The notes under the pieces are model-generated. The model made no database searches. It saw only the letters and a program-made list of their open reading frames with translations, and was not told the DNA's origin. From an uncultured Gemmatimonadales bacterium (GTDB lineage Bacteria > Gemmatimonadota > Gemmatimonadetes > Palauibacterales > Palauibacteraceae): a stretch of DNA of 64,000 bases. A program made the translations under genes and the position numbers. The stretch is from the NCBI GenBank assembly GCA_963783385.1, contig CAWANJ010000002.1, positions 20,908-84,907 of the forward strand, written 5' to 3'. Shown in pieces: positions 1-64,000 of this stretch (positions within the stretch are counted from its first letter, which is position 1; every line of letters begins with the position of its first letter).

Positions 1-293
1 CCCGCGGCCTGCCCGGCGGCCCGCTCGAGATCGGCGGCCTCCGGGTCCCAGTGGCCGATGGGTTCCAGGGAGACCCGCGCGCCCGCCTCCCGTCCGAGCG
101 CCCCGGCGTCCACCACGCCCTCGGGACCCACCAGCACCCACTCGGCCGAGCCGGAAAGGGCGGCGGAGCGCACGGCCTTCTCGGTGATCTCGGGCCCGAT
201 GCCCCGTGGATCACCGAGCGTGATGGCCACCCGGAACGATCCGGAGGCGCCGTCCCGGCCGGAGCGCTCCTCGGCGTGGTCGCGTCCCGTCAC
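1..293 (-). CDS. pdxA: 4-hydroxythreonine-4-phosphate dehydrogenase PdxA, N-terminal ~97 codons (gene continues beyond window start)
   Basis: Minus-strand translation from GTG at 293 reads VTGRDHAEERSGRDGASGSFRVAITLGDPRGIGPEITEKAVRSAALSG..., matching the conserved PdxA N-terminus (IAITxGDPAGIGPEI). It starts 21 nt downstream of the surA-like stop, in the classical surA-pdxA order. Confidence 0.6.
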   Translation of the reverse strand, partial: MTGRDHAEERSGRDGASGSFRVAITLGDPRGIGPEITEKAVRSAALSGSAEWVLVGPEGVVDAGALGREAGARVSLEPIGHWDPEAADLERAAGQAA

Positions 294-314
294 CGCCCGT
301 CCCCCGGCCCGCTT

Positions 315-1745
315 CTAGAGGTAGATCTTGACGTACATACGCCGCCGGAGCTGCGCCACGTACTCCTGGAACTGCTTGGTGCGGACCAGGTTCTCTCGGA
401 TCTGGTCCTTGACGTCCTCGAACCGATACGGCCCGGCCGGCTTGAAGTCCGTGATCTTGAGCACCACGAACTCGGAGAGGTCGAAGGCGCCGGTGACCGG
501 GAAGGGGCCGATCGCCTGGCCGGACTCGGGCTGGCCGATCGCCTTGGCGTACGCGTCTCCGAACCGGCTGGAAACGTCCGTGAGCGCGATGTCCTCGAAG
601 TGCGTCTCCTGGTCCCGGATGCCGTACTCCCGGCCCAGGCGGGTCGGGTCGGCTCCGGACCGCAGGCTGTCCGCCAGCGCGTCGGCCCGTTCCCGCGCCT
701 TGCGCACGTCCGAGCTGTCGATGTCCGGACGGATGAGGATCTGGCTGATCTCACGCTCACCGCCCCGGATGTTCTGGACCTTGATGATGTGGAAGCCGAA
801 GCGCGTCCCGATCGGGCCGACCACGCGTCCGGGCGGTGCGGCCCATGCCACGTCCGCGAACGCGGGCACCACGTCGGACCGACGGATCCAGCCCATGTCG
901 CCGCCCTGGCTCCGCGTGCCCGGGTCGTTCGAGAAGCGGTGGGCGGCGACGGAGAAGTCGGTCCCGGAACGGATCTCGTCCAGCGCCTTGCGCGCCACGG
1001 CGATGGCGCTGTCGGCCGCCGCCGAGTCCGGGCGGGGCACGATCGTGATGCGCTCGAACGAGATCGAGGCCGGTCGCCGGGCCGAGGCCGAGTTCGCGTC
1101 GAAGTAGGCGCGCACGTCCGAGTCGCTGACGGCCGCCGGAGGCAGCCCCTGGTCGCTGATCAGCTGCTGTCGGAAGCGGGAGAGCAGGAGCTCCTGGCGG
1201 GCCTGCTGCTGTAGCATCTGCCGGTACTGGAACATGTTCTGGCCGGTGCGCTCGACCGCCTGGCGGAAGGCCTCGTCGGACTGGAAACCGGACCGGATTC
1301 GGTCGAACTGGCTCTGCACGGCCTGCTGCACCTGGTCGTCGCCGATGGTCACGCCCTCCTGCTCGGCGCGCTGTACGAGCAGCATCCTGTCGATCATGTC
1401 CTGGAGCGTCGACCGGACCAGGGAGTCCCTGGCCACCGGGTCCTGCGGGATCTTCTCGCCCTGCTGGCGCAGGCGGTAGATCTGCTCCTGGAGCTCGGAC
1501 AGGAGGATGGCCGAGTCCCCGGCGACGGCCACCACGCGGTCGACGACCTGGACCGAGTCGCCGCCCGTGGCGTTGCCGAGCTCCGGCTCCGGTCCGGCCG
1601 GTCTCGGCGCGGGCCTCTGGGCCGCGGTATCCGCGGGAGGTACGGTGTCCGCGGGAGGAACCGTGTCGGGCTGCTGCGCGGCGGCGCGCGCCGCCCCGCC
1701 CCCGGCGAAGACGAGCCCGAGGCCGAGGACGAGGGCCACGAGCAT
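315..1745 (-). CDS. surA: SurA-like periplasmic chaperone / parvulin-type peptidyl-prolyl cis-trans isomerase
   Basis: ORF 315..2141. The likely start is the internal ATG at 1745, giving the signal peptide MLVALVLGLGLVFAGGGAARAAAQQ. A parvulin PPIase domain (GWIRRSDVVPAFADVAW...GFHIIKV) sits between SurA-type N and C chaperone segments. The upstream extension of the ORF is Arg/Pro-rich and noncoding-looking. Confidence 0.8.
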   Translation of the reverse strand: MLVALVLGLGLVFAGGGAARAAAQQPDTVPPADTVPPADTAAQRPAPRPAGPEPELGNATGGDSVQVVDRVVAVAGDSAILLSELQEQIYRLRQQGEKIPQDPVARDSLVRSTLQDMIDRMLLVQRAEQEGVTIGDDQVQQAVQSQFDRIRSGFQSDEAFRQAVERTGQNMFQYRQMLQQQARQELLLSRFRQQLISDQGLPPAAVSDSDVRAYFDANSASARRPASISFERITIVPRPDSAAADSAIAVARKALDEIRSGTDFSVAAHRFSNDPGTRSQGGDMGWIRRSDVVPAFADVAWAAPPGRVVGPIGTRFGFHIIKVQNIRGGEREISQILIRPDIDSSDVRKARERADALADSLRSGADPTRLGREYGIRDQETHFEDIALTDVSSRFGDAYAKAIGQPESGQAIGPFPVTGAFDLSEFVVLKITDFKPAGPYRFEDVKDQIRENLVRTKQFQEYVAQLRRRMYVKIYL

Positions 1746-1935
1746 GTGGCCCCGATGGCGCGGTCGGAGCGCGGGGCTGCGCGGCGCTGGCCGGTCCGCG
1801 GGGTCGGTGGCGCCTTGGGTCATGCTGGCACGGCTCCCGGGTTGCTGGAGTGTGGGTCGAACCGGGCTCGGGGTCCGCCTTCGACCGGCTCGGACACAGC
1901 GGGATACCCGGCGCGCCCCGGCCCGGTCCCCGCCC

Positions 1936-4900
1936 TCATCGAGCGGCCGGCGCCGGCTCCGTACCGGCCTCCTCGGTGCGCGCCAGCACGGCCAGGGCGT
2001 CGACCAGGGTGGGCAGGATGGGCTCCACGCCGGCGTTCTCGAGCACCAAGGATAGCGGCTGCGTGCGGCGCACTTCAACGGCGAGCTGGCGATCCAGGAA
2101 CGCGTCCCGGAGGAGGGCCATGCGCGGCACGGCTTCCGCACGGAAGTTGATACGCGCGGAGCGGTCCGAGACGCGGATCCACTCCGCCTCCAGGGTCTGT
2201 CCCAGCGCCCGGAGCTCGACCGATGCCAGGAGGCGGTCGGCGGGATCCGGGAGCGGCCCGAAGCGGTCGCGGAGCTCGTCCCGCAGCTCGGCGACCTCCT
2301 CGCGACTCCCGATACGCGAGATCCGCCGATACAGGTGCATCTTCTGCTCGGCGTTCAGGATGTAGTCGTCCGGCAGATACGCCTCGCCCGCCACCGAGAC
2401 CTGCGGGGGCTCGGCGGCTGCCGCTCCGTCCTCGCCCTTGAGGCGCGCCACCGTGCGCTCCAGCATCCGGCGGTAGGTCTCGAAGCCGACCGCCCGGGCG
2501 AAGCCCGACTGTTCGGCGCCGAGGAGGTTCCCGGCGCCGCGCAGCTCGAGGTCCTTGAGGGCGATGAGGTGGCCGGCTCCCAGCTCGGTGTGGTGCTCCA
2601 GGATGCGAAGTCGGCGCTCCGCTTCGGGCGTGACGTCGTCCGGGACGAGGAGGTAGCAGTAGGCCCGGTGGTGGGAGCGGCCCACCCGCCCGCGAAGCTG
2701 GTAGAGCTGGGCCAGGCCGAAGCGGTCGGCCCGGTGGACGATCATGGTGTTGGCCGTCGGGACATCGAGCCCGTTCTCGATGATGGAGGTGCACACGAGC
2801 ACGTCGATGTCGCCGTCGACGAGCCCCGCCATGGTGATCTCGAGCTCCTCCCCGTTCATCTGGCCGTGCGCGACGGCCGTGCGGGCGTCGGGCAGGAGTC
2901 TCCGCACACGCTGGCGGATGGCCTCGATCGTCTGGACACGGTCGTGCACGAAGAACACCTGGCCGCCGCGGTCCAGCTCGCGGCGCATGGCGTCCTGGAG
3001 GACGGCGTCGCTCCAGCGCAGCACGTGCGTGATGATCGGCATGCGGTCGCGCGGGGCCGTCTCGATGATGGACATGTCCCGCAGCCCCCCGAGGGCGAGC
3101 TGCATGGTGCGGGGGATGGGGGTGGCGGTGAGCGTGAGCACGCCGACCGAGCGCTTGAGGGCCTTGAGGCGCTCCTTCTGCCTCACGCCGAAACGCTGCT
3201 CTTCGTCCACGATGACCAGGCCGAGGTCGTGGAAGGTCACGTCGCCGGACAGCAGCCGGTGCGTCCCGATCACGACGTCCACGACGCCGGAGGCGAGGCC
3301 GTCGAGGACCCCCTCCTGCTCGGCCCGGGTCTGGAACCGGGAGAGCTGCTCGAGCCGGATCGGGAAACCCGCCAGCCGCTGACCGAACGTCTGGAAATGC
3401 TGCTCTACCAGCACGGTGGTCGGGGCGAGGATGGCCACCTGCTTGCTATCCTGGACGGCCTTGAAGGCCGCCCGCATGGCCACCTCGGTCTTTCCGTAGC
3501 CCACGTCGCCGCAGATGAGGCGGTCCATGGGTCGCGGCTCCTCCATGTCGCGCCGAACGTCCTCCCAGGCGGCCAGCTGGTCGGGGGTCTCCTCGAACAG
3601 GAAGGCCGACTCCATCTCCCGCTGCCAGCGCGTCTCGCCCGCGAACGCGTGGCCCTCGGCGATCTGACGGTGGGCGTAGAGCTCGAGCAGCTCGGCCGCC
3701 TGCTCCTGGATCGAGTCGACCGTGCGCTCCTTGAGCTTCTTCCAGCGCTTGCCGCCCAGCTTGTGGACGGCGGGCGGATCGGCCGGCTGCCCGTCCTCCC
3801 CGGGCGCGCTCCAGCGTTCGATGAGGTCCAGGCGGTAGTGGGGGACCCGCAGGAGCTCACCGTCCGCGTATTCGATCTTCAGGGTCTCGATGGCCTCGCC
3901 GCCGACCTCGACGCGCTCGAGTCCCCGGTAGCGGCCAATGCCGTGATCGAGGTGGACCACGTAGTCCCCCGGCCGCAGGGATGCCACCGACTCGAGCGTG
4001 GCGGCGCCCTGGAAGCGGCCCGTGCGCCGCGGGCGTCGCGATCGGCGGAAGATCTCGTGGTCGGTGAGCACCACCAGGGGACGGGGCCCCGGGATGCGGA
4101 GTCCGCCCGTGAGGGAGCCGAGCGTCAGGGTGGCGGCTCCGCCGAGGTCGGGACCGCCGCGTTCCTCCAGGATCTCCCCGAGCCGCTCGAGCTGGCCCTC
4201 GTTGTCGCACAGGATCACGACCGCGTCGCCCCGGTCGCGGGCCGCCCGGATGGCGAGGGCCAGGCGTCCCATGTCCCGGTCCACCGCCGGAGGTGGCTCG
4301 AGGCGGAGGTCCAGCCACGCCGGATCCGCCCCGGACGCGGCGGCCTGGATTCGGGGCAGGGCGGCGAGGCGCCGCTCGCCCTCCTCGGGGGGCACTACCA
4401 GCGCCTCGGGAGCGAGCCCCCCGGCGCCGGCGGGCCGGGCCGCCGCGGTCTCGCTCCACATCTCGGCCCTGCGCTCCCGGCCGCGCGGGGCATCCATCTC
4501 GACGAGCAGGGATCCCTGCGGCAGCAGCTCGACCAGGGACCGGCGGCGTCCGGCCGCCTCGCGGGCCGGGCCGCCGCCTTTCCGGTCGGCACCGGCGGCC
4601 CGCCGGGGGGTCGAGGTGCGCAGGTCGACCGGGAGGACCTCCACGGCCTCGAGGACCCGTGACGTGCGCTGGGTCAGCGGGTCGAAACGGCGTACGGAGG
4701 CGATCCGGTCCCCCCACAGCTCCAGCCGCACGGGGCCGTCCGTGCTGAGCGGGTAGAGGTCGACGATCCCACCCCGGATCGCGTACTCGCCCAGCTCGGC
4801 CACCGTGTGCACCCGCTCGAAGCCCATGCGCTCGAGGCGCTCCCCCAGCCCGTCGAGCCCCCAGGTGTCACCGGCCGCCAGTCGGAGCTCGAGGGGGCCG

Positions 4901-5253
4901 GCGCCGGGCAGCTCTGTCCGCTCGACCAGCGCGCGGGCCGTGGTGACCAGCAGGCGGGCCTTACCGGCCAGGAGGGAGGCCAGGGCCTCGACCCGTTGAC
5001 CCGTGATCTCCACGTGCGGGTCGACGTCCTCGTAGGGAAGGGCCTCGCGCTGGGGGAAGTAGTCGACCGGGCGGGCGGGGGCGAGCGTCTCGAGATCGGC
5101 GACCAGCTGTTCGGCTTCCGCCGGCGTGTCGGCCACCAGGACCACCGGATCGGGTCCGAGGTCCGTCAGGCAAGCGGTGAGCGCCGCCGGCGCGGCGCCG
5201 GGGAGGGGACCCACGAGCAGCCGCTCGCCCGGCCGGGGCAGACGATTCGCCAT
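1936..5253 (-). CDS. mfd: transcription-repair coupling factor Mfd
   Basis: 1171-aa ORF 1936..5451. It carries superfamily-2 helicase motifs (GDVGYGKTEVAMRAAF, DEEQRFGV, TATPIPRT, LYQLRGRVGRS) and TRCF-specific domains, with a UvrB-interaction region near the N-terminus. The probable start is the internal ATG at 5253 (MANRL...), because the upstream part is Gly/Arg-rich. Confidence 0.9.
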   Translation of the reverse strand: MANRLPRPGERLLVGPLPGAAPAALTACLTDLGPDPVVLVADTPAEAEQLVADLETLAPARPVDYFPQREALPYEDVDPHVEITGQRVEALASLLAGKARLLVTTARALVERTELPGAGPLELRLAAGDTWGLDGLGERLERMGFERVHTVAELGEYAIRGGIVDLYPLSTDGPVRLELWGDRIASVRRFDPLTQRTSRVLEAVEVLPVDLRTSTPRRAAGADRKGGGPAREAAGRRRSLVELLPQGSLLVEMDAPRGRERRAEMWSETAAARPAGAGGLAPEALVVPPEEGERRLAALPRIQAAASGADPAWLDLRLEPPPAVDRDMGRLALAIRAARDRGDAVVILCDNEGQLERLGEILEERGGPDLGGAATLTLGSLTGGLRIPGPRPLVVLTDHEIFRRSRRPRRTGRFQGAATLESVASLRPGDYVVHLDHGIGRYRGLERVEVGGEAIETLKIEYADGELLRVPHYRLDLIERWSAPGEDGQPADPPAVHKLGGKRWKKLKERTVDSIQEQAAELLELYAHRQIAEGHAFAGETRWQREMESAFLFEETPDQLAAWEDVRRDMEEPRPMDRLICGDVGYGKTEVAMRAAFKAVQDSKQVAILAPTTVLVEQHFQTFGQRLAGFPIRLEQLSRFQTRAEQEGVLDGLASGVVDVVIGTHRLLSGDVTFHDLGLVIVDEEQRFGVRQKERLKALKRSVGVLTLTATPIPRTMQLALGGLRDMSIIETAPRDRMPIITHVLRWSDAVLQDAMRRELDRGGQVFFVHDRVQTIEAIRQRVRRLLPDARTAVAHGQMNGEELEITMAGLVDGDIDVLVCTSIIENGLDVPTANTMIVHRADRFGLAQLYQLRGRVGRSHHRAYCYLLVPDDVTPEAERRLRILEHHTELGAGHLIALKDLELRGAGNLLGAEQSGFARAVGFETYRRMLERTVARLKGEDGAAAAEPPQVSVAGEAYLPDDYILNAEQKMHLYRRISRIGSREEVAELRDELRDRFGPLPDPADRLLASVELRALGQTLEAEWIRVSDRSARINFRAEAVPRMALLRDAFLDRQLAVEVRRTQPLSLVLENAGVEPILPTLVDALAVLARTEEAGTEPAPAAR

Positions 5254-5527
5254 GCCCCGCTGGTCGAGGAGCTGGCGGAAGCTTTCGAGTATCAAGGACT
5301 CCGTGCGTGCCGCGTCGCGCTGAAAGGCCCGATCGGCCGCCGATCGAACCTCTCCTCGGCGGCCGCCGCCCGCCCCACCCTGGACGGGCACCGAAGGAGT
5401 ACCGCCGCCGTGCGGCTGGGTTCCGGCGCCGCGCGAGGGCGGCGGGCACATGCTCCGAAGGCTCGGGTATGGAAGCGACCGACCGCCACGACACGGGGAC
5501 GATCACGTCGAGGGAAGAGAGCGGAGC

Positions 5528-7054
5528 ATGCGCGGAGTCCGACCGAAGGCCCCGGCGGGATGCCGGCCGCATCTGCTCCTGGCCGCGACCCTCCTGGGCT
5601 CCCTGGCCGGGTCTCCCGGCCCGGTGGGCGCACAGGAAGCGGCGCCCGTGCCGGCGGCCTCCGCCGCCGGCCGGATCACCGCCGCGAACCTGCGCACCCG
5701 GGTGAGGCTGCTGGCGGACGACTCGATGCGCGGACGGGACACGCCGAGCCCACAGCTCACCGAGGCGGCCCGGTACGTGGCCGACCAGTTCCGGTCGTTC
5801 GGCCTGCGGCCGGGCCTCGGTGACAGCTACATGCAGTTCTACCCCGTGACCGTCATCGAGCCGGGGCCTTCCGGCGCTCAGAGGCTCCTCGTGGACGGCC
5901 CCGAAGGCGAGCACGCCCTGCGCTCCGGACGGGACTTCGTGGCCGCCCCCACGGGCACGGGCCTCACGGGGTCGGGCCCGCTCCGACGCTTCGATCCGGA
6001 CTCGTCGGCCGCGGAGGCTTCCGGAGCAATGCTGCTGGTCGACGCGCGTCCCTCCGACATGCCGGGAGTGTTCGCCTCGATCCGCCGCGTGCTGCGCGAG
6101 GGTGATGCGACTGGCGCCATCATCGTGGTGGATGCGCCGGATTCCTACTTCGAGGGCCTGCAGCGCTTCTTCGGTTCCCGCCGCGTGTCGATCGGCGAGC
6201 CCGATCTGCCGGGCAAGCCCGTGGCCCTGGTCGCGGCCTCGGCGCTGCCGGTCGCGATACGGGATCCGCTGTCCGCGGGGGAGACGTTGCCGTATGGCTG
6301 GACGGCTCGCCTGGAGACGACCGGGCACGTGCGTGCCGACAGCGCCATGAACGTCATCGGATGGCTGCCCGGGTCGGATCCCGAGCTGCAGGGCCAGTAC
6401 GTCCTGTTCACGGCCCACATGGATCACGTGGGCGTGGGCCGTCCGGTGGACGGGGATTCCATCTACAACGGGGCGGACGACGATGCCTCGGGGACGGCGA
6501 CCGTGCTCGAGCTGGCCAGCGCGTTCGCATCGGCGCCGAAGCACCCTCGCCGCTCCCTCGTGTTCATGACCGTGAGCGGGGAGGAGAAGGGCCTGCTGGG
6601 ATCGACGTGGTACACCGGCCATCCCGTGTTCCCGCTCGAGCGGACCGTGGCGGACGTGAACATCGACATGATCGGCCGCAACTGGAAGGACACGGTGGTG
6701 GCGATCGGCAAGGAGGCGTCCACGCTGGGCGACGTGGTCGACCGGGTGGTGGCCCGCCATCCCGAGCTCGACATGACCGTCATCGCCGACCCGTGGCCCG
6801 AGCAGCACTTCTTTACGCGCTCGGATCACTACAACTTCGCTCGCAAGGGAATTCCGATCCTGTTCTTCTCGAGCGGCCTCCATCGAGACTATCACCGCCC
6901 CTCCGACGAGGCCGACCGGATCGAGTACGGGAAGATGGCTCGAATCGCGCGCCTGCTGTACTTCATGGGGGGGCGGATCGCCGACGCGGACCGGGTCCCC
7001 CGGTGGGACCCGGACGCGTATCGCCGGGTGGTGGGAGGGTCGGGATCGCCGTAG
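5528..7054 (+). CDS. M28-family zinc aminopeptidase with PA domain (secreted)
   Basis: ORF 5450..7054. The signal peptide MRGVRPKAPAGCRPHLLLAATLLGSLAGSPGPVGAQEA starts at ATG 5528. M28 metal-binding motifs are present: HMDHVGVG, NGADDDASGTA, MTVSGEEKGLLGS, DVNIDMIG, SDHYNF. Confidence 0.8.
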   Translation: MRGVRPKAPAGCRPHLLLAATLLGSLAGSPGPVGAQEAAPVPAASAAGRITAANLRTRVRLLADDSMRGRDTPSPQLTEAARYVADQFRSFGLRPGLGDSYMQFYPVTVIEPGPSGAQRLLVDGPEGEHALRSGRDFVAAPTGTGLTGSGPLRRFDPDSSAAEASGAMLLVDARPSDMPGVFASIRRVLREGDATGAIIVVDAPDSYFEGLQRFFGSRRVSIGEPDLPGKPVALVAASALPVAIRDPLSAGETLPYGWTARLETTGHVRADSAMNVIGWLPGSDPELQGQYVLFTAHMDHVGVGRPVDGDSIYNGADDDASGTATVLELASAFASAPKHPRRSLVFMTVSGEEKGLLGSTWYTGHPVFPLERTVADVNIDMIGRNWKDTVVAIGKEASTLGDVVDRVVARHPELDMTVIADPWPEQHFFTRSDHYNFARKGIPILFFSSGLHRDYHRPSDEADRIEYGKMARIARLLYFMGGRIADADRVPRWDPDAYRRVVGGSGSP

Positions 7055-7152
7055 CTTGAAGGTCCCCCCTTTGACCGGTCCCCAAGGCGCGTCTCGCCCG
7101 GCGCGGGAATTCCGGGCGGCCGCCTTCACGTGCGCCCCATGGATCGAGGACG

Positions 7153-8598
7153 ATGGCTAAGTCGAAGACCAGGAAATCGAAGAAGACCACTCCGGAGAGC
7201 GCCAAGAAGAACGGAGACCGTTCCGGCTCGGTCTCCACCGCGCCCGTGCTCGTGATCGACGACGAGAAGGCCATCGTCGAGGCCCTCCAGGCGGTGCTGA
7301 GCGCCGAAGGCTATCAGGTCGAGACGGCGCACGACGGCGAGGAGGCCTGGGCGAAGCTCGAACAGCGTCCGTACGGACTCGTGATCGTGGACCTCAAGCT
7401 CCCCAACGTGGACGGACTCGAGATCGTGCGCCGCATCCGTGAAGGCGGACTCGGATCGGAGATCATCATCATCACCGGCGAGGCGTCGGTGGACTCGGCC
7501 GTGGAGGCGATGCGGAGGGGAGCCTACGACTACCTCACCAAGCCGCTGGAGACGGACCGCCTCAAGGCGCTGGTTCCCAAGGCGCTCGAGAAGTACGACG
7601 TGCGGGAGCAGAAGGCGGCCCTCGAGCGAAAGGTGGCGAACCTCACCCGCTACGCCGAGCTCATCGGGCAGTCCGAGGAGATGAAGGAGGTCTACAAGAC
7701 TATCGAGGCGGTGGCTCCCACGGACGCCAGCGTTCTCGTGTACGGGGAGTCGGGGACGGGCAAGGAGCTCGTGGCCCGGGCGCTCCACACCAAGTCGGCT
7801 CGCGCCGAGGGACGCTTCGTAGCGGTGAACTGCGCGGCCTTCCCCAAGGACATCCTCGAGAACGAGCTCTTCGGCCACGAGAAGGGTGCGTTCACGGGCA
7901 GCCTCAAGGAGAAGGCGGGCTGCTTCGAGCTGGCGGATGGCGGCACCCTCTTCCTGGACGAGGTCGCCGAGATGGGACCCGACACGCAGGTCAAGCTGCT
8001 CCGCGCGATCGAGACCCAGCAGTTCCGGCGCCTGGGAGGTCGCGACGAGATCGAGGTCGACATTCGGGTCCTGGCCGCCACCAACCGCGACGTGCACGAG
8101 GCGCTCCGGGAGGGGGACTTCCGCGAGGACCTCTACTACCGACTCTCGGTGGTCGAGATCGCCCTCCCGCCGCTGCGGGACCGGGGCGGGGACATCGAGC
8201 TCCTGGCGCACGAGTTCCTCAAGGAGTTCGGCGAGGAGCACGGCAAGCAGGTCGACGGCTTCTCCGAGGACGCGATCCGGTTTTTCCGTGCGTACGAGTG
8301 GCCCGGGAACGTCCGCGAGCTGAAGAACGCGGTCGAGCGGGCCGTGATCATGACCGGAGAGGGGGAGATCACCCTGACCGCGCTGCGGCCGCGGTCGGCG
8401 GATCGCAGGGGTTCGACCGAGGTCAGGATCCCCATCGGCGCCAGCCTCGAGAAGGCGGAGTCGCAGCTCATCCTCGAGACCTTCGCGTCCACGGGGGGGG
8501 ACCGGGCCAGGACGGCCGCCATCCTGGGGCTGGACGAGGAGGTGCTGGGTGACCGACTCGTGGAGCTGTTGGGCCCCAAGGAGGAGGCGGTCGGCTAG
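7153..8598 (+). CDS. sigma-54-dependent Fis-family response regulator (NtrC-type)
   Basis: N-terminal receiver domain (VLVIDDE...LVIVDLKLP). Central AAA+ sigma-54 interaction domain with Walker A GESGTGKE, the GAFTGS motif and RVLAATNRD. C-terminal Fis-type HTH (RARTAAILGL). Confidence 0.85.
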   Translation: MAKSKTRKSKKTTPESAKKNGDRSGSVSTAPVLVIDDEKAIVEALQAVLSAEGYQVETAHDGEEAWAKLEQRPYGLVIVDLKLPNVDGLEIVRRIREGGLGSEIIIITGEASVDSAVEAMRRGAYDYLTKPLETDRLKALVPKALEKYDVREQKAALERKVANLTRYAELIGQSEEMKEVYKTIEAVAPTDASVLVYGESGTGKELVARALHTKSARAEGRFVAVNCAAFPKDILENELFGHEKGAFTGSLKEKAGCFELADGGTLFLDEVAEMGPDTQVKLLRAIETQQFRRLGGRDEIEVDIRVLAATNRDVHEALREGDFREDLYYRLSVVEIALPPLRDRGGDIELLAHEFLKEFGEEHGKQVDGFSEDAIRFFRAYEWPGNVRELKNAVERAVIMTGEGEITLTALRPRSADRRGSTEVRIPIGASLEKAESQLILETFASTGGDRARTAAILGLDEEVLGDRLVELLGPKEEAVG

Positions 8599-8605
8599 AA
8601 GACGG

Positions 8606-8621
8606 GGGCACATGCCTTGCA
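8606..8621 (+). promoter_or_regulatory. candidate sigma-54 (-24/-12) promoter GGGCAC-N5-TTGCA
   Basis: The sequence gggcacatgccttgca has GG and GC separated by exactly 10 nt, matching the consensus TGGCAC-N5-TTGCW. It lies between the sigma-54 activator gene (stop 8598) and the YtxH-like gene (start 8679). Confidence 0.55.
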
Positions 8622-8678
8622 CGCAGCGAAGAGTGCATCTCCCTCATCCTTCCAGACGAGACCACAGCAGGTGACGCC

Positions 8679-9164
8679 ATGTCCGACGAGAGAGAAGTCC
8701 CGATCGTGGTGGTGAAGAAGGGCTCGGGCTTCGGAGCCTTCCTGCTCGGAGCGCTGTGCGGCGCGGCCGGGGGCCTGTTGTTCGCTCCGCGCTCCGGCAA
8801 GGAGACCCAGCGGGAGCTCCGGGAGGGAGCCTTGCGGCTCCGCTCCGACGCCGAAGACAAGCTCGAAGGCCTGCGCGACGATCTCGTGGAGGTCTACGAG
8901 CGGGCTCGCGAGGACGTCTCCGAGCGCGTCGACGTGGCCCGCGAGGAGATCCGGCACCGGCGGCGCCAGGCCGAGGAGGCCGTGCGGGCCGGGCGCAGCG
9001 GGGCCCACGGGGCCCGCGGAGACCTCGAGCGACGCGTGGTCGAGTCGAAGCGCGCCTACCGGGAGAGCATGAAGCGGCAGGGCCCCGGGGCGAGCGAAGA
9101 CGGCCACGAGGAGAACAGCGCCGCCGGGGACACGGAAGCCGCAGCCACCGAGAGCGAGGGCTGA
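8679..9164 (+). CDS. YtxH-like general stress protein (DUF948-like)
   Basis: N-terminal amphipathic/TM segment GFGAFLLGALCGAAGGLLFAPRSGKETQRELREG typical of YtxH proteins, followed by a coiled-coil charged region. An RBS precedes the start. Confidence 0.6.
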   Translation: MSDEREVPIVVVKKGSGFGAFLLGALCGAAGGLLFAPRSGKETQRELREGALRLRSDAEDKLEGLRDDLVEVYERAREDVSERVDVAREEIRHRRRQAEEAVRAGRSGAHGARGDLERRVVESKRAYRESMKRQGPGASEDGHEENSAAGDTEAAATESEG

Positions 9165-9205
9165 GCTCCACCGGCGTCACGCTCGCGGACTGAGCCTCCG
9201 CCACG

Positions 9206-10078
9206 GTGGACCGGCTCGGCGACGTCCGCGAGTTCGTCGGCTACGTGTACGAGAAGGCCGGGGAGGACAACATCTTTTTCCTGGCCTCGGGGATGACGTT
9301 CAGCCTGCTCCTGGCCGCGCTCCCGTTCCTGCTCCTCCTCCTCTCGGTGGCGGGGCTCGTGCTGGCGCCCCAGTTCGAGGCGCCCCAGGGCGTGGTGCTC
9401 CGCAGGCTGTGGGAGCTCCTCCCGGTCGGCAGTGCCTCGGTGCAGCGCTATCTGGACGGGCAGCTCCAGGACATCCTCTCCAGCGCGGGCTCGGTCGGAC
9501 TGGTGAGCGCCGTGTTGTTCGTGTGGTTCTCCACACGCCTGTTCGGCGCGGTTCGCACGGTCCTGGCCGAGGTGTTCGATCTCGGCGAGCCTCCCGGCGT
9601 GATCCGCGGCAAGTGGCTGGACGTGCAGCTCGTCCTGGTGAGCACGGCCCTCCTCACGCTGAACGTGTCCATCACCACGGTCCTCAGCGGCCTGGGAGAG
9701 CAGCTGCTCGAGCGCGTCGGGCTCCAGGCCGGCCCCACAACCCGGCTGGCGGCGTTCGCCACCGCCTTCCTGTTCATCTACGTGATGTTCCTCGTCATCT
9801 TCAAGTCCGTGTCACTGAACAGGATACGGTGGCGCACGGCGGCGATTGCCGCCCTGTTCGCCTCCGTGTCGTTCGAGCTGCTCAAGGTCGGCTTCGGCTG
9901 GTATGTCTCCAACTTCGCCGACTATTCCTCGATCTTCTTCGCCTTCTCCGTGCTGGTGGTCGTGGTCATGGCGACCTACTACGGGTCCATTCTGTTCATC
10001 CTGGGCGGCGAGGTGGCACAGGTCTACGAGCTTCGCCGCACTCTGCGGGAGCAGCGGCAGATCTTCCACCGGTCCTGA
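9206..10078 (+). CDS. YihY/BrkB-family inner membrane protein
   Basis: The N-terminus EFVGYVYEKAGEDNIFFLASGMTFSLLLAALPFLLLLLSV is characteristic of the YihY/virulence factor BrkB family. Multiple TM helices follow. Confidence 0.8.
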   Translation: MDRLGDVREFVGYVYEKAGEDNIFFLASGMTFSLLLAALPFLLLLLSVAGLVLAPQFEAPQGVVLRRLWELLPVGSASVQRYLDGQLQDILSSAGSVGLVSAVLFVWFSTRLFGAVRTVLAEVFDLGEPPGVIRGKWLDVQLVLVSTALLTLNVSITTVLSGLGEQLLERVGLQAGPTTRLAAFATAFLFIYVMFLVIFKSVSLNRIRWRTAAIAALFASVSFELLKVGFGWYVSNFADYSSIFFAFSVLVVVVMATYYGSILFILGGEVAQVYELRRTLREQRQIFHRS

Positions 10079-10184
10079 GCCCGAGCGGGCTCGGGCCCGG
10101 CTTCCACGTGGCGACCGCACGCCCCGCCGCGTACATTTCACGGTCCTTGTCCCGTCCAACCGCCGATCGACCTCCGGAGGTCTC

Positions 10185-10655
10185 GTGACCGAATCGGAAG
10201 ACGGCCGGCGTGTCGTCCTGCGCAACCGAAAGGCCCGCCACGAGTATGACGTCCTCGACACGTACGAGGCGGGACTCGTGCTCGTGGGGTCCGAGGTGAA
10301 GTCCTTGCGCGAAGGCAAGGCGAGCTTCACCGACGCGTTCGCGCGGGTGGAGGGGGGCGAGGCATGGCTCTACAACCTGCACATCACCCCCTACGAGTCA
10401 TCGACGCTGGACGCCCCCGATCCCAAGCGCACGCGGAAGCTGCTGCTGCACCGACACGAGATCGAGCGCCTGGCGATCTCCACGCAGCAGAAGGGGCTCA
10501 CGCTGGTGCCGCTGGAGCTGTACTTCCGGCGAGGTCACGCGAAGGTCACCCTGGCCCTGGCCAGGGGGAAGAAACTGCATGACCGACGAGAGACGCTGAA
10601 GCGTGAGGCGATGCGCAGGGAAGCGGAGCGAGCCATGGAGCGGCACGGTGGGTGA
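10185..10655 (+). CDS. smpB: SsrA-binding protein SmpB
   Basis: GTG start at 10185, 5 nt after a ggagg RBS. The sequence VLRNRKARHEYDVLDTYEAGLVLVGSEVKSLREGKASFTDAFARVEGGEAWLYNLHITPYE...LLLHRHEIERL...GLTLVPLELYF is a clear SmpB. The portion of ORF 9846..10655 upstream of the GTG is not coding-like. Confidence 0.9.
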   Translation: MTESEDGRRVVLRNRKARHEYDVLDTYEAGLVLVGSEVKSLREGKASFTDAFARVEGGEAWLYNLHITPYESSTLDAPDPKRTRKLLLHRHEIERLAISTQQKGLTLVPLELYFRRGHAKVTLALARGKKLHDRRETLKREAMRREAERAMERHGG

Positions 10656-10716
10656 TCGAGACGGGGATCGGAGGGAACGGGGCGACGCCCGGAGGAGGCG
10701 CCGCGGACGGAGGACC

Positions 10717-11883
10717 GTGGCGGGCGCCGCGGTGCTGGTGGTGACGGCGGCGCTGGCCGTGGCGCCACTCCGTGCCCAGCCGCATCGGGCGTCGGACGGC
10801 CCGTCCGGTCCGGCGGCGACGACGGTCGGTCCGCGAGGCTATCCGGTGGTGGCGGCGAGCGAGCTTCCCGGCGAGGTTTTCACGGGCGTGTCGGTGCGGG
10901 GCGACCGCCTCACCGCCACGGTCGGCGGACGGCCGCTCGAGCTCCGGGCCGGAAGCCCGTTCTACCGCGAGGGCGACCGGGTCCGCCAGCTGGTCAACCC
11001 GCCCTACCACGCGCGGGGCAGCTTCTGGATCCCCGCCGAGCTCCTGGACGATCTGCGGGCGTCGAAGGTGGCCGAAGACGGGTCGGACTCCGCCGTCCGC
11101 TCCGTCGCGGCGGGCGGCTCGGATCGCCAGGCGCCCGCGCCGCGGGCAGTCCATCCCGGTCCCTTCCGCATCGTGATCGATGCGGGCCACGGCGGGAAGG
11201 ACCCCGGTGCCAGGGGCCCCCGGGGGACGAGGGAGAAGAACGTCGCCCTCGCCGTGGCCAGGCGGCTCAAGGCCAGGCTCGACAGGGACCCGAACATCGA
11301 CGCCAGCCTCACGCGCTCGAAGGACGTCTTCATCCCGCTCGCCGGCCGTCCCAAGATCGCGGTGGAGCGCCACGCGGACCTGTTCCTGTCCATCCACTGC
11401 AATTCGGAGCGTGGCGACCGGGCCAGGGGCTTCGAGACCTACTTCCTGTCGCCCTCCCGCACCGAGGAGTCCCGCCGGGTGGCCATCCGCGAGAACAGCG
11501 CCATCCAGTACGAGGACCCGAAGGAGCGGCCGGACCTCGACGACATCAACTACATTCTGGTCGCCAACCGGCAGAACCTGAACGTGCGCGAGTCGAGCTT
11601 CTTCGCGGGGGAAATCCAGAACGCCATGCGCCACGACGTGAGCACTCCCGACCGCGGGGTGAAGCAGGCCGGCCTCTACGTGCTCATGGGCGCCAGCGGC
11701 AGCATGCCGGCCGTGCTGGCCGAGATCGGGTTCATCTCGAATCCAGTCGGGGAGCGCTTCCTGAGGAGCTCGAGCGGCCAGGACGAGATCGCCTCGGCGC
11801 TGGCCCAGGCGGTGAAGGAGTACGCGAGCGACTACACGCAGCGGCTCGCGGCGACGGGCACCGCGCACACGGGCGGCCGTTGA
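10717..11883 (+). CDS. N-acetylmuramoyl-L-alanine amidase (AmiC-like, Amidase_3 domain)
   Basis: Amidase_3 catalytic region IVIDAGHGGKDPGARGPRGTREKNVALAVARRLKARL...FLSIHCNS...GLYVLMGASGSMPAVLAEIGFISN. A signal peptide (VAGAAVLVVTAALAVAPLRAQ) lies upstream. The start is taken as the in-frame GTG at 10717 after a ggagg RBS. The ORF could instead begin at 10603, overlapping smpB. Confidence 0.8.
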   Translation: MAGAAVLVVTAALAVAPLRAQPHRASDGPSGPAATTVGPRGYPVVAASELPGEVFTGVSVRGDRLTATVGGRPLELRAGSPFYREGDRVRQLVNPPYHARGSFWIPAELLDDLRASKVAEDGSDSAVRSVAAGGSDRQAPAPRAVHPGPFRIVIDAGHGGKDPGARGPRGTREKNVALAVARRLKARLDRDPNIDASLTRSKDVFIPLAGRPKIAVERHADLFLSIHCNSERGDRARGFETYFLSPSRTEESRRVAIRENSAIQYEDPKERPDLDDINYILVANRQNLNVRESSFFAGEIQNAMRHDVSTPDRGVKQAGLYVLMGASGSMPAVLAEIGFISNPVGERFLRSSSGQDEIASALAQAVKEYASDYTQRLAATGTAHTGGR

Positions 11884-12665
11884 CGACCGCCCCACCCATT
11901 CGCCACCGGGCGCCGGTCGTCTCCAACCGGCGCGTGGCAGCCGACACCTGGTGGCTGGAGCTCGACAGTCCCGGCATCGCGGCCGCCAGCCGGGCCGGCC
12001 AGTTCGTGATGATCGGCTACGGGATCGAAAACACCACCCCCCCCTTCCTGCCCAGACCGTTCAGCGTCGGATGGCGTGCCGCGGACGGGCGGGTGGGCAT
12101 CCTCCTGCGTGCGTTCGGAGAGGGGACGACCCGCATGGCGAGGCTGCGTCCGGGGGAGGACGTCCTCCTCCTCGGTCCGCTGGGCCGCCCCTTCGAGCTC
12201 GGGAGGGATCGTCCGATCGTGTGCGTGGCCGGTGGCGTGGGGCTGGCTCCCTTCCTCTTCCTGGCGGACGAAGCCAGGACCGCGGGCCGCGAGGTCAGGC
12301 TCCTGTACGGCGAGCGGACCGGCGACAGGGTGTTCGACCCGGAGCTCCTCGCCAGCCTGGCCGGCGGGCCCGCCGAAGTGTGGACGGAGGACGGCGCCGT
12401 CGGTCGGCGCGGCCTCGTCCTCGAGGGGATCGACTGGAGCGCCGATCCGGTCCTCCTCGGCTGCGGGCCCTCTCTCATGCTCCGAGCCCTGGCGGAGTCT
12501 GCCGCGGAGCGGGGTGTCGCGCTGCAGGTCTCGGTCGAGGAGCACATGGGCTGTGGCGTCGGGACCTGCCAGGGCTGCGTGGTGCCCCGGGCGGACGGGG
12601 GGTGGGCCAGGGCGTGCACCGACGGCCCCGTGTTCGAGGCCTCGGAACTCGCGTGGTCCCCGTGA
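11880..12665 (+). CDS. pyrK: dihydroorotate dehydrogenase electron transfer subunit PyrK
   Basis: FAD/NAD-binding ferredoxin-reductase-like domain plus a C-terminal 2Fe-2S cluster motif (MGCGVGTCQGCVV). The start overlaps the amidase stop (ATGA). Confidence 0.85.
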   Translation: MTTAPPIRHRAPVVSNRRVAADTWWLELDSPGIAAASRAGQFVMIGYGIENTTPPFLPRPFSVGWRAADGRVGILLRAFGEGTTRMARLRPGEDVLLLGPLGRPFELGRDRPIVCVAGGVGLAPFLFLADEARTAGREVRLLYGERTGDRVFDPELLASLAGGPAEVWTEDGAVGRRGLVLEGIDWSADPVLLGCGPSLMLRALAESAAERGVALQVSVEEHMGCGVGTCQGCVVPRADGGWARACTDGPVFEASELAWSP

Positions 12666-13666
12666 GCGCGGTCGGCGCAGGGGGCGGGAGCGCGCGCTCC
12701 CGCTCGGACGCCCCGGCGCGGTGCCTGGCACAGACCCTGTTCGGGGTGGAGTTCCAGAGTCCCGTGCTCCTGGCCTCGGGGACGTGCGGGTACGGCCGGG
12801 AGTACGACGATCTCATCCCGCTCGACCGGATTGGCGGACTGGTCACCAAGGCGGTCAGCGTGGAGCCACGCGCCGGCAATCCGCCGCACCGGATCGCGGA
12901 GACCCCGGCGGGGATGATCAACGCGATCGGGCTCCACAACGTGGGGCTGGACCGGTTCATCTCCGAGAAGCTGCCGTGGCTGCGCGACAACCTTGAGCGG
13001 GCCCGGGTGTTCGTGAACGTGGTCGGTCGCACGGTCGAGGACTATGCCGAGGTCGTCTCCCGCCTGGACGGCGAGGAAGGCTTCCTGGGCTACGAGATCA
13101 ACGTCTCCTGTCCCAACGTCAAGGGCGGAACCATGTTCGGCACGGACGAGGCCGCCCTCGCCGAGCTGGTGGGCCGCCTGCGGACGTGCACCGAGCGCCC
13201 CATCATCGTCAAGCTCACCCCGAACGTCCCGGACATCGGCGTGTTCGCGCGGCTGTGCGAGGAGGCGGGGGCCGACGGGCTGAGCGCCATCAACACCTTC
13301 CCCGGCATGCTCATCGATGTCGACCGCCGCCGTCCCGTGATCGGGAACGTCTCGGGCGGAGTGAGCGGTCCGGCGATTCTCCCGATGGGGGTCTACCTGA
13401 CGTGGCGGGCCTCGCGTGCGAGCTCGCTGCCGATCATGGGCATCGGCGGGATCCGGTCGGCCCGGGACGCCCTCCAGTACATCCTGGCCGGGGCCAGCCT
13501 GGTGCAGATCGGTACGGCCCTGTTCGTGGACCCCTCCTGCGCCGAGGGCGTCCACCATGGGTTGGAGGGCTACCTGGAGCGCCACGCCATCGCGAGCGTG
13601 GCGGAGCTCGTGGGGGCCCTCGAGCTGCCGGCGCCGCCGCCCCCCGACGACGGGGCGAGCGGATGA
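12662..13666 (+). CDS. pyrD: dihydroorotate dehydrogenase catalytic subunit (class 1B) PyrD
   Basis: GTG start overlapping the pyrK stop (GTGA). Conserved sequence LFGVEFQSPVLLASGTCGYGREYD...KAVSVEPRAGNPPHRIAETPAGMINAIGLHNVG...NVSCPNVKGG...GLSAINTFPG...GGVSGPAI. Confidence 0.9.
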   Translation: MSAVGAGGGSARSRSDAPARCLAQTLFGVEFQSPVLLASGTCGYGREYDDLIPLDRIGGLVTKAVSVEPRAGNPPHRIAETPAGMINAIGLHNVGLDRFISEKLPWLRDNLERARVFVNVVGRTVEDYAEVVSRLDGEEGFLGYEINVSCPNVKGGTMFGTDEAALAELVGRLRTCTERPIIVKLTPNVPDIGVFARLCEEAGADGLSAINTFPGMLIDVDRRRPVIGNVSGGVSGPAILPMGVYLTWRASRASSLPIMGIGGIRSARDALQYILAGASLVQIGTALFVDPSCAEGVHHGLEGYLERHAIASVAELVGALELPAPPPPDDGASG

Positions 13667-14400
13667 GCGGAGGAGAGGAGGGGGCCGTCACGGCGCCGGA
13701 GGTGATCGTGGCGCTCGACTTCCCGACCGCCGACGCGGCGCTCGCCATGGCCGGCCGCCTGCCGGAGGGCACGTGGGTCAAGGTCGGGCTCGAGCTGTTC
13801 ACGGCGGCGGGTCCCGCCGTGGTCGAACGGCTCGCGGAGCGGGGGCACCCGGTGTTCCTCGACCTGAAGGTGCACGACATCCCCAACACGGCCGCCGGGG
13901 CCGTCCGGTCCGCTGCACGCCTGGGCGCGCGGCTCCTCACGGTGCACGCCTCGGGCGGTCGGGCCATGCTGGAGGCGGCGGCCGGGGCGGCCGCGACCGC
14001 CGGCCCGGACGCGGGTGGCCGTTTGCGCCTCCTCGCCGTCACCGTGCTGACGTCGCTGGACGACACGTCGCTGGCCGAGGTGATGGGCCGCGGCGCGGGG
14101 ACCGAGGAAGCGGTGGGACGGCTCGCCGCCCTTGCCAGTGGCTCGGGGGTCGACGGAGCGGTCGCCTCCGTGGCCGAGTGCCGTGCGGTGAAGGCCGTGT
14201 GCGGGGCGGACTTCCTGGTGGCCACTCCCGGCATCCGGCTGGCCGGCGGCGACGCCCACGACCAGAAGCGAGTCGCCACACCCGGGGAGGCCCGCGCCGC
14301 CGGGGCCGACTACCTGGTGGTGGGCCGCGCGATCACGGCGACCGATGACCCCGGCGCGGCCCTGCTGCGCGTCAGGGAGGAGGCGGGTGTGGCGGAGTAG
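13663..14400 (+). CDS. pyrF: orotidine 5-prime-phosphate decarboxylase PyrF
   Basis: ATG overlapping the pyrD stop (ATGA). Motifs VIVALDFPTADAALAMAGRL...VKVGLELF...VFLDLKVHDIPNTAA...LLTVHASGG are typical of OMP decarboxylase. Confidence 0.85.
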   Translation: MSGGEEGAVTAPEVIVALDFPTADAALAMAGRLPEGTWVKVGLELFTAAGPAVVERLAERGHPVFLDLKVHDIPNTAAGAVRSAARLGARLLTVHASGGRAMLEAAAGAAATAGPDAGGRLRLLAVTVLTSLDDTSLAEVMGRGAGTEEAVGRLAALASGSGVDGAVASVAECRAVKAVCGADFLVATPGIRLAGGDAHDQKRVATPGEARAAGADYLVVGRAITATDDPGAALLRVREEAGVAE

Positions 14401-14791
14401 GGCGCCCGCCGGGTTCGATCCGGGTCCGGCTCCTCCTCCGCCACCTCCGCACGGCCATCACGTACAACGCCGCGTTCCCCACGACCACCGCCACGCCCAG
14501 CCCGAGGTGGATGTGCTCCCAGCTGGCGGGGTAGAGCACGCCCCGGATGTAGTGGTCCAGGAAGCCGCCCGCGTATCCCGCCTGGCCGGCGGCACGGCGT
14601 AGACGCTGTTCGAGGGGCGTGAGCGGGCACACCCAGCCCACCAGCTCGATGGCGGCGCCGTACAGGGCGCAGGGCACGTGCGCCCACGCCACGCGGGGCC
14701 ACCGCAGCACCAGGAAGCCTCCCGTCGCCACGAACAGGACGAAGGCGGCGTGCGAGAGCAATACGAGGTCGGCCAGGATCCGGGGGACCAT
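14372..14791 (-). CDS. DUF2784-family small membrane protein
   Basis: From the internal ATG at 14791 the sequence is MVPRILADLVLLSHAAFVLFVATGGFLVLRWP...VCPLTPLEQRLR...GYAGGFLDHYIRGVLYP, matching DUF2784. It is convergent with pyrF, and the 3-prime ends overlap by 29 nt. Confidence 0.55.
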   Translation of the reverse strand: MVPRILADLVLLSHAAFVLFVATGGFLVLRWPRVAWAHVPCALYGAAIELVGWVCPLTPLEQRLRRAAGQAGYAGGFLDHYIRGVLYPASWEHIHLGLGVAVVVGNAALYVMAVRRWRRRSRTRIEPGGRPTPPHPPPP

Positions 14792-14837
14792 CGTCGTCAA
14801 TCTTGCCCCGCTCCCCCGTGACGGCCAGCATGGGGCC

Positions 14838-15836
14838 GTGCAGGCGATACGGATCACGCGGCCGGGCGGGCCCGAGGTGCTCCGCCTGGAGGAGGTGCCC
14901 GACCCCGAGCCGGGGCCCGATGACGTCCTCGTGGACGTGCGGGCGGCGGCCCTCAATCGCGCCGACCTGCTCCAGCGCCAGGGACACTATCCGGCGCCGC
15001 CCGGGGCGCCCGCGGACATCCCGGGCCTGGAGATGGCCGGGGTCGTGGCCGCGGTGGGCGGGCGCGTGCGCGGCGTGTCGCCCGGCGACCGGGTCATGGC
15101 CCTCCTGGGTGGAGGCGGCTATGCCGAGCGCGCCGTCGTGCCGGCCGGCATGGTCCTGCCGATACCCCCCGGTCTCTCCTTCGTCGAGGCCGCCGCGCTT
15201 CCCGAGGTGTTCTACACGGCCTACGACGCGCTCTTCCGCCAGGCCGGTCTGGCGATCGGCGAGAGCGTACTCGTCCACGCGGCCGGCGGTGGCGTGGGCA
15301 CCGCCGCCCTGCAGCTGGCCCGGGCCGGTGGGGCGACGCGGATCTTCGGGACCGCCTCGTCCGCCAAGCTCGCCGGGATCGAGCGCGAAGGGCTTCCGCT
15401 GGACGTCCCGATCGACTACAGGGCGGCTTCCTTCGAGGAGGTCGTGCGGGAGCGGACGGAGGGCCGGGGCGTCGACGTGATCCTGGACATGGTGGGCGGC
15501 GACTACCTGGCCGCCGACCTGCGCAGCCTGGCCGAGCTCGGGCGCGTGGTCCTGGTGGGCCTCCTGCGCGGCAGGAGCGCCGAGGCGGACCTGGGCTTGA
15601 TCCTTCGCCGGCGGCTCCGGGTGCTGGGGACGGTGCTGAGGGCCCGCTCCACGGCGGAGAAGCTCACGCTCACGTCCGAGGTCCGGGACCGCCTCCTGCC
15701 GCTGTTCGAGCGGGGGATGCTCCGGCCGGTGGTGGACCGCACCTACCCTCTCGACGAAGCGGACAGGGCGCATCGCGCCATGGATGCCAACCAGAACCTG
15801 GGGAAGATCGTGCTGGAAGTGCAGAGCCGGGCGTGA
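14838..15836 (+). CDS. NADPH:quinone oxidoreductase / zinc-independent MDR-family oxidoreductase
   Basis: From GTG 14838 the sequence is VQAIRITRPGGPEVLRLEEVPDPEPGPDDVLVDVRAAALNRADLLQRQGHYP...AGVVAAVG...VLVHAAGGGVGTAALQLARAGG, the classic quinone oxidoreductase layout. The upstream part of ORF 14619.. is not coding-like. Confidence 0.8.
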   Translation: MQAIRITRPGGPEVLRLEEVPDPEPGPDDVLVDVRAAALNRADLLQRQGHYPAPPGAPADIPGLEMAGVVAAVGGRVRGVSPGDRVMALLGGGGYAERAVVPAGMVLPIPPGLSFVEAAALPEVFYTAYDALFRQAGLAIGESVLVHAAGGGVGTAALQLARAGGATRIFGTASSAKLAGIEREGLPLDVPIDYRAASFEEVVRERTEGRGVDVILDMVGGDYLAADLRSLAELGRVVLVGLLRGRSAEADLGLILRRRLRVLGTVLRARSTAEKLTLTSEVRDRLLPLFERGMLRPVVDRTYPLDEADRAHRAMDANQNLGKIVLEVQSRA

Positions 15837-15860
15837 CCCGTGGCGAGGTGGGTCACGCCC
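15834..15860. terminator. GC-rich hairpin between convergent genes (cgtgaccc-N10-gggtcacg)
   Basis: Perfect 8-bp inverted repeat overlapping the oxidoreductase stop and facing the convergent acyl-CoA dehydrogenase gene. There is no U-tract, which is common in high-GC genomes. Confidence 0.4.
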
Positions 15861-15896
15861 GGCTCCGGAGGGCGCCTGGCACCGCGGCGTAGCGCC

Positions 15897-17831
15897 TCAA
15901 CTCTCGGCGTGCACGGCCTGCTCGCGGGTATCCGACTCGGCCTCGAACTGCGGCTCCAGCGCCTCGGCCTCCTCGCCGAGCCCGACGATGCCCTCCTCCC
16001 ACCAGGCGTAGCGACCCTCCAGGACCCCCTGGGCGACCCGGTACTTCTGGACATCGTCGTTGTCGCCTATGGCCCGGAACAGGGCGTCCACGCGCCGGCG
16101 CGAGTTCCGGCAAAACATGTCGGCCAGCTCGCGGGCCTCGCGCGCGTGCGGGTGCCCGGTGCGCGTCATCATCTGGGCGCGGGCCACGGTAGCCGCCTGC
16201 GCGAACAGCTCGACCCCGATGTCGACCGCCCGGAACAGGATCCCCTGGCGGTACTGCAGCTTGGCCCCGTAGCGCATCATCTTGTGGAACAGCGTGCGGG
16301 CCAGCTTGCGGGACTTGCGGTCGCAGTACCGCAGGTGCGTGGCCAGCTCGCCGAACTGGCCGTAGGCGGGCCACCGACCCCACCCGAGCCACCGCGTCGG
16401 ATACCAGGCCGCGTAGAAGCCCACCACCTTCGGGAGCTGCGCGAGCTTGCCCCCGAGCCCGAGGTCGCCCTCGACCAGCTCTCCGGCCACCTTGAGGTGC
16501 TTGTCCACGGCCTCGCGGGCGATGAACAGGCGGAGGATCTCGCTCGACCCCTCGAAGATCCGGTTGATGCGGAAGTCCCGAAGCATGCGCTCGACCGGGA
16601 TGCCGGGCTCGCCGCGCGAGCGCAGCGAGTCGGCGGTCTCGTAGCCCCGGCCGCCGCGGATCTGGACCGTGTCGTCCAGCAGCTTCCAGCCCATCTCCGT
16701 GTTGAACAGCTTGCTCGCCGCGGCCTCCAGCCGGATGTCGAACGACTTCCGGTCGGTCATGATGCCGGTGATCTCGGCCACCGCCTGCATGGCGAAGCCT
16801 TCGACCGCGATGTCGGCCAGCATGTGCGCCACGGCCTCGTGCTTGCCGATGGGCTGTCCCCACTGGACGCGCTCCGCGCACCACTTCCGGCAGATCTCGA
16901 GGGCGGCCTGGATCGTGCCGATCGCGGCGGCCGGGATGGTGAGGCGTCCCGTGTTGAGGGTGACCAGCGCCAGCTTGAGGCCGCGACCCTCCTTCCACAG
17001 GAGGTTCTCCTTGGGGACGCGCACGTCCTTGAAGAAGATGACGCCGTTCTCGATCGCCTTGAGTCCCATGAAGTCGAGGCGCTGGCTCACCTCGACGCCC
17101 GGCCAGTCCGCCTCGACGATGAAGGCCGAGATCTTGCCGCTCTCGGGGTGGCGGGCCATGACGACGAACAGGTCGGCCACCGTCCCGTTGGTCGTCCACA
17201 GCTTCTCGCCGTTGAGGATGAAGGCTTCACCGTCCTCGGTGCGCACGGCACTGGTCGCGAGGCCGGCTGGGTCGGAGCCCACCTGGGGCTCGGTGAGGGC
17301 GAAGGCCGAGATGGCTCCCCTGGCCAGGCGGGGCAGGTACTTCCGCTTCTGCTCTTCCGTGCCGAAGATCTTGAGAGGCTGCGGCACGCCGATGGACTGG
17401 TGGGCCGACAGGAGGGCGACGAGGCTGCCGTCCTGGCTGCCGACCACCGACATGATGGCCCCGTATTCGCTCTGGTTGAAGCCCAGCCCGCCGTACTCCG
17501 TCGGGATCTTGAGCCCGAACGCGCCCATCTCCCGCAGCCGGTCCACTACGCGCTGCGGGATCTTGCCCTCCCGGTCGATGCGGTCGGAGTCGACCTCCTC
17601 GCGCAGGAAGGTCCGCATGCGGTCCATGTAGTCGCGGGCGCGCTCCCCGATGAAGGCATCGGGCTCGGGGTACGGGTCGATGAGATCGAAGCGGAAGTCG
17701 CCCAGGTAGACGTCGCGCATGAAGGTGGCGCCCTCCCACCGCGACTCCCGGGCGCTCTCGGCGACGCGCCGGGCCTCCTTCTCGCTCACGGGGCCGGAGG
17801 TCCCGGCGCTCTGCGTAGGATTGGTAGACAT
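15897..17831 (-). CDS. acyl-CoA dehydrogenase, VLCAD/ACAD9-like long form with C-terminal extension
   Basis: 644 aa. The ACAD N-terminal, middle and C-terminal domains carry catalytic-region motifs ([29 protein letters not shown]). An additional ~180-aa C-terminal helical domain follows, as in very-long-chain ACADs. Confidence 0.85.
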
Positions 17832-17871
17832 TGCTCGCTCTCGACCTGAGGAGGGTCAGCGGCAGGGTCGC

Positions 17872-17898
17872 GGTCCGTTCCGCGGCGCGGAGCGGACC
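17872..17898. terminator. near-perfect 12-bp stem hairpin downstream of the Na/Ca exchanger gene
   Basis: ggtccgttccgc-ggc-gcggagcggacc with one G-U type mismatch. It lies 94 nt past the minus-strand stop at 17992. Confidence 0.35.
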
Positions 17899-17991
17899 CG
17901 GCGGCCCCCGCATGGCGTTCGAACGTGACAACCCGATGAATATACCGCGAGCGAGTCGGCTTCCAAACCCGTCTCCCTCTCTCCCCTCCCC

Positions 17992-19068
17992 TCAGCCTCG
18001 CCCGTCTCCCCGGCGCAGCGACCGGAAGGTGACCGTGGCGAGCGTCACGGCCGTGAGCGGGATCACGTACACCAGCATCGCCCTGCGGAACGCGGGCAGT
18101 GAGTCGTGGCTCCCGGCGGAGAGGAAGAGGTAGAGGATGTAGGCCACGTAGTAGGCCAGGAAGAGCGCGCCCTCCCAGCGCGCTATGCGGCCTCCAGTGA
18201 AGAAGATGGGCAGGCACGCGAACGCCACGGCGAGCGCCACCGGGAAGTCGAAGTGCAGCGCGTGGGCCGGCACCACCAGTCCTCCGGGCGACAGGGCGGC
18301 GGCCGCCCCGAGCACGATGAGCAGGTTGAAGACGCTGCTCCCGATGACGTTGCCGGTGGCCAGGTCGCGGGCCCCCCGCAGCCCCGCCACCATGGTGGTC
18401 GCCACTTCGGGCAGCGAGGTCCCGGTCGCGACCACCGTGAGGCCGATGAGCGTGTCTCCCACTCCCATCCAGCGAGCCAGGGCCACGGCGCCGGCGACGA
18501 GCCACCCCGCGCCGACCACGAGCATCCCGAGCCCGAGGAGGACCCGCGCCACGTCCACGGGCCATCGGTGCGCCGGCGGAGCCGGGCCGGGCTGGTCGGG
18601 ATCCGGGCTTCCGGTTCCCCGGCGGCCGGAGAGGATCTGGCCGGCCGTGTAAGCGCAGCCACCGCCGAGCAGGAGGAGCCCGTCCGGGCGGCCCAGCCGC
18701 CCGTCGAGGGCCAGAACGTAGGTGAGCGCCGTCACGGCGATCATGATCGGAACGTCGACGCGTACCAGCTGGCGTGAGACGACGAGGGGGGCGAGCACCG
18801 AGGCCAGTCCCAGGATGAGCAGGATGTTGAAGATATTGCTGCCGAGCGCGTTGCCCAGCGCGAGGCCCGGCCGTCCCGCCAGGCTGGCCCTGATGCTCAC
18901 GGCCAGTTCGGGAGCGCTGGTCCCGTAGGCCACCACCGTGAGTCCGATCACCAGGGGGGCGATCCCCAGCCGCTCGGAGAGGTGGGAGGCCCCGCGCACC
19001 AGCAGCTCGGCGCCGATGACGAGGGCCGCGAGGCCGCCGATGGCGGCGAGCACGGCCGCGAGGCTCAC
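17992..19068 (-). CDS. CaCA-family sodium/calcium exchanger membrane protein (YrbG-like)
   Basis: Two internally repeated alpha-repeat regions (GTSAPELAVSI... and GTSLPEVATTMVAGLRG...) and about 10 TM helices. Confidence 0.8.
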   Translation of the reverse strand: MSLAAVLAAIGGLAALVIGAELLVRGASHLSERLGIAPLVIGLTVVAYGTSAPELAVSIRASLAGRPGLALGNALGSNIFNILLILGLASVLAPLVVSRQLVRVDVPIMIAVTALTYVLALDGRLGRPDGLLLLGGGCAYTAGQILSGRRGTGSPDPDQPGPAPPAHRWPVDVARVLLGLGMLVVGAGWLVAGAVALARWMGVGDTLIGLTVVATGTSLPEVATTMVAGLRGARDLATGNVIGSSVFNLLIVLGAAAALSPGGLVVPAHALHFDFPVALAVAFACLPIFFTGGRIARWEGALFLAYYVAYILYLFLSAGSHDSLPAFRRAMLVYVIPLTAVTLATVTFRSLRRGDGRG

Positions 19069-19180
19069 CGGCTATCGCGCTCCGCGATCTCGAGCCGCAG
19101 GGCACCGGCCGGAACGAGCTCGTGGTGCGACAACGTGCGTCCGCATACCCCGCGGGCCTGGGGTTCGCGCGCCTTCCGGC

Positions 19181-20338
19181 TCATCGTGTCCTCCCGAACA
19201 TCTCCGCACGCGTGACGCGGCCGTCGGGACCCACGAGCCAGCCCGCGTCCGGGCCGGCGAAGTCGGCGCTCCAGTAGGGAAGCGTGTCGAGGACGGTCCA
19301 CCGGTGTCCTCCGTCCGTCGAGTATCCCGCCCCGCCCGGACCGACGGCCACCAGCGTGGGAGTGGGGGCCCCGGGGACCCATGTCACGCCGTACACGGGC
19401 CCGGGAATGCCCGGGCTGCCTCCCGCCTCCCAGGTCTCGCCGCCATCCTCGGTGAGGGCGACCCGAACGGAGCTCGCGGCGCCGGGGGGCAACGAGTCCT
19501 CGTCCGCGGCGCTTCCCGTCCCGGGATGAGCCAGGTCGCCTCCGACGACCACGCCGTTCAGCGTGTCGCGGAAGGCCACGGCCATCACGCCCGCCTGGTC
19601 CCCGCTGACCACCGGCGTCGGGCTCCAGGCCCACGAGCGGCCGCCATCCCTCGTCCTGAGGACGCGCGATACGTAGGACGCGCCCGTTCCGATCCACGCC
19701 CGCTGGCCGGGACCGACGGCGACGCACTCCCCGCTGGCCGCGAAGCCTCCCTCCCCGCCACGGGCGCGCGGGACGCGCTCCGCCGGGAGCGGCGTCCAGT
19801 GCTCACCCCCGTCACCGGTGGTCAACACCACGAAGCGGTCCCGCACGGCGTCACTGAACGCCAGGCCCTGTCGGGCGTTCCAGAAGTCGAAGCAATCGTA
19901 GAACCCGGCGGAGTCGGGGTTGGTGAACTGGAGCGACCAGCTCCGGCCGCCGTCCGTCGTGCGGTAGATCCGGGAACGGTCGCCGGCTCCCGCGCTGAGG
20001 AGGAAGGCGGTGTCCGGGCCCGAGGCCCACACGTCCCGGAACTCGAGGCTGTCGGCCCCGGCGACCGTGCCCACGCGCCAGTGCGCTCCTCCGTCCACGG
20101 TCCGCGCCCAGGTGGCGTCGTGACCCGCCACCCACACGACGGAGTCGTTCACGGCGTGGACCGCCTGGAGGAGAGCCGTCGTGCGAGTCGGTTGGGCGGC
20201 GAGCATGGGGTGGAGTCGCAGGGCGGGTTCGGATCGACCTTCGCAGGCGCCCGCGAGCAGCGCCGCCGCGAGCACCGCGATCCCGGCGGGTCTCAGTCGA
20301 AGCGCACGAACTCCAGATCCTCCTCCAGCACCGGCCAT
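19181..20338 (-). CDS. BNR/Ycf48-like beta-propeller lipoprotein
   Basis: Repeated SxDGGxTW-type motifs (TVDGGAHWR, TTDGGRSWS, TGDGGEHWT, TRDGGRSWA, TEDGGETWE, STDGGHRWT). The signal/lipobox is ...AVLAAALLAGAC. The start is uncertain: ORF 19181..20425, and the ATG at 20338 was chosen. Confidence 0.65.
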   Translation of the reverse strand: MAGAGGGSGVRALRLRPAGIAVLAAALLAGACEGRSEPALRLHPMLAAQPTRTTALLQAVHAVNDSVVWVAGHDATWARTVDGGAHWRVGTVAGADSLEFRDVWASGPDTAFLLSAGAGDRSRIYRTTDGGRSWSLQFTNPDSAGFYDCFDFWNARQGLAFSDAVRDRFVVLTTGDGGEHWTPLPAERVPRARGGEGGFAASGECVAVGPGQRAWIGTGASYVSRVLRTRDGGRSWAWSPTPVVSGDQAGVMAVAFRDTLNGVVVGGDLAHPGTGSAADEDSLPPGAASSVRVALTEDGGETWEAGGSPGIPGPVYGVTWVPGAPTPTLVAVGPGGAGYSTDGGHRWTVLDTLPYWSADFAGPDAGWLVGPDGRVTRAEMFGRTR

Positions 20339-20559
20339 CCTCCATCCTCCACGTTGACCGTGACTCGCACCGCGTCCTCCCCCTCGACCTCCATGCGCGC
20401 GTATCGGGTGGTGACGAACCGACAATGCAGCTCGCCCGAGCCCGCTTCCTCCTGCTCGACCACGTGCGCGTCGGCGCGGCGCACCAGCTCGTCCCAGGCC
20501 AGGGCCCGCAGGGAGAAGAGCCGCGCTCGCGCCAGCTCCAGGGCTCGATCTCGATCCAC
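20293..20559 (-). CDS. hypothetical small acidic protein (88 aa)
   Basis: ORF with about 83% GC3 (coding-like): MDRDRALELARARLFSLRALAWDELVRRADAHVVEQEEAGSGELHCRFVTTRYARMEVEGEDAVRVTVNVEDGGWPVLEEDLEFVRFD. Its 3-prime end overlaps the start region of the downstream BNR lipoprotein gene. Confidence 0.4.
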   Translation of the reverse strand: MDRDRALELARARLFSLRALAWDELVRRADAHVVEQEEAGSGELHCRFVTTRYARMEVEGEDAVRVTVNVEDGGWPVLEEDLEFVRFD

Positions 20560-20571
20560 GAGCCGGGTCGC

Positions 20572-20862
20572 TCAGCCCGGGTCGTCCGCTTCGCCCGGGC
20601 GCGACTCCACCATCCCCACTTCCACGAGGAGACGGCGGGCACGGCGAAGGTCCTCGGGACGAACCATGACGCGGGCGGGATTGGGGGAGAGCGTGATGCC
20701 GGCGTAGGCGCCCCCCGCGTCATCCACGGCGATGGCGGCCGGAATGCCGCCGTCACGGAGGTAGCCTCCCGCCAGCTCGGCCTCGTAGCGCTGGCCGTAG
20801 GTGGCCACGACCGCCGCGCAACCCCGCATGTCGCACCCTCCTCCAGGGACGAAGTACACCAT
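20572..20862 (-). CDS. DUF2007-like putative signal-transducing small protein
   Basis: From ATG 20862 the sequence is MVYFVPGGGCDMRGCAAVVATYGQRYEAELAGGYLRDGGIPAAIAVDD..., which resembles the DUF2007 fold. It runs divergent from the 21003.. gene. Confidence 0.5.
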   Translation of the reverse strand: MVYFVPGGGCDMRGCAAVVATYGQRYEAELAGGYLRDGGIPAAIAVDDAGGAYAGITLSPNPARVMVRPEDLRRARRLLVEVGMVESRPGEADDPG

Positions 20863-21002
20863 CAAGTTGCCCTGCCGAGCGGGAACGGGCAACGCTCGAC
20901 GTGTTCGCGACGCCGCCGCACGGCTCCCTTGCCAATCCGCCGCCCGAGGCCGAACGTCAAGATACGAGAGCCCGGCGCATCCACGCCCCGCCCCGGGAGG
21001 TC

Positions 21003-22275
21003 ATGACGCCACCGAGTCCCGACGGGGAACCCGACCAGGACGCACGCGAGGGAGCCGAGCGGGCGCCCTCGCGCCTGCCAGCGCCCGTCGCGCGCTGTCT
21101 GGTGGATCTGGCCGTCGCCCTCAATCGCTTCTCGATGTATCCCCAGGGCCACCCGGCTCTGGCACCGGCGGCGGACGAGGTCCTCGATGCGCTCAGGGTC
21201 CTCCTGCGCGAGCAGGGGTCCATCTCGGTCGAGGGCCGCCGCGAGCGCGTGGTCGTGGGCGAGGCGACCAGCGACCCGGGCACGCCCCACCTGCGGGCGC
21301 TCGCCGCCAGGCTCCACGACCACCACCTGGCCCGCCTGACCTTCCTGGCCGGTCTCGAGGGTGACGAGCTCGCTTCGTTCCTGCGCGCGATGTCCACGGA
21401 GCCGTCGCGGGGCGGGGAGCCGCTCGGCCTGCGATCGGAAGGGGTCCGTTCCTGGCCGCACATCCGCATGGAACCGCAGCGCTACGATCCCCTCCGCCTG
21501 GACGAGGAGGGACGCGACCGGCTCGATGTGGATCCCTCCGGCGGCGCCGCCGGACCGGATCCGACGTCCGCGGCTCGGGCCGGCGTGGCGTCGCCGGGGG
21601 AGGCCCCGCCCGGCGCCGTCACCGCTGCTCCCCTCGGATCGCGCATCGGGGCGGGCGACCTGATGGCCGACGCCCCCGAGGACGTGGCCCGTCGGCTCGA
21701 AGAAGACCTCGGCGCGGAGGATGCGGACCGGATCGTGGCGTTCCAGATCATGCGCCTCGCCGAGCGTCTCTCGGAGGCGCGCGGACAGCAGGCGGAGCTC
21801 CTGCGCCGGCGCATGTCGCGCATGATCCTCCGCCTCCAGCCGGAGACGCTCGCCTACCTCCTCGAGTTCGGCGACGAGGGCCGTCGCGATGAAGACCTCC
21901 TGTTCAGCGCCGCCGGGTCCCTGAGCGTCGAAGCGGCGCTGCGGCTCGTGCGGGCTGCGGCGGCGAGGCACGACGAGGGGATCGAGGCCTGGCTCCTCCG
22001 GGTGGTCAACAAGCTGGCCATGTACGCCGGTCCCCGGGAGCGCCGAGCCGACGGACCCGGCGGGTCCGGGGCGGCCGCGGCGTCGCCGGAGTCCGCCGAG
22101 CGGGTGCACGACCTGGTCGACCGCATCGTGGATGATTGGAAGCTGGAGGATCCGCGCCCGACCCTGTACCGGAGCACGCTCCGCCGCATGGCCCGAACGG
22201 GCCCCTCGGAGGGTCGTCGCCCCACGGCGCAGCTGAGGATCGAGCCCGAGCGCTTCGTTCAGATGGGACTCGAGA
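21003..22275 (+). CDS. regulatory protein N-terminal part, paralogous to the N-domain of the adjacent HD-GYP protein; the frame continues without a stop, and the probable real continuation is the 22276..23232 frame
   Basis: Residues about 10 to 150 (VARCLVDLAVALNRFSMYPQGHPALAPAADEVLDALRVLL...FLAGLEGDELASFLRAMS) align with the N-terminus of the 23229.. gene (LTAVGQALSALRLYAEGHPARAEAVDRVRRTLQAVL...VAPGVTEDELARFLSEA). Third-position GC stays high until about 22255. After that this frame becomes Arg/Gly/Pro junk, although no stop occurs until 24395. Confidence 0.6.
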
Positions 22276-23232
22276 ATGGACGAGCCCGCCCGCGACGTCG
22301 ACGGAGCCGTGGTGACGCTGCTCGAGGAGCGTCGGGTCCCGGAGCTGATCGAGATGGCCGAGGCCGTCCCGGAGCCGAACCGGGCCGCCGAAGCCCTGTG
22401 GAATCGGCTGGCCGTGCCCGAGACGGTCGAGGGCCTGCTCCACGAGCCCAACCCGGACTTCGAGCTCCTGCGCCGCGTCGTCGAGCGCGCGGGCGCCGCG
22501 GTCGCCGGCCCGCTCCTCGACGCCCTGTCGGACTCCAATGCCGGATCGCGGGCCTACTGGCACAACGTGTTCGGCCTCCTGCTGCAGATCGGAGAGCCGG
22601 TGGCCGATCTCGTGCCCGAGCGCCTCGAGGACGAGCACTGGTTCGTCCGCCGGAATCTACTGGCACTCCTGTACGAGCTTCCCCGCCGCCCCGAGGGCTT
22701 CACGGCGCTGCCCTACCTGGAGGAGTCCGAGCCGCGGGTGCGCGCCGAGGCGCTGCGCCTGGCCCTCGAGGAGCCGGCCGGGAGGGAGCCGGCCCTGGCC
22801 GCCGGGCTCCTGGACGACAACGAACGTGTGGTGGGCCTGGCGCTGTCGGCCGCCACCGAGGAGCTCCCCGGGTCCCTGGAGCCGCTGGTGATCCGCCGCG
22901 CCTCGGACGGGTCGCTGGCCCCGGCCCTGCGCAGCCGGGCGGTTCGCATCCTGGCCGAGCGACCGTCGCGGTCGGCCCTCCGCGCGCTGGTGGACATCGT
23001 CTGGGCCCGCCGCTGGCTCTTCTGGCGACGCCTGGCCGAGCCGTCCGGGCCCGTCCTCGCCGCGCTGGAGGCGCTGAGCCGGCGGTGGGCAGACGCCGCG
23101 GAGGCCCGTCCGGCCCTGGAGGCGGCTCGCTCCAGCGACGACGAGCGCGTTCGGGAGGCCGTGGCGGCCTCGCCGGCCCGTGGCCACGGCGACGGCAACG
23201 GACGCCGACCGCGAGGGGAGGGCGACGGGTGA
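22276..23232 (+). CDS. HEAT/PBS-lyase-like repeat protein, likely the C-terminal part of the 21003.. gene after a frame change
   Basis: About 90% GC3 over 318 codons. Helical repeats of the LLxDxxxxVRxxAxxAL type (LLDALSDSNAGSRAYWHNV..., WFVRRNLLALLYEL, EPRVRAEALRLALEE, LLDDNERVVGLALSAATEE). The frame opens after a TGA at 22234. The stop TGA overlaps the GTG start of the HD-GYP gene. Confidence 0.6.
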   Translation: MDEPARDVDGAVVTLLEERRVPELIEMAEAVPEPNRAAEALWNRLAVPETVEGLLHEPNPDFELLRRVVERAGAAVAGPLLDALSDSNAGSRAYWHNVFGLLLQIGEPVADLVPERLEDEHWFVRRNLLALLYELPRRPEGFTALPYLEESEPRVRAEALRLALEEPAGREPALAAGLLDDNERVVGLALSAATEELPGSLEPLVIRRASDGSLAPALRSRAVRILAERPSRSALRALVDIVWARRWLFWRRLAEPSGPVLAALEALSRRWADAAEARPALEAARSSDDERVREAVAASPARGHGDGNGRRPRGEGDG

Positions 23233-24395
23233 ACGAGACTCCGGCCATCGAGTTTCTAACCGCCGTGGGCCAGGCTCTGTCCGCACTGCGTCTCTATGCG
23301 GAGGGGCACCCCGCGCGGGCCGAGGCGGTGGACCGCGTGCGCCGCACGCTGCAGGCGGTCTTGAACGAGGGAGCCGGACAGACGGCACGCTTCACCTTCC
23401 TCGGCGACGACGTGGTGGTGGGCGACCGGCGCCTGCGTGGGCTCGGGGGCTGGTCCTGGGGCCGGCAGCTCGCCGCGACCGGCATCGAGCGCCTGGAGGT
23501 GGCGCCGGGCGTCACCGAGGACGAGCTGGCGCGGTTCCTGTCCGAGGCCGTCCGGCGGCTGGACGCGGCCGGCCGCCGGGGCGCCCCGGGCGGTGGCCGC
23601 GAGGCCGGGTCGCGTATCGCGGACCCGCGAGAGCCCGGGATGAGCCTGGAGCACCTGCGGTTCGGGTGGGTGGCTGAGGCTGGCGAGACGGAGTGGAACG
23701 GCGAGCTGGACGGGACGCTCCGGGAGATCGGCGGGTTGTTCGAGGGTGCCAGGGACGAGGGCTCGGTCGAGGCGACGGTGGCGGCCGCCGTGGTGGAGGC
23801 CGTGGGCGCGGCGGTCCAGCAGAGCCGCAATCTCCTGCGGCTCCTCGTTCCGCTCAGGGACATCGACCAGTACAGCACCATCCACTCGATGAACGTGTCC
23901 GTGCTCTCCATCGGGCTGGCGGAACGGGTCGGCTACGGCCGGAAGGACGTGCGCTCGGTCGGCAAGGCCGCGCTCCTGCACGACGTGGGCAAGAGCCTCG
24001 TACCGGACGAGATCCTCAAGAAGCCGGGCACGCTCACCCCCGAGGAGTGGACCATCGTGAAGCGCCATCCCGTCAATGGCGCCCGAATCCTGTTCCGCTC
24101 GCGTGATGGCCTCGGCGTGGCGGCCGTGGTGGCGTACGAGCACCACATGACCTGGGATGGAGGCGGCTATCCCGACCGTCGCTTCGCCCGGCCGGTCCAC
24201 CCGGCCACACAGCTGGTGCAGGTGTGCAATGTGTACGATGCCCTGCGCACCGAGCGCCCCTTCCGGGGTCCGTGGAGCGAGGATCGCATCGTGGCGCACC
24301 TGCGGGCCGGGGCGGGAGAGGCGTTCAGCCCCGAGATGGTCGAGCTGTTCCTGGGCATGCTGGAGGCCTTCCAGGAGGACGCGCCGAAGGATTGA
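23229..24395 (+). CDS. HD-GYP domain cyclic-di-GMP phosphodiesterase with N-terminal sensor-like domain
   Basis: The GTG start overlaps the upstream stop (GTGA). The C-terminal HD-GYP domain reads IHSMNVSVLSIGLAERVG...ALLHDVGKSLVPDEILKKPGTLTPEEWTIVKRHPVNGARIL...AYEHHMTWDGGGYPD. Confidence 0.85.
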   Translation: MNETPAIEFLTAVGQALSALRLYAEGHPARAEAVDRVRRTLQAVLNEGAGQTARFTFLGDDVVVGDRRLRGLGGWSWGRQLAATGIERLEVAPGVTEDELARFLSEAVRRLDAAGRRGAPGGGREAGSRIADPREPGMSLEHLRFGWVAEAGETEWNGELDGTLREIGGLFEGARDEGSVEATVAAAVVEAVGAAVQQSRNLLRLLVPLRDIDQYSTIHSMNVSVLSIGLAERVGYGRKDVRSVGKAALLHDVGKSLVPDEILKKPGTLTPEEWTIVKRHPVNGARILFRSRDGLGVAAVVAYEHHMTWDGGGYPDRRFARPVHPATQLVQVCNVYDALRTERPFRGPWSEDRIVAHLRAGAGEAFSPEMVELFLGMLEAFQEDAPKD

Positions 24396-24626
24396 GCCGG
24401 ACCCTCCTCCACGGCACCCCGTGGGCGGAGTCCTATGCGGGAATCGGCAAACTCCCGACAGACACCGAATTTCGTGCGCCTTATTCTGCGGCACGTCCCG
24501 CGATGGCGCACCTCGCGGCCCTCCTGTCCCACCACCGGCACGAGCGTCTCGGCGAACGCGAAGGTGTGGCTCGCCGGCCTGTCGATCGCCGCGGGCGGCT
24601 CGCGGCAGGTCCCCAATCCGGACGGC

Positions 24627-24653
24627 GGACGGGCTCCACACGGGAGCCCGTCC
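24627..24653. terminator. perfect 11-bp stem hairpin (ggacgggctcc-acac-ggagcccgtcc) between the convergent HD-GYP and M20 peptidase genes
   Basis: Perfect inverted repeat in the 286-bp convergent intergenic region. It is a bidirectional terminator candidate. Confidence 0.5.
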
Positions 24654-24681
24654 CGGGGGCCCGGGAGACGGGCTGGCTGTC

Positions 24682-25830
24682 TCAGCGGCAGTACGCCTCG
24701 GCGGTGTGGGCCAGGATGTCGGCGAGCCGGTGGACGGACTCCAGCTCGACCCACTCCTCCGCCGCGTGCGCTCCGGCGCCGGCCGGCCCCAGGATCACGG
24801 TGTCGATGCCGGCGGCCGCCAGCAGCGCGGCATCCATCCAGTAGCTCTCCCCCACATCCCCGGACGGACCTCCCAGCCGGGCCGCCATCTCACGGCGCAG
24901 GGTGCCGGCGAGTTCCGATCGGGGATCGGCTTCGAAGGCCACTCGCCACAGCAGCGGTTCGACGGTGGCGTCGAACTCGGGATCCTCGGCCCGGATCGAG
25001 TCCACGAGTCCGCGGATCTCCGCCAGGACGGCCTCGGGCGTCTCGCCCGGCAGGGTCCGTCGCTCGATCTCCAGCCGGCAGCGAGCCGCGTAGGTGCTGG
25101 GACCCGTCCCGCCCTGGAGCCTGGCCGCGTGCAGGGAGGGAGGGCCCAGCAGGGGATGGCCGGAACGGGAGCGGAGCTCGCGCTCCAGGCCCTCGAGCCG
25201 GCCCAGGATCCGGCCCATGCGGAGGTTGGAGTCCACCCCCTCGTCGAAGCGGCTGCCGTGCGCCGCGCGTCCCCGGGTCTCGACCGCGATCCAGGCGAAG
25301 CCCTTGTGCGCCACGCACAGGCGCAGGTCCGTCGGCTCGGTGACCACGGCTCCGTCCGGGCGGACGGCGGACAGGAGCTCGTGCATTCCGAAGCTCTCGT
25401 GCTCTTCGTCCGCCACGAAGCCGAGGTGCAGGTCTCCGGATAGGTCGGAGGAAGCCTCGACGAGCGAGCGGGCGGCGGCCAGGCAGGCCGCCAGACCGCT
25501 CTTCATGTCGTAGGCCCCGCGGCCGTAGAGTCGTCCCTCACGGATCGCGGCGCCGAACGGGTCCTCCATGCCCTCCACCCCGACCGTGTCCAGGTGCGCG
25601 TACAGCAGGAGGGAGCGTCCCCCGCCTCGGCCTCTCAGGGTGCCCAGCACGCTCGGCCGACCGGGGCGCTTCTGGAGGAGAGTCACCTCGAGGTCGAGGG
25701 CCTGCAGGCACCTGGCCACGCGACGCGCCAGCTCCGCCTCCCCCGGTCCCCCGAACGCGGGATTGATCGAGTCGATGGCCACGAGGTCCCGGAGGACTCG
25801 CAGGGTCCAGGACCGGTCGACCGGGCTCAT
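24682..25830 (-). CDS. M20-family metallopeptidase (ArgE/DapE-like deacylase)
   Basis: Motifs LLLYAHLDTVGV, GRGAYDMKSGLAACLAA, LGFVADEEHESFG and a dimerization-domain insert. Confidence 0.8.
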   Translation of the reverse strand: MSPVDRSWTLRVLRDLVAIDSINPAFGGPGEAELARRVARCLQALDLEVTLLQKRPGRPSVLGTLRGRGGGRSLLLYAHLDTVGVEGMEDPFGAAIREGRLYGRGAYDMKSGLAACLAAARSLVEASSDLSGDLHLGFVADEEHESFGMHELLSAVRPDGAVVTEPTDLRLCVAHKGFAWIAVETRGRAAHGSRFDEGVDSNLRMGRILGRLEGLERELRSRSGHPLLGPPSLHAARLQGGTGPSTYAARCRLEIERRTLPGETPEAVLAEIRGLVDSIRAEDPEFDATVEPLLWRVAFEADPRSELAGTLRREMAARLGGPSGDVGESYWMDAALLAAAGIDTVILGPAGAGAHAAEEWVELESVHRLADILAHTAEAYCR

Positions 25831-25946
25831 GCTCCACGTCGCGGGTGACGGGCCGCGCCTCGCAGGAGGTCATACGTACGTATCATATCCTGGACCCTCT
25901 GCTATCTAGAGGGTTACGGCATGTGTCGACGACCGTATGCCGCCGC

Positions 25947-26306
25947 TCAGATCGTGGCCAGCGCGCGCTTGCCGTCCTCGCTGAGCAGCACCCAGAACGT
26001 GTACACGGCCAGCGCTGTGCCGAGCGGGACGTGGAGGATCTCGAAGGCGGCCACGATCAGGAGGACGACCCGTGCCCAGGGCTTCCCCCGGAGGAGGCCG
26101 AAGCCCCCCACGATCCCGGGAAGCGACACGACGACCAGGTAGCCGGCGCCAATGGTGGCCACGGCCGAGGTGATGGCCATGGCGCGCAGGTCTCCCGACA
26201 GGAGGCCGCCCCCCAGGATGGTGACGAACAGGAACAGGGCCGCCAGGAGGCCGAAGGCCCCGAGTACGATCTGCAGCACGGCCACGGCGGTGATGTGGTT
26301 CTTCAT
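25947..26306 (-). CDS. hypothetical small membrane protein (3 to 4 TM helices)
   Basis: MKNHITAVAVLQIVLGAFGLLAALFLFVTILGGGLLSG...VVSLPGIVGGFGLLRGKPWARVVLLIVAAFEILHVPLGTALAVYTFWVLL. An RBS ggagg sits 7 nt upstream. Confidence 0.5.
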   Translation of the reverse strand: MKNHITAVAVLQIVLGAFGLLAALFLFVTILGGGLLSGDLRAMAITSAVATIGAGYLVVVSLPGIVGGFGLLRGKPWARVVLLIVAAFEILHVPLGTALAVYTFWVLLSEDGKRALATI

Positions 26307-26320
26307 GGCTCCTCCAGGCT

Positions 26321-26458
26321 TCAGGTGCCTTCCTTCCTGAGACGCTCCAGCTCGGAGCGGATGCGGCGGTCATCGGGCCGCAGGGAGGCAGCCTGCTCCA
26401 GGGCGGCGATGGCCGCCGATCGGTCGCCCCCGGCCTCCGGGATTCGCTTCGCGTCCAC
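26321..26458 (-). CDS. possible small ORF (about 45 aa, GTG start) ending 15 nt upstream of the membrane-protein gene
   Basis: GC3 is about 87%. The sequence VDAKRIPEAGGDRSAAIAALEQAASLRPDDRRIRSELERLRKEGT is TPR-like and helical. No ATG start is present. It could be a remnant or a leader peptide. Confidence 0.3.
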   Translation of the reverse strand: MDAKRIPEAGGDRSAAIAALEQAASLRPDDRRIRSELERLRKEGT

Positions 26459-26684
26459 GAGCCGGTCGGCCAGCGCTCCTGGTTCAGGTAGTCGACCCTA
26501 CGCAGCATGAAGCGGGCTTTGCGCTTGGTCGCCCTGTCGTCGGACTTGAAGTTCCACTCCGAGAATGGCTGACCTTCCTTGCCGACGTGGAAGAACTGGC
26601 AGCGCACACGGAAAGCGTCCGGCCGGTTCGGCGGCGACGGCGAGTTCGGACCATGGAGGACCGGGGCGCGGACCCGCCCCGGTC

Positions 26685-27308
26685 CTATCCGGGGCCGCCC
26701 AGCCCGCCCAGACCGCTGTCCGCCGCCTCGAACGTCCCGCGGGTTCGGACGTCCCGACTGCCCGCGGCGCCCGGCACTCGCCAGGTCACGTCGAAGCGTC
26801 CGCAGATCGCCCCGCCGTCGACCTCGTCCAGGCTGAGGGTGCCCTGACGCGGGACGAAGTCGCGTCCGTTCAGGGCGTCCGCGTCGAACATGTACAGCTC
26901 GCCGGTGACCGTCGAACGCTTCGCCGCGCCCGCCGCGGCCCCGCTCCCGGACCCCCCGGCCGACACGGTGAAGTCGCCGGCCGCCGGGAGTGCGCCCAGT
27001 CCGTCGATGGAGAAGCGCATCTCCCACCGTCCGGTCTGGGGTTCGGTGAGCGTCAGGCGCAGGGCCTTCGCCCCGCCCGGCTGGTCCACGAGCGCGAAGA
27101 ACGCCTCTCCGGCCAGTCCCGCCGTCAGGCTGCCCGTCGCCTCTCCCGAGACCCGGCCGCTGGTCGCCGCCGCTTCGCCGCACGTGGGCGGCCGTCCCCG
27201 CGCCTCCCCGGACGCCGACGGCGGGAGCGAGCCGGCCCGTGGCAGCGGTCCCAGGGCCGCGGTGCCGAGCACCAGGATCGAGGCAAAGCTCCGCGCGACT
27301 GGCTTCAT
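26685..27308 (-). CDS. hypothetical secreted protein
   Basis: Signal peptide MKPVARSFASILVLGTAALGPLP followed by a Gly/Ala/Ser-rich beta-rich sequence. It has coding-like GC3, and I recognise no family. Confidence 0.45.
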   Translation of the reverse strand: MKPVARSFASILVLGTAALGPLPRAGSLPPSASGEARGRPPTCGEAAATSGRVSGEATGSLTAGLAGEAFFALVDQPGGAKALRLTLTEPQTGRWEMRFSIDGLGALPAAGDFTVSAGGSGSGAAAGAAKRSTVTGELYMFDADALNGRDFVPRQGTLSLDEVDGGAICGRFDVTWRVPGAAGSRDVRTRGTFEAADSGLGGLGGPG

Positions 27309-27593
27309 GGACGATGGCGACGGGGTCATGGGTGGACTGCAGGGTTCACTCTAGACTCCGAAAGCTCGCCGTCCCGGGGTCGCCCGTCAAAGGGCCGCTC
27401 CGAACTCGGTCGTGAATCAGAGCGTGTGGCCTGAATCCACGGTGATGACGTCGAAGAACCCCTGGATCCACAGGTTGTGGCTGGCGTGCAGGAACATCCC
27501 GGTCCACACGCTCCCCCAGCGCAGCCGCAGCCAGGCCATGGGAAAGGATATGCCGACCCGACCTCGCCGGGCTCGCCGGGGTAGAGGAGCGAG

Positions 27594-28280
27594 ATGAACA
27601 GTCCGCACCTGTACCGGTCGGCCGGCCGGGGAGGCTCCTCTCCCACCGTGGCCGAGGAAGTGGCGGCGTGGCTGACGCACGGCGCGGGCTTCGTGGCCAG
27701 CGTGGTGGCCGGCGGTGTGCTCGTGTGGGCCGCCGCGAGCCACGCGGGCGGCCTCCGGCCCGCGGGCATCGCCGCCGTGGCGGTGTACGCGGTCAGCCTC
27801 AGCCTCCTGTACGCGGCATCGACGGCCTACCACGCCACGCGTCACCCGCGCTGGAAGCCGCTCCTTCGGCTGGCCGATCACTGCGCCATCTTCCTCCTCA
27901 TCGCGGGGACGTACACCCCCGTGGCGGTGCTCGGCCTCGGCTTCGAACGCTCGCGCTGGCTGCTCGCCCTGGTGTGGGGCATGGCGGTCGTCGGGATCCT
28001 GGTCAAGCTGCGCTGGATGGGCCGCTTTCCGATTCTGACGCCCCTCTTCTACCTGGCCATGGGCTGGACCGGCGTGTTCGCGCTGCGGCCCTTGCTGGCG
28101 ACGGTCGGGACCGGGGTGGTGGAGTGGCTGGTGGCGGGCGGTGTGGTCTACACGCTGGGCGTGGCGTTCTACGCCTGGAAGAGACTGCCCTTCAACCACA
28201 CCGTGTGGCACCTGTTCGTCCTGGGCGGGAGCGTGTGCCACTTCGTGGCTATCGCGCTGGTGGTGGGCGCGCGCGGCTGA
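27594..28280 (+). CDS. hemolysin III / PAQR-family channel protein (YqfA-like)
   Basis: 7-TM protein with the conserved AYHATRHPRWKPLLRLADHCAIFLLIAGTYTP and HLFVLGGSVCHFVAIAL motifs. An RBS gaggag precedes it. Confidence 0.85.
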   Translation: MNSPHLYRSAGRGGSSPTVAEEVAAWLTHGAGFVASVVAGGVLVWAAASHAGGLRPAGIAAVAVYAVSLSLLYAASTAYHATRHPRWKPLLRLADHCAIFLLIAGTYTPVAVLGLGFERSRWLLALVWGMAVVGILVKLRWMGRFPILTPLFYLAMGWTGVFALRPLLATVGTGVVEWLVAGGVVYTLGVAFYAWKRLPFNHTVWHLFVLGGSVCHFVAIALVVGARG

Positions 28281-28370
28281 CGCGGCGGCCGCGAGGTACG
28301 GGCGGCCGGACGAAGGGAGCCACGGGGAGCCGGTCGTGCCCCGAGCCCGGGAGAACGGCGAGCGCGCTCC

Positions 28371-29294
28371 TCAGTATCGGGCCAGGTCTTCCCCTATGAC
28401 GATCCGTCCACTGAAGCCCGCCGCCCGGATGATCCCCTCCGACTCGACCTTCACGCGCGCCCGATAGATCACGTGGGTGAGGATGAGGAGCTTCGGCTGC
28501 GCCTTCGCGACCAGGCGGCCCAGCTCCCGATCGGAGGTGTGGAAGGCTTTCATGTAACGGGGCCAGTCGCTTCCGCCAGGTCGCTCCTCCGGGGCGAGTC
28601 TCGAGGCCGCGTACACCTCGTGGACCAGGACGTCGACCCCGGTGGCCTCCCGCTCCACTTCCGGGCTGGGACGGGTGTCCCCAGAGATCACCACCGAGCG
28701 GTCCGGCGTATCGATCCGGTAGCCCAGGGCCACCTTCCAGCTTCCGTGCTCGACCCGGAAGGCGGTGACCCGGACACCGCCACTGTCGTACACGACCCCG
28801 CCGCGCGTCTCGTGCACGTCCACCTTCCAGCCGCCCGGAGCCTCGTGCTCCAGTCCCTCCGTCCGGATCCGGATGTCCTCCGCGTAGGCCTCCGCCAGGT
28901 GGTCGGTCATGGCCTGCAGCCCCGGGGGGCCGTAGGCCTGGAGAGCGTGGCGGCGGCCCATGACCCAGGACGTGAAGATGAGGTCCGGGTAACCGAGCGT
29001 GTGGTCCGTGTGGAGGTGGGTGATGAACAGCGCCGTCGGACCAGCGATCGGGAGGTGGGCGGCCGCCATCTGGCGCTCCACGCCCGGACCGGCGTCGAAC
29101 AGGAAGGTACGGTCTCCGACGACGACCGCGGTGGCCGGTCCCTGGTGATGGGGATCCGGGCGGGGGAATCCCGTCCCGAGCAGGACGACCAGGGTGCTGT
29201 CGGGGGTCGGGCCGCCGTCGACGGACGGGGCGGCCGCGGGGGACGCCGCCAAAGTGGCCAGGTACACGATCAGCAGCACGGCGAGCGATCCCAT
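28371..29294 (-). CDS. secreted MBL-fold metallo-hydrolase
   Basis: From ATG 29294 (RBS ggagg): signal peptide MGSLAVLLIVYLATLAASPAAA, then the HxHxDH motif (FITHLHTDHTLGY) and downstream metal ligands (VHE, VEHG). Confidence 0.8.
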   Translation of the reverse strand: MGSLAVLLIVYLATLAASPAAAPSVDGGPTPDSTLVVLLGTGFPRPDPHHQGPATAVVVGDRTFLFDAGPGVERQMAAAHLPIAGPTALFITHLHTDHTLGYPDLIFTSWVMGRRHALQAYGPPGLQAMTDHLAEAYAEDIRIRTEGLEHEAPGGWKVDVHETRGGVVYDSGGVRVTAFRVEHGSWKVALGYRIDTPDRSVVISGDTRPSPEVEREATGVDVLVHEVYAASRLAPEERPGGSDWPRYMKAFHTSDRELGRLVAKAQPKLLILTHVIYRARVKVESEGIIRAAGFSGRIVIGEDLARY

Positions 29295-29466
29295 GGCAGC
29301 ACCTCCGCGGACCTGGGCGGGTTCACGTTCTGTCCCGACGGGATGCGAGCTTAGCCCGCCCGTCCCCGCCGCGCACGGGGCCGGTTGTGGTGGGGCACGA
29401 CGCGGCCTTAGATGGAGCGCGGACCGCGACCCTGACGCTCCGACGATCCCCGATCCGGAGGCGCCC

Positions 29467-31557
29467 GTGATCAGCGACCGACCCCGGCTCCCTCGCACGC
29501 TGTGCTTGCCGGCACTCCTCGCCGGGACGCTGCTCGGGCTGCACGCGGCGCCCGCCCTGGCCCAGTCCCGCCCGGCGCCGGTGGCCGATCCGGCGGCCAC
29601 GCTGCGGGGAGGGCGGCCGCTCCCGGGCCCACTGTACGAGACGGCGGCGTTCACGCGTGCCGTCGAGGCCGGCACGAGGACGCGGACCGGCCGACCCGGC
29701 CAAGCCTACTGGGTGCAGCACGCCCGTTACCGCATCGAGGCGCGGATCGACACGGCGTCCGGCCGCGTGGAGGGGCGGGAGGCCGTGCGCTACCTGAACC
29801 GCTCGCCGGACACGCTCCGACGGGTGGCGGTCTACCTGCGCCAGAACGTCTTCGCCCCCGGCAGCCCCCGACTCGGCGCCGCCCCCGTCACGGGCGGCGT
29901 GCGCCTGGAGCGGGTGGCCGCCGCCGGCCGCGACCTCGAGGCGGAGCCACCCCGGAACCCCGCCGTGCCGATCACCGAGGCGCCTCCCGGACCCCCGGAG
30001 ACCGGCCGCTACGCGGTCGACGGGACGGTGATGTGGATCGCGCTCTCCGACCCCCTGTCGCCGGGCGACAGCCTCGACCTCTCCTTCGCGTGGTCCTACG
30101 CGCCCGCGCCCGCGCCCTCCGACGGCCGCGAGGGCCGGGATGGGGGCGTGTGGTTCATGGGCTACTGGTATCCCCAGGTGGCCGTGTACGACGACGTCGA
30201 CGGATGGGTGACCGACCCCTACCTGGACGGGGCCGAGTTCTACATGGACCCGGCCGACTACGACGTGCGCCTCACGGTGCCGAGGGGCTGGGTGGTGGGC
30301 GCCACCGGCACGCTCCGGAACCCGGACGACGTGCTGTCGGCGCGGTCCAGGGCGCGGCTGGCCGAGGCCAGGAGCGGTGGGGCGGTGGTGCACGTGGTGG
30401 CCGCCGACGAGCGAGGATCCGACGCCGTCTTCGCGCCCGGCTCCGCAGACCTCACGTGGCACTTCACGGCCGCCGACGTGCGGGACTTCGCCTGGGGAGC
30501 GAGCCGGGACTACGTCTGGGACGCGACCCGTGCGCTGGTCGGAGGCAGCGCGCCGCCCGACACGGTCGTCATCCAGAGCTTCTACCGGCCGACCGCCGCG
30601 GCCGCCGCCTGGGCGGCGGGCGGCGCCCGCTTCACCCGGGACGCCGTGGAGAGGCTGTCGGACTACCTGTGGCCCTATCCGTGGCCCGTGATGACCTCGA
30701 TGGAGGGCGTGCTCGACTCGGGTGGCATGGAGTACCCGATGATGACGCTCATGCAGCCGTGGGCGGACACGCTGTCGCTGGCCGGCGACCTCATGCACGA
30801 GACCGGGCACATGTGGTTCCCGATGCAGGTGGGCTCCAACGAGACCCGCCATCCGTGGATGGACGAGGGCCTCACCCAGTTCGACGTGGCGCAGGGGATG
30901 CGCGCGGTCTACGGGGAGCCGCGCCAGGGAGGCCGGCCCAACGACTCGGAGCCCGGGCAGCGGAAGCTCTACCTGGAGGCGGCGCGCGCGGGGCACGAGG
31001 CGCCCCTCATGCGCCACGGCGACCGCTTCCCCCAGGACCTCTACTTCGTGATGTACTACGACAAGACGGCCCAGGTGCTGGCCACGCTCCGCTCCATCCT
31101 CGGCGAGCCGACCTTCCAGCGGGCCCTCCGGGAGTACGGGCGGCGGTGGATCGACCGGCACCCCGAGCCGGTCGACTTCTTCAACACCTTCTCGGACGTC
31201 GCGGGCGGCGACCTGTCGTGGTTCTGGCGCAGCTGGTTCTACGAGCCCTGGTCCCTGGACCAGGCCCTCGGGCCCGTTCGGATCGACGGCGACTCGGTCG
31301 TCATCACGGTCGAGGACCTGGGACTGGCCCCCATGCCGATCCGACTGGCGGTCACCCGGGCGGATGGAAGCGTCCAGCGCCTGGAGCTCCCGGCGAGCGT
31401 GTGGCTGGATGGCTCGCGTCGCCACCTGGTCCGGGTCGCGGCCCGGCCCGAGGTCGTCCGCATCCAGATCGACCCGGAGGGCGCCTTCCCGGACCTCGAC
31501 CGGTCCAACCAGGTGTGGGAGCGGGCCTCTCAGCCCAGCAGCCGCCACCAGAGGTAG
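29467..31557 (+). CDS. M1-family zinc aminopeptidase (gluzincin, HEXXH-X18-E), secreted
   Basis: GTG 29467 after a ggagg RBS. Signal peptide VISDRPRLPRTLCLPALLAGTLLGLHAAPALAQS. The zinc site is LMHETGHMWFPMQVGSNETRHPWMDEGLTQF. The ORF upstream of 29467 overlaps the opposite-strand MBL gene and is not coding-like. Confidence 0.75.
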   Translation: MISDRPRLPRTLCLPALLAGTLLGLHAAPALAQSRPAPVADPAATLRGGRPLPGPLYETAAFTRAVEAGTRTRTGRPGQAYWVQHARYRIEARIDTASGRVEGREAVRYLNRSPDTLRRVAVYLRQNVFAPGSPRLGAAPVTGGVRLERVAAAGRDLEAEPPRNPAVPITEAPPGPPETGRYAVDGTVMWIALSDPLSPGDSLDLSFAWSYAPAPAPSDGREGRDGGVWFMGYWYPQVAVYDDVDGWVTDPYLDGAEFYMDPADYDVRLTVPRGWVVGATGTLRNPDDVLSARSRARLAEARSGGAVVHVVAADERGSDAVFAPGSADLTWHFTAADVRDFAWGASRDYVWDATRALVGGSAPPDTVVIQSFYRPTAAAAAWAAGGARFTRDAVERLSDYLWPYPWPVMTSMEGVLDSGGMEYPMMTLMQPWADTLSLAGDLMHETGHMWFPMQVGSNETRHPWMDEGLTQFDVAQGMRAVYGEPRQGGRPNDSEPGQRKLYLEAARAGHEAPLMRHGDRFPQDLYFVMYYDKTAQVLATLRSILGEPTFQRALREYGRRWIDRHPEPVDFFNTFSDVAGGDLSWFWRSWFYEPWSLDQALGPVRIDGDSVVITVEDLGLAPMPIRLAVTRADGSVQRLELPASVWLDGSRRHLVRVAARPEVVRIQIDPEGAFPDLDRSNQVWERASQPSSRHQR

Positions 31558-32855
31558 ACGAGGCCGAAGCCGCCGAGCACCACGAGCCCCACCCACGAGA
31601 GCGCGATCATGCGCCGCCCGGGGCGATGCTCGGCGGGGAACCCGGGGGAGGTCACGGCCCGCAGGTTGAGGTAGCCGAGCACGGGCGCGGTCAGGAAGGA
31701 GACAATGGTCGCGAAATCGACCATGCCGGTGAGCGAGCGGGCCAGGCCCGCCAGGACGACGAGCACCAGAGAGCCGATCCCGATCATGGCGCCCCAGTAG
31801 ACGCGTCCCGCCTCACCGATCTCCCCGGCGGACGCCCGGCGCCCCAGCAGCACCCGCGCCGTCTCCGCGAGGGCCCGCGGAAAGCCGTCCACCACGGCCA
31901 GCGACGTCGACAGCATCGTGGTCAGGATCGCGGCCAGCACGAACGGGCGCGACCACGCGCCCAGGGTCCGGCCGTACAGGTCCAGGAGCTGGAGGGAGAA
32001 CGCGGGCCCGGCGGAGCCGAACGTCTCGCCGCTGCCGTGCATGACGGCCGCACCCAGGGTGAGGAACGCGAAGGCCAGGATCCCCGTCCCCGCGTAGCCG
32101 ACCAGGAAGTCGGCTCGCGCCGCGGCCACGGACGTGCGCGCCCGGTCCGCTGCATCCTTGGCCAGAGTCCACAGGGAGGACCACACGGCCACGTCGATGG
32201 CCGAGGGCATCCACCCCACCAGCGCGAGCACGAAGGCGAAGCTCACGGCCCCGCCGGCCGCCGCCCCGTTGTCTCCCACGCTCGGCCACGACGTCAGGGT
32301 GGCGAGGTCCGCCCGGGGGAAGGCGACCGCCGCCGCCAGGAGCGTCGAGAGCGCCAGGGTCACGAGGAGGACCTTCATGGTGCGGTCCAGGAGGCGGTAG
32401 CGACCCGCATACAGGAGGAGCCCGCACGCCAGGTACACGACCCCGCCCGCCACCACCGGGGAGGCGTGCGCGCCCACCACCGACAGGAGGAGGAAGCCGG
32501 TGAGGAGCACGATCGCGGCGTCCACGATGAACGCCGTGGCCAGCGTGAGCCCGAGGTAGAGCCACACCGCCCACCCGCCAATGTGACGATAGCCTGCCAC
32601 CAGGCTCTCACCCGTGGCGGCGGCGTAGCGCGGCCCGTACTCGAAGAACGGGTACTTGAGGACCAGGGCCGCGAGGATGACGCCGGCCAGGGCGAAGCCG
32701 GCGTCGGCCCCGGCGCGGGTGGACTGCACCAGGTGCGAGACGCCGATGGCGGTCCCGGCCCAGATGAGGCCGGGACCGAGGGCCCGCCGTAGCTCGCGCC
32801 AGGAGAGGCGCTTCCCGCGGGCGGCGGTTTCCGCGTCCGCGGCCGGACGCGCCAC
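31530..32855 (-). CDS. Nramp-family divalent metal cation transporter (MntH-like)
   Basis: Conserved GPGLIWAGTAIGVSHLVQSTRAGADAGFAL...VLKYPFFEYGPRYAAATGESL and 11 to 12 TM helices. The GTG start at 32855 (MARPAADAE...) lies 12 nt below the upstream gene stop. The 5-prime 370 nt of ORF 31530..33224 is not coding-like. Confidence 0.75.
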   Translation of the reverse strand: MARPAADAETAARGKRLSWRELRRALGPGLIWAGTAIGVSHLVQSTRAGADAGFALAGVILAALVLKYPFFEYGPRYAAATGESLVAGYRHIGGWAVWLYLGLTLATAFIVDAAIVLLTGFLLLSVVGAHASPVVAGGVVYLACGLLLYAGRYRLLDRTMKVLLVTLALSTLLAAAVAFPRADLATLTSWPSVGDNGAAAGGAVSFAFVLALVGWMPSAIDVAVWSSLWTLAKDAADRARTSVAAARADFLVGYAGTGILAFAFLTLGAAVMHGSGETFGSAGPAFSLQLLDLYGRTLGAWSRPFVLAAILTTMLSTSLAVVDGFPRALAETARVLLGRRASAGEIGEAGRVYWGAMIGIGSLVLVVLAGLARSLTGMVDFATIVSFLTAPVLGYLNLRAVTSPGFPAEHRPGRRMIALSWVGLVVLGGFGLVYLWWRLLG

Positions 32856-32866
32856 GTCCGGGTCGA

Positions 32867-33958
32867 TCAGGGCTCGAGCACGAGGACGGCGAATGACCCC
32901 GGTACGGGCCGCGGGCGCGGGTGCGGACGATCGGCCGTGGGCGCCGGCGCCGGCCCGAACTCCATGCTGACCGTGTAGAGACGGTGCGTGCGCTCGTCCA
33001 ACCCCATGGTACGCGCGCCACGCTCCGTCGGGACGTTGGCCACCACCGAGAAGTGCTCCGGATCCTCCTCCCGGACGACGGTGATCGTGCCTGCCCCCGC
33101 CGACGCGAAGGCGAGTCCCGTACCCGGGTCGAAACGGGTGGCGTCCACTCCGTCCCCGACCGGCAGCGTGGCGACGACCTTCCCGGTCCGGGCATCCACG
33201 ACCGCCATCATGGCGTTGCCGCACCCCACGAACAGGCGGGCGTGGGCCCGGTCGATGGCCAGGCCCGTCGGCTCCTCGCAGGGCGCCAGCGGCCAGCTCG
33301 CCTCGACCTCCAGGCTCTGCGGGTCGATCTCGACGATCTGGCTGCTGTCCTCGACGTTGGCGTACAGGTGCCCGGCATGGTCAGAGACCGCGAATTCGAG
33401 CGTGCCGCCGACGGGGATCGTACCGACCACCGAGTCGCCAGCCGCGTCGATCGCGGTGACGTTGCCGCGCGAATGATTGAAGGTGAACACCCGCCGCGTA
33501 TATGGATCGTAGAGGATCGCGTCCGGGTTGCGGCCGGTGGCCTGGATCGTGGCGATCGGCTTCAGGGTCTCGAGGTCGACCACGGTCACCGTGGAATCAC
33601 GCCCGTTGCTCGTGTAGCCGCGCCCGAGCTCGTCGGCGAGGGCGATCCCGTGGACGCCGGGCGTGCCGGGGACTTCCCCCGTGATGGAATCGGAGGCCAG
33701 GTCGAGGACCTGGACGTGCGTTCCGTGCGAGATGAACAGGCGGCCGCGGGCCGTGTCCACGGTGAGGTAGTCCCAGAAGCCGTCGGGTCCTCCGACCGGG
33801 ATGCGCTTCACCACGTGGTATTGGGGCCCGGCGGCCTGTGCGCGGACCGGCCCCGGATGGATGGCCGACAGGGCCATCAGGAGGAGCCCGGAAAGCAGGG
33901 GGGTAGCGCGCCAGATCGGAGCGCGAGGGGTGAGGGAGGCCACGCTGTCCATGTCCAT
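32867..33958 (-). CDS. YVTN-family beta-propeller repeat protein (secreted)
   Basis: Signal peptide MDMDSVASLTPRAPIWRATPLLSGLLLMALSAIHPGPVRAQAA. About 40-residue repeats (HGIALADELGRGYTSNGRDSTVTVVDLETLK, TGRNPDAILYDPYTRRVFTFNHSRGNVTAID, EPTGLAIDRAHARLFVGC). Confidence 0.7.
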   Translation of the reverse strand: MDMDSVASLTPRAPIWRATPLLSGLLLMALSAIHPGPVRAQAAGPQYHVVKRIPVGGPDGFWDYLTVDTARGRLFISHGTHVQVLDLASDSITGEVPGTPGVHGIALADELGRGYTSNGRDSTVTVVDLETLKPIATIQATGRNPDAILYDPYTRRVFTFNHSRGNVTAIDAAGDSVVGTIPVGGTLEFAVSDHAGHLYANVEDSSQIVEIDPQSLEVEASWPLAPCEEPTGLAIDRAHARLFVGCGNAMMAVVDARTGKVVATLPVGDGVDATRFDPGTGLAFASAGAGTITVVREEDPEHFSVVANVPTERGARTMGLDERTHRLYTVSMEFGPAPAPTADRPHPRPRPVPGSFAVLVLEP

Positions 33959-34063
33959 CGGATGTCTCCGGATCACGGGTGGCGGCCGATGCCGGCCGCG
34001 GCGGCTCATACGATGGGAAAGAGTGGGAGCGCTCCGCCAGCGGAGAGCCGTCGTGCCCGCGGA

Positions 34064-34465
34064 TCAGGCGGAGTCGTCGCTCGACGCGGCCGTGCCGTCG
34101 GAGGCGCGGATCGGGACCTCCTCCACCAGCCCGACGTAGTTTCCCTCCGGATCCGCGAGCCACGCGAACCTGCCCTCGCCCTCCGGAAGGGCGGTGGCCG
34201 GCACCACGACCCGCCCACCCAGCGACTCCGCCCGCTCGCAGGCGGCCTCGAGGTCGTCGACTTCGACGTACAGCATCACGTACCGCCCGGGCTCGTGTCC
34301 CAGGGCCGTGATGTGTCCGTCAATGCCGCGTCCGGCGCAGGTCGTCATCCGAACGGAAGACGAACCGTAGGGGCGGCTCTTCCAGCCGAACAGGAGGCCG
34401 TAGAAGGTCTCGGCTCGCTCGCGGTCCTCGCAGCCGATCTCGAAGTGCACGACGGGACTCCCCAT
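34064..34465 (-). CDS. VOC-family (glyoxalase/bleomycin-resistance-like) protein
   Basis: From ATG 34465 (133 aa) the sequence is MGSPVVHFEIGCEDRERAETFYGLLFGWK...RYVMLYVEVDDLEAACERAESLGGRVVVP. The rest of ORF 34064..35674 is not coding-like. Confidence 0.7.
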   Translation of the reverse strand: MGSPVVHFEIGCEDRERAETFYGLLFGWKSRPYGSSSVRMTTCAGRGIDGHITALGHEPGRYVMLYVEVDDLEAACERAESLGGRVVVPATALPEGEGRFAWLADPEGNYVGLVEEVPIRASDGTAASSDDSA

Positions 34466-34653
34466 GCCGGCCTCCGGCCTCGCGTGATCCAGCGTTCGTC
34501 CGCTCGCGGCCCGTGGGCCGGGAGCGAGCTCGGGGTGGCGGCGGGCCCGCCGCGCGGGGCGGGGGCCGGGTAACTCCGCCAATGTAGCGCGGCGGGCGCC
34601 GCGTTCGCACGACCTGAATGCCGCGTCCTCCGCGGGGACCGGCGGTCCCCGCC

Positions 34654-36039
34654 TCAGTGGACCCGGCGCGCCCGGTCCGGGGAGCCGAGGGTGCGGAGCA
34701 CCCGGACCCAGGCAATGGCCTTGGTGGTCGGGTCGCGCTCGAACCACAGCCGTCGCTCGGTGCCGGAGACGAAGAAGGAGTCGGGCGCCGACGGCCGGAA
34801 CTCCAGCGTAGTCCCGCCCGGCGTCTTCAGGTGCAGGGCGCCGTCCGAGGCCGTGAGGCGAAGCGTGTCCCCCTCCGGGAAGCGGTACAGGCCGGCGCAG
34901 GCCGCGATCTCGGCCGGAGGCAGCCGGACGGAGCTCGGCTCCGGCGGCCGCAGGGCGGGGTCGTACAGCCACGCCACCTGGTGGGCGATGTGGGGCGTGG
35001 CCGCGCCGGCGAGGTTGGTGAGCACCGCCACCGTCACCGAGTCGTCCACGTAGCGGACGATGTGGGTGCTGAACCCCTGCCAGCCGCCGGCGTGCTCTAC
35101 GACCCAGTGGCCGGGCGTCCCGTGCACCTCCCAGCCGAACCCGTAGCTGGTGGTCGTGCCGTCGGCGAGGCGCACGGGGGTCCACATCTCCCGCTTCTCG
35201 TCCGATGTGAGAAACGCGTCCCCCGACAGCGCCGCGTCCCAGCGCGCCAGGTCCAGGACCGTGAAGTAGAGGGCCCCGTCGGCGGTGTGCTCCCAGGTGG
35301 GCGACACCCACGCCTGGTTGGCAAGCTGGCCGTCGTCGAGGACGTAGCCGGAGGCCCGGTTCGGGATGATGTCGGGGAGCCCGATCATGCGGGCCGTCTT
35401 CATGCCCAGCGGCGCGAACACCCGGTCGTGCAGGAAGCGGTTCCAGTGGGCGCCGGTCACCCGGTCGATGATGATGCCGAGGAGGACGTAGCCCGTGTTG
35501 CTGTAGCTCCACGTGGTGTCCGGCCGGAAGATGAGCGGCAGCCGCGCGAACAGGCGCGCGAGCTCCGCGTCCGTGTAGTCGCGCCGCAGGTCCACGATCG
35601 GGGGATCGGCGTTCTCGTAGTCCTGGATCCCGGACGTGTGGGTGAGGAGGTTCCGGATCGTGATCCCCTTCCACGCCTCGGCCCCCTCGGGCAGGTACTT
35701 CGTGATCGGGTCGTCCAGCGCCAGCTTCCCGTCACGAGCCAGGAGGAGGACCATGGCCGAGGTGAACTGCTTCCCGACCGAGCCGGACTGGAAGATCGTG
35801 TTGGGCTTCACCGGGACGTCCAGCTCCACGTCCGCGAGGCCGTAACCCTTCGCCTTCACGATCCGCCCCGCCCGGTAGATCCCGAGGGCGAGGCCCGGGA
35901 TGTGGTGGGCGTGCATGTACGCTTCGACCCAGGCGTCGATCGTATCGGAGGCGACCGATGGGGGCGGGGTGGCGGAGAGCGGCGTGGCCAGGACCAGCAG
36001 GGCGAGCGCGGCCGGCACGTGCAGGCGCCTGTGCGCCAT
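34654..36039 (-). CDS. serine hydrolase of the class-C beta-lactamase / PBP4b family (secreted)
   Basis: From ATG 36039 the signal peptide is MAHRRLHVPAALALLVLATPLSA. The SxxK active site is FQSGSVGKQFTSAMVLLL and a YxN motif region is present (WSYSNTGYVLLG). Confidence 0.8.
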   Translation of the reverse strand: MAHRRLHVPAALALLVLATPLSATPPPSVASDTIDAWVEAYMHAHHIPGLALGIYRAGRIVKAKGYGLADVELDVPVKPNTIFQSGSVGKQFTSAMVLLLARDGKLALDDPITKYLPEGAEAWKGITIRNLLTHTSGIQDYENADPPIVDLRRDYTDAELARLFARLPLIFRPDTTWSYSNTGYVLLGIIIDRVTGAHWNRFLHDRVFAPLGMKTARMIGLPDIIPNRASGYVLDDGQLANQAWVSPTWEHTADGALYFTVLDLARWDAALSGDAFLTSDEKREMWTPVRLADGTTTSYGFGWEVHGTPGHWVVEHAGGWQGFSTHIVRYVDDSVTVAVLTNLAGAATPHIAHQVAWLYDPALRPPEPSSVRLPPAEIAACAGLYRFPEGDTLRLTASDGALHLKTPGGTTLEFRPSAPDSFFVSGTERRLWFERDPTTKAIAWVRVLRTLGSPDRARRVH

Positions 36040-36329
36040 GGGCTTCTCCCTTCGAACGTGAACGGTGCGTGGACGCGCCGGCATGTCCCGGCTCGCCGCT
36101 CCTGGCAATGTCGAGGGGAGAGCCGGATCTGCCAACCCCCGGTGCCGATGGGCGAAAGCCCGGCGGCGGCGTGGCCCGGCGGGCGCCGGCGGAGCGAACT
36201 CCATTGCCGGCCTCGTGCCGCCCGGCCATGTTGGGCTCCGACCCGGTGCGACCCAGACGCGGACGGCCCGGCGCCTCGCGCCCGCTCCGCCCGCCGCGGC
36301 TCCCGCAGCTCTCGAGACAGAGGCTCCGC

Positions 36330-38693
36330 ATGCGCCAGCGCACGCTCCCGCTCGCTCTCCTGGCCCTGACCGCCCTCCCGCTGGCGGCGCGTCCCGCCCG
36401 CGGCCAGGCGCCCGTCCCGTACGCGCCCGACTCGGTCACGGCCGCCCGGTATGCGCATGCCGAGCGCTTCCTGCGCGCGGCCACGGCGCCCCTCGTGCTC
36501 CACGCGGACGTCAGGCCCACCTGGCTGCCGGACGGACGCTTGTGGTACCGGGTGCGGACGGCACGCGGGTTCGAGTTCGTCGTCGTCGACCCCGCGCGTC
36601 AGAAGAAGAGCTCCGCCTTCGACCAGGAGAAGGTGGCCGCGGCGCTGTCGGCGGCGGCGGACACGACGTACGACGCCTGGCACCTCCCCTTCCGGTCCTT
36701 CGAGTACGCGCGCGGCGGCAAGGCCATCACCCTCGAGGCGGGCGGGAAGGTCTACACGTGCGACGTCGGCGGAGCGAAGTGCACGGCCGGGAACGCGGCG
36801 TCGGAAGGACCGGGCCGCGACGTGGTCGTCTCCCCCGACGGGAAGCTCGGGGCCTTCCTCAAGGACTGGAACCTGTGGGTGCGCGACCTGGCCACCGGGA
36901 AGGAGACGCAGCTCACCACCGACGGGGTGAAGGATTTCGGCTACGCCACCAACAACGCCGGCTGGATCCGCTCCGACCGGCCCGTGATCCTGTGGTCCCC
37001 GGACTCGAAGCGGATCGCAACCTTCCAGCAGGACCAGCGCGGCGTCGGCGAGATGTACCTGGTCCACACGAAGATCGGCCACCCGACGCTGGACGCGTGG
37101 AAGTACCCGCTGCCGGGCGACAGCGTGATCACCACCATCCAGCGCGTCGTGGTCGACCTGGACGCCGCGGGCGGCCCGAAGGTCGTGCGGCTCGACATGC
37201 CCCCCGACCAGCACCGCTCCGGCGTGTGCGACCACGTGGCGTGCGGGCGTGGGAACCCGGCCGGCGACTTCGCCGACGTGCAGTGGAGCCCGGACGGCTC
37301 GCGGCTGTTCTTCGTGTCGACCTCCCGCGACCACCGGCACGAGACCCTGCGCGAGGCGGACCTTGAGACGGGAAAGGTGCGGGACATCCTGTCCGAGAGC
37401 GCGAAGGACTTCCTCGAGACCGGCTACAACCAGACCGACTGGCGGGTGCTCCCCTCGAAGAACCAGGTCATCTGGTACTCGGAGCGGGACGACTACGGGC
37501 ACCTGTACCTGTACGACCTGAGCACGGGGAAGCTGGAGCACCGGATCACCACGGGGCCGTGGAACGTGCTCCAGGTGCGGCGGGTGGACCCGGCCAGCGG
37601 CACGATCTGGTTCACGGGCGCGGGGCGGGAGCCCGGCGACCCCTACTTCCAGCGCTTCTACAGCGTGCGCACGGACGGGAGCCACCTCACCCTCCTCACC
37701 CCCGACAGCGCCGACCACCAGGTCACGATGTCGCCCGACGGGCGCTGGTTCGTGGACCGGGCCTCGACCCCGCAGACGCCGCCCACGACCGTGCTCCGCG
37801 ACGCGCGGGGCCGGAAGGCGATGGAGCTCGAGCAGGCCGACATCTCGCGGCTGCTGGCCGCCGGGTGGAAGCCGCCGGCGTCGATCACCGTGAAGGCGAG
37901 GGACGGGAAGACGGAGCTGTACGGGCTCCTGTTCACGCCGACGGACCTCGACTCGACGAAGGCCTACCCGATCGTGAACCACATTTACCCGGGCCCCCAG
38001 ACCGGGAGCGTGGGGAGCCGCAGCTTCGAGGCCTCGCGCGGCGACGCGCAGGCGCTGGCCGAGCTCGGCTTCGTGGTGGTCGAGATCGACGCCCTCGGGA
38101 CCCCGATGCGCTCCCACTCCTTCCAGGCGGCCTGGTACGGCGACATGGGCGACAACGGGCTCCCCGACCAGGTGGCGGGGATGAAGGAGCTGGCGGCGCG
38201 CCACCCGTGGATCGACCTGTCGCGGGCCGGGATCTACGGGCACTCGGGCGGGGGCTTCGCCACGGCGGACGCCATGTTCCGCTTCCCCGACTTCTTCCGC
38301 GTCGGGATCGCCGAGGCGGGGAACCACGACAACCGCGAGTACGAGGACGACTGGGGCGAGAAGTGGCAGGGCCTGCTGACCACCGGCCCGGACGGGAAGA
38401 CGAGCTACGACAACCAGGCCAACGAGCTCGTGGCCAGGAATCTGAAGGGGAAGCTCCTCCTGGCCTACGGTACCACGGACGACAACGTGCCGCCCTACAA
38501 CACGCTGCTCGTCGTGGACTCGCTGATCGCGGCCAACAAGGACTTCGACCTGATCGCGCTCCCCAATCGCCGCCACGGCTTCGGGGCCGAGCCCTACATG
38601 GTCCGCCGCCGGTGGGACTACTTCGTCCGGAACCTGCTCGGCGCCGAGCCCCCGCACGAGTTCCGGATCGGGGAGGGCGGCGACGGGGAGTAG
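36330..38693 (+). CDS. S9-family serine peptidase (DPP-IV-like prolyl oligopeptidase family) with N-terminal beta-propeller
   Basis: From ATG 36330 the signal peptide is MRQRTLPLALLALTALPLAARPARGQA. The C-terminal alpha/beta hydrolase has the nucleophile elbow GIYGHSGGGFAT, plus an Asp (TTDDNVPP) and a His (PNRRHGF). Confidence 0.85.
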   Translation: MRQRTLPLALLALTALPLAARPARGQAPVPYAPDSVTAARYAHAERFLRAATAPLVLHADVRPTWLPDGRLWYRVRTARGFEFVVVDPARQKKSSAFDQEKVAAALSAAADTTYDAWHLPFRSFEYARGGKAITLEAGGKVYTCDVGGAKCTAGNAASEGPGRDVVVSPDGKLGAFLKDWNLWVRDLATGKETQLTTDGVKDFGYATNNAGWIRSDRPVILWSPDSKRIATFQQDQRGVGEMYLVHTKIGHPTLDAWKYPLPGDSVITTIQRVVVDLDAAGGPKVVRLDMPPDQHRSGVCDHVACGRGNPAGDFADVQWSPDGSRLFFVSTSRDHRHETLREADLETGKVRDILSESAKDFLETGYNQTDWRVLPSKNQVIWYSERDDYGHLYLYDLSTGKLEHRITTGPWNVLQVRRVDPASGTIWFTGAGREPGDPYFQRFYSVRTDGSHLTLLTPDSADHQVTMSPDGRWFVDRASTPQTPPTTVLRDARGRKAMELEQADISRLLAAGWKPPASITVKARDGKTELYGLLFTPTDLDSTKAYPIVNHIYPGPQTGSVGSRSFEASRGDAQALAELGFVVVEIDALGTPMRSHSFQAAWYGDMGDNGLPDQVAGMKELAARHPWIDLSRAGIYGHSGGGFATADAMFRFPDFFRVGIAEAGNHDNREYEDDWGEKWQGLLTTGPDGKTSYDNQANELVARNLKGKLLLAYGTTDDNVPPYNTLLVVDSLIAANKDFDLIALPNRRHGFGAEPYMVRRRWDYFVRNLLGAEPPHEFRIGEGGDGE

Positions 38694-38725
38694 GACCCGG
38701 TGTCCTGGCCCGCTCGGGTTATGGC
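38447..38725 (+). repeat. copy 1 of a duplicated segment (3-prime end of the S9 peptidase gene plus about 30 bp downstream); the partner is 45495..45772
   Basis: About 90% nucleotide identity to 45495..45772 in the same orientation (GGGAAGCTCCTCCTGGCCTACGGTACCACGGACGACAACGTGCCGCCCTACAAC...). Confidence 0.7.
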
Positions 38726-38810
38726 CCTCTCAGCCGGGAGGGGAGCCGGTGCCTATCTGCTGGGCGAAAAGACGTAGGTGTGCTTCCCATCGCTCAAATG
38801 GAACGCTCCA

Positions 38811-39326
38811 TCACTGACTCGGCCCTCCAGCCATCAACTCGTCGCCGGCAGCGTCGACGAGAACGAGCGTGGTGCCATCCCAATCGTATTGTCCTGTCGA
38901 GCTGACGGCTCGCTGCTGGACCGAGCCTGAGGGATCCTGGAACTGGTTCGTGACGCTCATGGAGAACGCGCCCGTTTGACACTTCGACAGTTGATACGTG
39001 CTGCCATCGGGCAGCGTCACGAGGCCGGATGTGTCGACATGAGCGCCGTTCGGGACGTGATGAACGCATGCCTTCGGCATCCATCCGTCCGGCGTAGCCA
39101 CGCTGTCCTGTGACACGGCCTGGTCGAGCACGAGGGAACCCGCGACGAGTGTCGCGGTGCTGCCGGACGAATCCGTTGTCGTGCAGCATGGCAAACGACG
39201 AGCACCGTCGGCCGTCGTCAGCTCATACCGACCTGAAATGTCCTGGCCAGCGGCTGCTGGATTCGTCACCCCGCAGGCGCTCATTGCGAGTACTGACGTA
39301 ACGACAGCTACGACGGTTGTCTTCAT
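38811..39326 (-). CDS. hypothetical lipoprotein carrying a conserved Cys-motif domain shared with the upstream lipoprotein
   Basis: Lipobox MKTTVVAVVTSVLAMSAC. The domain ...ACVHHVPNGAHVDTSGLVTLPDGSTYQLSKC is shared with the 39476..40738 product. It lies in the lower-GC island. Confidence 0.5.
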   Translation of the reverse strand: MKTTVVAVVTSVLAMSACGVTNPAAAGQDISGRYELTTADGARRLPCCTTTDSSGSTATLVAGSLVLDQAVSQDSVATPDGWMPKACVHHVPNGAHVDTSGLVTLPDGSTYQLSKCQTGAFSMSVTNQFQDPSGSVQQRAVSSTGQYDWDGTTLVLVDAAGDELMAGGPSQ

Positions 39327-39475
39327 AGTATATCCTCCCAGTTGGGATCCTCGCCCGCTGAAGCCACGAGCACTCCGTTTCGTTTCCCAGTCGCGCGAGA
39401 TCTAGCGTGTCTCAACTTCCCGGCCGCCGTCCGTGTTCATGCGTAAGCAGTCCTCCGACGAGTCACACAGCTCGG

Positions 39476-40738
39476 CTACTGGCTTGAGCCGCTTCCGGAG
39501 GGCGCGAGCGGGCAACCCGAGCCGATGCAGACTTTGACGTGGTGGCTGGCGGTCGCCGTGTCGGGCGGAGAAACCGCAGTAAGATCCAGTGTGAAGCTCG
39601 TATCGTTAGCGTACACATAGCGTCTGTACGTGCTATCCGAGCCCACGCTCGAGCACGTCCCTCCGTCCGGGCAGAAGTCCCATGCATATGAGTAGCTCCC
39701 CGACCCGCCGCTAGGATTGGCCGACCACGTGTAGTTGCCTGCGGAGCTGATATAGCCGGTACCATTGATCCCAACGCTGAACGAGGGAACGTTGTGGTAG
39801 AGGTTCACCGTCGTGGCGGTATGGGTCGCGCTGAAATCACAGGATGGCGAAAGACCCGATGTTACATGGTTGTACCAGGTCGGAGAAAGACCGGTACCAT
39901 TGAGATCCTTGGTCGCAACGCCTGTGTAGAAGACCCCATTCTGCGGAAACTGACTGCATTGCGTCAGGCTGTAGACCTCGACGCCCCCCCCGCTTGCCCA
40001 GGTGTAGTTGTCGTTATCGTCCGCGGTCCAATCGGAGCGCGATCCTGTGATGACATCCACGAGAACGATGGTCCATGTGCAGGTCCCGTTCACGCAAGAG
40101 CTGGCCTGGACGCTACCATGGATGGAGTCCCCGGTAGTCGCCATGATGGTATCGCCGTGGAGACAGTCCGAGCCCGAGTTGCAGCGCCAAGAGGCCCCGC
40201 TCCAGAAGGAGCCGCCGTAGTCTCCGTTATACCCGTATTGGAGAACCGGTTGGATGATGTAGGAGCTGTTCTCAAGGCCTGGGAAGGTGTAGTAGACTTC
40301 CTGGCCGGAGTATGAGCCGCTGGGCTTTGCCGGCACCTTCCAGTCTGCGGTCAGCGTACCGAACGTATCGGACGAGAGCGTCGCCGAGTCCCACTCAAGC
40401 CAGCCGTTGAGGGACGGAGAGGCCACTGAATGCGAAGACCCCGCCCATTGCGGTAGGTTCGGGTGCGCTGGATGTGTACACGCGGGAAGTTGGAACGTCG
40501 AACCATCCGAACGTGTGACGCGCCCGTGAAGCCCGACGTGCGCGCCATTGGGAATCTGATGCACGCACGAACGGTCATACAATCCGGCGGGCGTGGCGAC
40601 ATAAGCGCCCTGACTTTCCATGGCTCCAAGGGACGCCCTAAGCCCCTTCGGTCCGGTGGGGTTCTTCTGATCCGAGCAGGCAACGGCCCCAAGCATTACG
40701 GCGATAACCAGTAGAGCTATGGGAGTTCGACCCTTCAT
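39476..40738 (-). CDS. hypothetical Cys/Gly/Ser/Trp-rich secreted lipoprotein (about 420 aa)
   Basis: From ATG 40738 the lipobox is MKGRTPIALLVIAVMLGAVAC. The N-terminal domain SCVHQIPNGAHVGLHGRVTRSDGSTFQLPAC is paralogous to the 38811 gene product. The large C-terminal region is rich in C, G, S, T, N, W and Y, suggesting a beta-sandwich carbohydrate-binding-like fold. About 60% GC. Confidence 0.55.
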   Translation of the reverse strand: MKGRTPIALLVIAVMLGAVACSDQKNPTGPKGLRASLGAMESQGAYVATPAGLYDRSCVHQIPNGAHVGLHGRVTRSDGSTFQLPACTHPAHPNLPQWAGSSHSVASPSLNGWLEWDSATLSSDTFGTLTADWKVPAKPSGSYSGQEVYYTFPGLENSSYIIQPVLQYGYNGDYGGSFWSGASWRCNSGSDCLHGDTIMATTGDSIHGSVQASSCVNGTCTWTIVLVDVITGSRSDWTADDNDNYTWASGGGVEVYSLTQCSQFPQNGVFYTGVATKDLNGTGLSPTWYNHVTSGLSPSCDFSATHTATTVNLYHNVPSFSVGINGTGYISSAGNYTWSANPSGGSGSYSYAWDFCPDGGTCSSVGSDSTYRRYVYANDTSFTLDLTAVSPPDTATASHHVKVCIGSGCPLAPSGSGSSQ

Positions 40739-40937
40739 GCCTGACCTCCCTCCGTGTTGCAGTCGGTCGCGTGCTGTGCGGCGATGTCGCTGCTCGTACC
40801 TCCTCAGCTTGCCATCGGTCATGCCGTATGTGTAACGTTTGAATTGAAGATTTGTGACAAACCCCGGGATCTGGTGGCGTTCAGATTCGGCGAAACTGCG
40901 TTGCGCTGGACCCCGGGGCAGCGGGAGGCTGGCTGGT

Positions 40938-41462
40938 GTGAACTACCGTGCCGCGTTTGCCCGGTACTACGAACCGCTCGTCCGCTACGCCTACACGCTG
41001 ATCGGAGACTCCGACCGGGCTGAGGATCTGGCCCAAGAAGCCTTTGCCCGACTGCTCGAGCAGGACCTTCCAGAGGCCAGCGTCCAGAGCTGGCTTTTCC
41101 GCGTAATCCGAAATCTCGTCCGAGACGGGACTCGCTCGCGGCGGCGGCGGCAGCGGCTACTCGCCGAGGCACGGCCGTACCACCGCCAAATCGACCCTCC
41201 TGATGTGGTGCTCGAGCGGAACGAGACCATTGAAAGGGTAAGCCGGGCGCTCTCGAAACTGCCGGAACGCGACCGCACGATGCTCCTCCTCCGACACCGG
41301 GGCTTCAGCTACGCCGAGATCGCCCAGCGCACAGGAGTAGCGCGAAGCTCGGTGGGGACGCTTCTGGCCCGAGCACTGCGCCGGTTCGAACGTGCCTATC
41401 AGAAGGGGAACGAGGATCGACCCGGCGACGCGGCCTCAAAAGCCGGAGGGAGCGTGGCATGA
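40938..41462 (+). CDS. ECF-type RNA polymerase sigma-70 family factor
   Basis: Region 2 (YEPLVRYAYTLIGDSDRAEDLAQEAFARLL...WLFRVIRNLVRDG) and region 4 (LPERDRTMLLLRHRGFSYAEIAQRTGVARSSVGTLLARALRRF). The GTG at 40938 follows a ggagg RBS. An alternative start is the ATG at 40854. Confidence 0.8.
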   Translation: MNYRAAFARYYEPLVRYAYTLIGDSDRAEDLAQEAFARLLEQDLPEASVQSWLFRVIRNLVRDGTRSRRRRQRLLAEARPYHRQIDPPDVVLERNETIERVSRALSKLPERDRTMLLLRHRGFSYAEIAQRTGVARSSVGTLLARALRRFERAYQKGNEDRPGDAASKAGGSVA

Positions 41463-42271
41463 CACTCAGGCCGACCGAGAGTGGCCACGTCTGTGACGGA
41501 ACGCTCATGGCTTTCCTCGATGAAGAGCTCAAGGCAGCGCAACGGGCCGCCGTGGGCCGCCATGTGCACGCGTGCCGTGCATGCGGCGAGCGGCTGGCAC
41601 GGCTGCGGACCGCGTCTAACCAGCTGTCTGGGGCGCTCCCAGCCCTGCACGACGATCCGGTCCTGCCAGCAGACGCCGTCTCCTTATCCCTGACTCCTCG
41701 CGCATTGACCGGGCGGCAGGGCCGGACGGGCCAAGCGCCGCGGAGTCGACGACGGCCCGTCAGCCCGCGTCGTCGGTGGCGGGCCGGTGTGTGGGCAGCA
41801 GCGCTGGTCGTTCTCTCCGCCGGAGCCCTGGCAGCTTTCCCCGGCTCCCCGGTGCACACCTGGCTGTCCCGGAAGCTAGGCGACCTGGCGCGAGGACAGT
41901 CGGCCGCCGCGCGTGGCTCTCCAACGCCGCCGCCGCCCGTGGTCTCCATCCTTCCCTACGAGGGATCGGTCACCGTACGACTCACCGGCACCACGTCCGC
42001 AACCCACGTCCATGTGCGGCTCGTGGCAGGCACCGAAGCCCGCGTCGAAGCGCCGGGCGCCACTTTCCGAGCGGGCCCTGGATTTGTAGACGTTTCGGAA
42101 GGGAGTGAAAGCGAACATATCACAATCGACCTCCCGCGAAGCGTCCGGTCCGCCCGCGTGGAAATCGACGGAAGGCTGGCGGTGATCAAGGATGGGGAGC
42201 TCCTCCGGCGTGTGGGAGCAGCCACGGGAACAAGCGACAGCTCCGTTGAGCTCGGGGGAGGAGTGCCATGA
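41459..42271 (+). CDS. zinc-finger (ZAS-type HxxxCxxC) transmembrane anti-sigma factor
   Basis: The start overlaps the sigma factor stop (ATGA). N-terminal HVHACRACGERL motif, a single TM helix AGVWAAALVVLSAGALAAF, and a periplasmic C-terminal domain. Confidence 0.65.
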   Translation: MTLRPTESGHVCDGTLMAFLDEELKAAQRAAVGRHVHACRACGERLARLRTASNQLSGALPALHDDPVLPADAVSLSLTPRALTGRQGRTGQAPRSRRRPVSPRRRWRAGVWAAALVVLSAGALAAFPGSPVHTWLSRKLGDLARGQSAAARGSPTPPPPVVSILPYEGSVTVRLTGTTSATHVHVRLVAGTEARVEAPGATFRAGPGFVDVSEGSESEHITIDLPRSVRSARVEIDGRLAVIKDGELLRRVGAATGTSDSSVELGGGVP

Positions 42272-42816
42272 CGCGGCTCCTCCTCGCGGTGCTGATCGTA
42301 CCGCTTCCGGCACGTCCAGCGCTTGGTGCGTGGTTGGAGGCGTCGACTGCGATGCGTTCCGTCTATGGGGGTCAGGGGAGCCTATCGACGCCACCGGCCG
42401 GTTCAGCCCCGTCAGCAGCCCACGCCGATACAACCGCAGGCAGTATCGCCGGGCGCCTATCCGCCAACGGAAGTGGCCCCCCGCTGGCCTCGGCGACCGT
42501 CGAGGCCCAGGGCCCGGGCGGCTCCCGCGTGATCCATGCGAACGTGGACGGCGTCTACCGAATCTTGGGACTCAAGCCCGGAGTGTGGTGGCTAAGCGCG
42601 CGCGCCCTCGACTACGCCTCGACGAAGGTCGCGGTTACACTTCCCGCGGGCGGCCACGTGAAGCTCAACCTCGCTCTTGACCTCCAGCCCGTAACTCTGC
42701 CGAGCCTGAAGGTCGCAGCAAAGCGCCGATGTGTCGGCGGCACGCTCCGCATTCGGGAATGGGAACCCGCTCGAAGCAGCGCAGGCGGCAGACCTCCTGA
42801 GCCTCAGCCCGGCTAG
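42268..42816 (+). CDS. CarboxypepD_reg-like domain protein, probably the N-terminal part of a TonB-dependent-receptor-like outer membrane protein interrupted by a frameshift
   Basis: Signal peptide MTRLLLAVLIVPLPARPALGA. CarboxypepD_reg domain GSIAGRLSANGSGPPLASATVEAQGPGGSRVIHANVDGVYRILGLKPGVWWLSARALDYASTKVAVTL. The start overlaps the anti-sigma stop. Its 3-prime end overlaps the next ORF in another frame. Confidence 0.5.
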   Translation: MTRLLLAVLIVPLPARPALGAWLEASTAMRSVYGGQGSLSTPPAGSAPSAAHADTTAGSIAGRLSANGSGPPLASATVEAQGPGGSRVIHANVDGVYRILGLKPGVWWLSARALDYASTKVAVTLPAGGHVKLNLALDLQPVTLPSLKVAAKRRCVGGTLRIREWEPARSSAGGRPPEPQPG

Positions 42817-44566
42817 CGCCTCCGCGACGGTTGACCTCTCCACAGCGGCACGCGGCGTCTTAGCTGGGGCGCCGCAGACGAAGGCGAGCACCCTCTTCAT
42901 GCCGGCGGCAGCGCGGAATGGCGGACGAGTCCTGCTGGACGGGGCGCCGGTTGTGGCTCCCGTGGAGCTTGCCGGACTCCTGTCACCTTTCCCGGCCGGG
43001 GTCTGGGGCACGGTACAGCTCGATCGGGCCGGCGCGCCCGTTCGTTTCGAGGCAGGCGGCATGGGCCTCCTCCGCCTCGACACCCGGGAGCCGAGAGGCC
43101 ACGCGATCCGAGCGTCCGGCTCCCTGGGGCAGCTGCAATCAACCCTGCAGGCTGCGGGTCCTCTAGGAGAGGGCGACTTCCTCGTCGGTGCCCGGGCGCT
43201 GAGCGCGGCCGGTTCCGCTTTTCCAACCGGCTCGAGAGGCTCATTGCCCTACGGGTACGCGGACGTGCTGGCCCGCCTGGACCTTCCGGCTGGCCCGGGC
43301 AGGGTGTCTGCGACGGGCTACTGGAACCGCGAGTCGCTCAGCGGCCCCGGATCGGCCAGCGCTTCGCTCCTGGCGTGGGGAAACACTGCAGGGTCCGTCC
43401 GCTATGTGGTACCTATCGGCCGGGGCGGCATGCGACTGAACGCGGCAGCCGGACGATTCCGGATCGCCGTGCCAGGGGGTAACGCAGAAGCCAAACTTCG
43501 GGAACACTCATTCGATGCACGAGCCGAGGCGGAGGTCTTTGGCCGCGCGGGTCCGGTGGACGTGACCGGCGGCCTCGCGTGGGACGGGGTGCGGCTGTCG
43601 CGCACGGCCCTCGACTCCGCCGATGGCGCGCCGCCCGTTCCTGGGGCCAACCTGGCGGGCGGCGTCGTATCACCCTATCTGGAGGTCAACGTCGACCTGA
43701 CCCCGGCCCTCTCTCTGCGAACCGGTCTGCGGGCCGAGGCCGCCAGCTACGGCGCCCTCGGCTGGGACCCAAGGGCCACTCTGGAGTGGCGTGCGGGACC
43801 CCGGCTATCCGTGTACGCAGCCGCCGGGCGTTCGCACCAGCTCGTGGAGCGTGAAAGCGTCACGGGCTGTGATCCGGCCTCAGGGGTTTGCGGAGCGAGC
43901 AGCCTGTTCCTCGACGGAGCAAGCCATGTGGCTGCCGGCTTCAAAGCCCGGCCGTCGGTCCCGTTGACCCTCGGCCTCGATATGTACTTGGCAAACTACG
44001 GGGAGGCCGTCACCGCTCTGCGGGCCAGGTCAATCGGAGCTGAGATCCGCGGAACGTGGCGAGGGGACGGCTGGAGCACGTGGCTCGACTACTCGCTGGC
44101 CAGCACCCGGTCGTCTGAGCCACTCGGGATCGGCGGCGGCGCAGCACAGTTGGAGCAGCGACTCCTCGCTGGCTTCTCCGCCGAGATTCCCCCGGCCATC
44201 CACGTGGCGCTCCGGCTCCGGGTGAGCGCCGGCTTACCATACACTCCCCTTCCGATAGTGGGCTCGACATCTTCCGCAGGTGCGGGGTCCGGATATCCCT
44301 GGCCCGTAATAAGTCCCCCGGGCTCCGGCGGACAGCCGTCCGCACTCGCACTGCCGGGATCATGGGCGCGGCTAGACGGAACGGTCTCTCGAAGCTGGCA
44401 CGCCCGCGTCTTCGGCGCCGACGTGATGCTCACTCCCTACCTTGAGGTCCTGAACGCCGCCGGAACAAGAGACGCGCCGTTCTACTGGAGCCGCTCCGGC
44501 GCTGCGCAGCGATCAATTGGTGCCGTGCCGCTCCTGGCGGCTGTCGGCGTGCGCTGGGGACTCTAG
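42731..44566 (+). CDS. outer-membrane beta-barrel (TonB-dependent receptor-like) C-terminal part
   Basis: 611 aa rich in G, S, A and aromatics with alternating beta-strand patterns and a C-terminal ...AAVGVRWGL (terminal aromatic then L). The plug-like N-terminus (NPLEAAQAADLLSLSPASA) follows the CarboxypepD_reg ORF in a different frame. Together they span 766 codons, the size of one receptor gene. Confidence 0.5.
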   Translation: MSAARSAFGNGNPLEAAQAADLLSLSPASASATVDLSTAARGVLAGAPQTKASTLFMPAAARNGGRVLLDGAPVVAPVELAGLLSPFPAGVWGTVQLDRAGAPVRFEAGGMGLLRLDTREPRGHAIRASGSLGQLQSTLQAAGPLGEGDFLVGARALSAAGSAFPTGSRGSLPYGYADVLARLDLPAGPGRVSATGYWNRESLSGPGSASASLLAWGNTAGSVRYVVPIGRGGMRLNAAAGRFRIAVPGGNAEAKLREHSFDARAEAEVFGRAGPVDVTGGLAWDGVRLSRTALDSADGAPPVPGANLAGGVVSPYLEVNVDLTPALSLRTGLRAEAASYGALGWDPRATLEWRAGPRLSVYAAAGRSHQLVERESVTGCDPASGVCGASSLFLDGASHVAAGFKARPSVPLTLGLDMYLANYGEAVTALRARSIGAEIRGTWRGDGWSTWLDYSLASTRSSEPLGIGGGAAQLEQRLLAGFSAEIPPAIHVALRLRVSAGLPYTPLPIVGSTSSAGAGSGYPWPVISPPGSGGQPSALALPGSWARLDGTVSRSWHARVFGADVMLTPYLEVLNAAGTRDAPFYWSRSGAAQRSIGAVPLLAAVGVRWGL

Positions 44567-44632
44567 GACGGAACGGCCCGTCGTCGAATCTGTCGGCTCG
44601 AACCTCAGGAAGGCGGCTCTCCCAATGAGAGA

Positions 44633-44672
44633 GCTCCGAGCTTCCGTTCGGAGCTTCCCGGCTGTGAGCCGG
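44633..44672 (+). terminator. tandem GC hairpins downstream of the receptor-like gene
   Basis: The 7-bp stem gctccga-gcttccgt-tcggagc is immediately followed by ccggc-tgtga-gccgg, 67 nt past the stop at 44566. Confidence 0.35.
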
Positions 44673-44959
44673 CACGAACGACGGTCGGGTCCGGTGTACA
44701 GAACAGCCTTCGGTTGCGCCGGTGCTTGCTCTCACCGGACTCAATCGCAACTACATCTAATCCGAAGCGACAGATACGAGATTCTCGGTACTCGCGAAGG
44801 TGCCAATCGTCGATCCTCCTGAATTGTCACTACGGAGTGCAGTTTCCGGGCAGTATTGGCACGGGGGAACCTCATGCACCGCCTGCAACGCCGCAGTCCC
44901 AACTGAGAATGGAAGCCAACCTCACGACAGTACTGGGCCCGAGCGGCGCGGACTGGCAC

Positions 44960-45494
44960 CACGAGGGCCACGCTCATCAACGCCATGGCCAGAATCTGAA
45001 TGGCACGCTTCCCGATACCCTACTCACCAAGGTGTCGAGCTCACACTCTCGATCAAGTCCTGTGAAATCGGAAACGTGTCAACTCGGAGGCGGTCCGAGC
45101 CGTACGGCCCCGACGCATTGCGAACCGACACCGCCGGGCTCCGCCCCTCAGCCCCCCGGCACCACCAGCCCGATCCCCTTCGAGGCCATGGCCGCGTTGA
45201 AGGCCGGCACGGTCGTGCCCACGAGCCGCTCGAAGTCGGCCCGCGCCTTCTCCAGCCGCCCTTCGAGGAGGTGGAAGACCTCGATGTCCTGCGTGGTGGG
45301 TGCGAGGTCGGGGCTCCCGGCCACGTCGCCCGCGCCGTCGCCCACCTCGCCGGCCAGCCACACGAGCTTGAGGTAGAGCTTCATCTCGGCCGGATACGTC
45401 TTGACGTCCCCGGCGGCCAGGTAGCGCTGGAACAGGAGGTCCTCGACGGCGAGCGCGCTGTCGTCCACGGCCCGGGCGGCCTCCATGACCGACA
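44960..45494 (-). repeat. displaced duplicate (about 88 to 90% identity) of 47975..48527: the 3-prime end of the BNR/sortilin-like gene plus its downstream intergenic region and the start of the next gene
   Basis: Colinear nucleotide similarity, for example ...TCATCAACGCCATGGCCAGAATCTGAATGGCACGCTTC... against ...TCATCAACGCCATAGCCAGAATCCAAATGGCTCGCTTC... Similarity continues through CGACGCATTGCGA...GGCCTCCATGACCGAC and ends abruptly at 45494. Confidence 0.7.
45148..45486 (-). pseudogene. truncated copy of the C-terminal ~110 codons of the BNR/sortilin-like protein (compare 48176..48514)
   Basis: The translation MEAARAVDDSALAVEDLLFQRYLAAGDVKTYPAEMKLYLKLVWLAGEVGDGAGDVAGSPDLAPTTQDIEVFHLLEGRLEKARADFERLVGTTVPAFNAAMASKGIGLVVPGG is near-identical to the C-terminus of ORF 48176..48919. 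No N-terminal part is present. Confidence 0.7.
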
Positions 45495-45740
45495 GGGAAG
45501 CTGCTCCTGGCCTACGGGACCACGGACGACAACGTGCCGCCCTACAACACGCTGCTCGTCGTGGACTCGCTCATCGCGGCGGGCAAGGACTTCGACCTCA
45601 TCGCGCTGCCCAACCGGCGGCACGGCTTCGGGGCCGAGCCCTACATGGTCCGCCGGCGGTGGGACTACTTCGTCCGAAACCTCCTGGGCGCCGAGCCCCC
45701 GCACGAGTTCCGGATCGGGGAGGAACGCGGGGAGGAGTAG
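45495..45740 (+). pseudogene. truncated copy of the last ~80 codons of the S9 peptidase gene (compare 38447..38693)
   Basis: The translation ...LLLAYGTTDDNVPPYNTLLVVDSLIAAGKDFDLIALPNRRHGFGAEPYMVRRRWDYFVRNLLGAEPPHEFRIGEERGEE matches the end of the S9 peptidase at 36330..38693. It is joined directly to the BNR-gene fragment at 45494/45495. Confidence 0.7.
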
Positions 45741-45776
45741 GATAGGATGTTCTGGTCTGCACCCGCTACGGAGCGT

Positions 45777-46607
45777 CTAGCCTGGAGGAGCGCCCGTATA
45801 GGATTTCAGCCAGAGGACGATGGCACCGCAGCGCATCGACACCTCGGTGGTCAGCTCGGGCGGAAGCTGGTCGGGCGGGTAGATCTCGACGGCGGTCACG
45901 TCGTACTTGGGGTAATAATCGGCGGGGCGCCCGGTCACGGTCTGGGCGCGGTTCCTGAGCCAGTCGGCTCGCCGACCATTCACAAAGTACTGGGGCTCGC
46001 AGTACTTGCCCAGCGGCCGACGCATCTTCGTGCCGGGGCCGTAGACGTTGCGGGTGGCCAGCAGCGTGCCCAGCTCACCGTGATAGCGCTCAATGTCCCG
46101 CTCCGTGACGAGCTGCCCTCGGCCCGCCGCCACGCGTCGCTCGAACCTTTCCAGTGCGCCGGGCGTTCCGCGCACAGTGGCCCGGAGCTCCTCTTGAGGT
46201 ATCGGCTTGACGGGAACTTCAATGTCGGCCGTGAGGGTCTCTCCGGGGCGCAGGGTGGTCCCACGCTGCACCGGGGCCGACCCGAGGAAGTCGACCTCGA
46301 TCGTGATCCGTCCCGGCTTCACGTCGGCGAACCGGTAGCGCCCATCCTTGCCGGTGAACGCAGTCCGCTCTCGATCGACAAGCTCCACCCGTGCCCCCTC
46401 GACCGGCGAGTGGAAGTCCGCTCGCGTGATCGTGCCCTGGACGACGGCTCCCGTGTCGATCGCCGCCTTCCAGCCTCCGATCGCGGCTCTCCGCGGCGCA
46501 CGGACGGCGCGCAGCGCGGGAGCGCCCGTGAGGATTATGCTGGCTACGGCGGCGACCGAAGCTATTCCGAGCGACGGCGACCAACTGGGGTGCCTCGGGA
46601 GCCTCAA
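45777..46607 (-). CDS. secreted CarboxypepD_reg-like domain protein
   Basis: Signal peptide MRLPRHPSWSPSLGIASVAAVASIILTGAPALRA. Domain VQGTITRADFHSPVEGARVELVDRERTAFTGKDGRYRFADVKPGRITIEVDFLG. A ~150-aa C-terminal region follows. Confidence 0.6.
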   Translation of the reverse strand: MRLPRHPSWSPSLGIASVAAVASIILTGAPALRAVRAPRRAAIGGWKAAIDTGAVVQGTITRADFHSPVEGARVELVDRERTAFTGKDGRYRFADVKPGRITIEVDFLGSAPVQRGTTLRPGETLTADIEVPVKPIPQEELRATVRGTPGALERFERRVAAGRGQLVTERDIERYHGELGTLLATRNVYGPGTKMRRPLGKYCEPQYFVNGRRADWLRNRAQTVTGRPADYYPKYDVTAVEIYPPDQLPPELTTEVSMRCGAIVLWLKSYTGAPPG

Positions 46608-47811
46608 GACCCCGCACCTTCAGCCTGCCCTGTGCCTCGGCCCGGGCCCGCGTTCAGCTCCGGCGCCAGGACCTGCAATCGCGTGTCTCCGGCCGAGGTC
46701 TGCACCACGCTGAAGGCGAGGCTGGTGCCGCAAACGCTCCCCAGCACCGAGTCGACGCGGCGCCGGGCCAGCACCCTGGGTGGTCCGGCGCCAGCGATGT
46801 CCAGCACCTCGACGATCGTGTCGAACTGGCCTCGGAAGAAGCGTGGGGAAGTCGGCTTTGGGTCCGCAGTCGCCCAGTGAGCGTCCGGAATCAGCGCATA
46901 CACCCAAAGTCGGCCCTGGTTGTCCAGCGCGAGCGCGTTCATCATGGCGGGAGGCGGACCCAAAGTATAGAGATCGCTGAGCCGCTTCGGCGAGAGGTCC
47001 TGTGTCGTGGGAAACCAGTCAGCGCGTCGAATTAGGACCCGCGTGACTGCACGGTCGTCGGACCAATGATAGAGTGCGTAGCGCCATAGGCCCGCGGCCC
47101 AAAAACCGCCCTGCTGATCGGGTGCGAGAATCCATTGGTCCAGCGGTCGTAGCCGGGACGATGGCTCCCCAAACGACGCAGGGTGTCCCCGGACGGATCG
47201 AGGAGTTCAAAGAGGCGCGTGTCGCCCTCGCTCGCTCCCAGCGGACGGCTGTGGACGAGGATGGTATCGGGCCCGATCAAGGCCAGGTCACTCACGGGTC
47301 GACGAGTGCGGAACAGATGGGCCACCCGGCCCGCCAATGTCAGGGTGACCATCCGTGCGTTCGAGTTGTCGGCCACATATAGCGTGTCCCCGCGGCCGAC
47401 CAGCACCCTTAGGTGCGAGCCAAATTCACGCGGTCCTGCCCCCGGGCCTCCAATGTCTCGAGAGAAGCGCCCGTGACGACTGTAGACGGCAAGCTGACCG
47501 CCTCCTACTATGGCGCTAACGACGAAGCGGCCCGATCCAAGCCGTCCAACGGAGCAGGCGCGGAACGGTGCGTCCGCCATGATAGAGGCCGGATCCTCGG
47601 AGCTCCCAAGTTGCACGACCGAATCCAACGTGATCGACCCGGCCAGCCGCTGTGCTGTTTCGACCAAGGCAGGCCTGACGTCCGTGTGGAAACGGCTGTT
47701 GCCAGGCTGTGTGTCAGGTGGTGTCGAACGACCACATGCGGTGGATAGTAGACTGAGGCCAGTCCCAGCAAGACAGAGAGCCCTCGGTCCCCTACAAATG
47801 AATCCGAGCAT
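46604..47811 (-). CDS. six-bladed beta-propeller-type lipoprotein (paralogue of 56434..57621), reading frame interrupted around 46963 to 47032; possible pseudogene
   Basis: N-terminal part ORF 47032..47811 (lipobox MLGFICRGPRALCLAGTGLSLLSTAC). C-terminal part ORF 46604..46963 in another frame. Both parts align with the intact 56434 gene (GGPGAGPREF against GDGPGEF, and LWVYALIPDA against DVWARRLLPDT). The combined length of 402 codons matches the paralogue. Confidence 0.55.
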
Positions 47812-47974
47812 TCCGCGAAGGATGCGGGCGCCTAGTGGGTGGGGTCTAGCAGATGTCTGGGCCCCGGAACTTCCTCCGGCCCTCCCACTCGGCGGCATGT
47901 AGATGTGGATGGGCAACCGCACTCTCCCGGGACGGCCCACCACTCGCGTCGTGAATCCCACTGAAATTCTAGGG

Positions 47975-48527
47975 GCGAACCAACGCCCTGAGATACCTTC
48001 ATCAACGCCATAGCCAGAATCCAAATGGCTCGCTTCATGGCAGTCTTCTTACCGAAGGGTTGACCTCAACCCATCTTCATCAATTTCGACAAATTTGACA
48101 ATGTGTCAACACCGACCCGGTCCAAACCCACTCCACTCCGACGCATTGCGAGTCGATATCGTCGGGCGCCGCCCCTCAGGCCCCCGGCACCACCAGCCCG
48201 ATGCCCTTCGACTCCATGGCCGCGTTGAAAGCCGGAACGGTCGTGCCCACGAGGCGCTCGAAATCGGCCCGCGCCTTCTCGAGCCGCCCCTCGAGGAAGT
48301 GGAACACCTCCACGTCCTGCGTGGTGGGGGCGAGGTCGGGACTCCCGGCCACGTCGCCGGCGCCGTCGCCGACCTCGCCGGCCAGCCACACGAGCTTGAG
48401 GTAGAGCTTCATCTCGGCCGGGTAGGTCTTGACGTCCCCGGCGGCCAGGTAGCGCTGGAACAGGAGGTCCTCGACGGCGAGCGCGCTGTCGTCCACGGCC
48501 CGGGCGGCCTCCATGACCGACGCCGAG
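47975..48527 (-). repeat. copy 2 (in situ) of the duplicated segment whose displaced partner is 44960..45494
   Basis: See 44960..45494. Confidence 0.7.
48095..48109. promoter_or_regulatory. perfect palindrome TTGACA-atg-TGTCAA in the intergenic region upstream (minus-strand sense) of the beta-propeller lipoprotein locus
   Basis: 6-3-6 inverted repeat whose half-site equals the sigma-70 -35 consensus. It lies about 57 nt upstream of the conserved MKRAIWILAMALMKV start at 48038. A partial copy (cgtgtcaac) is kept in the displaced repeat at about 45066. Confidence 0.35.
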
Positions 48528-51394
48528 TCGGCCCGGCCCTGCAGACTCACCGGCAGGTCCTCGATCTGCTTCCGGACGACCTCGGTGCGGTTGATCATGC
48601 TCACCACCGCGTCAATGTCGTCGTACACGGCCTTCCACAGCTTCGTCTGCGCCCGGACGTCCGCGAGCGTGCCGGTCGTGTTCGGGTCCTTGAGGACCGT
48701 GAGCGGGGCGGCGAGCGTGTCGCCCCCGGCCGTCACCGTTACCGTGTACGTTCCCGGGTCCACCAGCGGACCCAGCTTCGGGAGGCTCGATCCCCCAGTG
48801 GTAGATCTCGCGCGTGTTCTTTCCGCGGAAGCGCTTCTCCTCCCAGACGTGGCGGGTGCGCGGCGGGCGTGGTGCGGAGCTTCACCTCGCGCGTGGGCGG
48901 CTAGCGGAGGTCCCACCACACGCGGTCGATCCCGGCCTCCCCGGGGCCGGTCAGGCGCCGCACGACCCGGCCCGAGTCATCGGCGATCGTGACCCGCACC
49001 GGCCCCGTCGCCTTCGACGCCGAGGAAGTAGTCGATGTCGGCCCCGTAGGGCGGGTTCCGGCCCCGCGAGCGGTCGTTGGGCACCCCGCGCGGCGTGCTC
49101 ACGGTGCGGAAGCGGTAGGCGTCGCGCGGCCGGAACAGGTGCGCGCTGCGAGGCGAGCACGGCCGGCGTGAGCTGCTCCAGGGGCGAGATGTCGTCCAGG
49201 ATGTAGAGGCCGCGCCCCTTGGTGGCGACCACCAGGTCGTGGAAGTGGCTCTGCACCGTGAGCCAGGTGACCGGCGCGGGCGGGAGCCCGCTCATGAGCC
49301 TGGTCCAGTGCGCGCCGTCGTCGGGCGACACGTACAGGGCGTCCTCGGTGCCGGCGTACAGGAGCCCGGCCCGCACCGGGTCCTCGCGCACCACGTGCAC
49401 GTAGCTCAGGGGCGAGGCCGGGATGCCGGCGCTCAGCTTCTTCCAGCTCTTCCCGTAGTCGTCGGTCTCGTAGATGTAGGGCCGGCGGTCGTCCACCTGG
49501 TGGAAGTCGACGGAGATGTACGCCTTGCCCCTTGCTGGTGCAGGGAGGGGTCGATGTTGCTGATCGTGCCCCACGGCGGCAGGTCCGGGATGTCGGGGGT
49601 CACGTTCGTCCAGTGCGCCCCGCCGTCCCGGGTCACGTGCACGAGCCCGTCGTTGCTCCCGGCCCAGATGACGCCCGCCTCGAGCGGCGACTCGGCGATC
49701 GCGAACAGGGTGCCGCCGTACTCGACCCCCAGGTTGTCGGGGGTGAGGCCGCCCGAGCTCCCCATGCGGCTCGTGTCGTCCAGGGTGAGGTCGGGGCTGA
49801 TCACCTTCCAGCTCCGCCCTCCGTTCGTGGTCTCGTGCACGACCTGGCTGCCCACGTACACGTGGCTCGGGTCCTCGGGCGAGAGAGCGATGGGCTGCGT
49901 CCAGTTCCACCGGTACTTGAGCACCCTGGCCGGCGAGTCCAGCGACTTGTCGGGCCACGGGCTCACGGACTGCCTGTGGCCGGTCTTCAGGTCGAAGCGC
50001 TCCACCTCGCCCGAGTAGCAGCCGCCCCACACCCAGCGGCCGCTCACCGTGTCGGGCCACGTGAAGCCCGACTCGCAGCCGGCCGTCGTGGTCCAGATGG
50101 CCGAGGAGATCCCGCCCCCGGTGAGGCTGTTGCTGGGCCCCCGCACGGAGCCGTCGTCCTGCATGTTGCTGTACACGAAGTAGGGGACCCGATTGTCCAC
50201 CGCCACGTGGTACATCTGCCCGATGGGGAGCACGATGGGGTTCCAGGAGCGGCCCCGGTCCACGCTGATCATGACGCCGCCGTCGTAGCCGATCATCATG
50301 CGGCGGGGGTCCTGCGGGTCGGCCCACATGTCGTGGTCGTCCCCGCCCCACGGAACCCGCTGGATCGTCTCGCCGCCGTCGTGGGTGACGTACATGTAGT
50401 TCGAGGGGAACCACACGGTGCCCGCGTCGTCGGGGGCGATCAGCATGCGCGTGTAGTAGTGGGGGCGCTCGTCGATGAGCCGGTTCCAGCTCACGATCCG
50501 CCAGCGGTGGCCGCCGTCGTCGGAGCGCCACAGGGAGCCCGCCCCGCCCGTCTCGATGAGCGCGTACACGCGGCTCGGGTCGCTGCGGGCCACGGCCACG
50601 TCGATCTTGCCGACGGGGGAGGGGGGCAGGCCGTCCTCCGCGCCCAGCCGGCTCCAGTGGTCGCCGCCGTCCCGGGTCACGAACACGCCGCTCCCGGGGC
50701 CGCCCGAGTCCTGCCCCCAGGTGTGGATCACGAACTGCCAGGTGCCGGCGAACAGGACGTCCGGGTCGTGGGGGTCGAGGGCGAGCCCCGAGCAGCCGGT
50801 GTGCTCGTCGACGAACAGGACCTTCTTCCAGGTGCGGCCGCCGTCCTCGGTGCGGTACACGCCGCGCTCGGGCTGCTCGCCGTAGCCCCGCCCCATGGCG
50901 CAGGCGTACACGCGGTCCGGGTCGCGCGGGTCGATCACGATGCGCCCGATGCGGCCGGTGGCCTCGAGCCCCATGTGGTGCCAGGTGCGGCCGCCGTCGG
51001 TCGACTTGTAGATCCCGTCGCCCAGGGAGACGTTGCTCCGGATGAAGGGCTCGCCCGTCCCCACCCACACGGTGCTCGGCCGGCCCGGGTCGACCGCGAT
51101 CGAGCCGATGGACTGGACGTCGGTCGAGTCGAAGATGGGCCGCCAGTGGGCGCCGGCATCGGTGGACTTCCACACGCCGCCCGAGGCGGCGCCCACGTAG
51201 TAGACGTTCGGGTTCCCGGGCTCGCCCACCACCGCGCTCACCCGGTTGCCGCCCGGCCCGATGAAGCGGTAGCGGAGCTGCTGCAGGTGGGAGGGATCGA
51301 GCTGCTGGGCGGCGGCCGGGGAGGGGCGGAGCAGCGCCGGCATGGCGAGAACGGCGGCCGCCGCGAGGAGAGCCGGCAGGCGCGCGCCCCTCAT
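48176..51394 (-). CDS. sortilin/Vps10-like BNR (Asp-box) repeat protein, about 1070 codons; the reading frame is interrupted at least twice, so it is a possible pseudogene or carries indel errors
   Basis: ATG 51394 with a GGGAGGG RBS. Signal peptide MRGARLPALLAAAAVLAMPALLRPSPAAAQQ. There are many SxDxGxTW motifs (STDAGAHWR, STDGGRTWH, TEDGGRTWK, TRDGGDHWS, SDDGGHRWR, THDGGETIQ, SVDRGRSWN, TTNGGRSWK, TRDGGAHWT). The body runs in frame H (ORF 49433..51835), switches to ORF 48951..51506 near 49550, and then to ORF 48176..48919. Confidence 0.6.
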
Positions 51395-53548
51395 CACTTC
51401 CCTCCCAGTCCGACCTGCCGCATGGCGAACGCCTGCTCCATGGCCTGGTCCTCGATCGAGACGTCGAACGGCCGCCCCCGGCCCGCGGCGTGTCCCTCGC
51501 GGGCACGGAGCCGGTAGATCACCGGGAGGCCCGAGGTGGTGGCGTGCTGGAGCTCCGCCGCGAAGCCGCGGCCCTGCCGCGGCGGGACCCGGGTGTCGTG
51601 GCCGCCCGAGAACACGAACACGGCCGGGTAGCGGGTGCCGTCGGTCACGTGCTCGTAGGGCGAGAACGCCTCCAGCCAGCGGAACTGGACCGGGTCGGCC
51701 GCGTCCCCGTACTCGTGGATGGCGGGCATGTTGTTGCGGTGCGTGAAGGTCACGAAGCGGTCCATGTCGAGGTCGGGGAAGCCGCACAGCACGGCCCGGA
51801 ACAGCTCCGGGCCCCTGCGTGACCGCCGCGCCCATGAGGAGCCCGCCGTTGCTCTCGCCGTGGATGGCCAGGGTGGAGGGCTTCCGTGTAGCCCCGGTCC
51901 TCCAGCCAGCGGGCCGCGGCCAGGAAGTCGTCGAACACGTGCTGCTTGTTCTTCAGCATGCCCCCCTCGTGCCACGCCTCCCCGAACTCGCTCCCACCCC
52001 GCAGGTTGGCCAGGGCCCAGATCCCGCCCCGCTCGGCCCACAGGGCCGCCTCGGCGCTGAAGTGCGGGGTGATGGCCACGTCGAAGCCGCCGTAGCCGGT
52101 GAGCATGGTGGGCACGGGCTTCCCGGCCGGGAGGTCCCGCCGGTGCACCAGGAACATCGGCACCCGCGTGCCGTCCTTCGACGCGGTACCACACCTGCTC
52201 GACCTCGATCCCCGCCGAGTCGAAGGGCACGCGCGAGGGCTCGTACACCGTGCGCTCGCCGGTCTTCGGGTCGAGGACGTAGGTGACGCCGGGGCTCGTG
52301 AACGAGCGCACGGACAGGAACGCCTTCCCGCCCGGGGCCGGCCGGATGCTGGCGCTGGACAGCGGCGGCAGCGGCACTTCGCCCTCCGGCGTCCCATCCA
52401 GTCCGAAGATCCGGATCCGGGCCGACACGTCGTGCAGGTAGGTGGCGTAGATCTTCTTCCCGATGAAGGCGTAGCCGGTGAGCACGTCGCCGGTCTGGGG
52501 CAGGATCTCCCTCCAGCCGTCCGGGCCGGGCCGGGAGGGATCGGCCACCACCAGCCGGTAGCGGGGCGCCAGCCAGTCGGTGAGGATCCACAGCTTGCCG
52601 TCGTGCGGCGCGGATCCGCGCGTGCATCGGGAGCCCGCCGGTCACCGACACGCGGTGGCTACCGTCGGCGTCCTCGATCCACGCCTCGTCCCGCAGCCAC
52701 CCCACCGCCTCGGTGACCAGGCGGCGGCCGTCCTCCAGGGTGCGGACGCCCACGAAGCGGTCCGGCCCGGCGTGCGGGTCGTAGACCACGGAGTCCCCGG
52801 CCGGGTCGGTGCCGAGGCGGTGCCGGTACAGCCGCGAGCCCGTCTCCCGGGAGCGCAGCACGTAGGTGATGGCGCGGCCGTCCGGCGCGAAGGAGGCCTC
52901 GTCGTACAGGGCGGGCGGGAAGCGGTCGGGGAGGTCCGTCCCCCGGCCCACGTCGCGCACCCGGAGGGCGGTCTCGTCCGCGCCCCCGTCACGGAGGTCG
53001 TAGAGCACCAGGCGCCCGTCGTGGGACACGTCCCGGAGCTCGACCCGCGTCCACCCGGTCGAGTCGATCGCCAGCGGGTCCACGACCTCCTCGTACTTCC
53101 CGTCCGGGTCGACCGGGACGATCGAGTCCGCCGGCGGGGCGGGGCGGCGGAAGATGCCGGCCACGGGATCGCCCGGCCGGCGAAGGCTGAAGTACTCCCA
53201 CTTCCCGGCGCGGCGCGGACTCCCGATCTGGGGCACGTCCTCCAGCCGCCGGAGCTCGGCCCGCAGCGAGTCGCGCAGCGGCGTCTCGCCGACCACCCGC
53301 TCGGCGTAGGCGCTCTCGGCCGCGATCCACGTCTTCACCTCCGGGGCGCTCCCGTCGGCCAGCCACAGGTAGGGGTCCGAGAATCGCTGGCCGTGCACCG
53401 TGAAGGTGGCCGTGTCGCGGCGGGTGGCGGGCGGCTGCGGGGCCGATCCCGCCGAGCCGGCGGGCCGGCAGCCCGCCGCGATGCAGGCGAGGGCCGTCGC
53501 GAGGAGGAGGGAGGGGAGGCCGGCGCGACGGCGGGATGCTCTCGGCAT
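51394..53548 (-). CDS. S9A prolyl oligopeptidase family lipoprotein, about 718 codons; the frame is interrupted at least three times, so it is a possible pseudogene or carries indel errors
   Basis: Start 53548, lipobox MPRASRRRAGLPSLLLATALACIAAGC. N-terminal propeller (HGQRFSDPYLWLADGSAPEVKTWIAAESAYAE...) in ORF 51953..53548. The catalytic domain is split between ORF 51750..52397 (LTGYGGFDVAITPHFSAEAALWAERGGIWALANLRGGSEFGEAWHEGG) and ORF 51394..52551 (PELFRAVLCGFPDLDMDRF...VFVFSGGHDTRVPP). The stop TGA overlaps the downstream BNR ATG (TGATG). Confidence 0.6.
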
Positions 53549-53556
53549 GGCGTTCC

Positions 53557-54987
53557 CTACTTCTTCAGGTCGAGGTGATAGAGCCGGATGGCGTTGTCAC
53601 GGAGGACCATGCGGGCCAGCTGCTCGGCGCGCGCGCGGTCGATCTCCCCCTCCCGCATCAGCCGCGTGAGCGCCAGCCCCAGGGCGCGGCGGGCGGTGTG
53701 CGAGGCCACCCAGGCGCCCTCCTCCCAGCCCTGGTCGGGGCCGCCCTGGAAGGAGTCGGTGCCGAACAGGACCTTGTCGGGGAAGCGCATCAGCCAGTGC
53801 TCGAGGACGCCGGCCAGCTCGTCCGGGGCCAGCATCTGGTCCATCATCGAGAAGTCCGCGTACACGTTGGGCTTGCTGATCATGGCCTCCGTCTCGCCCC
53901 ACGCGGGCCAGCCGCCGTGGAGCATGACGAAGTTCGTGTTCCGGAGGGTGGAGTCGTCGAACACCGGCTCCAGTCGCTCGGGCCGCGCCCCGGCCGCGTC
54001 GTAGTAGCCCCCGAACGTCTCGAGCACGTGCAGGTGCACGGCGAGCCCGAGCCGCCCCGCCTCGTGGGCGATGACCCGGAACAGGTAGTCCTCCAGCGTC
54101 TTGTACTCGGCGTGCGTGGGCGCCCCTCCGCCCACGTACTTCGCGTACACGCGGTGGGCCGCCGCCGGGTCCGGGGCCGCGAAGTCCAGGCTCCGCAGGT
54201 AGGCCGCCTCGAACTTGACCGCCACCGCCCCGGCCTTCTCCTGTCGCTCGAGCGTCGGCACGATGACGCGGACGATGTACTCGTCCAGGGAGCGGGGCGG
54301 GGCGCGGAAGCCCAGATCGTCCAGGTAGCGCCGCAGGAGGGCCGCCTCCCTGGGGTACAGGGAGCGCGTGTCCGGCGTGCGCGCCGCCTCTCGCCGCGTG
54401 TCGAGCGGGAAGAGGAGCGCGTCGTCGAACGGGACCCAGCGGAACCGGATCGCATCGAGCCCCGGACCCATGGCCACCCGGTTGGCGAACATCACCTGGA
54501 TCCCGGCCTGGTCCAGGGCCCAGTCCGGGAAGCCGTTCCCCAGCGCCCGGAGCGCGCTGTCCCGGGCCGCCTCCAGCGCCTTCCTCCCGGCGGCATCCGT
54601 ATCGGCGGCCGCGGGTCCGTACAGGGCCGCGGCCGCCCGGGACCACACCGGCGACGCCAGGGTCAGGCGCCACGGGAGGGGGAAGGGCGGGATTCCGTCC
54701 AAAGGAAGGGCGTCGAACTCGGTGTCGGGCGGGGCGCCGGGCGGGATGGGCCGCATCGGGTGCGCGTGGTTGTCGACCGCGCGGATCCCGGCGATGGTGC
54801 GGGCCAGGCCCGAGTCCACGGCCATGGCGCCGCGCCCCGGGCCGCCGCGCGACGCTCCGGCACGTGGGCTCGACTGCGCCGCGACCGGGCCGGCCGAGAG
54901 CAGGAGAGCCAGGGCGAGGACGGACGGGGCGGCGACCGGGGCGCGAGGCAGCGCGAACGGACCGGTCCAGGACGGGCTTCGACGCAT
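53557..54987 (-). CDS. secreted amidohydrolase-family (TIM-barrel metal-dependent hydrolase) protein
   Basis: Signal peptide MRRSPSWTGPFALPRAPVAAPSVLALALLLSAGPVAAQ. Motifs AVDNHAHP, AVHLHVLE, VMLHGGWP and GTDSF are consistent with the amidohydrolase_2 type metal ligands. The frame is intact over 476 codons. Confidence 0.75.
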   Translation of the reverse strand: MRRSPSWTGPFALPRAPVAAPSVLALALLLSAGPVAAQSSPRAGASRGGPGRGAMAVDSGLARTIAGIRAVDNHAHPMRPIPPGAPPDTEFDALPLDGIPPFPLPWRLTLASPVWSRAAAALYGPAAADTDAAGRKALEAARDSALRALGNGFPDWALDQAGIQVMFANRVAMGPGLDAIRFRWVPFDDALLFPLDTRREAARTPDTRSLYPREAALLRRYLDDLGFRAPPRSLDEYIVRVIVPTLERQEKAGAVAVKFEAAYLRSLDFAAPDPAAAHRVYAKYVGGGAPTHAEYKTLEDYLFRVIAHEAGRLGLAVHLHVLETFGGYYDAAGARPERLEPVFDDSTLRNTNFVMLHGGWPAWGETEAMISKPNVYADFSMMDQMLAPDELAGVLEHWLMRFPDKVLFGTDSFQGGPDQGWEEGAWVASHTARRALGLALTRLMREGEIDRARAEQLARMVLRDNAIRLYHLDLKK

Positions 54988-54997
54988 GGGGGCTTCC

Positions 54998-55828
54998 TCA
55001 GCTCATCAGGGTGTCGAGGTGGGCGGCGAGGCTGTCGGGCCCCATCCAGCTGGACTGACAGCCCATGCAGTAGCCCGCCACCTTCCCCTCCGGGTCGACC
55101 AGGACCATCTCCGGCACGCCGGTGACACGATAGCGCACGTCCACGCCGCCCTCGGCCATCACGATCGGGTAGGCGCGGCCGCCGTGCGCCCGCAGCCAGT
55201 CCGCGGCCCGATCGGGCGAGTCCTGGAAGAGGATCCCGAGGATCGAGAACTTCGTGCCCCGCGTGCGCCGCGCGAGGCGGAGGAGGGAGGGGTACTCCTC
55301 CTGGCAGGGCTCGCACCACGTCCCGAAGATCGAGACCAGGACCCAGCGGCCCCGGTAGTCGCGGAGCTGCACGCTGTCCGAGGTGAGCACCCGCCCGTCC
55401 GGCGCGAGCCGCGGCAGAGTGAAGTCCGGGGCCCGCGTGCCCGAGTCGGGGAAGGCCTTCTCGCGGTGGGGCTCCTCGATCGGACCGTGAGCGCACAGAT
55501 AGGTCACCACGCCCCGCTCCAGGGCGCTGTCGGCGCGCTGCTCGAACAGCGCCGCCAGGTGGCCGGCGCGGGCGAAGTCGTGCTCCCCTTCGGCCCGGTG
55601 GATGACCTGGAGCGCGAAGCCCCGGACCAGGGCCTTCTGGGCGGGCGTCGACGCCCGGGACCGAACGGCGTCACTCCCGCACGCGTATTCCAGCGAAACG
55701 CTGCCGTCGGGACTCTCGAGGCGGACCTTTCGGGCGCAGCCGGCCAGCAGGAGGGAGGCGACCAGGACCCCGGCGGCGAGCGCCGCCGGGATCGATCGCG
55801 GGTGGGCGGAGGGGAGCGCTCCGGTCAC
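54998..55828 (-). CDS. TlpA-like thiol:disulfide oxidoreductase lipoprotein (thioredoxin fold, WCEPC active site)
   Basis: Lipobox ...VLVASLLLAGC. The C-terminal thioredoxin-like domain has FTLPRL...GRWVLVSIFGTWCEPCQEEYPSL. An N-terminal ~120-aa extra domain is present. Confidence 0.75.
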   Translation of the reverse strand: MTGALPSAHPRSIPAALAAGVLVASLLLAGCARKVRLESPDGSVSLEYACGSDAVRSRASTPAQKALVRGFALQVIHRAEGEHDFARAGHLAALFEQRADSALERGVVTYLCAHGPIEEPHREKAFPDSGTRAPDFTLPRLAPDGRVLTSDSVQLRDYRGRWVLVSIFGTWCEPCQEEYPSLLRLARRTRGTKFSILGILFQDSPDRAADWLRAHGGRAYPIVMAEGGVDVRYRVTGVPEMVLVDPEGKVAGYCMGCQSSWMGPDSLAAHLDTLMS

Positions 55829-56031
55829 GGACCCCGCGAGCCCGCCCCGGCCTTGCGGAGGATGCGTCGTCCGATGACGACGCCGGCGAGGCCGACCACC
55901 ATGGCGGCGAGCGACATGAGGTCCATACCGCCGCCCCGCGTGAGGGCCATCACGAAGGAGACAAGCCCCACCAGGAAGACGATGATGCCGAGCACGATCG
56001 TGAACTTCGGGAGCGTCGAGGAGCTTGCCAT
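55825..56031 (-). CDS. small membrane protein (68 aa, 2 TM helices)
   Basis: MASSSTLPKFTIVLGIIVFLVGLVSFVMALTRGGGMDLMSLAAMVVGLAGVVIGRRILRK. Its stop overlaps the TlpA-like start (ATGA). The rest of ORF 55825..56433 is not coding-like. Confidence 0.5.
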   Translation of the reverse strand: MASSSTLPKFTIVLGIIVFLVGLVSFVMALTRGGGMDLMSLAAMVVGLAGVVIGRRILRKAGAGSRGP

Positions 56032-56433
56032 GGTCACTGCCTCCAGCGCGGGTGGAGTGCCGTGCGCGGCCGGCCGCAATCGAGGCCGCCGCGCGGGTTC
56101 ATTAGACGCGTACCGAGAGTCCGAACAGAGCCCCCGATCCCAGGACGAAGCCCAGGTCGTACCAGCGTCCCCGGTTCCGGGTCTCGTAAATGCCGACGGC
56201 CGGCCACACGAGGCTGACCAGGAACGCCAGTCCCATGAGGACGCCATGCCAAAGTCCGGCCCAGAATCCAGCCGGGTCCACCAGCGGGTTCTTCCATCGG
56301 GAGCCCGGATCCGGCGAGACCTATCGGGTTCGCCACGATTACACCTCCTCGGCGCGAGGACGACTCCCCTGAAGGTCGGGAATTCCCCGCGTCCAGCCAA
56401 GGGGCACCATCGGGCGCGTAGCCAGGGAGCCAA

Positions 56434-57621
56434 TCAGCGCTCCAGTCGGAAGCGCTCGACGCGCTCGACCCCATCGCGTCCCCTGGCGACTCCGAGCAGG
56501 TAGGCTTCGCCGATCTCCTCCACGTGCAGGCCGGCCGGCGTCTGGATCGACCCGAGCGGTCGGCCGCCCTCGAACACTACCCAGCGCCGGGGGCCGCTCG
56601 CCGTGTCCGGGAGGAGCCGCCGGGCCCACACGTCGCCCAGGCGATCGACGAGGACGCGGTCGAACAGGGGCTGCCGGCGCGGCCGGGACATCGCGGCGTA
56701 GACCCGTCGGAGCCGGGCCGCCTCACGCGCGTCCCCATCTCCGTCCGTCAGCTGTCGGACGGCGTTCGTGAACGCAGAGCGTGGAAGGTCCGGCAGGCCG
56801 CCCAGCACCCGGACGATCCGCAGGAGCCGCCCGTCGACCCTGTAGGTCCGAATCTCGGGAACGTGCGTGAGGACCACGTACACCAGGTCGCCCGCGACGA
56901 CCGCCGCCGGTTGCGCCGTGAAAGGCACGGGCGTGAACCCGAATCTGCGGCCCTCCTTCCAAAGATACAGGGAGGCGCCCGGCGCGACGGCTACGGTATC
57001 CAGGATGCCGGCTCGGGGATCGGCCGTCGCGAATACGACCGAATTCGCGATCTCGCCTTCCTGCGAGTCGGGCCCCGCGCTCGCCGTGCTGCTCTCCGTG
57101 ACGATGCGTCCGCCCGAGACGCGCCCCACGGGGCTTCCGATGAACGCGGTGAGGGGGATCGTTCGGACGAACCGACCCTGGCCGTTGAGCACGCTGAAGC
57201 GCCGGGCCTCGGGGTCGAACACTACGATCGTGTCCGCGGACGTGACCGCGAGGAGGGCGGGGAAGCGGAACTCGCCCGGCCCGTCCCCCTCTCCGCCCAC
57301 CGAACGCACGAGGCGGCCCGTGCCATCGTAGAAGCGGAGCTCGTGCGTGCCGCCGTTGACCACCAGGATACGGCCGTCGTCGAGCTGCGCCACGCCCGTG
57401 ACGGCGAACAGCAGGTCGGCGGAGTCGCCCTGCGCGGCGCCAATGACCAGGTTCGGCTGAGCGGAGACCTGCCAGCCGGACGGACGCTCGATGAGCGACC
57501 GGGGTGTCGCGACGATGCGGACGCCGTCGCTGTCCCGCTCGGTGACCGTCCCGGGGTGACGCTCGCCCCCGCAGGCCGCCGCGGCCAGCGCCAGGCCGAA
57601 GGCCACCGCGACCGCGACCAC
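56434..57621 (-). CDS. six-bladed beta-propeller-type lipoprotein (intact paralogue of the 46604..47811 locus)
   Basis: GTG start at 57621 gives the lipobox VAVAVAFGLALAAAAC. Repeats with GxGPGEF cores (VGGEGDGPGEFRFPALLAV). 396 codons. Confidence 0.6.
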   Translation of the reverse strand: MVAVAVAFGLALAAAACGGERHPGTVTERDSDGVRIVATPRSLIERPSGWQVSAQPNLVIGAAQGDSADLLFAVTGVAQLDDGRILVVNGGTHELRFYDGTGRLVRSVGGEGDGPGEFRFPALLAVTSADTIVVFDPEARRFSVLNGQGRFVRTIPLTAFIGSPVGRVSGGRIVTESSTASAGPDSQEGEIANSVVFATADPRAGILDTVAVAPGASLYLWKEGRRFGFTPVPFTAQPAAVVAGDLVYVVLTHVPEIRTYRVDGRLLRIVRVLGGLPDLPRSAFTNAVRQLTDGDGDAREAARLRRVYAAMSRPRRQPLFDRVLVDRLGDVWARRLLPDTASGPRRWVVFEGGRPLGSIQTPAGLHVEEIGEAYLLGVARGRDGVERVERFRLER

Positions 57622-57695
57622 GGACGCTCGTGCCGCCGCGGCGACGGGCCGCGACCCGCCCGGGGCGCCCGTGGAGGCGCGCCGGCGCCCGCGAC

Positions 57696-58013
57696 TCACG
57701 CCTCGGGCAGCGAGTCCCGGTCCTTCCAGCTCCACCACTTCAGGAGCTCGGGATCGTGCTCCTCGTGCGAGGCGAAGTAGACGGCGCAGCGGAAGGCGTA
57801 CAGGACGCAGCGGTCCACGCGACACCCGCACCGCTGGCAGTGGCGCTGGTAGAGCTCCTCCGGATCGGCCGTGCCGAGCTCGTCGAGGCCGCGGATGCCG
57901 AGCGCCACCAGGTCCCGGCCGAGGCTGGGACCAATGCCGGGAGCCGCCTGCAACTCCTCCAGGGCACGCTGGCGGTCGTCGAGCACCGTCTCCCCATTCG
58001 CTCGTCCGAGCAT
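57696..58013 (-). CDS. helix-hairpin-helix DNA-binding protein of the Cdd1 (pathogenicity-locus, PF11731-like) family
   Basis: From ATG 58013 the sequence is LEELQAAPGIGPSLGRDLVALGIRGLDELGTADPEELYQRHCQRCG followed by a Cys-rich tail. Confidence 0.55.
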   Translation of the reverse strand: MLGRANGETVLDDRQRALEELQAAPGIGPSLGRDLVALGIRGLDELGTADPEELYQRHCQRCGCRVDRCVLYAFRCAVYFASHEEHDPELLKWWSWKDRDSLPEA

Positions 58014-58042
58014 GCGCGTGGTCCTTTCGTGCTCGCGCCCCG

Positions 58043-58552
58043 TCAGGAGCCGGGCTGGTTGAAGTTGAACATGTCGACCATCACCTTCCAGTGGCCGTCT
58101 CGCTTCACCCACACGACCAGGTACTTCCCCTCGGCCTTGCGGGTCCCGCCGCCCTCTGCCGGTAGCTCGAGCGTTCCGTGACCGATGTCGTAGGCCATGT
58201 CGCCGGATGCGGAGACCCGGATCACGTTCGGTCCGAACGTCACGGAGGGCAGGCCCAGCATGGCGGCCCAGCCCTGTCGGATCGCGTCGTGGCCGACGGC
58301 GGCCGCCTCACCGGGACCCATCAGGCGCCCGTCTTCGGCGTACATGTCCACGATTCCGGCCGTGTCGTGGTCGGCGACCATCTGCACCCATCGCTGGTCC
58401 AGGCTCCGGATCGAGTCGGCGGCGGCGGCCAGCCCCGCGCTGTCGGGCAGGGCCATCGCGCCAGCCCCCGCCGTGCCCTGCCGCGGAGGCTGGCAGCCTC
58501 CCAGGGCGAGAAGCAGCACGGGCAGGGCGAGCAGTCCCCCGGGTCGTCGCAT
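58043..58552 (-). CDS. SnoaL-like/DUF4440 (NTF2-fold) lipoprotein
   Basis: Lipobox MRRPGGLLALPVLLLALGGC. Then WVQMVADHDTAGIVDMYAEDGRLMGP...GKYLVVWVKRDGHWKVMVDMFN, which is typical of the NTF2-like fold. Confidence 0.6.
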   Translation of the reverse strand: MRRPGGLLALPVLLLALGGCQPPRQGTAGAGAMALPDSAGLAAAADSIRSLDQRWVQMVADHDTAGIVDMYAEDGRLMGPGEAAAVGHDAIRQGWAAMLGLPSVTFGPNVIRVSASGDMAYDIGHGTLELPAEGGGTRKAEGKYLVVWVKRDGHWKVMVDMFNFNQPGS

Positions 58553-58667
58553 GTCGTCCTCCGGTTCGGTGTGACGGTCGATCGACATCGCGCGAGCCCG
58601 GTCCCGCGGCAGGACCGGGTGTCCCAATGTCGACTTACTCCCGCCGCCGCGCCATGCCCCCGGCTCT

Positions 58668-61600
58668 TCAGCCGCCCCCGCCCTGGCCGGCGCGGCGGGC
58701 CTTGTCGGGGAAGGGCGGGTGGGCGGGCGGCGTGACGTCTTCGGTCTTCAGGAGCTCCAGGACCTCGCGGACCGCGCGCTCGAGCTGCGGGTCGCGACCG
58801 GCCGCCCAGTCCTTCGCGTCGTAGTAGACGGGGATGTCGGGCGGCACGCCCTGGTTCTCGGCCACCCAGTGGTCGCCCGAGTAGACGGCGCTGCAGGGCG
58901 AGGTGATGTAGCCGCCGTCGACGAGCGGGTAGGGCACGCACGCCGCCACGAGGCCGCCCCAGGTGCGGGCGCCGATGAGCGGGCCGATGTGGTGCTGGCG
59001 GAACGCCCACGGGAAGTAGTCCCCGCCCGAGCCCGCTCGCTCGTTGATGAGGAGGACCTTGGGACCGAGCACGCCCGCCTCCGGCAGTCGGAAGTCCTTC
59101 CCGCCCGCGGCGTCGTTCGTGATGCCCCCGATGAGCTTCCTGCCCATCATGTCGACCATGTAGTCGTCCAGCAGGCCGCCGCCGTTGAAGCGCTCGTCGA
59201 TGACCGCGCCGTCCCTGTCCTGCTGGGCGAAGAAGTACCGGTTGAAGGAGACGAAGCCCGGACCGCCCGTGTTCGGAACCCACACGTAGGCCAGGCGGCC
59301 GTGCGACAGCGAGTCGACGGTGCGGCGGTTGTCCTCCACCCAGGTGCGCTGCCGGAGCGCGACCTCGCTCCGCAGGGGCACCACGGTCACCGTCCAGGAG
59401 CCCTCGTCCGAGGGCCGGCTGTTGAGCCGCAGGACCGTCTGCCGGTCCGCCGTGCCGTCCAGCCACTCGTACGGATTGTCCCTCGCCGTGAGCTCGCGGC
59501 CGTTCACGGCCAGGAGGTAGTCGCCCTGCGAGGCCAGGACGCCCGGTGCGGAGAGCGGAGCCTCGAGGTCCGGGTTCCAGCTCTGTGACGTGAGGATGCG
59601 AGTGATCCGCCAGCGGCCGTGCTCGGCCTCGAGGTCGGCGCCGAGGAGACCCGTGCGGACCGTGTCCACGGCCGGGTAGTCGCCGCCGCCGGTGAAGCTG
59701 TGGCCCACGCTGAGCTCGCCTCCGACCTGGTCCAGGATGTAGCGCAGGTCCTCGCGGCTCCTCACCCAGGGCACGAGGGGGGCGTAACGAGCGTGCACGG
59801 CGGGCCAGTCGGCGCCGTGCAGGTTGGGGGCGTAGAAGAAATCGCGCTCGATGCGCCACGCCTCCTGGAAGACCTGTCGCCACTCGGCCGCGGGCTTCAT
59901 GTACATGCGCGGCGCCACGTGGATGGCCCCCTCGCCCGGCTTGGGGGGCGCGGCCGTCCCCACAATGTGCCAGCCCTGGCCCTGCTGGAGGAGGATGTGA
60001 CCCCCGTCCTCGGAGAGCGCCATGCGGCGCACGCCGGTGGCGAAGCTCTCCTCCTTGCGCTTCTCCATGTCGAAGCGATGGAGCGTGAGCCCGGGCGCGT
60101 CCGCCACCCGCTCGGCCAGGAAGACCGTGCCGGCTTTGCCGGCCGCCAGCGCCTGGTAGCGGCGCACGGGGACGGGAAGAGCGACGATGCGGCGGGCGAT
60201 CCCGTCGGGGTCGATCCGCACCTGGACGGCGGAGTCGGCCTTCGCGCCGGCCTCGCCGCCCCTGGAACCGGCTCCGGTCTTCGCCCCACCCTTCGTGGCC
60301 GCGGCCCGCGCCGGACTTCTGCCGACCGTTCACGGCTTCCCCGCCCTCCTCGTCACTGCGCGGCGCGAAGGGGGTCGGGTCCCCCGAGCGGAGCACCGCC
60401 ACGTACGCCCCGTACGTGGGCCGCGCCTGCTGGTTGCTCAGGTTGGCCCACCCGCTCGCCAGGCCGAGGTCCGTGCTCGCGAGGAAGTAGAGCCACCGGC
60501 CACCCTTGTCCCAGGCGGGCGAGGCCGCGTCGGCCATGGCGTCGGTGAGCGCGGTGGCCTTCCCCGTCTCCAGCGACCACACCACGATGCGGTGGAAGTG
60601 GTTCGGGTACTCCTTCGCGTAGGCGAGCCACTTCGAGTCGGGGGACCAGGTGAGGTCGAGGCCGCCCCGGTTCATGGATCGTGCCGTCCGTGTCGGCGGT
60701 GACGAGCTTGCCGGACGCGACGTCGAGCACGTGGATGCGGGCGCGCTGGTCCACCCAGGCCATGTGCGTTCCGTCGGGCGACCAGGTGGCCGACCAGACG
60801 TACTTCGTCTCGTCTCCGAGCGAGATCTCGCGCGGCTTCTCGAGCCCCCTCTGGTCGCCGATCAGGAGGCGGTAGCCGTCCCCGGCGTCGGAGAACCACG
60901 CCACCCGCTCTCCGTCCGGGGACCACATGGGCGAGCGATCGGCGGCGCCGGGCGAGCGGGTGAGGTCGCGGACGTCGCCCTCTTCGGCCGGCACGGTGAA
61001 GACTGTCGCCTCGCGCCTCGAACAGGGCCCGCTTGCCGGTCGGCGAGAGAGAGGCGGAGGCGATCTCCCGGCTCACGTCCTCCCAGTGAGGCATGGCCCA
61101 CGGGAAGTCGCCGCGCACGGTGATGTCCAGCCGGTGGGCCTTCCCGGTGGACGGGTCCAGGAGCCAGATCCAGCCGTCCTCCTCGAAGGCGAGGGCGTCC
61201 TTCGCCCCGCCGCCCAGCGTCTTCACGTCCGCGTCCGTGAAGTGGGTGACCTGGTCGAGCGCCTTCGTGGACGGGTCGTACGACCACACGTTGGTCGTGT
61301 AGTCGCGGTCGGAGAGGAACCAGATCCGGTCCCCGAGCCACACGGGCCACGTGTCGGTGGTGCGGTCGTTGGGGAGCTTCGTCTCGTCGAGGGTCTTCCG
61401 GTCCAGGATCGTGAGCGGCGTGTTCTGGCCGCCGCGGTAGTTCCGGAACTCCGTGTCCCAGCGGTCCACGCGGTCGACCACCAGCCGCGTGCCGTCGGGA
61501 GAGAAGGAGCCGCGGAAGGCCATGGCCTCGGGGACCTCGCGTGGCGGGCCGCCCGCGGCGCGGCACCAGCCACAGGTGCGCGTAGGGCACGGGCGCCGAG

Positions 61601-62031
61601 CCGCGGTCCGAGGCGTACAGCACCTCCCGGCCGTCCGGCGTCCACCCGCGGGCGTACGAGGGCGACGGGTGCCAGGTCAGCCGCCGGGGCTCCCCGCCCT
61701 CGGAGGAGACGACCCACACCTGCGGGCTCCCCGTGCGATTCGAGGTGAACGCCACCCACTTCCCGTCGGGCGAGAAGTGGGGGTCGGTCTCGATCGCCGG
61801 GGTCGAGGTGAGGCGTCGCGCCTCGCCCCCGGTCCGGCCGACGACCCACAGGTCCCCGCCGTACTCGAACGCCACCTGCGTGGCGCTGACGGTGGGCTCG
61901 CGCAGGAGCCGCGTGCCGCCCGTGTCCGCCCCCGCCTGGGCGTCCAGGCGCGATGCGGGGGAGAGGAGGGCGGTCAGCGCGACGAAGCAGGCGGGGACGA
62001 CGCGAGCGTGACGCACGGCGGACTCGAACAT
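58668..62031 (-). CDS. tricorn protease homologue (N-terminal beta-propellers plus C-terminal S41 peptidase domain), about 1120 codons; the frame is interrupted at least four times, so it is a possible pseudogene or carries indel errors
   Basis: ATG 62031 with an AGGAG RBS. Signal peptide MFESAVRHARVVPACFVALTALLSPASRLDAQAG. Tricorn N-terminal repeats (VAFEYGGDLWVV...LTSTPAIETDPHFSPDGKWVAFTSNRTGSPQVWVV) in ORF 60862..62268. Further propeller segments in ORFs 60672..61523 and 60353..60994, each in a different frame. The C-terminal PDZ/S41 domain is in ORF 58668..60221. Confidence 0.6.
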
Positions 62032-62419
62032 GGAGGCTCCTGGTTTGCGGTCGGCGGGGTGCCGGCGGCCTCCAAGATCGTGGGCACGGGCCGGCGGCGC
62101 GAGCGCTTCCCACGGACCGGCAGCCGGGCCCCGATCCGGGAGCTCGGTCCCGGTCCTGGTTCGGCCCCCCGTTCCCACGCCTCCGAAGGCGGGGGCCGCC
62201 GTGAGCCTGGTGGCGTCTACCTGTACGCGCGGGAGGCGTTCGGTCCGCGCGAGCTGGGCCGCATCCACCCTCGCCCTCCTCGGGAGCTCGAGCCGTGCGA
62301 GCCTCGTGGCGGGGGGCGTGGCGCTCCTGGCCGGGGCGGGGCTGTACCTGTTCCGGAGGACGCCCGCCGCGGACCCGGCGGTCTCGCCCCCCTCCCAGGC
62401 TCGCCTCGCACGCCCCGAT

Positions 62420-62644
62420 TCAGCTTCCGCCGATCGAGTCGATGCGCGCGTTCCGCGCCCGGGCCGAGTCCTGGATCTCCAGCGCCTTGCGCACGCCGCT
62501 GGCGCCGGGAATCGGCGTCTCGCCCAGGACGCTGTCGCGCTGACGGGTGGTGAGGGTGTCGGTCGAGGTCTTCCTCGACGCTCGGCCCGAGCCGTCCGGG
62601 AAGGGCGCCTCGCGACCCTCGGGTCTCGTCCGGCCGCAGCGCAT
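62420..62644 (-). CDS. hypothetical small protein (74 aa)
   Basis: GC3 is about 93% over 74 codons, against about 70% in the overlapping frame. It starts immediately downstream of an AT-rich promoter-like segment. MRCGRTRPEGREAPFPDGSGRASRKTSTDTLTTRQRDSVLGETPIPGASGVRKALEIQDSARARNARIDSIGGS. I recognise no family. Confidence 0.4.
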   Translation of the reverse strand: MRCGRTRPEGREAPFPDGSGRASRKTSTDTLTTRQRDSVLGETPIPGASGVRKALEIQDSARARNARIDSIGGS

Positions 62645-62720
62645 CTCGAAAACGCATGAGTTGTCTGACTACATCTGACTTATATACAATGAGTTGTCTA
62701 CAGTCGTCTGACCTCGAATC
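62645..62720 (-). promoter_or_regulatory. AT-rich (about 40% GC) promoter-like island with two imperfect direct repeats
   Basis: Minus strand: ...GTCAGACGACTGTAGACAACTCATTGTATATAAGTCAGATGTAGTCAGACAACTCATGCG... The ~24-nt unit GTCAGAnGnnTGTAG(N0-4)ACAACTCAT occurs twice, flanking a TATATAAGT -10-like box. The second repeat carries the start-codon context. Confidence 0.45.
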
Positions 62721-62829
62721 GACCCGGCGGGCGGGTCGTCCCGCGGGGAGGCGTGCCCGCGCCCGCGCGCCTCCCGGGGCGGGGCCGGAGGTGTGCCCCG
62801 TGCTCGCCACGGTGGGGGGACGGTCGGAG

Positions 62830-63384
62830 TCAGCCGCCCCCGGAGCCTCCTCCGGCCGGGGGCGGGGCGCTCATGCCCCCGACGATGCGCCAGCTGCCGT
62901 CCGTCCGTAGCCAGGTGTGCGTGAGTCGGCTGTCGCCGCTCGACTCCGTGCCGTCGGCGGCACGGTAGATCGTGTGGACGGTGTAGAAGGTGACCGCCAC
63001 GTCGTCCAGGACCGTCACGGACAGCGGGTGCAGCTCGTAGTCGAAGGTGCCGGCCCGGATGAACGCGAACTGCTTTTCGACCATGCCGCGCAGGGCCACG
63101 CGGTCCACGGGGGATGCCGTCGCGTGCGGCCAGTCCGCCAGGTGCGGATCCCACAGCGCCATGAACCCCTCCACGTCGGCGGCCTTCCACAGCTTCCAGT
63201 AGGTCGTCTCCCGGTCCCACACCTGCCGCTGCTCGGGCGAGAGCTGCTGGGCGTGGACCGGGCCCGGGGTCCAGGCGAGGAGCAGCGCCGGCGCGGCGAC
63301 GGTGAGCGCCAGGGCCGCCGCCGTCGCCCGGCTCCGGATGGGCGATGGCGTCCCGGCTCGCCCGGCCGTCATGGGCGGAGCCAC
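62830..63384 (-). CDS. secreted SnoaL-like/DUF4440 (NTF2-fold) protein
   Basis: Signal peptide ...ATAAALALTVAAPALLLAWTPGPVHAQQ. Then WDRETTYWKLWKAADVEGFMALWDPHLADWP...HTWLRTDGSWRIVGGMS. Confidence 0.6.
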   Translation of the reverse strand: MAPPMTAGRAGTPSPIRSRATAAALALTVAAPALLLAWTPGPVHAQQLSPEQRQVWDRETTYWKLWKAADVEGFMALWDPHLADWPHATASPVDRVALRGMVEKQFAFIRAGTFDYELHPLSVTVLDDVAVTFYTVHTIYRAADGTESSGDSRLTHTWLRTDGSWRIVGGMSAPPPAGGGSGGG

Positions 63385-63421
63385 ATCATCGATACGGGCG
63401 GGTGCACCCCGTGGAGCGTGG

Positions 63422-63805
63422 TCACGGCGTCTCCTCCTCGGTCCAGGCTCGGGCTTCGATCTCCACGAGCATGCGGGGGTCGATGAGACGGCTCACCTCG
63501 ACCATGGTCGTGGCCGGGCGTCCGTCGCCGAAGAACTCCGCGTGCGCGCGGCCCACCGCCTCCCAGTCCTCGATCCTCGTGACATACATGCGAGTGCGCA
63601 CGACGTCGGCGGCGCTCCCGCCCAGGCGCTCGAGGGCGGCGACGATGTTGGTGAGAGCCTGGACGGCCTGACGGTACGCGTCTCCCTCGCCGACCAGCTC
63701 GCCCGCGCGGTCCAGCGCCGTGGTGCCGGACACCTCGATGAGGGGCCCGACCCGGACGGCCCGCGAGTAGCCCACGCGGGCCTCCCACTCGGTGCCCGTC
63801 CTCAC
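63422..63805 (-). CDS. RidA/YjgF-family protein (reactive intermediate/imine deaminase-like)
   Basis: From GTG 63805 (127 aa): VRTGTEWEARVGYSRAVRVGPLIEVSGTTA...GDAYRQAVQALTNIVAALERLGGSAADVVRTRMYVTRIEDWEAVGRAHAEFFGDGRPATTMVEV. This is the YjgF/chorismate-mutase-like fold. Confidence 0.7.
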   Translation of the reverse strand: MRTGTEWEARVGYSRAVRVGPLIEVSGTTALDRAGELVGEGDAYRQAVQALTNIVAALERLGGSAADVVRTRMYVTRIEDWEAVGRAHAEFFGDGRPATTMVEVSRLIDPRMLVEIEARAWTEEETP

Positions 63806-63858
63806 CCGCCGGCGGCTCACGCGGGCCGGCTCGACGGGAGCGCGACTCCTGCCTCCGA

Positions 63859-64000
63859 TCACCACGCGGCGATCACGGCGAACCCCGTCTCGTGCCGGCG
63901 AACTTCGGGGATCAGGCCCGCGTCCCGAAGCCAGGCCAGCTCGCTCTCGAGCGGAAAGTAGGTGTCCTCTCCCGCCCAGGCCTCCAGGTGGCCCTCCGCC
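63859..64000 (-). CDS. C-terminal end of an unidentified protein whose gene starts beyond the window end
   Basis: Minus-strand translation ...AEGHLEAWAGEDTYFPLESELAWLRDAGLIPEVRRHETGFAVIAAW-stop. The stop at 63859 is 2 nt before the RidA start. Confidence 0.4.
   Translation of the reverse strand, partial: AEGHLEAWAGEDTYFPLESELAWLRDAGLIPEVRRHETGFAVIAAW

Follow-up and report, generated by a model that had tools for sequence, protein, structure and literature searches.

The frame interruptions in five genes between 42.3 and 62.0 kb of the window, a 64,000-nt stretch of a contig that belongs to a Palauibacterales-like member of the Gemmatimonadota, are very probably consensus errors of long-read metagenome assembly in a strain-variable, recombination-scarred stretch. 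Almost all of the lesions are most likely errors of this kind and not the marks of dying genes, while six lesions common to two long-read-style assemblies could be real. An initial annotation of the window had offered a locally error-prone assembly as one of two explanations; lesions confined to this contig or to others named in long-read style, their absence from probable short-read contigs and purifying selection on the corrected ORFs together support it strongly. The assembly behind the window is probably of Nanopore/Flye type (we infer the platform), and the window's own gene fragments P0134, P0127, P0271 and P0277 are recorded on a 412,738-nt contig.

Lesions in the five interrupted genes

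The interrupted genes encode a TonB-like receptor, a 402-aa lipoprotein, a sortilin/BNR-like protein, an S9A prolyl oligopeptidase and a tricorn protease (Table 1). Comparison with orthologues, which the initial annotation had proposed for pinpointing each indel, places the lesions at single sites and confirms the interruptions that had been read in all five genes. Across them, 16 frame-shifting lesions and one nonsense codon are mapped, and 14 of the 16 are +1 insertions. The minimum shift counts given earlier (1, 1, at least 2, at least 3 and at least 4, in the order above) are right or conservative, the mapped counts being equal or higher.

Once the extra bases are taken out, each ORF reads through at a family-typical length, with dN/dS of 0.17-0.33. 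The family-like lengths that had been claimed are recovered: 1070 aa for the sortilin gene against 1077-1098 aa in its full-length relatives, 1119 against 1121 aa for tricorn, about 717 against at least 713 aa for the oligopeptidase, and 402 aa for the lipoprotein, here called S1.

Table 1. Coordinates of interrupted genes, intact neighbours and extragenic or upstream lesions in the window
Feature	Position	Strand	Length	Remarks
Extra A, GAG[A]ATGG	22275	+		only verified frameshift in 11-33 kb
CarboxypepD_reg + TonB-dependent-receptor-like barrel gene	42268..44566	+	766 codons once corrected	Pfam
S1 lipoprotein, probably beta-propeller	46604..47811	-	402 aa once corrected	one G missing at 47180
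Sortilin/VPS10-BNR gene	48176..51394	-	1070 aa once corrected	Pfam
S9A prolyl oligopeptidase	51394 (about)..53548	-	about 717 aa once corrected	Pfam
Amidohydrolase-like gene	53557..54987	-	476 aa	intact in window and in L051
TlpA/AhpC-TSA thioredoxin-like gene	54998..55828	-	276 aa	intact; Pfam
Extra bases at 56341 and 56308	56308..56341	no strand		window-only; stretch without large gene
Six-bladed propeller paralogue	56434..57621	-	395 aa	intact; Pfam DUF5128, weak match
Tricorn protease (S41/PDZ/PD40)	58671..62031	-	1119 aa once corrected	

The TonB-like receptor gene changes frame once, owing to one additional A/T at 42753, and Pfam puts its two domains in two overlapping ORFs. The extra base is absent from a contig 99.5% identical to the window (L059), in which the gene is one ORF. 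In a distant homologue (L056) both domains also lie in one ORF, and the alignment reaches window position 44557. A metagenome scan with this gene returned a 34%-identical relative as its sole match. The S1 gene is intact in L003, L057, L058, L060 and L061, where the ORF is 452 aa long and its lipoprotein signal begins at residue 51. The window shares its deletion at 47180 with L046 and L062, and a Logan contig from run ERR11523667 has it. L059 carries a +1 where the window has a -1, and 47180 is an unstable site with three indel states among different long-read-style contigs.

Pairwise alignment with the intact gene of L003 locates six +1 insertions in the sortilin gene (49534, 49527, 49145, 49022, 48853 and 48779), and BLAST against L057, L058 and L060 likewise gives exactly six one-base gaps. 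The only other damage is a nonsense codon (TAC>TAG, 48903-48901), and dN/dS of the corrected gene is 0.20. The oligopeptidase contains four +1 insertions, at 52607, 52182, 51885 and 51811. Pfam finds both its Peptidase_S9_N propeller and its Peptidase_S9 catalytic domain, split over frames in the window and continuous in L003, L051 and L058. The gene is intact in L003 and in the same-species contigs L051 and L052, which lack all four lesions, and its corrected form has a dN/dS of 0.33.

The tricorn gene lies largely in a divergent allele block (58.2-61.5 kb) and combines three window-only +1 insertions, at 61560, 61004 and 60674, with a -1/-2/-2 patch at 60328-60305. Only after frame correction is the full tricorn domain set present in one product of ~1100 aa. 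The corrected protein is 90% identical to P0147, which has Tricorn_N, Tricorn_2nd, Tricorn_C1, PDZ_Tricorn and Peptidase_S41 domains, and dN/dS is 0.23 against L001 and 0.17 against the same-species L052. An apparent insertion at 58042, seen against L001, is not an insertion against same-species contigs.

The interleaved amidohydrolase, TlpA-like and propeller genes match intact orthologues, as had been described. The TlpA-like gene is of equal length in L050-L055, and the propeller paralogue is 395 aa in all relatives, with a pS of 0.009 against L052. The two extra bases in the stretch without a large gene are missing from L050, L051, L052, L053 and L055.

The clustering, judged non-random in the initial annotation, holds on counting: there are 19 small indels in 19.8 kb against one in 22.3 kb (binomial P about 7e-6). 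The control for this count is window 11003-33254 compared with a 99.6%-identical same-species contig, which reveals one single-base indel, at 22275, and one 22-nt intergenic indel. The earlier estimate of at most one frame event upstream agrees with that single base, which splits a 742-aa HEAT-repeat protein into ORFs starting at 20901 and spanning 22276-23232 and is absent from L047, L048 and L049. Other upstream signals from a codon-usage frame tracer were rejected: Pfam resolves a shift at 13651 into a plain pyrD/pyrF gene boundary, and the flags at 14791, 20541-20575, 26324 and 26473 have no indel in the same-species contig. Divergence from one MAG rises from 0.3% at 11-33 kb to about 2% at 51-64 kb, where some blocks reach 10%, and the error-rich stretch coincides with this higher divergence. 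Within genes, the lesions are grouped in patches of 755-1250 nt; the sortilin gene has seven within 755 of its 3219 nt (P about 1e-3), and sub-gene clustering in three genes combined also gives P about 1e-3.

Comparison with other assemblies of the species

Five same-species contigs from JGI, NCBI and Logan (L051-L055; 9-17 kb, 97-98% identical to the window) are probable short-read assemblies. The same-species short-read contigs cover the tricorn and oligopeptidase genes, and the sortilin and S1 genes lie outside their span. None of the window's tricorn lesions occurs in L050-L055. An identical, uninterrupted tricorn protein of 1121 aa (P0267) is encoded by six other same-species contigs, five of them the probable short-read ones, and by nine contigs in all. 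In one of these five, the amidohydrolase and oligopeptidase genes are intact alongside tricorn.

A second long-read-style assembly, ERZ25039549 contig_97047 (L046/L050), is a 317-kb contig from another sample that is about 99% identical to the window and bears a long-read-style name. Its tricorn gene is intact. Over 14 kb, 22 one-base indels against 119 substitutions separate the contig from the window. Its private indels include those at 58589, 54603, 54317, 54176, 49842 and 48894, and three of them (+1 at window equivalents 54603, 54317 and 54176) break the amidohydrolase. L059, from the same sample and also with a long-read-style name, has private indels at 44397, 40128, 39991, 39860, 39062 and 46900; a 448-aa ORF that the window keeps intact is broken by private indels of this contig.

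Six lesions are common to the window and L046/L050: 47180, 49534, 49527, 49022, 48853 and 52182. The last is the sole oligopeptidase lesion in common, the other three being absent from L050. It is also the only shared site that the short-read contigs cover, and they lack it; all carriers may come from one technology. Gene callers have recorded the truncated fragments as separate proteins of 517, 653, 195 and 318 aa.

Origin of the lesions

Nanopore-only consensus sequences carry frameshifting indels in a coverage-dependent manner (PMC9262707), and one soil and sediment MAG pipeline combines Flye with a single round of Medaka (PMC12313526). On the assembly-error explanation, the contig would be accurate over most of its length, with errors gathering at about 42-62 kb, where the species is strain-variable and scarred by recombination: alleles diverge in blocks, a 6-kb island is present and remnants of gene ends occur. 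There the consensus would have gained single extra bases in sub-kilobase patches that fell by chance in the longest genes. The local enrichment may have arisen because reads from co-occurring strains were collapsed, or because the chosen haplotype was locally poorly covered. A simple low-coverage model fits poorly with the stretch at 58.7-60.3 kb, which is the most divergent in the tricorn block and has zero indels. Context-specific base-calling error could be another cause: two assemblies have an additional A in the context G[A]AT at four sites unrelated to one another (22275 and 42753 in the window; 58589 and 54603 in L050).

Indels usually described for Nanopore are homopolymer deletions, and the lesions here differ. 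The initial annotation had attributed the damage to homopolymer indels, citing runs at about 61540-61560 and about 49550. This part of its assembly-error proposal is not supported: 12 of 17 inserted bases are unlike both neighbours, none of the mapped lesions lies in a homopolymer run of at least four, and neither at about 61560 nor at about 49530 is a homopolymer length in error. The spectrum is not the homopolymer concentration expected of long-read error, and other modes of consensus error are still compatible with it. A TCGA methylation motif occurs at only four to five lesion sites.

One possible, though doubtful, form of assembly error is a chimeric consensus of two co-occurring strains, in which both alleles are emitted and yield a +1 at polymorphic third-codon positions. 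With orthologues as the reference, 12 of 13 insertions lie next to a third codon position, mostly as G+C doublets, and the lesions lie within moderately diverged blocks (1-4%). Two sites look like blends of relatives' alleles: at 61004 the window resembles a mixture of two real alleles, GAC-ATC and GAA-GTG, and at 52182 relatives carry CGC or CGG and the window CGCG. However, most sites have no second allele in same-species references, several insertions obey the G[A]AT context rule instead, and only 12 of 17 inserted bases avoid both neighbours, where about half is expected by chance (P about 0.07). The stricter proposal that every insertion represents both alleles of a third-position G/C SNP was set aside, having direct support from same-species references at two sites only.

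Against assembly error, six lesions coincide in two assemblies; random errors would not coincide, so the shared lesions must stem from systematic error or from mutations that both really carry. It is unlikely that the genes underwent genuine recent pseudogenisation, in which a strain, or a lineage common with its sister, lost S1, the sortilin-like protein and the oligopeptidase, and this strain also lost tricorn and the TonB-like receptor, perhaps following recombination events that reshaped the locus. In favour of this reading, the coincidence spans different samples, the S1 deletion extends to the Logan contig, a nonsense codon stands beside the sortilin insertions, and real recombination scars are seen in three contigs of the region. 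Moreover, the sortilin and S1 lesions lie outside short-read same-species coverage. Against it, bacterial pseudogenes show a deletion bias, and the insertion-only spectrum is its opposite. The lesions form sub-kilobase patches and are not spread along dead genes, and dN/dS of 0.17-0.33 with one nonsense codon in five genes leaves no other sign of decay. Each long-read-style contig has different private lesions in otherwise conserved genes, and the probable short-read contigs that cover tricorn and the oligopeptidase all lack those of the window. The decay of extracellular protease genes, the second explanation in the initial annotation, is not supported for most lesions and may hold for the six shared ones. 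A little less probable again is the specific reading that these six are real and that a Palauibacterales-like lineage recently inactivated a secreted or periplasmic protein-degrading block beside a recombination junction through insertion-biased, patchy mutation; such damage might arise, for example, from error-prone repair synthesis during DNA import.

Programmed recoding, whether by ribosomal frameshifting or by transcriptional slippage that restores full-length enzymes, is exceedingly improbable. The reconstructed lengths are exactly family-typical and a few sites recur in the second assembly, as recoding would allow, but genes have up to six shifts without a common slippery motif, and lesions also fall outside genes (56341, 56308). 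Uninterrupted ORFs are found at every site in 85-98%-identical orthologues and in same-species contigs. The initial annotation had named orthologues with the same interruptions at the same sites as an alternative outcome; their ORFs are instead continuous throughout, and orthologues without the sites already contradict recoding.

Relation to known systems

The lesions resemble the indel errors of Nanopore-only MAGs in that they are single-base, truncate gene calls, are private and are absent from short-read assemblies of the population. The IDEEL-type signature (PMC9262707) is found here too, with corrected ORFs of normal length. Unlike those errors, they are mostly insertions outside homopolymers and are localised to one 20-kb strain-variable stretch, the Nanopore platform itself being presumed. 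As in bacterial pseudogene clusters, neighbouring genes of related function (secreted peptidases and a receptor) are interrupted, and a few lesions occur in two assemblies. The region differs from such clusters in having no deletion bias, relaxed selection or spread of lesions along genes; its lesions vary between 99%-identical contigs, and tricorn and the oligopeptidase are intact in other covering assemblies. A frame change is needed for a full-length product, as in the programmed ribosomal frameshifting of prfB, dnaX and IS elements. In contrast to those systems, shifts are numerous within a gene, and slippery motif, stimulator and orthologue conservation are all absent.

Taken at face value, the contig would imply loss of the tricorn protease, the prolyl oligopeptidase, the sortilin-like protein and the TonB-like receptor. 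If the lesions were real, they would record that one strain recently lost extracellular proteolysis, a modest ecological observation. Under the assembly-error explanation, the density of errors can differ about twenty-fold between parts of one long-read-style contig and peak where strains differ, which means that genome-wide quality scores can hide local damage.

Gene map and placement of the lesions

The window has a G+C content of 72%, and the nearest relatives of its genes lie in metagenome-assembled genomes (MAGs) of Gemmatimonadota, several of them labelled Candidatus Palauibacterales, an order described in PMC10469786. Because spurious ORFs are plentiful in G+C-rich DNA, coding frames were traced by GC3 profiling and by dynamic programming on codon usage with frame jumps allowed, and each jump was checked against homologues. 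Two long ORFs were rejected: a spurious 377-aa ATG ORF at 45747-46880 (+), which runs antisense to the genuine genes S2 and S1 and lacks a Pfam match, and a 1164-aa ORF at 20901-24395, an artefact whose frame stays open through two genuine genes, one for a 742-aa protein and one for a 388-aa HD-domain protein. The gene content of the flagged span, 42268-62031, was assigned from Pfam and orthologues; its limits, as the initial annotation had drawn them, coincide exactly with the starts of the receptor and tricorn genes.

When one genome per species was scanned with the intact amidohydrolase, three related loci proved useful. L001 shares 96% amino-acid and ~85% nucleotide identity with the window, L003 shares 82-98% nucleotide identity, and L002 is likewise related; the tricorn, oligopeptidase, and sortilin genes are uninterrupted in all three. 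In pairwise nucleotide alignments, the window's insertions are clean single extra bases within well-conserved sequence, and the sortilin context at 49534 and 49527 reads CAG[C]AAGGGG[C]AAGG. Alignment, mainly to orthologues, placed 16 frame-shifting events in the five genes reported as interrupted, 14 of them +1. None of the 16 lies in a homopolymer of four or more bases, and the homopolymer indels first proposed are not supported. Once the extra bases are taken out, the frames are open and the gene lengths family-typical, as had been reconstructed. The corrected genes have dN/dS of 0.23 (tricorn against L001; 0.17 against the same-species contig L052), 0.33 (oligopeptidase), and 0.20 (sortilin).

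Genes and lesions of the window, with island ORFs and upstream indels
Feature	Position	Strand	Basis or remark
Indels in 11003-33254	extra A at 22275; 22-nt intergenic difference		alignment to L047-L049
Island: 448-aa ORF	39476-40822	-	
Island: ECF sigma factor	40854-41462		
Island: putative anti-sigma factor	41459-42271		
CarboxypepD_reg + TonB-like barrel (receptor)	42268-44566	+	ECF sigma factor, putative anti-sigma factor 5' of gene
Receptor lesion, extra A/T	42753	+	sequence comparison
CarboxypepD_reg protein S2	45777-46607	-	Pfam/orthologues
402-aa lipoprotein S1	46604-47811	-	Pfam/orthologues
S1 lesion, one G missing	47180	-	sequence comparison
Sortilin/VPS10-BNR protein	48176-51394	-	Pfam/orthologues
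Sortilin lesions, extra bases	49534, 49527, 49145, 49022, 48853, 48779	-	pairwise alignment
Sortilin nonsense codon TAC>TAG	48903-48901	-	sequence comparison
S9A prolyl oligopeptidase	~51394-53548	-	Pfam/orthologues
Oligopeptidase lesions, extra bases	52607, 52182, 51885, 51811	-	pairwise alignment
Amidohydrolase-like protein	53557-54987	-	Pfam/orthologues
TlpA-like thioredoxin	54998-55828	-	Pfam/orthologues
395-aa propeller	56434-57621	-	Pfam/orthologues
Cdd1-like and SnoaL-like small proteins	between 57.7 and 58.6 kb	-	Pfam/orthologues
Tricorn protease	58671-62031	-	Pfam/orthologues
Tricorn lesions	extra bases 61560, 61004, 60674; small messy patch 60328-60305	-	pairwise alignment

Lesion density and other assemblies of the species

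The database protein P0135 (742 aa) is 100% identical to the ORF at 20901 over its first part. Three contigs encode it (L047, GCA_964593775.1; L048, JGI 3300031256; L049, Logan SRR9710701), and they match window 11003-33254 at 99.6% identity with only two indels. One frameshift in 22 kb, in line with the estimate of at most one event upstream, thus stands against 16 (plus two intergenic) in 19.8 kb (P ~7e-6 by our arithmetic); the clustering is real and, as claimed, non-random. Lesions are also bunched inside genes: the sortilin gene (3.2 kb) has seven within 755 nt, the oligopeptidase four within ~800 nt, and the tricorn gene four within ~1250 nt, while the other kilobases of these genes are lesion-free. 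This bunching is contrary to the prediction of uniform neutral decay in a dead gene.

The corrected sortilin and tricorn proteins served as search queries, and cluster members were then listed. The window's truncated fragments are on record as P0134 (653 aa), P0127 (195), P0271 (517), and P0277 (318) from a 412,738-nt contig, a size that suggests a long-read assembly. An identical 1121-aa tricorn (P0267) occurs on nine contigs, of which six were retrieved: L050 (ERZ25039549 contig_97047, 317 kb, with a Flye-style name) and L051-L055 (9-17 kb; JGI, NCBI, and Logan), presumably short-read assemblies. In a multiple alignment with these six, all tricorn lesions, oligopeptidase insertions 52607, 51885, and 51811, and both intergenic insertions are confined to the window, and insertion 52182 to the window and L050. 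The probable short-read contigs carry none of the window's lesions within their span, which excludes the sortilin and S1 genes.

Extra bases private to L050 (58589, 54603, 54317, and 54176) break the amidohydrolase, a gene that the window and L051 have in intact form. Over 14 kb, this sister contig (L046/L050) differs from the window by 119 substitutions and 22 one-base indels, a ratio implausible as real coding-sequence divergence. L059, from the same sample, is 99.5% identical to window 48186-38676, lacks the receptor-gene insertion, and has +1 at site 47180 where the window has -1; indels of its own cut the receptor short at 725 aa and split the 448-aa ORF that is whole in the window. The broken genes thus differ from one long-read-style contig to the next, and the probable short-read contigs have none. 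Two assemblies show an extra A in G[A]AT repeatedly, at unrelated sites (window 22275 and 42753; L050 58589 and 54603; in full GAG[A]ATGG, CCG[A]ATGC, TCG[A]ATGT, and CCG[A]ATAC), which hints at a context-dependent error and could reflect systematic base-calling errors or methylation.

Origin of the lesions

The lesion cluster as a whole is very probably an artefact. It shows the known pattern of long-read metagenome assemblies in which indels truncate genes, and is no new biological feature; the only unusual traits are that the lesions are mostly insertions, lie outside homopolymers, and are sharply localised. Published work records coverage-dependent frameshifting indels in consensus sequences built from Nanopore reads alone (PMC9262707), and describes a soil and sediment MAG pipeline (Flye, then one Medaka round) that yields contigs named in the same style (PMC12313526).

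The error-rich stretch coincides with heterogeneity of the species. From one and the same MAG, the window is 0.3% diverged at 11-33 kb and ~2% at 51-64 kb. The tricorn block at 58.2-61.5 kb is 3-10% off six mutually identical same-species contigs, with flanks at 0-0.3%; its protein is 94% identical to the species allele, and a database search found no other alleles matching it. The block has two possible readings: a third allele formed by recombination, or a chimeric consensus. Its dN/dS (58200-61500) is 0.17. The sortilin gene is mosaic, made up of blocks whose pS against L003 is ~0.1 or 0.25-0.33, and 38.4-48.5 kb holds an island and remnant gene ends. The probable short-read contigs L051 and L052 stop at ~51.4 kb, and L047's contig ends at ~37.4 kb by our extrapolation from record coordinates. 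Reads of co-occurring strains may collapse in this stretch, or the chosen haplotype may be thinly covered, and polishing would then fail there. At 61004 the window (GACAGTCTTC) looks as if GAC-ATC of L001 had been merged with GAA-GTG of the same-species contigs, and at 52182 it has CGCG versus CGC or CGG in relatives; allele blending as the source of the insertions is weakly supported overall.

Of the two explanations offered initially, error-prone assembly is favoured by lesions mostly private to long-read-style contigs, and gene decay is not supported for most lesions. Six of them (47180, 49534, 49527, 49022, 48853, and 52182) are present in both the window and its sister contig and therefore require either systematic error or real mutations in a common lineage. 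The S1 deletion recurs in run ERR11523667, on a Logan contig that aligns to the window without gaps at 99.8% identity. The short-read contigs contradict 52182, the sole shared site that they reach, and it is improbable that these six, at the least, are real. Programmed recoding can in practice be ruled out. With the cluster read as an artefact, the by-products are a corrected gene map, a warning on local error density, and structural observations.

Probable recombination scars and variable segments

Two direct repeats, each 86.5% identical, pair 38448-38750 with 45495-45797 and 44974-45493 with 47999-48521. The remnant copies represent the 3' ends of a DPP-IV-like gene (35958-38693) and of the sortilin gene, and they adjoin at 45493/45495. 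Their layout is also present in L059, and the junction in L046; the layout is absent from the relatives with intact S1 (L003, L057, L058, L060, and L061). The junction looks like the scar of homology-facilitated illegitimate recombination or of circularised-fragment integration, rather than a misassembly, because the layout recurs in another sample.

The 6.2-kb island at 38750-44974 (GC 0.65 versus 0.72) is absent from relatives and also holds the barrel gene. Its sigma/anti-sigma/barrel set is a cassette similar to FecI/FecR/FecA; in JGI metagenomes, the barrel gene has nothing closer than one 34%-identical relative. The S2-S1 block (45495-47999) matches certain lineages at 98.4-98.9% identity, whereas their flanking genes reach only 84-93%, and seven contigs from different MAGs and samples share the S2 protein (276 aa) at 100% identity. 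These identities suggest that the 2.5-kb cassette was exchanged horizontally in the recent past. Relatives carry an extra DsbA/thioredoxin-like gene (~806 nt, 201-212 aa; L003 16942-17748) between S1 and the sortilin gene, which is missing at 47999/48000 in the window and also in L059. The oligopeptidase is hypervariable in its N-terminal region: L052 (GCA_964593775.1 CAZQKA010000044) has a 261-nt deletion and smaller indels at the amidohydrolase/oligopeptidase boundary (~53550-53806), and L051 has a 24-nt insertion in the signal-peptide region.

Follow-up and report, generated by a model that had tools for sequence, protein, structure and literature searches.

Two different gene cassettes, here called X and Y, lie in tandem between a convergent S9 peptidase gene and a BNR/sortilin-Vps10-type gene (BNR) in a 64,000-nucleotide stretch of DNA from an uncultured Gemmatimonadales bacterium (the window). 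They are separated by a displaced 3′ end of BNR that abuts a displaced 3′ end of S9 (Table 1). The junction between these displaced ends is real. [quoted passage not shown]

Organization of the locus and the novel junction

Gapped self-comparison of the whole 64-kb window returned exactly two pairs of repeats, both direct. Repeats A and A′ are 86.5% identical across 304 nt (E = 2e-98), and repeats B′ and B are 86.5% identical across 524 nt (E = 1.6e-175). Identity amounts to 91.5% in the coding part of A/A′ and to ~94% in that of B/B′, with ~62–70% in the non-coding part of B/B′. An earlier note on this DNA had described a copy of the S9 3′ end from 45495 onward and, to the left of the junction, a copy of the BNR 3′ end with its downstream sequence, and the self-comparison found its coordinates and percentages for both to be essentially right. 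The two fragments also abut where the note had placed them, with B′ ending at 45493, an A at 45494, and A′ beginning at 45495. The layout is that of a tandem duplication, as had been claimed, and runs from intact S9 through a first interior, the BNR 3′ end joined to the S9 3′ end, and a second interior to intact BNR. Both units are direct, with one new junction of unit end to unit start (A..B′ to A′..B) and with the outer S9 and BNR genes intact. The orphan coding fragment of A′ has the orientation of S9 and follows it at a distance of 6.8 kb.

Two smaller elements that the earlier note had reported in the repeats are genuine. The stretch downstream of BNR in repeat B holds the first 13 codons of a 60-aa open reading frame (ORF; MKRAIWILAMALM, ATG at 48038, minus strand), and the GTGTCAAC element occurs in both copies, at 45076 and 48103, and nowhere else in the window.

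Table 1. Features of the S9/BNR locus, in window coordinates.
Feature	Position	Strand	Description and basis
S9 (DPP-IV type) peptidase gene	36330..38693	+	787 aa, intact; Pfam DPPIV_N and Peptidase_S9
Repeat A	38448..38750	+	final 246 nt of S9 gene and ~57 nt 3′ of the stop
Cassette X	38751..44973		left interior
X: two low-GC secreted proteins	38811..39326, 39476..40822	-	GC 58–63% at 38.75–41.25 kb
X: ECF sigma factor	40938..41462	+	Pfam
X: anti-sigma factor	41459..42271	+	Pfam
X: TonB-dependent-receptor-like outer-membrane protein	42268..44566	+	Pfam; split by 1-nt consensus insertion at 42754
X right end: degenerate remnant of 60-aa ORF	~44810–45040	-	homology
Repeat B′	44974..45493	-	displaced BNR 3′ fragment; coding 45148..45493, 115 codons and stop; 174 nt downstream
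GTTGACAC (-35-like) element	45076 in B′, 48103 in B	-	sequence
Novel junction	45493..45495		antisense BNR interior joined to S9 interior; blunt, 0–1 nt microhomology
Repeat A′	45495..45797	+	displaced S9 3′ fragment; coding 45495..45740, 81 codons and stop; ~57 nt downstream
Cassette Y	45798..47998	-	right interior
Y: 276-aa CarboxypepD_reg protein	45777..46607	-	Pfam; intact
Y: 452-aa lipoprotein gene	46604..47961	-	inactivated by real 1-nt deletion near 47180
805-bp deletion scar	47998..47999		relative to MAG M, MAG G, and L005; 1-nt microhomology; left edge of repeat B
Repeat B	47999..48521	-	final 346 nt of intact BNR gene and 177 nt downstream
BNR/sortilin-Vps10-type gene	48176..51394	-	1093 aa in relatives

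Cassette X has been seen only in the window lineage and is absent from the relatives with an empty site and from those that carry Y only. Its genes are intact in the short-read contig L041. Beyond this lineage, the next homologues of the X receptor are 68% and 43% identical (among 5.8 billion proteins). The anti-sigma protein of the window had no exact match on look-up and differs from the 270-aa version called in contig L009. At the right end of X, positions 44825–44973 are homologous to a stretch downstream of BNR in two metagenome relatives, MAG M (Candidatus Palauibacterales) and MAG G (Gemmatimonadota SMAG_U9199). Scans for tRNAs, Rfam families, and promoters or terminators were all negative, and the X and Y ORFs contain no integrase or transposase Pfam domains.

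Single-nucleotide indels at 38816, 42754, and 44908 of the window are absent from L041, which represents the same strain (99.9% identical). Since these indels split genes in the consensus and are missing from the short-read contig, the window is a noisy long-read assembly, and pseudogenization was rejected as the reading of the split genes for these three consensus indels. BNR falls into three frames in the window through 1–2 nt indels relative to the intact 1093-aa gene of M. The frameshift of the 452-aa gene in Y is the exception, being common to the window, the Illumina contig L006, and contig L124. Cassette Y is 98.4–99.8% identical to its counterparts in M, G, L005, L006, and L127. Relative to M, G, and L005, the 805-bp deletion took a DsbA-like gene and the 3′ part of the 60-aa Cys-rich secreted ORF. 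With this deletion and the frameshift, Y is now decaying.

The junction recurs in further assembled contigs, identical over 51 nt in L001/L009 and L008 and over ~64 nt in L124. It is found in European Nucleotide Archive (ENA) assembly ERZ25039549 on contig_84573 (9.5 kb, window 38676–48186, 99.5% identity) and on contig_97047 (317 kb, the terminal 14 kb of which matches window 58702–44748 at 98.4%), and in ERZ25039500 on contig_13949 (9.6 kb, 99.3% identity). Against the window and among themselves, these three contigs show differences of 0.5–1.6%, the consensus sequences being about 1% apart from one another. In all, the junction stands in four contigs from three assemblies, including ones of 317 kb and 413 kb; the contigs all derive from long-read assembly and carry Flye-style names, and assembly ERZ25039549 supplies two of them. 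Two assemblies besides that of the window contribute three long-read contigs in which the junction is the same to the base, which makes a chimera arising in a single assembly unlikely. At 45494, the A may be untemplated or may be the final base of a Lys codon. The join sits 8 nt before the first A/A′ difference and 95 nt after the last B/B′ difference, and it creates no fusion ORF, the S9-frame ORF beginning at 45534 and the BNR-frame ORF at 45486.

Divergence of the copies and states of the site in relatives

The differences between the copies are distributed over first, second, and third codon positions as 2:4:15 in A/A′ and as 2:2:16 in B/B′. Third positions hold 31 of the 41 differences (76%; P = 3.7e-8 against a uniform distribution, and P = 0.011 against a share of 0.57, the expectation with one neutral copy), and third positions of the repeats differ by 14–18%. 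When MAG M is used as a third sequence, 13 of the 18 fragment-specific changes are at third positions (P = 8.5e-4). In addition, the fragments contain no frameshift or internal stop in 196 codons, their stop codons are co-located with those of the intact genes, and protein identity is 94–96%. As a control, the genuinely dead 452-aa gene differs from its homologue in M by 3:4:4 over the codon positions. The third-position bias, the preserved frames and stops, and the protein identity thus argue that the fragments diverged inside working genes, and by this codon-position signature the fragments were evidently under selection until recently.

The repeats are also far older than the arrangement that contains them, since Y is ~99% identical to the Y of M and G while the repeats are at 86%. 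The flanking genes of M and G, including S9 and BNR, are just 82–94% identical to those of the window. Gapped self-comparison found no residual homology between the interiors X and Y. The interiors are different cassettes that occur separately in the population, not one sequence that diverged, and comparison of the two units shows that they are of separate origin.

Different states of the site are found among relatives. In the nearest relatives of the window, L125 (ERZ25039549 contig_114088) and L126 (JGI 3300032061), the site is empty, with only 11 nt between the stop codons of S9 and BNR. An unduplicated convergent S9/BNR arrangement, which the earlier note had predicted for relatives, is thereby present in close ones, and the convergent pair also occurs in the distant relatives L121, L123, and L069. 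Neither the 57-nt nor the 177-nt downstream stretch shared by the repeats is present at the empty site. In M, G, L005, and L127, the site contains Y only, with S9 facing the 276-aa gene, the 452-aa gene, the DsbA-like gene, the 60-aa Cys-rich ORF, and BNR. A 5.6-kb block that begins in the 3′ half of BNR and takes in the final 800 bp of S9 is 99.9% identical between M and G, with flanks at 77–90%, and homologous patches of 1–6 kb from diverged relatives are frequent at the S9/BNR locus. The S9/BNR gap is a cassette hot spot that holds nothing, Y, or other content in this Palauibacterales population.

In the flanking genes, homologous crossovers are directly apparent. The window is 99.5% identical to L125 and L126 from 27.2 kb up to ~37000 within S9, the start of which was fixed by alignment to the S9 of M, and then diverges by ~6% until the S9 end. 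The 3′ 1.7 kb of S9 (~37000–38693) is accordingly a divergent allele relative to these nearest relatives, though the switch at ~37000 may belong to another event than the junction, or to their lineage rather than that of the window. The S9 tail of L125 and L126 is 96.3% identical to A′ and 92.7% identical to A; repeats B and B′ are equally far from L126. The A and A′ tails share 94% protein identity, both lying in the conserved Peptidase_S9 domain, and a peptide search of a protein database with the 80-aa A′ tail returned only short fragments of ≤87% identity. Repeat B differs by 3.3% between the window and L124, and the differences between these two are mostly in the 3′ half of BNR. Aligned in this way, the genomes point clearly to recombination breakpoints inside S9 (~37000) and inside BNR. 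Repeat B has been changed by later imports or gene conversion, so that the copies owe part of their divergence to the time since the junction formed.

Proposed history and rival explanations

Cassettes at this site would normally be swapped by homologous crossovers within the conserved S9 and BNR genes. In the event proposed here, the incoming segment would have derived from a diverged relative and comprised the 3′ 1.7 kb of S9, X, the degenerate 60-aa ORF, and the 3′ 346 nt of BNR. It would have recombined homologously inside S9 near 37000, while its far end (45493) entered no crossover in BNR and was instead fused, by a blunt join at 45494/45495, to the S9 gene already present. Rather than being replaced, the S9 tail (A′) and the cassette Y of the recipient would thus have been shoved downstream, S9 remaining intact by use of the imported tail A and BNR remaining intact as well. 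The donor BNR piece (B′) would have been trapped, and both cassettes would have ended up in tandem. The displaced gene ends would be recent, inert remnants, and the decay of Y would have begun later. The enzymology may have been akin to homology-facilitated illegitimate recombination (HFIR) or may have involved break-copying as far as the donor fragment reached, with end joining afterwards.

That this was a single event, and that X was incoming and Y resident, is likewise deduced. The polarity is drawn from three observations, namely that A′ is nearer to the S9 tail of the relatives, that the S9 switch lies on the X side, and that X is intact while Y carries two lesions. The evidence for it is modest, with A′ being just 96.3% identical to the allele of the nearest relatives and B and B′ being equidistant from L126. 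We infer the donor and recipient, since no X-only genome (S9, X, and an intact BNR with a B′-type tail) and no Y-only genome with the exact A′ tail was found; a JGI metagenome scan with S9 and a genome scan with BNR returned M and G as the only close relatives.

A history in two steps is rather unlikely, though it has several observations in its favor. A tandem duplication of S9-3′..Y..BNR-3′ in a Y-bearing ancestor would have made the junction. An ordinary homologous exchange, its two crossovers lying in S9 near 37000 and in B′, would then have put X of a diverged relative in place of Y in the first unit, further imports later altering B. Such a history is possible because some of the copy divergence postdates the junction: B differs between two junction-bearing strains, which means that the repeats change by import after junction formation, and imported patches of the size noted above are demonstrably common here. 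The topology is also exactly that of a tandem duplication. However, two rare events are required, an unstable duplication with 3.8-kb identical direct repeats must survive until the second of them, and the contigs found include none with two Y units. The junction-proximal part of B′ is identical to B, as this history would have it, and about 2.4 differences would be expected across those 95 nt. Yet this identity was rejected as a clue to crossover or duplication and is uninformative, since all W-clade alleles are identical there, including that of the empty-site strain. With the polarity reversed, S9-X-BNR would have been resident, and a segment of a Y-bearing relative (A′, Y, and the BNR 3′ end) would have recombined homologously in BNR and been joined bluntly and illegitimately at its S9 end. 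This is improbable. It would agree with the restriction of X to this lineage, with the 96–99% identity of Y and the non-coding part of B to M and G, and with the import patches in the 3′ half of BNR, but the S9 tail of the nearest relatives is closer to A′ than to A, and the S9 allele switch is on the X side. Moreover, recipient DNA would have been kept on both sides of the crossover within the duplicated stretch, for which a circular intermediate or a sister chromosome is needed.

It is very unlikely that an assembler placed the alternative paths of co-occurring X and Y strains in tandem. Such a false duplication would resemble the locus in setting alternative alleles side by side with overlapping ends, and strain-allele differences would likewise carry the signature of purifying selection. 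The samples hold several related strains, with the empty-site contig_114088 and two junction contigs all in ERZ25039549, and the long-read assemblies are noisy, with many 1-nt indels. Against this, the three assemblies give the same junction, extra A included, in each comparison of their four contigs (51–64 nt), and the join is embedded in contigs of several hundred kb. No common sequence at the join could mislead an assembler, the position of the join (8 nt and 95 nt from differences) is unlike the edges of assembly bubbles, and those samples yielded no W-type contig with X alone or Y alone. The reading of the earlier note, an ancient tandem duplication in one genome whose copies and interiors mutated in place while one gained an island, can hardly be maintained. 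Its topology and the existence of unduplicated relatives stand; its age and its mode of divergence do not, being contradicted by the third-position bias and the frames and stops kept in supposedly dead fragments, by a Y that is ~99% identical to that of other species beside repeats at 86%, by interiors devoid of homology, and by an empty site that lacks the 57-nt and 177-nt stretches.

Relation to known systems and biological meaning

The event belongs to a known kind, and no new kind of system is revealed by it. In its working it would resemble HFIR. In HFIR, linear DNA that derives from transformation or conjugation has a homologous anchor on one side and is joined illegitimately on the other. 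Junctions from HFIR experiments usually show 3–8 nt of microhomology, with recipient DNA being deleted. Genes without a homologue in the recipient are added in this way (PMC3240628), and X likewise represents DNA gained, being absent from the relatives with an empty or Y-only site, with no close homologues found elsewhere. The locus differs from HFIR in that the join in the window is blunt, recipient DNA was retained and displaced rather than deleted, and the far end of the incoming segment was homologous to the nearby BNR, yet that homology went unused. The join is non-homologous, but with its 0–1 nt of microhomology it looks more like end joining. The HFIR literature comprises de Vries and Wackernagel (2002), Prudhomme et al. 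(2002), and Meier and Wackernagel (2003).

A likeness also exists to Rhs, CDI, and T6SS loci, in which an intact gene gains a new 3′ end and a linked cassette, and the old 3′ end is orphaned downstream in the same orientation. Jackson et al. (2009) and Kirchberger et al. (2017) treat such displacement of C termini and the resulting orphan arrays. HFIR has been proposed to explain the orphan genes and displaced 3′ ends of T6SS and Rhs loci (PMC5361080), and the mechanism is the same as that proposed here, with an upstream homologous anchor and a downstream illegitimate join. However, S9 is not a polymorphic toxin, and the logic of an immunity gene does not apply to it. The old and new S9 tails are also near-equal at the protein level, so the swap of the tail itself gains nothing. 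Unique to this locus is the trapping of a piece of the gene on the other flank (BNR).

In classical tandem duplications, the DNA between the repeats is the cell's own and the units are identical. Tandem duplications and merodiploids also include ones that are triggered by transformation (Johnston et al., 2013, PMC3784515). The locus shares with merodiploids the direct order of two units, the single novel join, and the intact flanking genes, but its units are alleles and cassettes from diverged lineages and its join is non-homologous. It differs from site-specific islands and other integrative elements in having no integrase, transposase, tRNA, att-like, or other repeats. To our knowledge, nothing is known of recombination mechanisms in the phylum Gemmatimonadota.

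A tandem-duplication layout with 86%-identical repeats seems ancient, and the locus is better read as a recent stacking of alleles from diverged lineages. Where a population recombines heavily, the divergence of repeats within a genome is no guide to the age of a rearrangement. The locus also gives a clean natural illustration of cassettes being turned over, and now and then accumulated, through recombination at conserved flanking genes in uncultured Gemmatimonadota. It is tentatively proposed that alternative cassettes, which usually replace one another, can accumulate through a one-ended homologous event and a blunt end join, the metagenomes showing empty, Y-only, and X-plus-Y sites within one uncultured soil lineage. 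If this is true, heterologous merodiploidy would be a general route of accessory-gene gain, beyond toxin/immunity loci.

Split genes and base-level differences

Several genes in the window are interrupted by 1-base indels, namely those for the 190-aa protein, the TonB-like receptor, BNR, and the prolyl oligopeptidase, with BNR and the oligopeptidase each being divided into three frames. The indels at 38816, 42754, and 44908 have no counterpart in the same-strain short-read contig L041; those of BNR and the oligopeptidase are recognized solely from 1-2 nt gaps relative to the intact genes of the Palauibacterales MAG M. The gene-splitting indels look like long-read consensus errors rather than marks of pseudogenes.

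The window also differs from same-strain, Illumina-based contigs by seven substitutions, five of which are C/T differences within the motif CAT[C/T]G and occur in both directions. These changes could be due to methylation-linked basecalling error, or to a deamination hot spot at methylated CpG.

Coordinates of the features discussed
Feature	Sequence	Position
Left part of cassette X	window	38750-41250
Single indels	window	38816, 42754, 44908
Indel regions	window	48749-49650; 51394-53548
C/T sites at CAT[C/T]G	window	40816, 45837, 46092, 47336, 47452
452-aa lipoprotein gene	window	46604-47961 (frameshift near 47180)
Peptide/DsbA region	L005	204-1079
Peptide/DsbA region	L003	5409-6430
Peptide/DsbA region	window	47999-48038; about 44810-45040
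Block common to M and G	L003 (vs L011)	3800-9450
Mosaic BNR tail	L124	10243-10765
Compared BNR tail (B)	window	47999-48521
Compared displaced copy (B')	window	44974-45493
S9/BNR-like pair	L121	10001-15675

Genes of the cassettes and of the region after BNR

The left part of cassette X has a GC content of 58-63%, compared with roughly 70% for the genome, and the pair of proteins encoded there, both secreted, have no Pfam match (lengths of 171/190 aa and 448/420 aa). In cassette Y, the 452-aa lipoprotein gene carries a genuine 1-nt deletion common to the window, the Illumina contig L006, and the long-read contig L124; its substitutions relative to M are distributed 3:4:4 by codon position. The protein encoded by the adjacent 276-aa CarboxypepD_reg gene shows no differences between the window and seven contigs of other assemblies.

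After BNR, relatives have a gene for a 60-aa secreted Cys-rich peptide (MKRAIWILAMGLMSV...SCHDVECHLSLDCGVVCGACDNPVPILPGNCTP), with GTTGACAC, which includes TTGACA, located ~65 nt upstream of the ORF. A DsbA/thioredoxin-like gene comes next in L005, a Y-only relative, and the matching stretch of L003 has no gene call. Of the two units in the window, one has lost the peptide/DsbA pair by deletion, and the other has it in a degenerate form.

Exchange at the locus and age of the S9/BNR pair

The two species-level MAGs M and G (the latter being Gemmatimonadota SMAG_U9199) have in common a 5.6-kb block of 99.9% identity that takes in Y together with the 3' half of BNR and the 3' end of S9, with flanks that are 77-90% identical, a sequence pattern that points to very recent recombination between species. 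L124 represents the second strain that carries the junction, and its intact BNR tail has a mosaic make-up, with several states matching the displaced fragment B' at sites where B, the intact tail of the window, departs. This mosaic could be the product of intragenomic gene conversion between both repeats, or of further import.

The distant relatives L121, L123, and L069 also carry S9 and a BNR-like gene as convergent neighbours, separated by 0.2-0.5 kb, at identities of about 61% for S9 and 38-46% for BNR. Thus, the S9/BNR pair is older than the cassettes.
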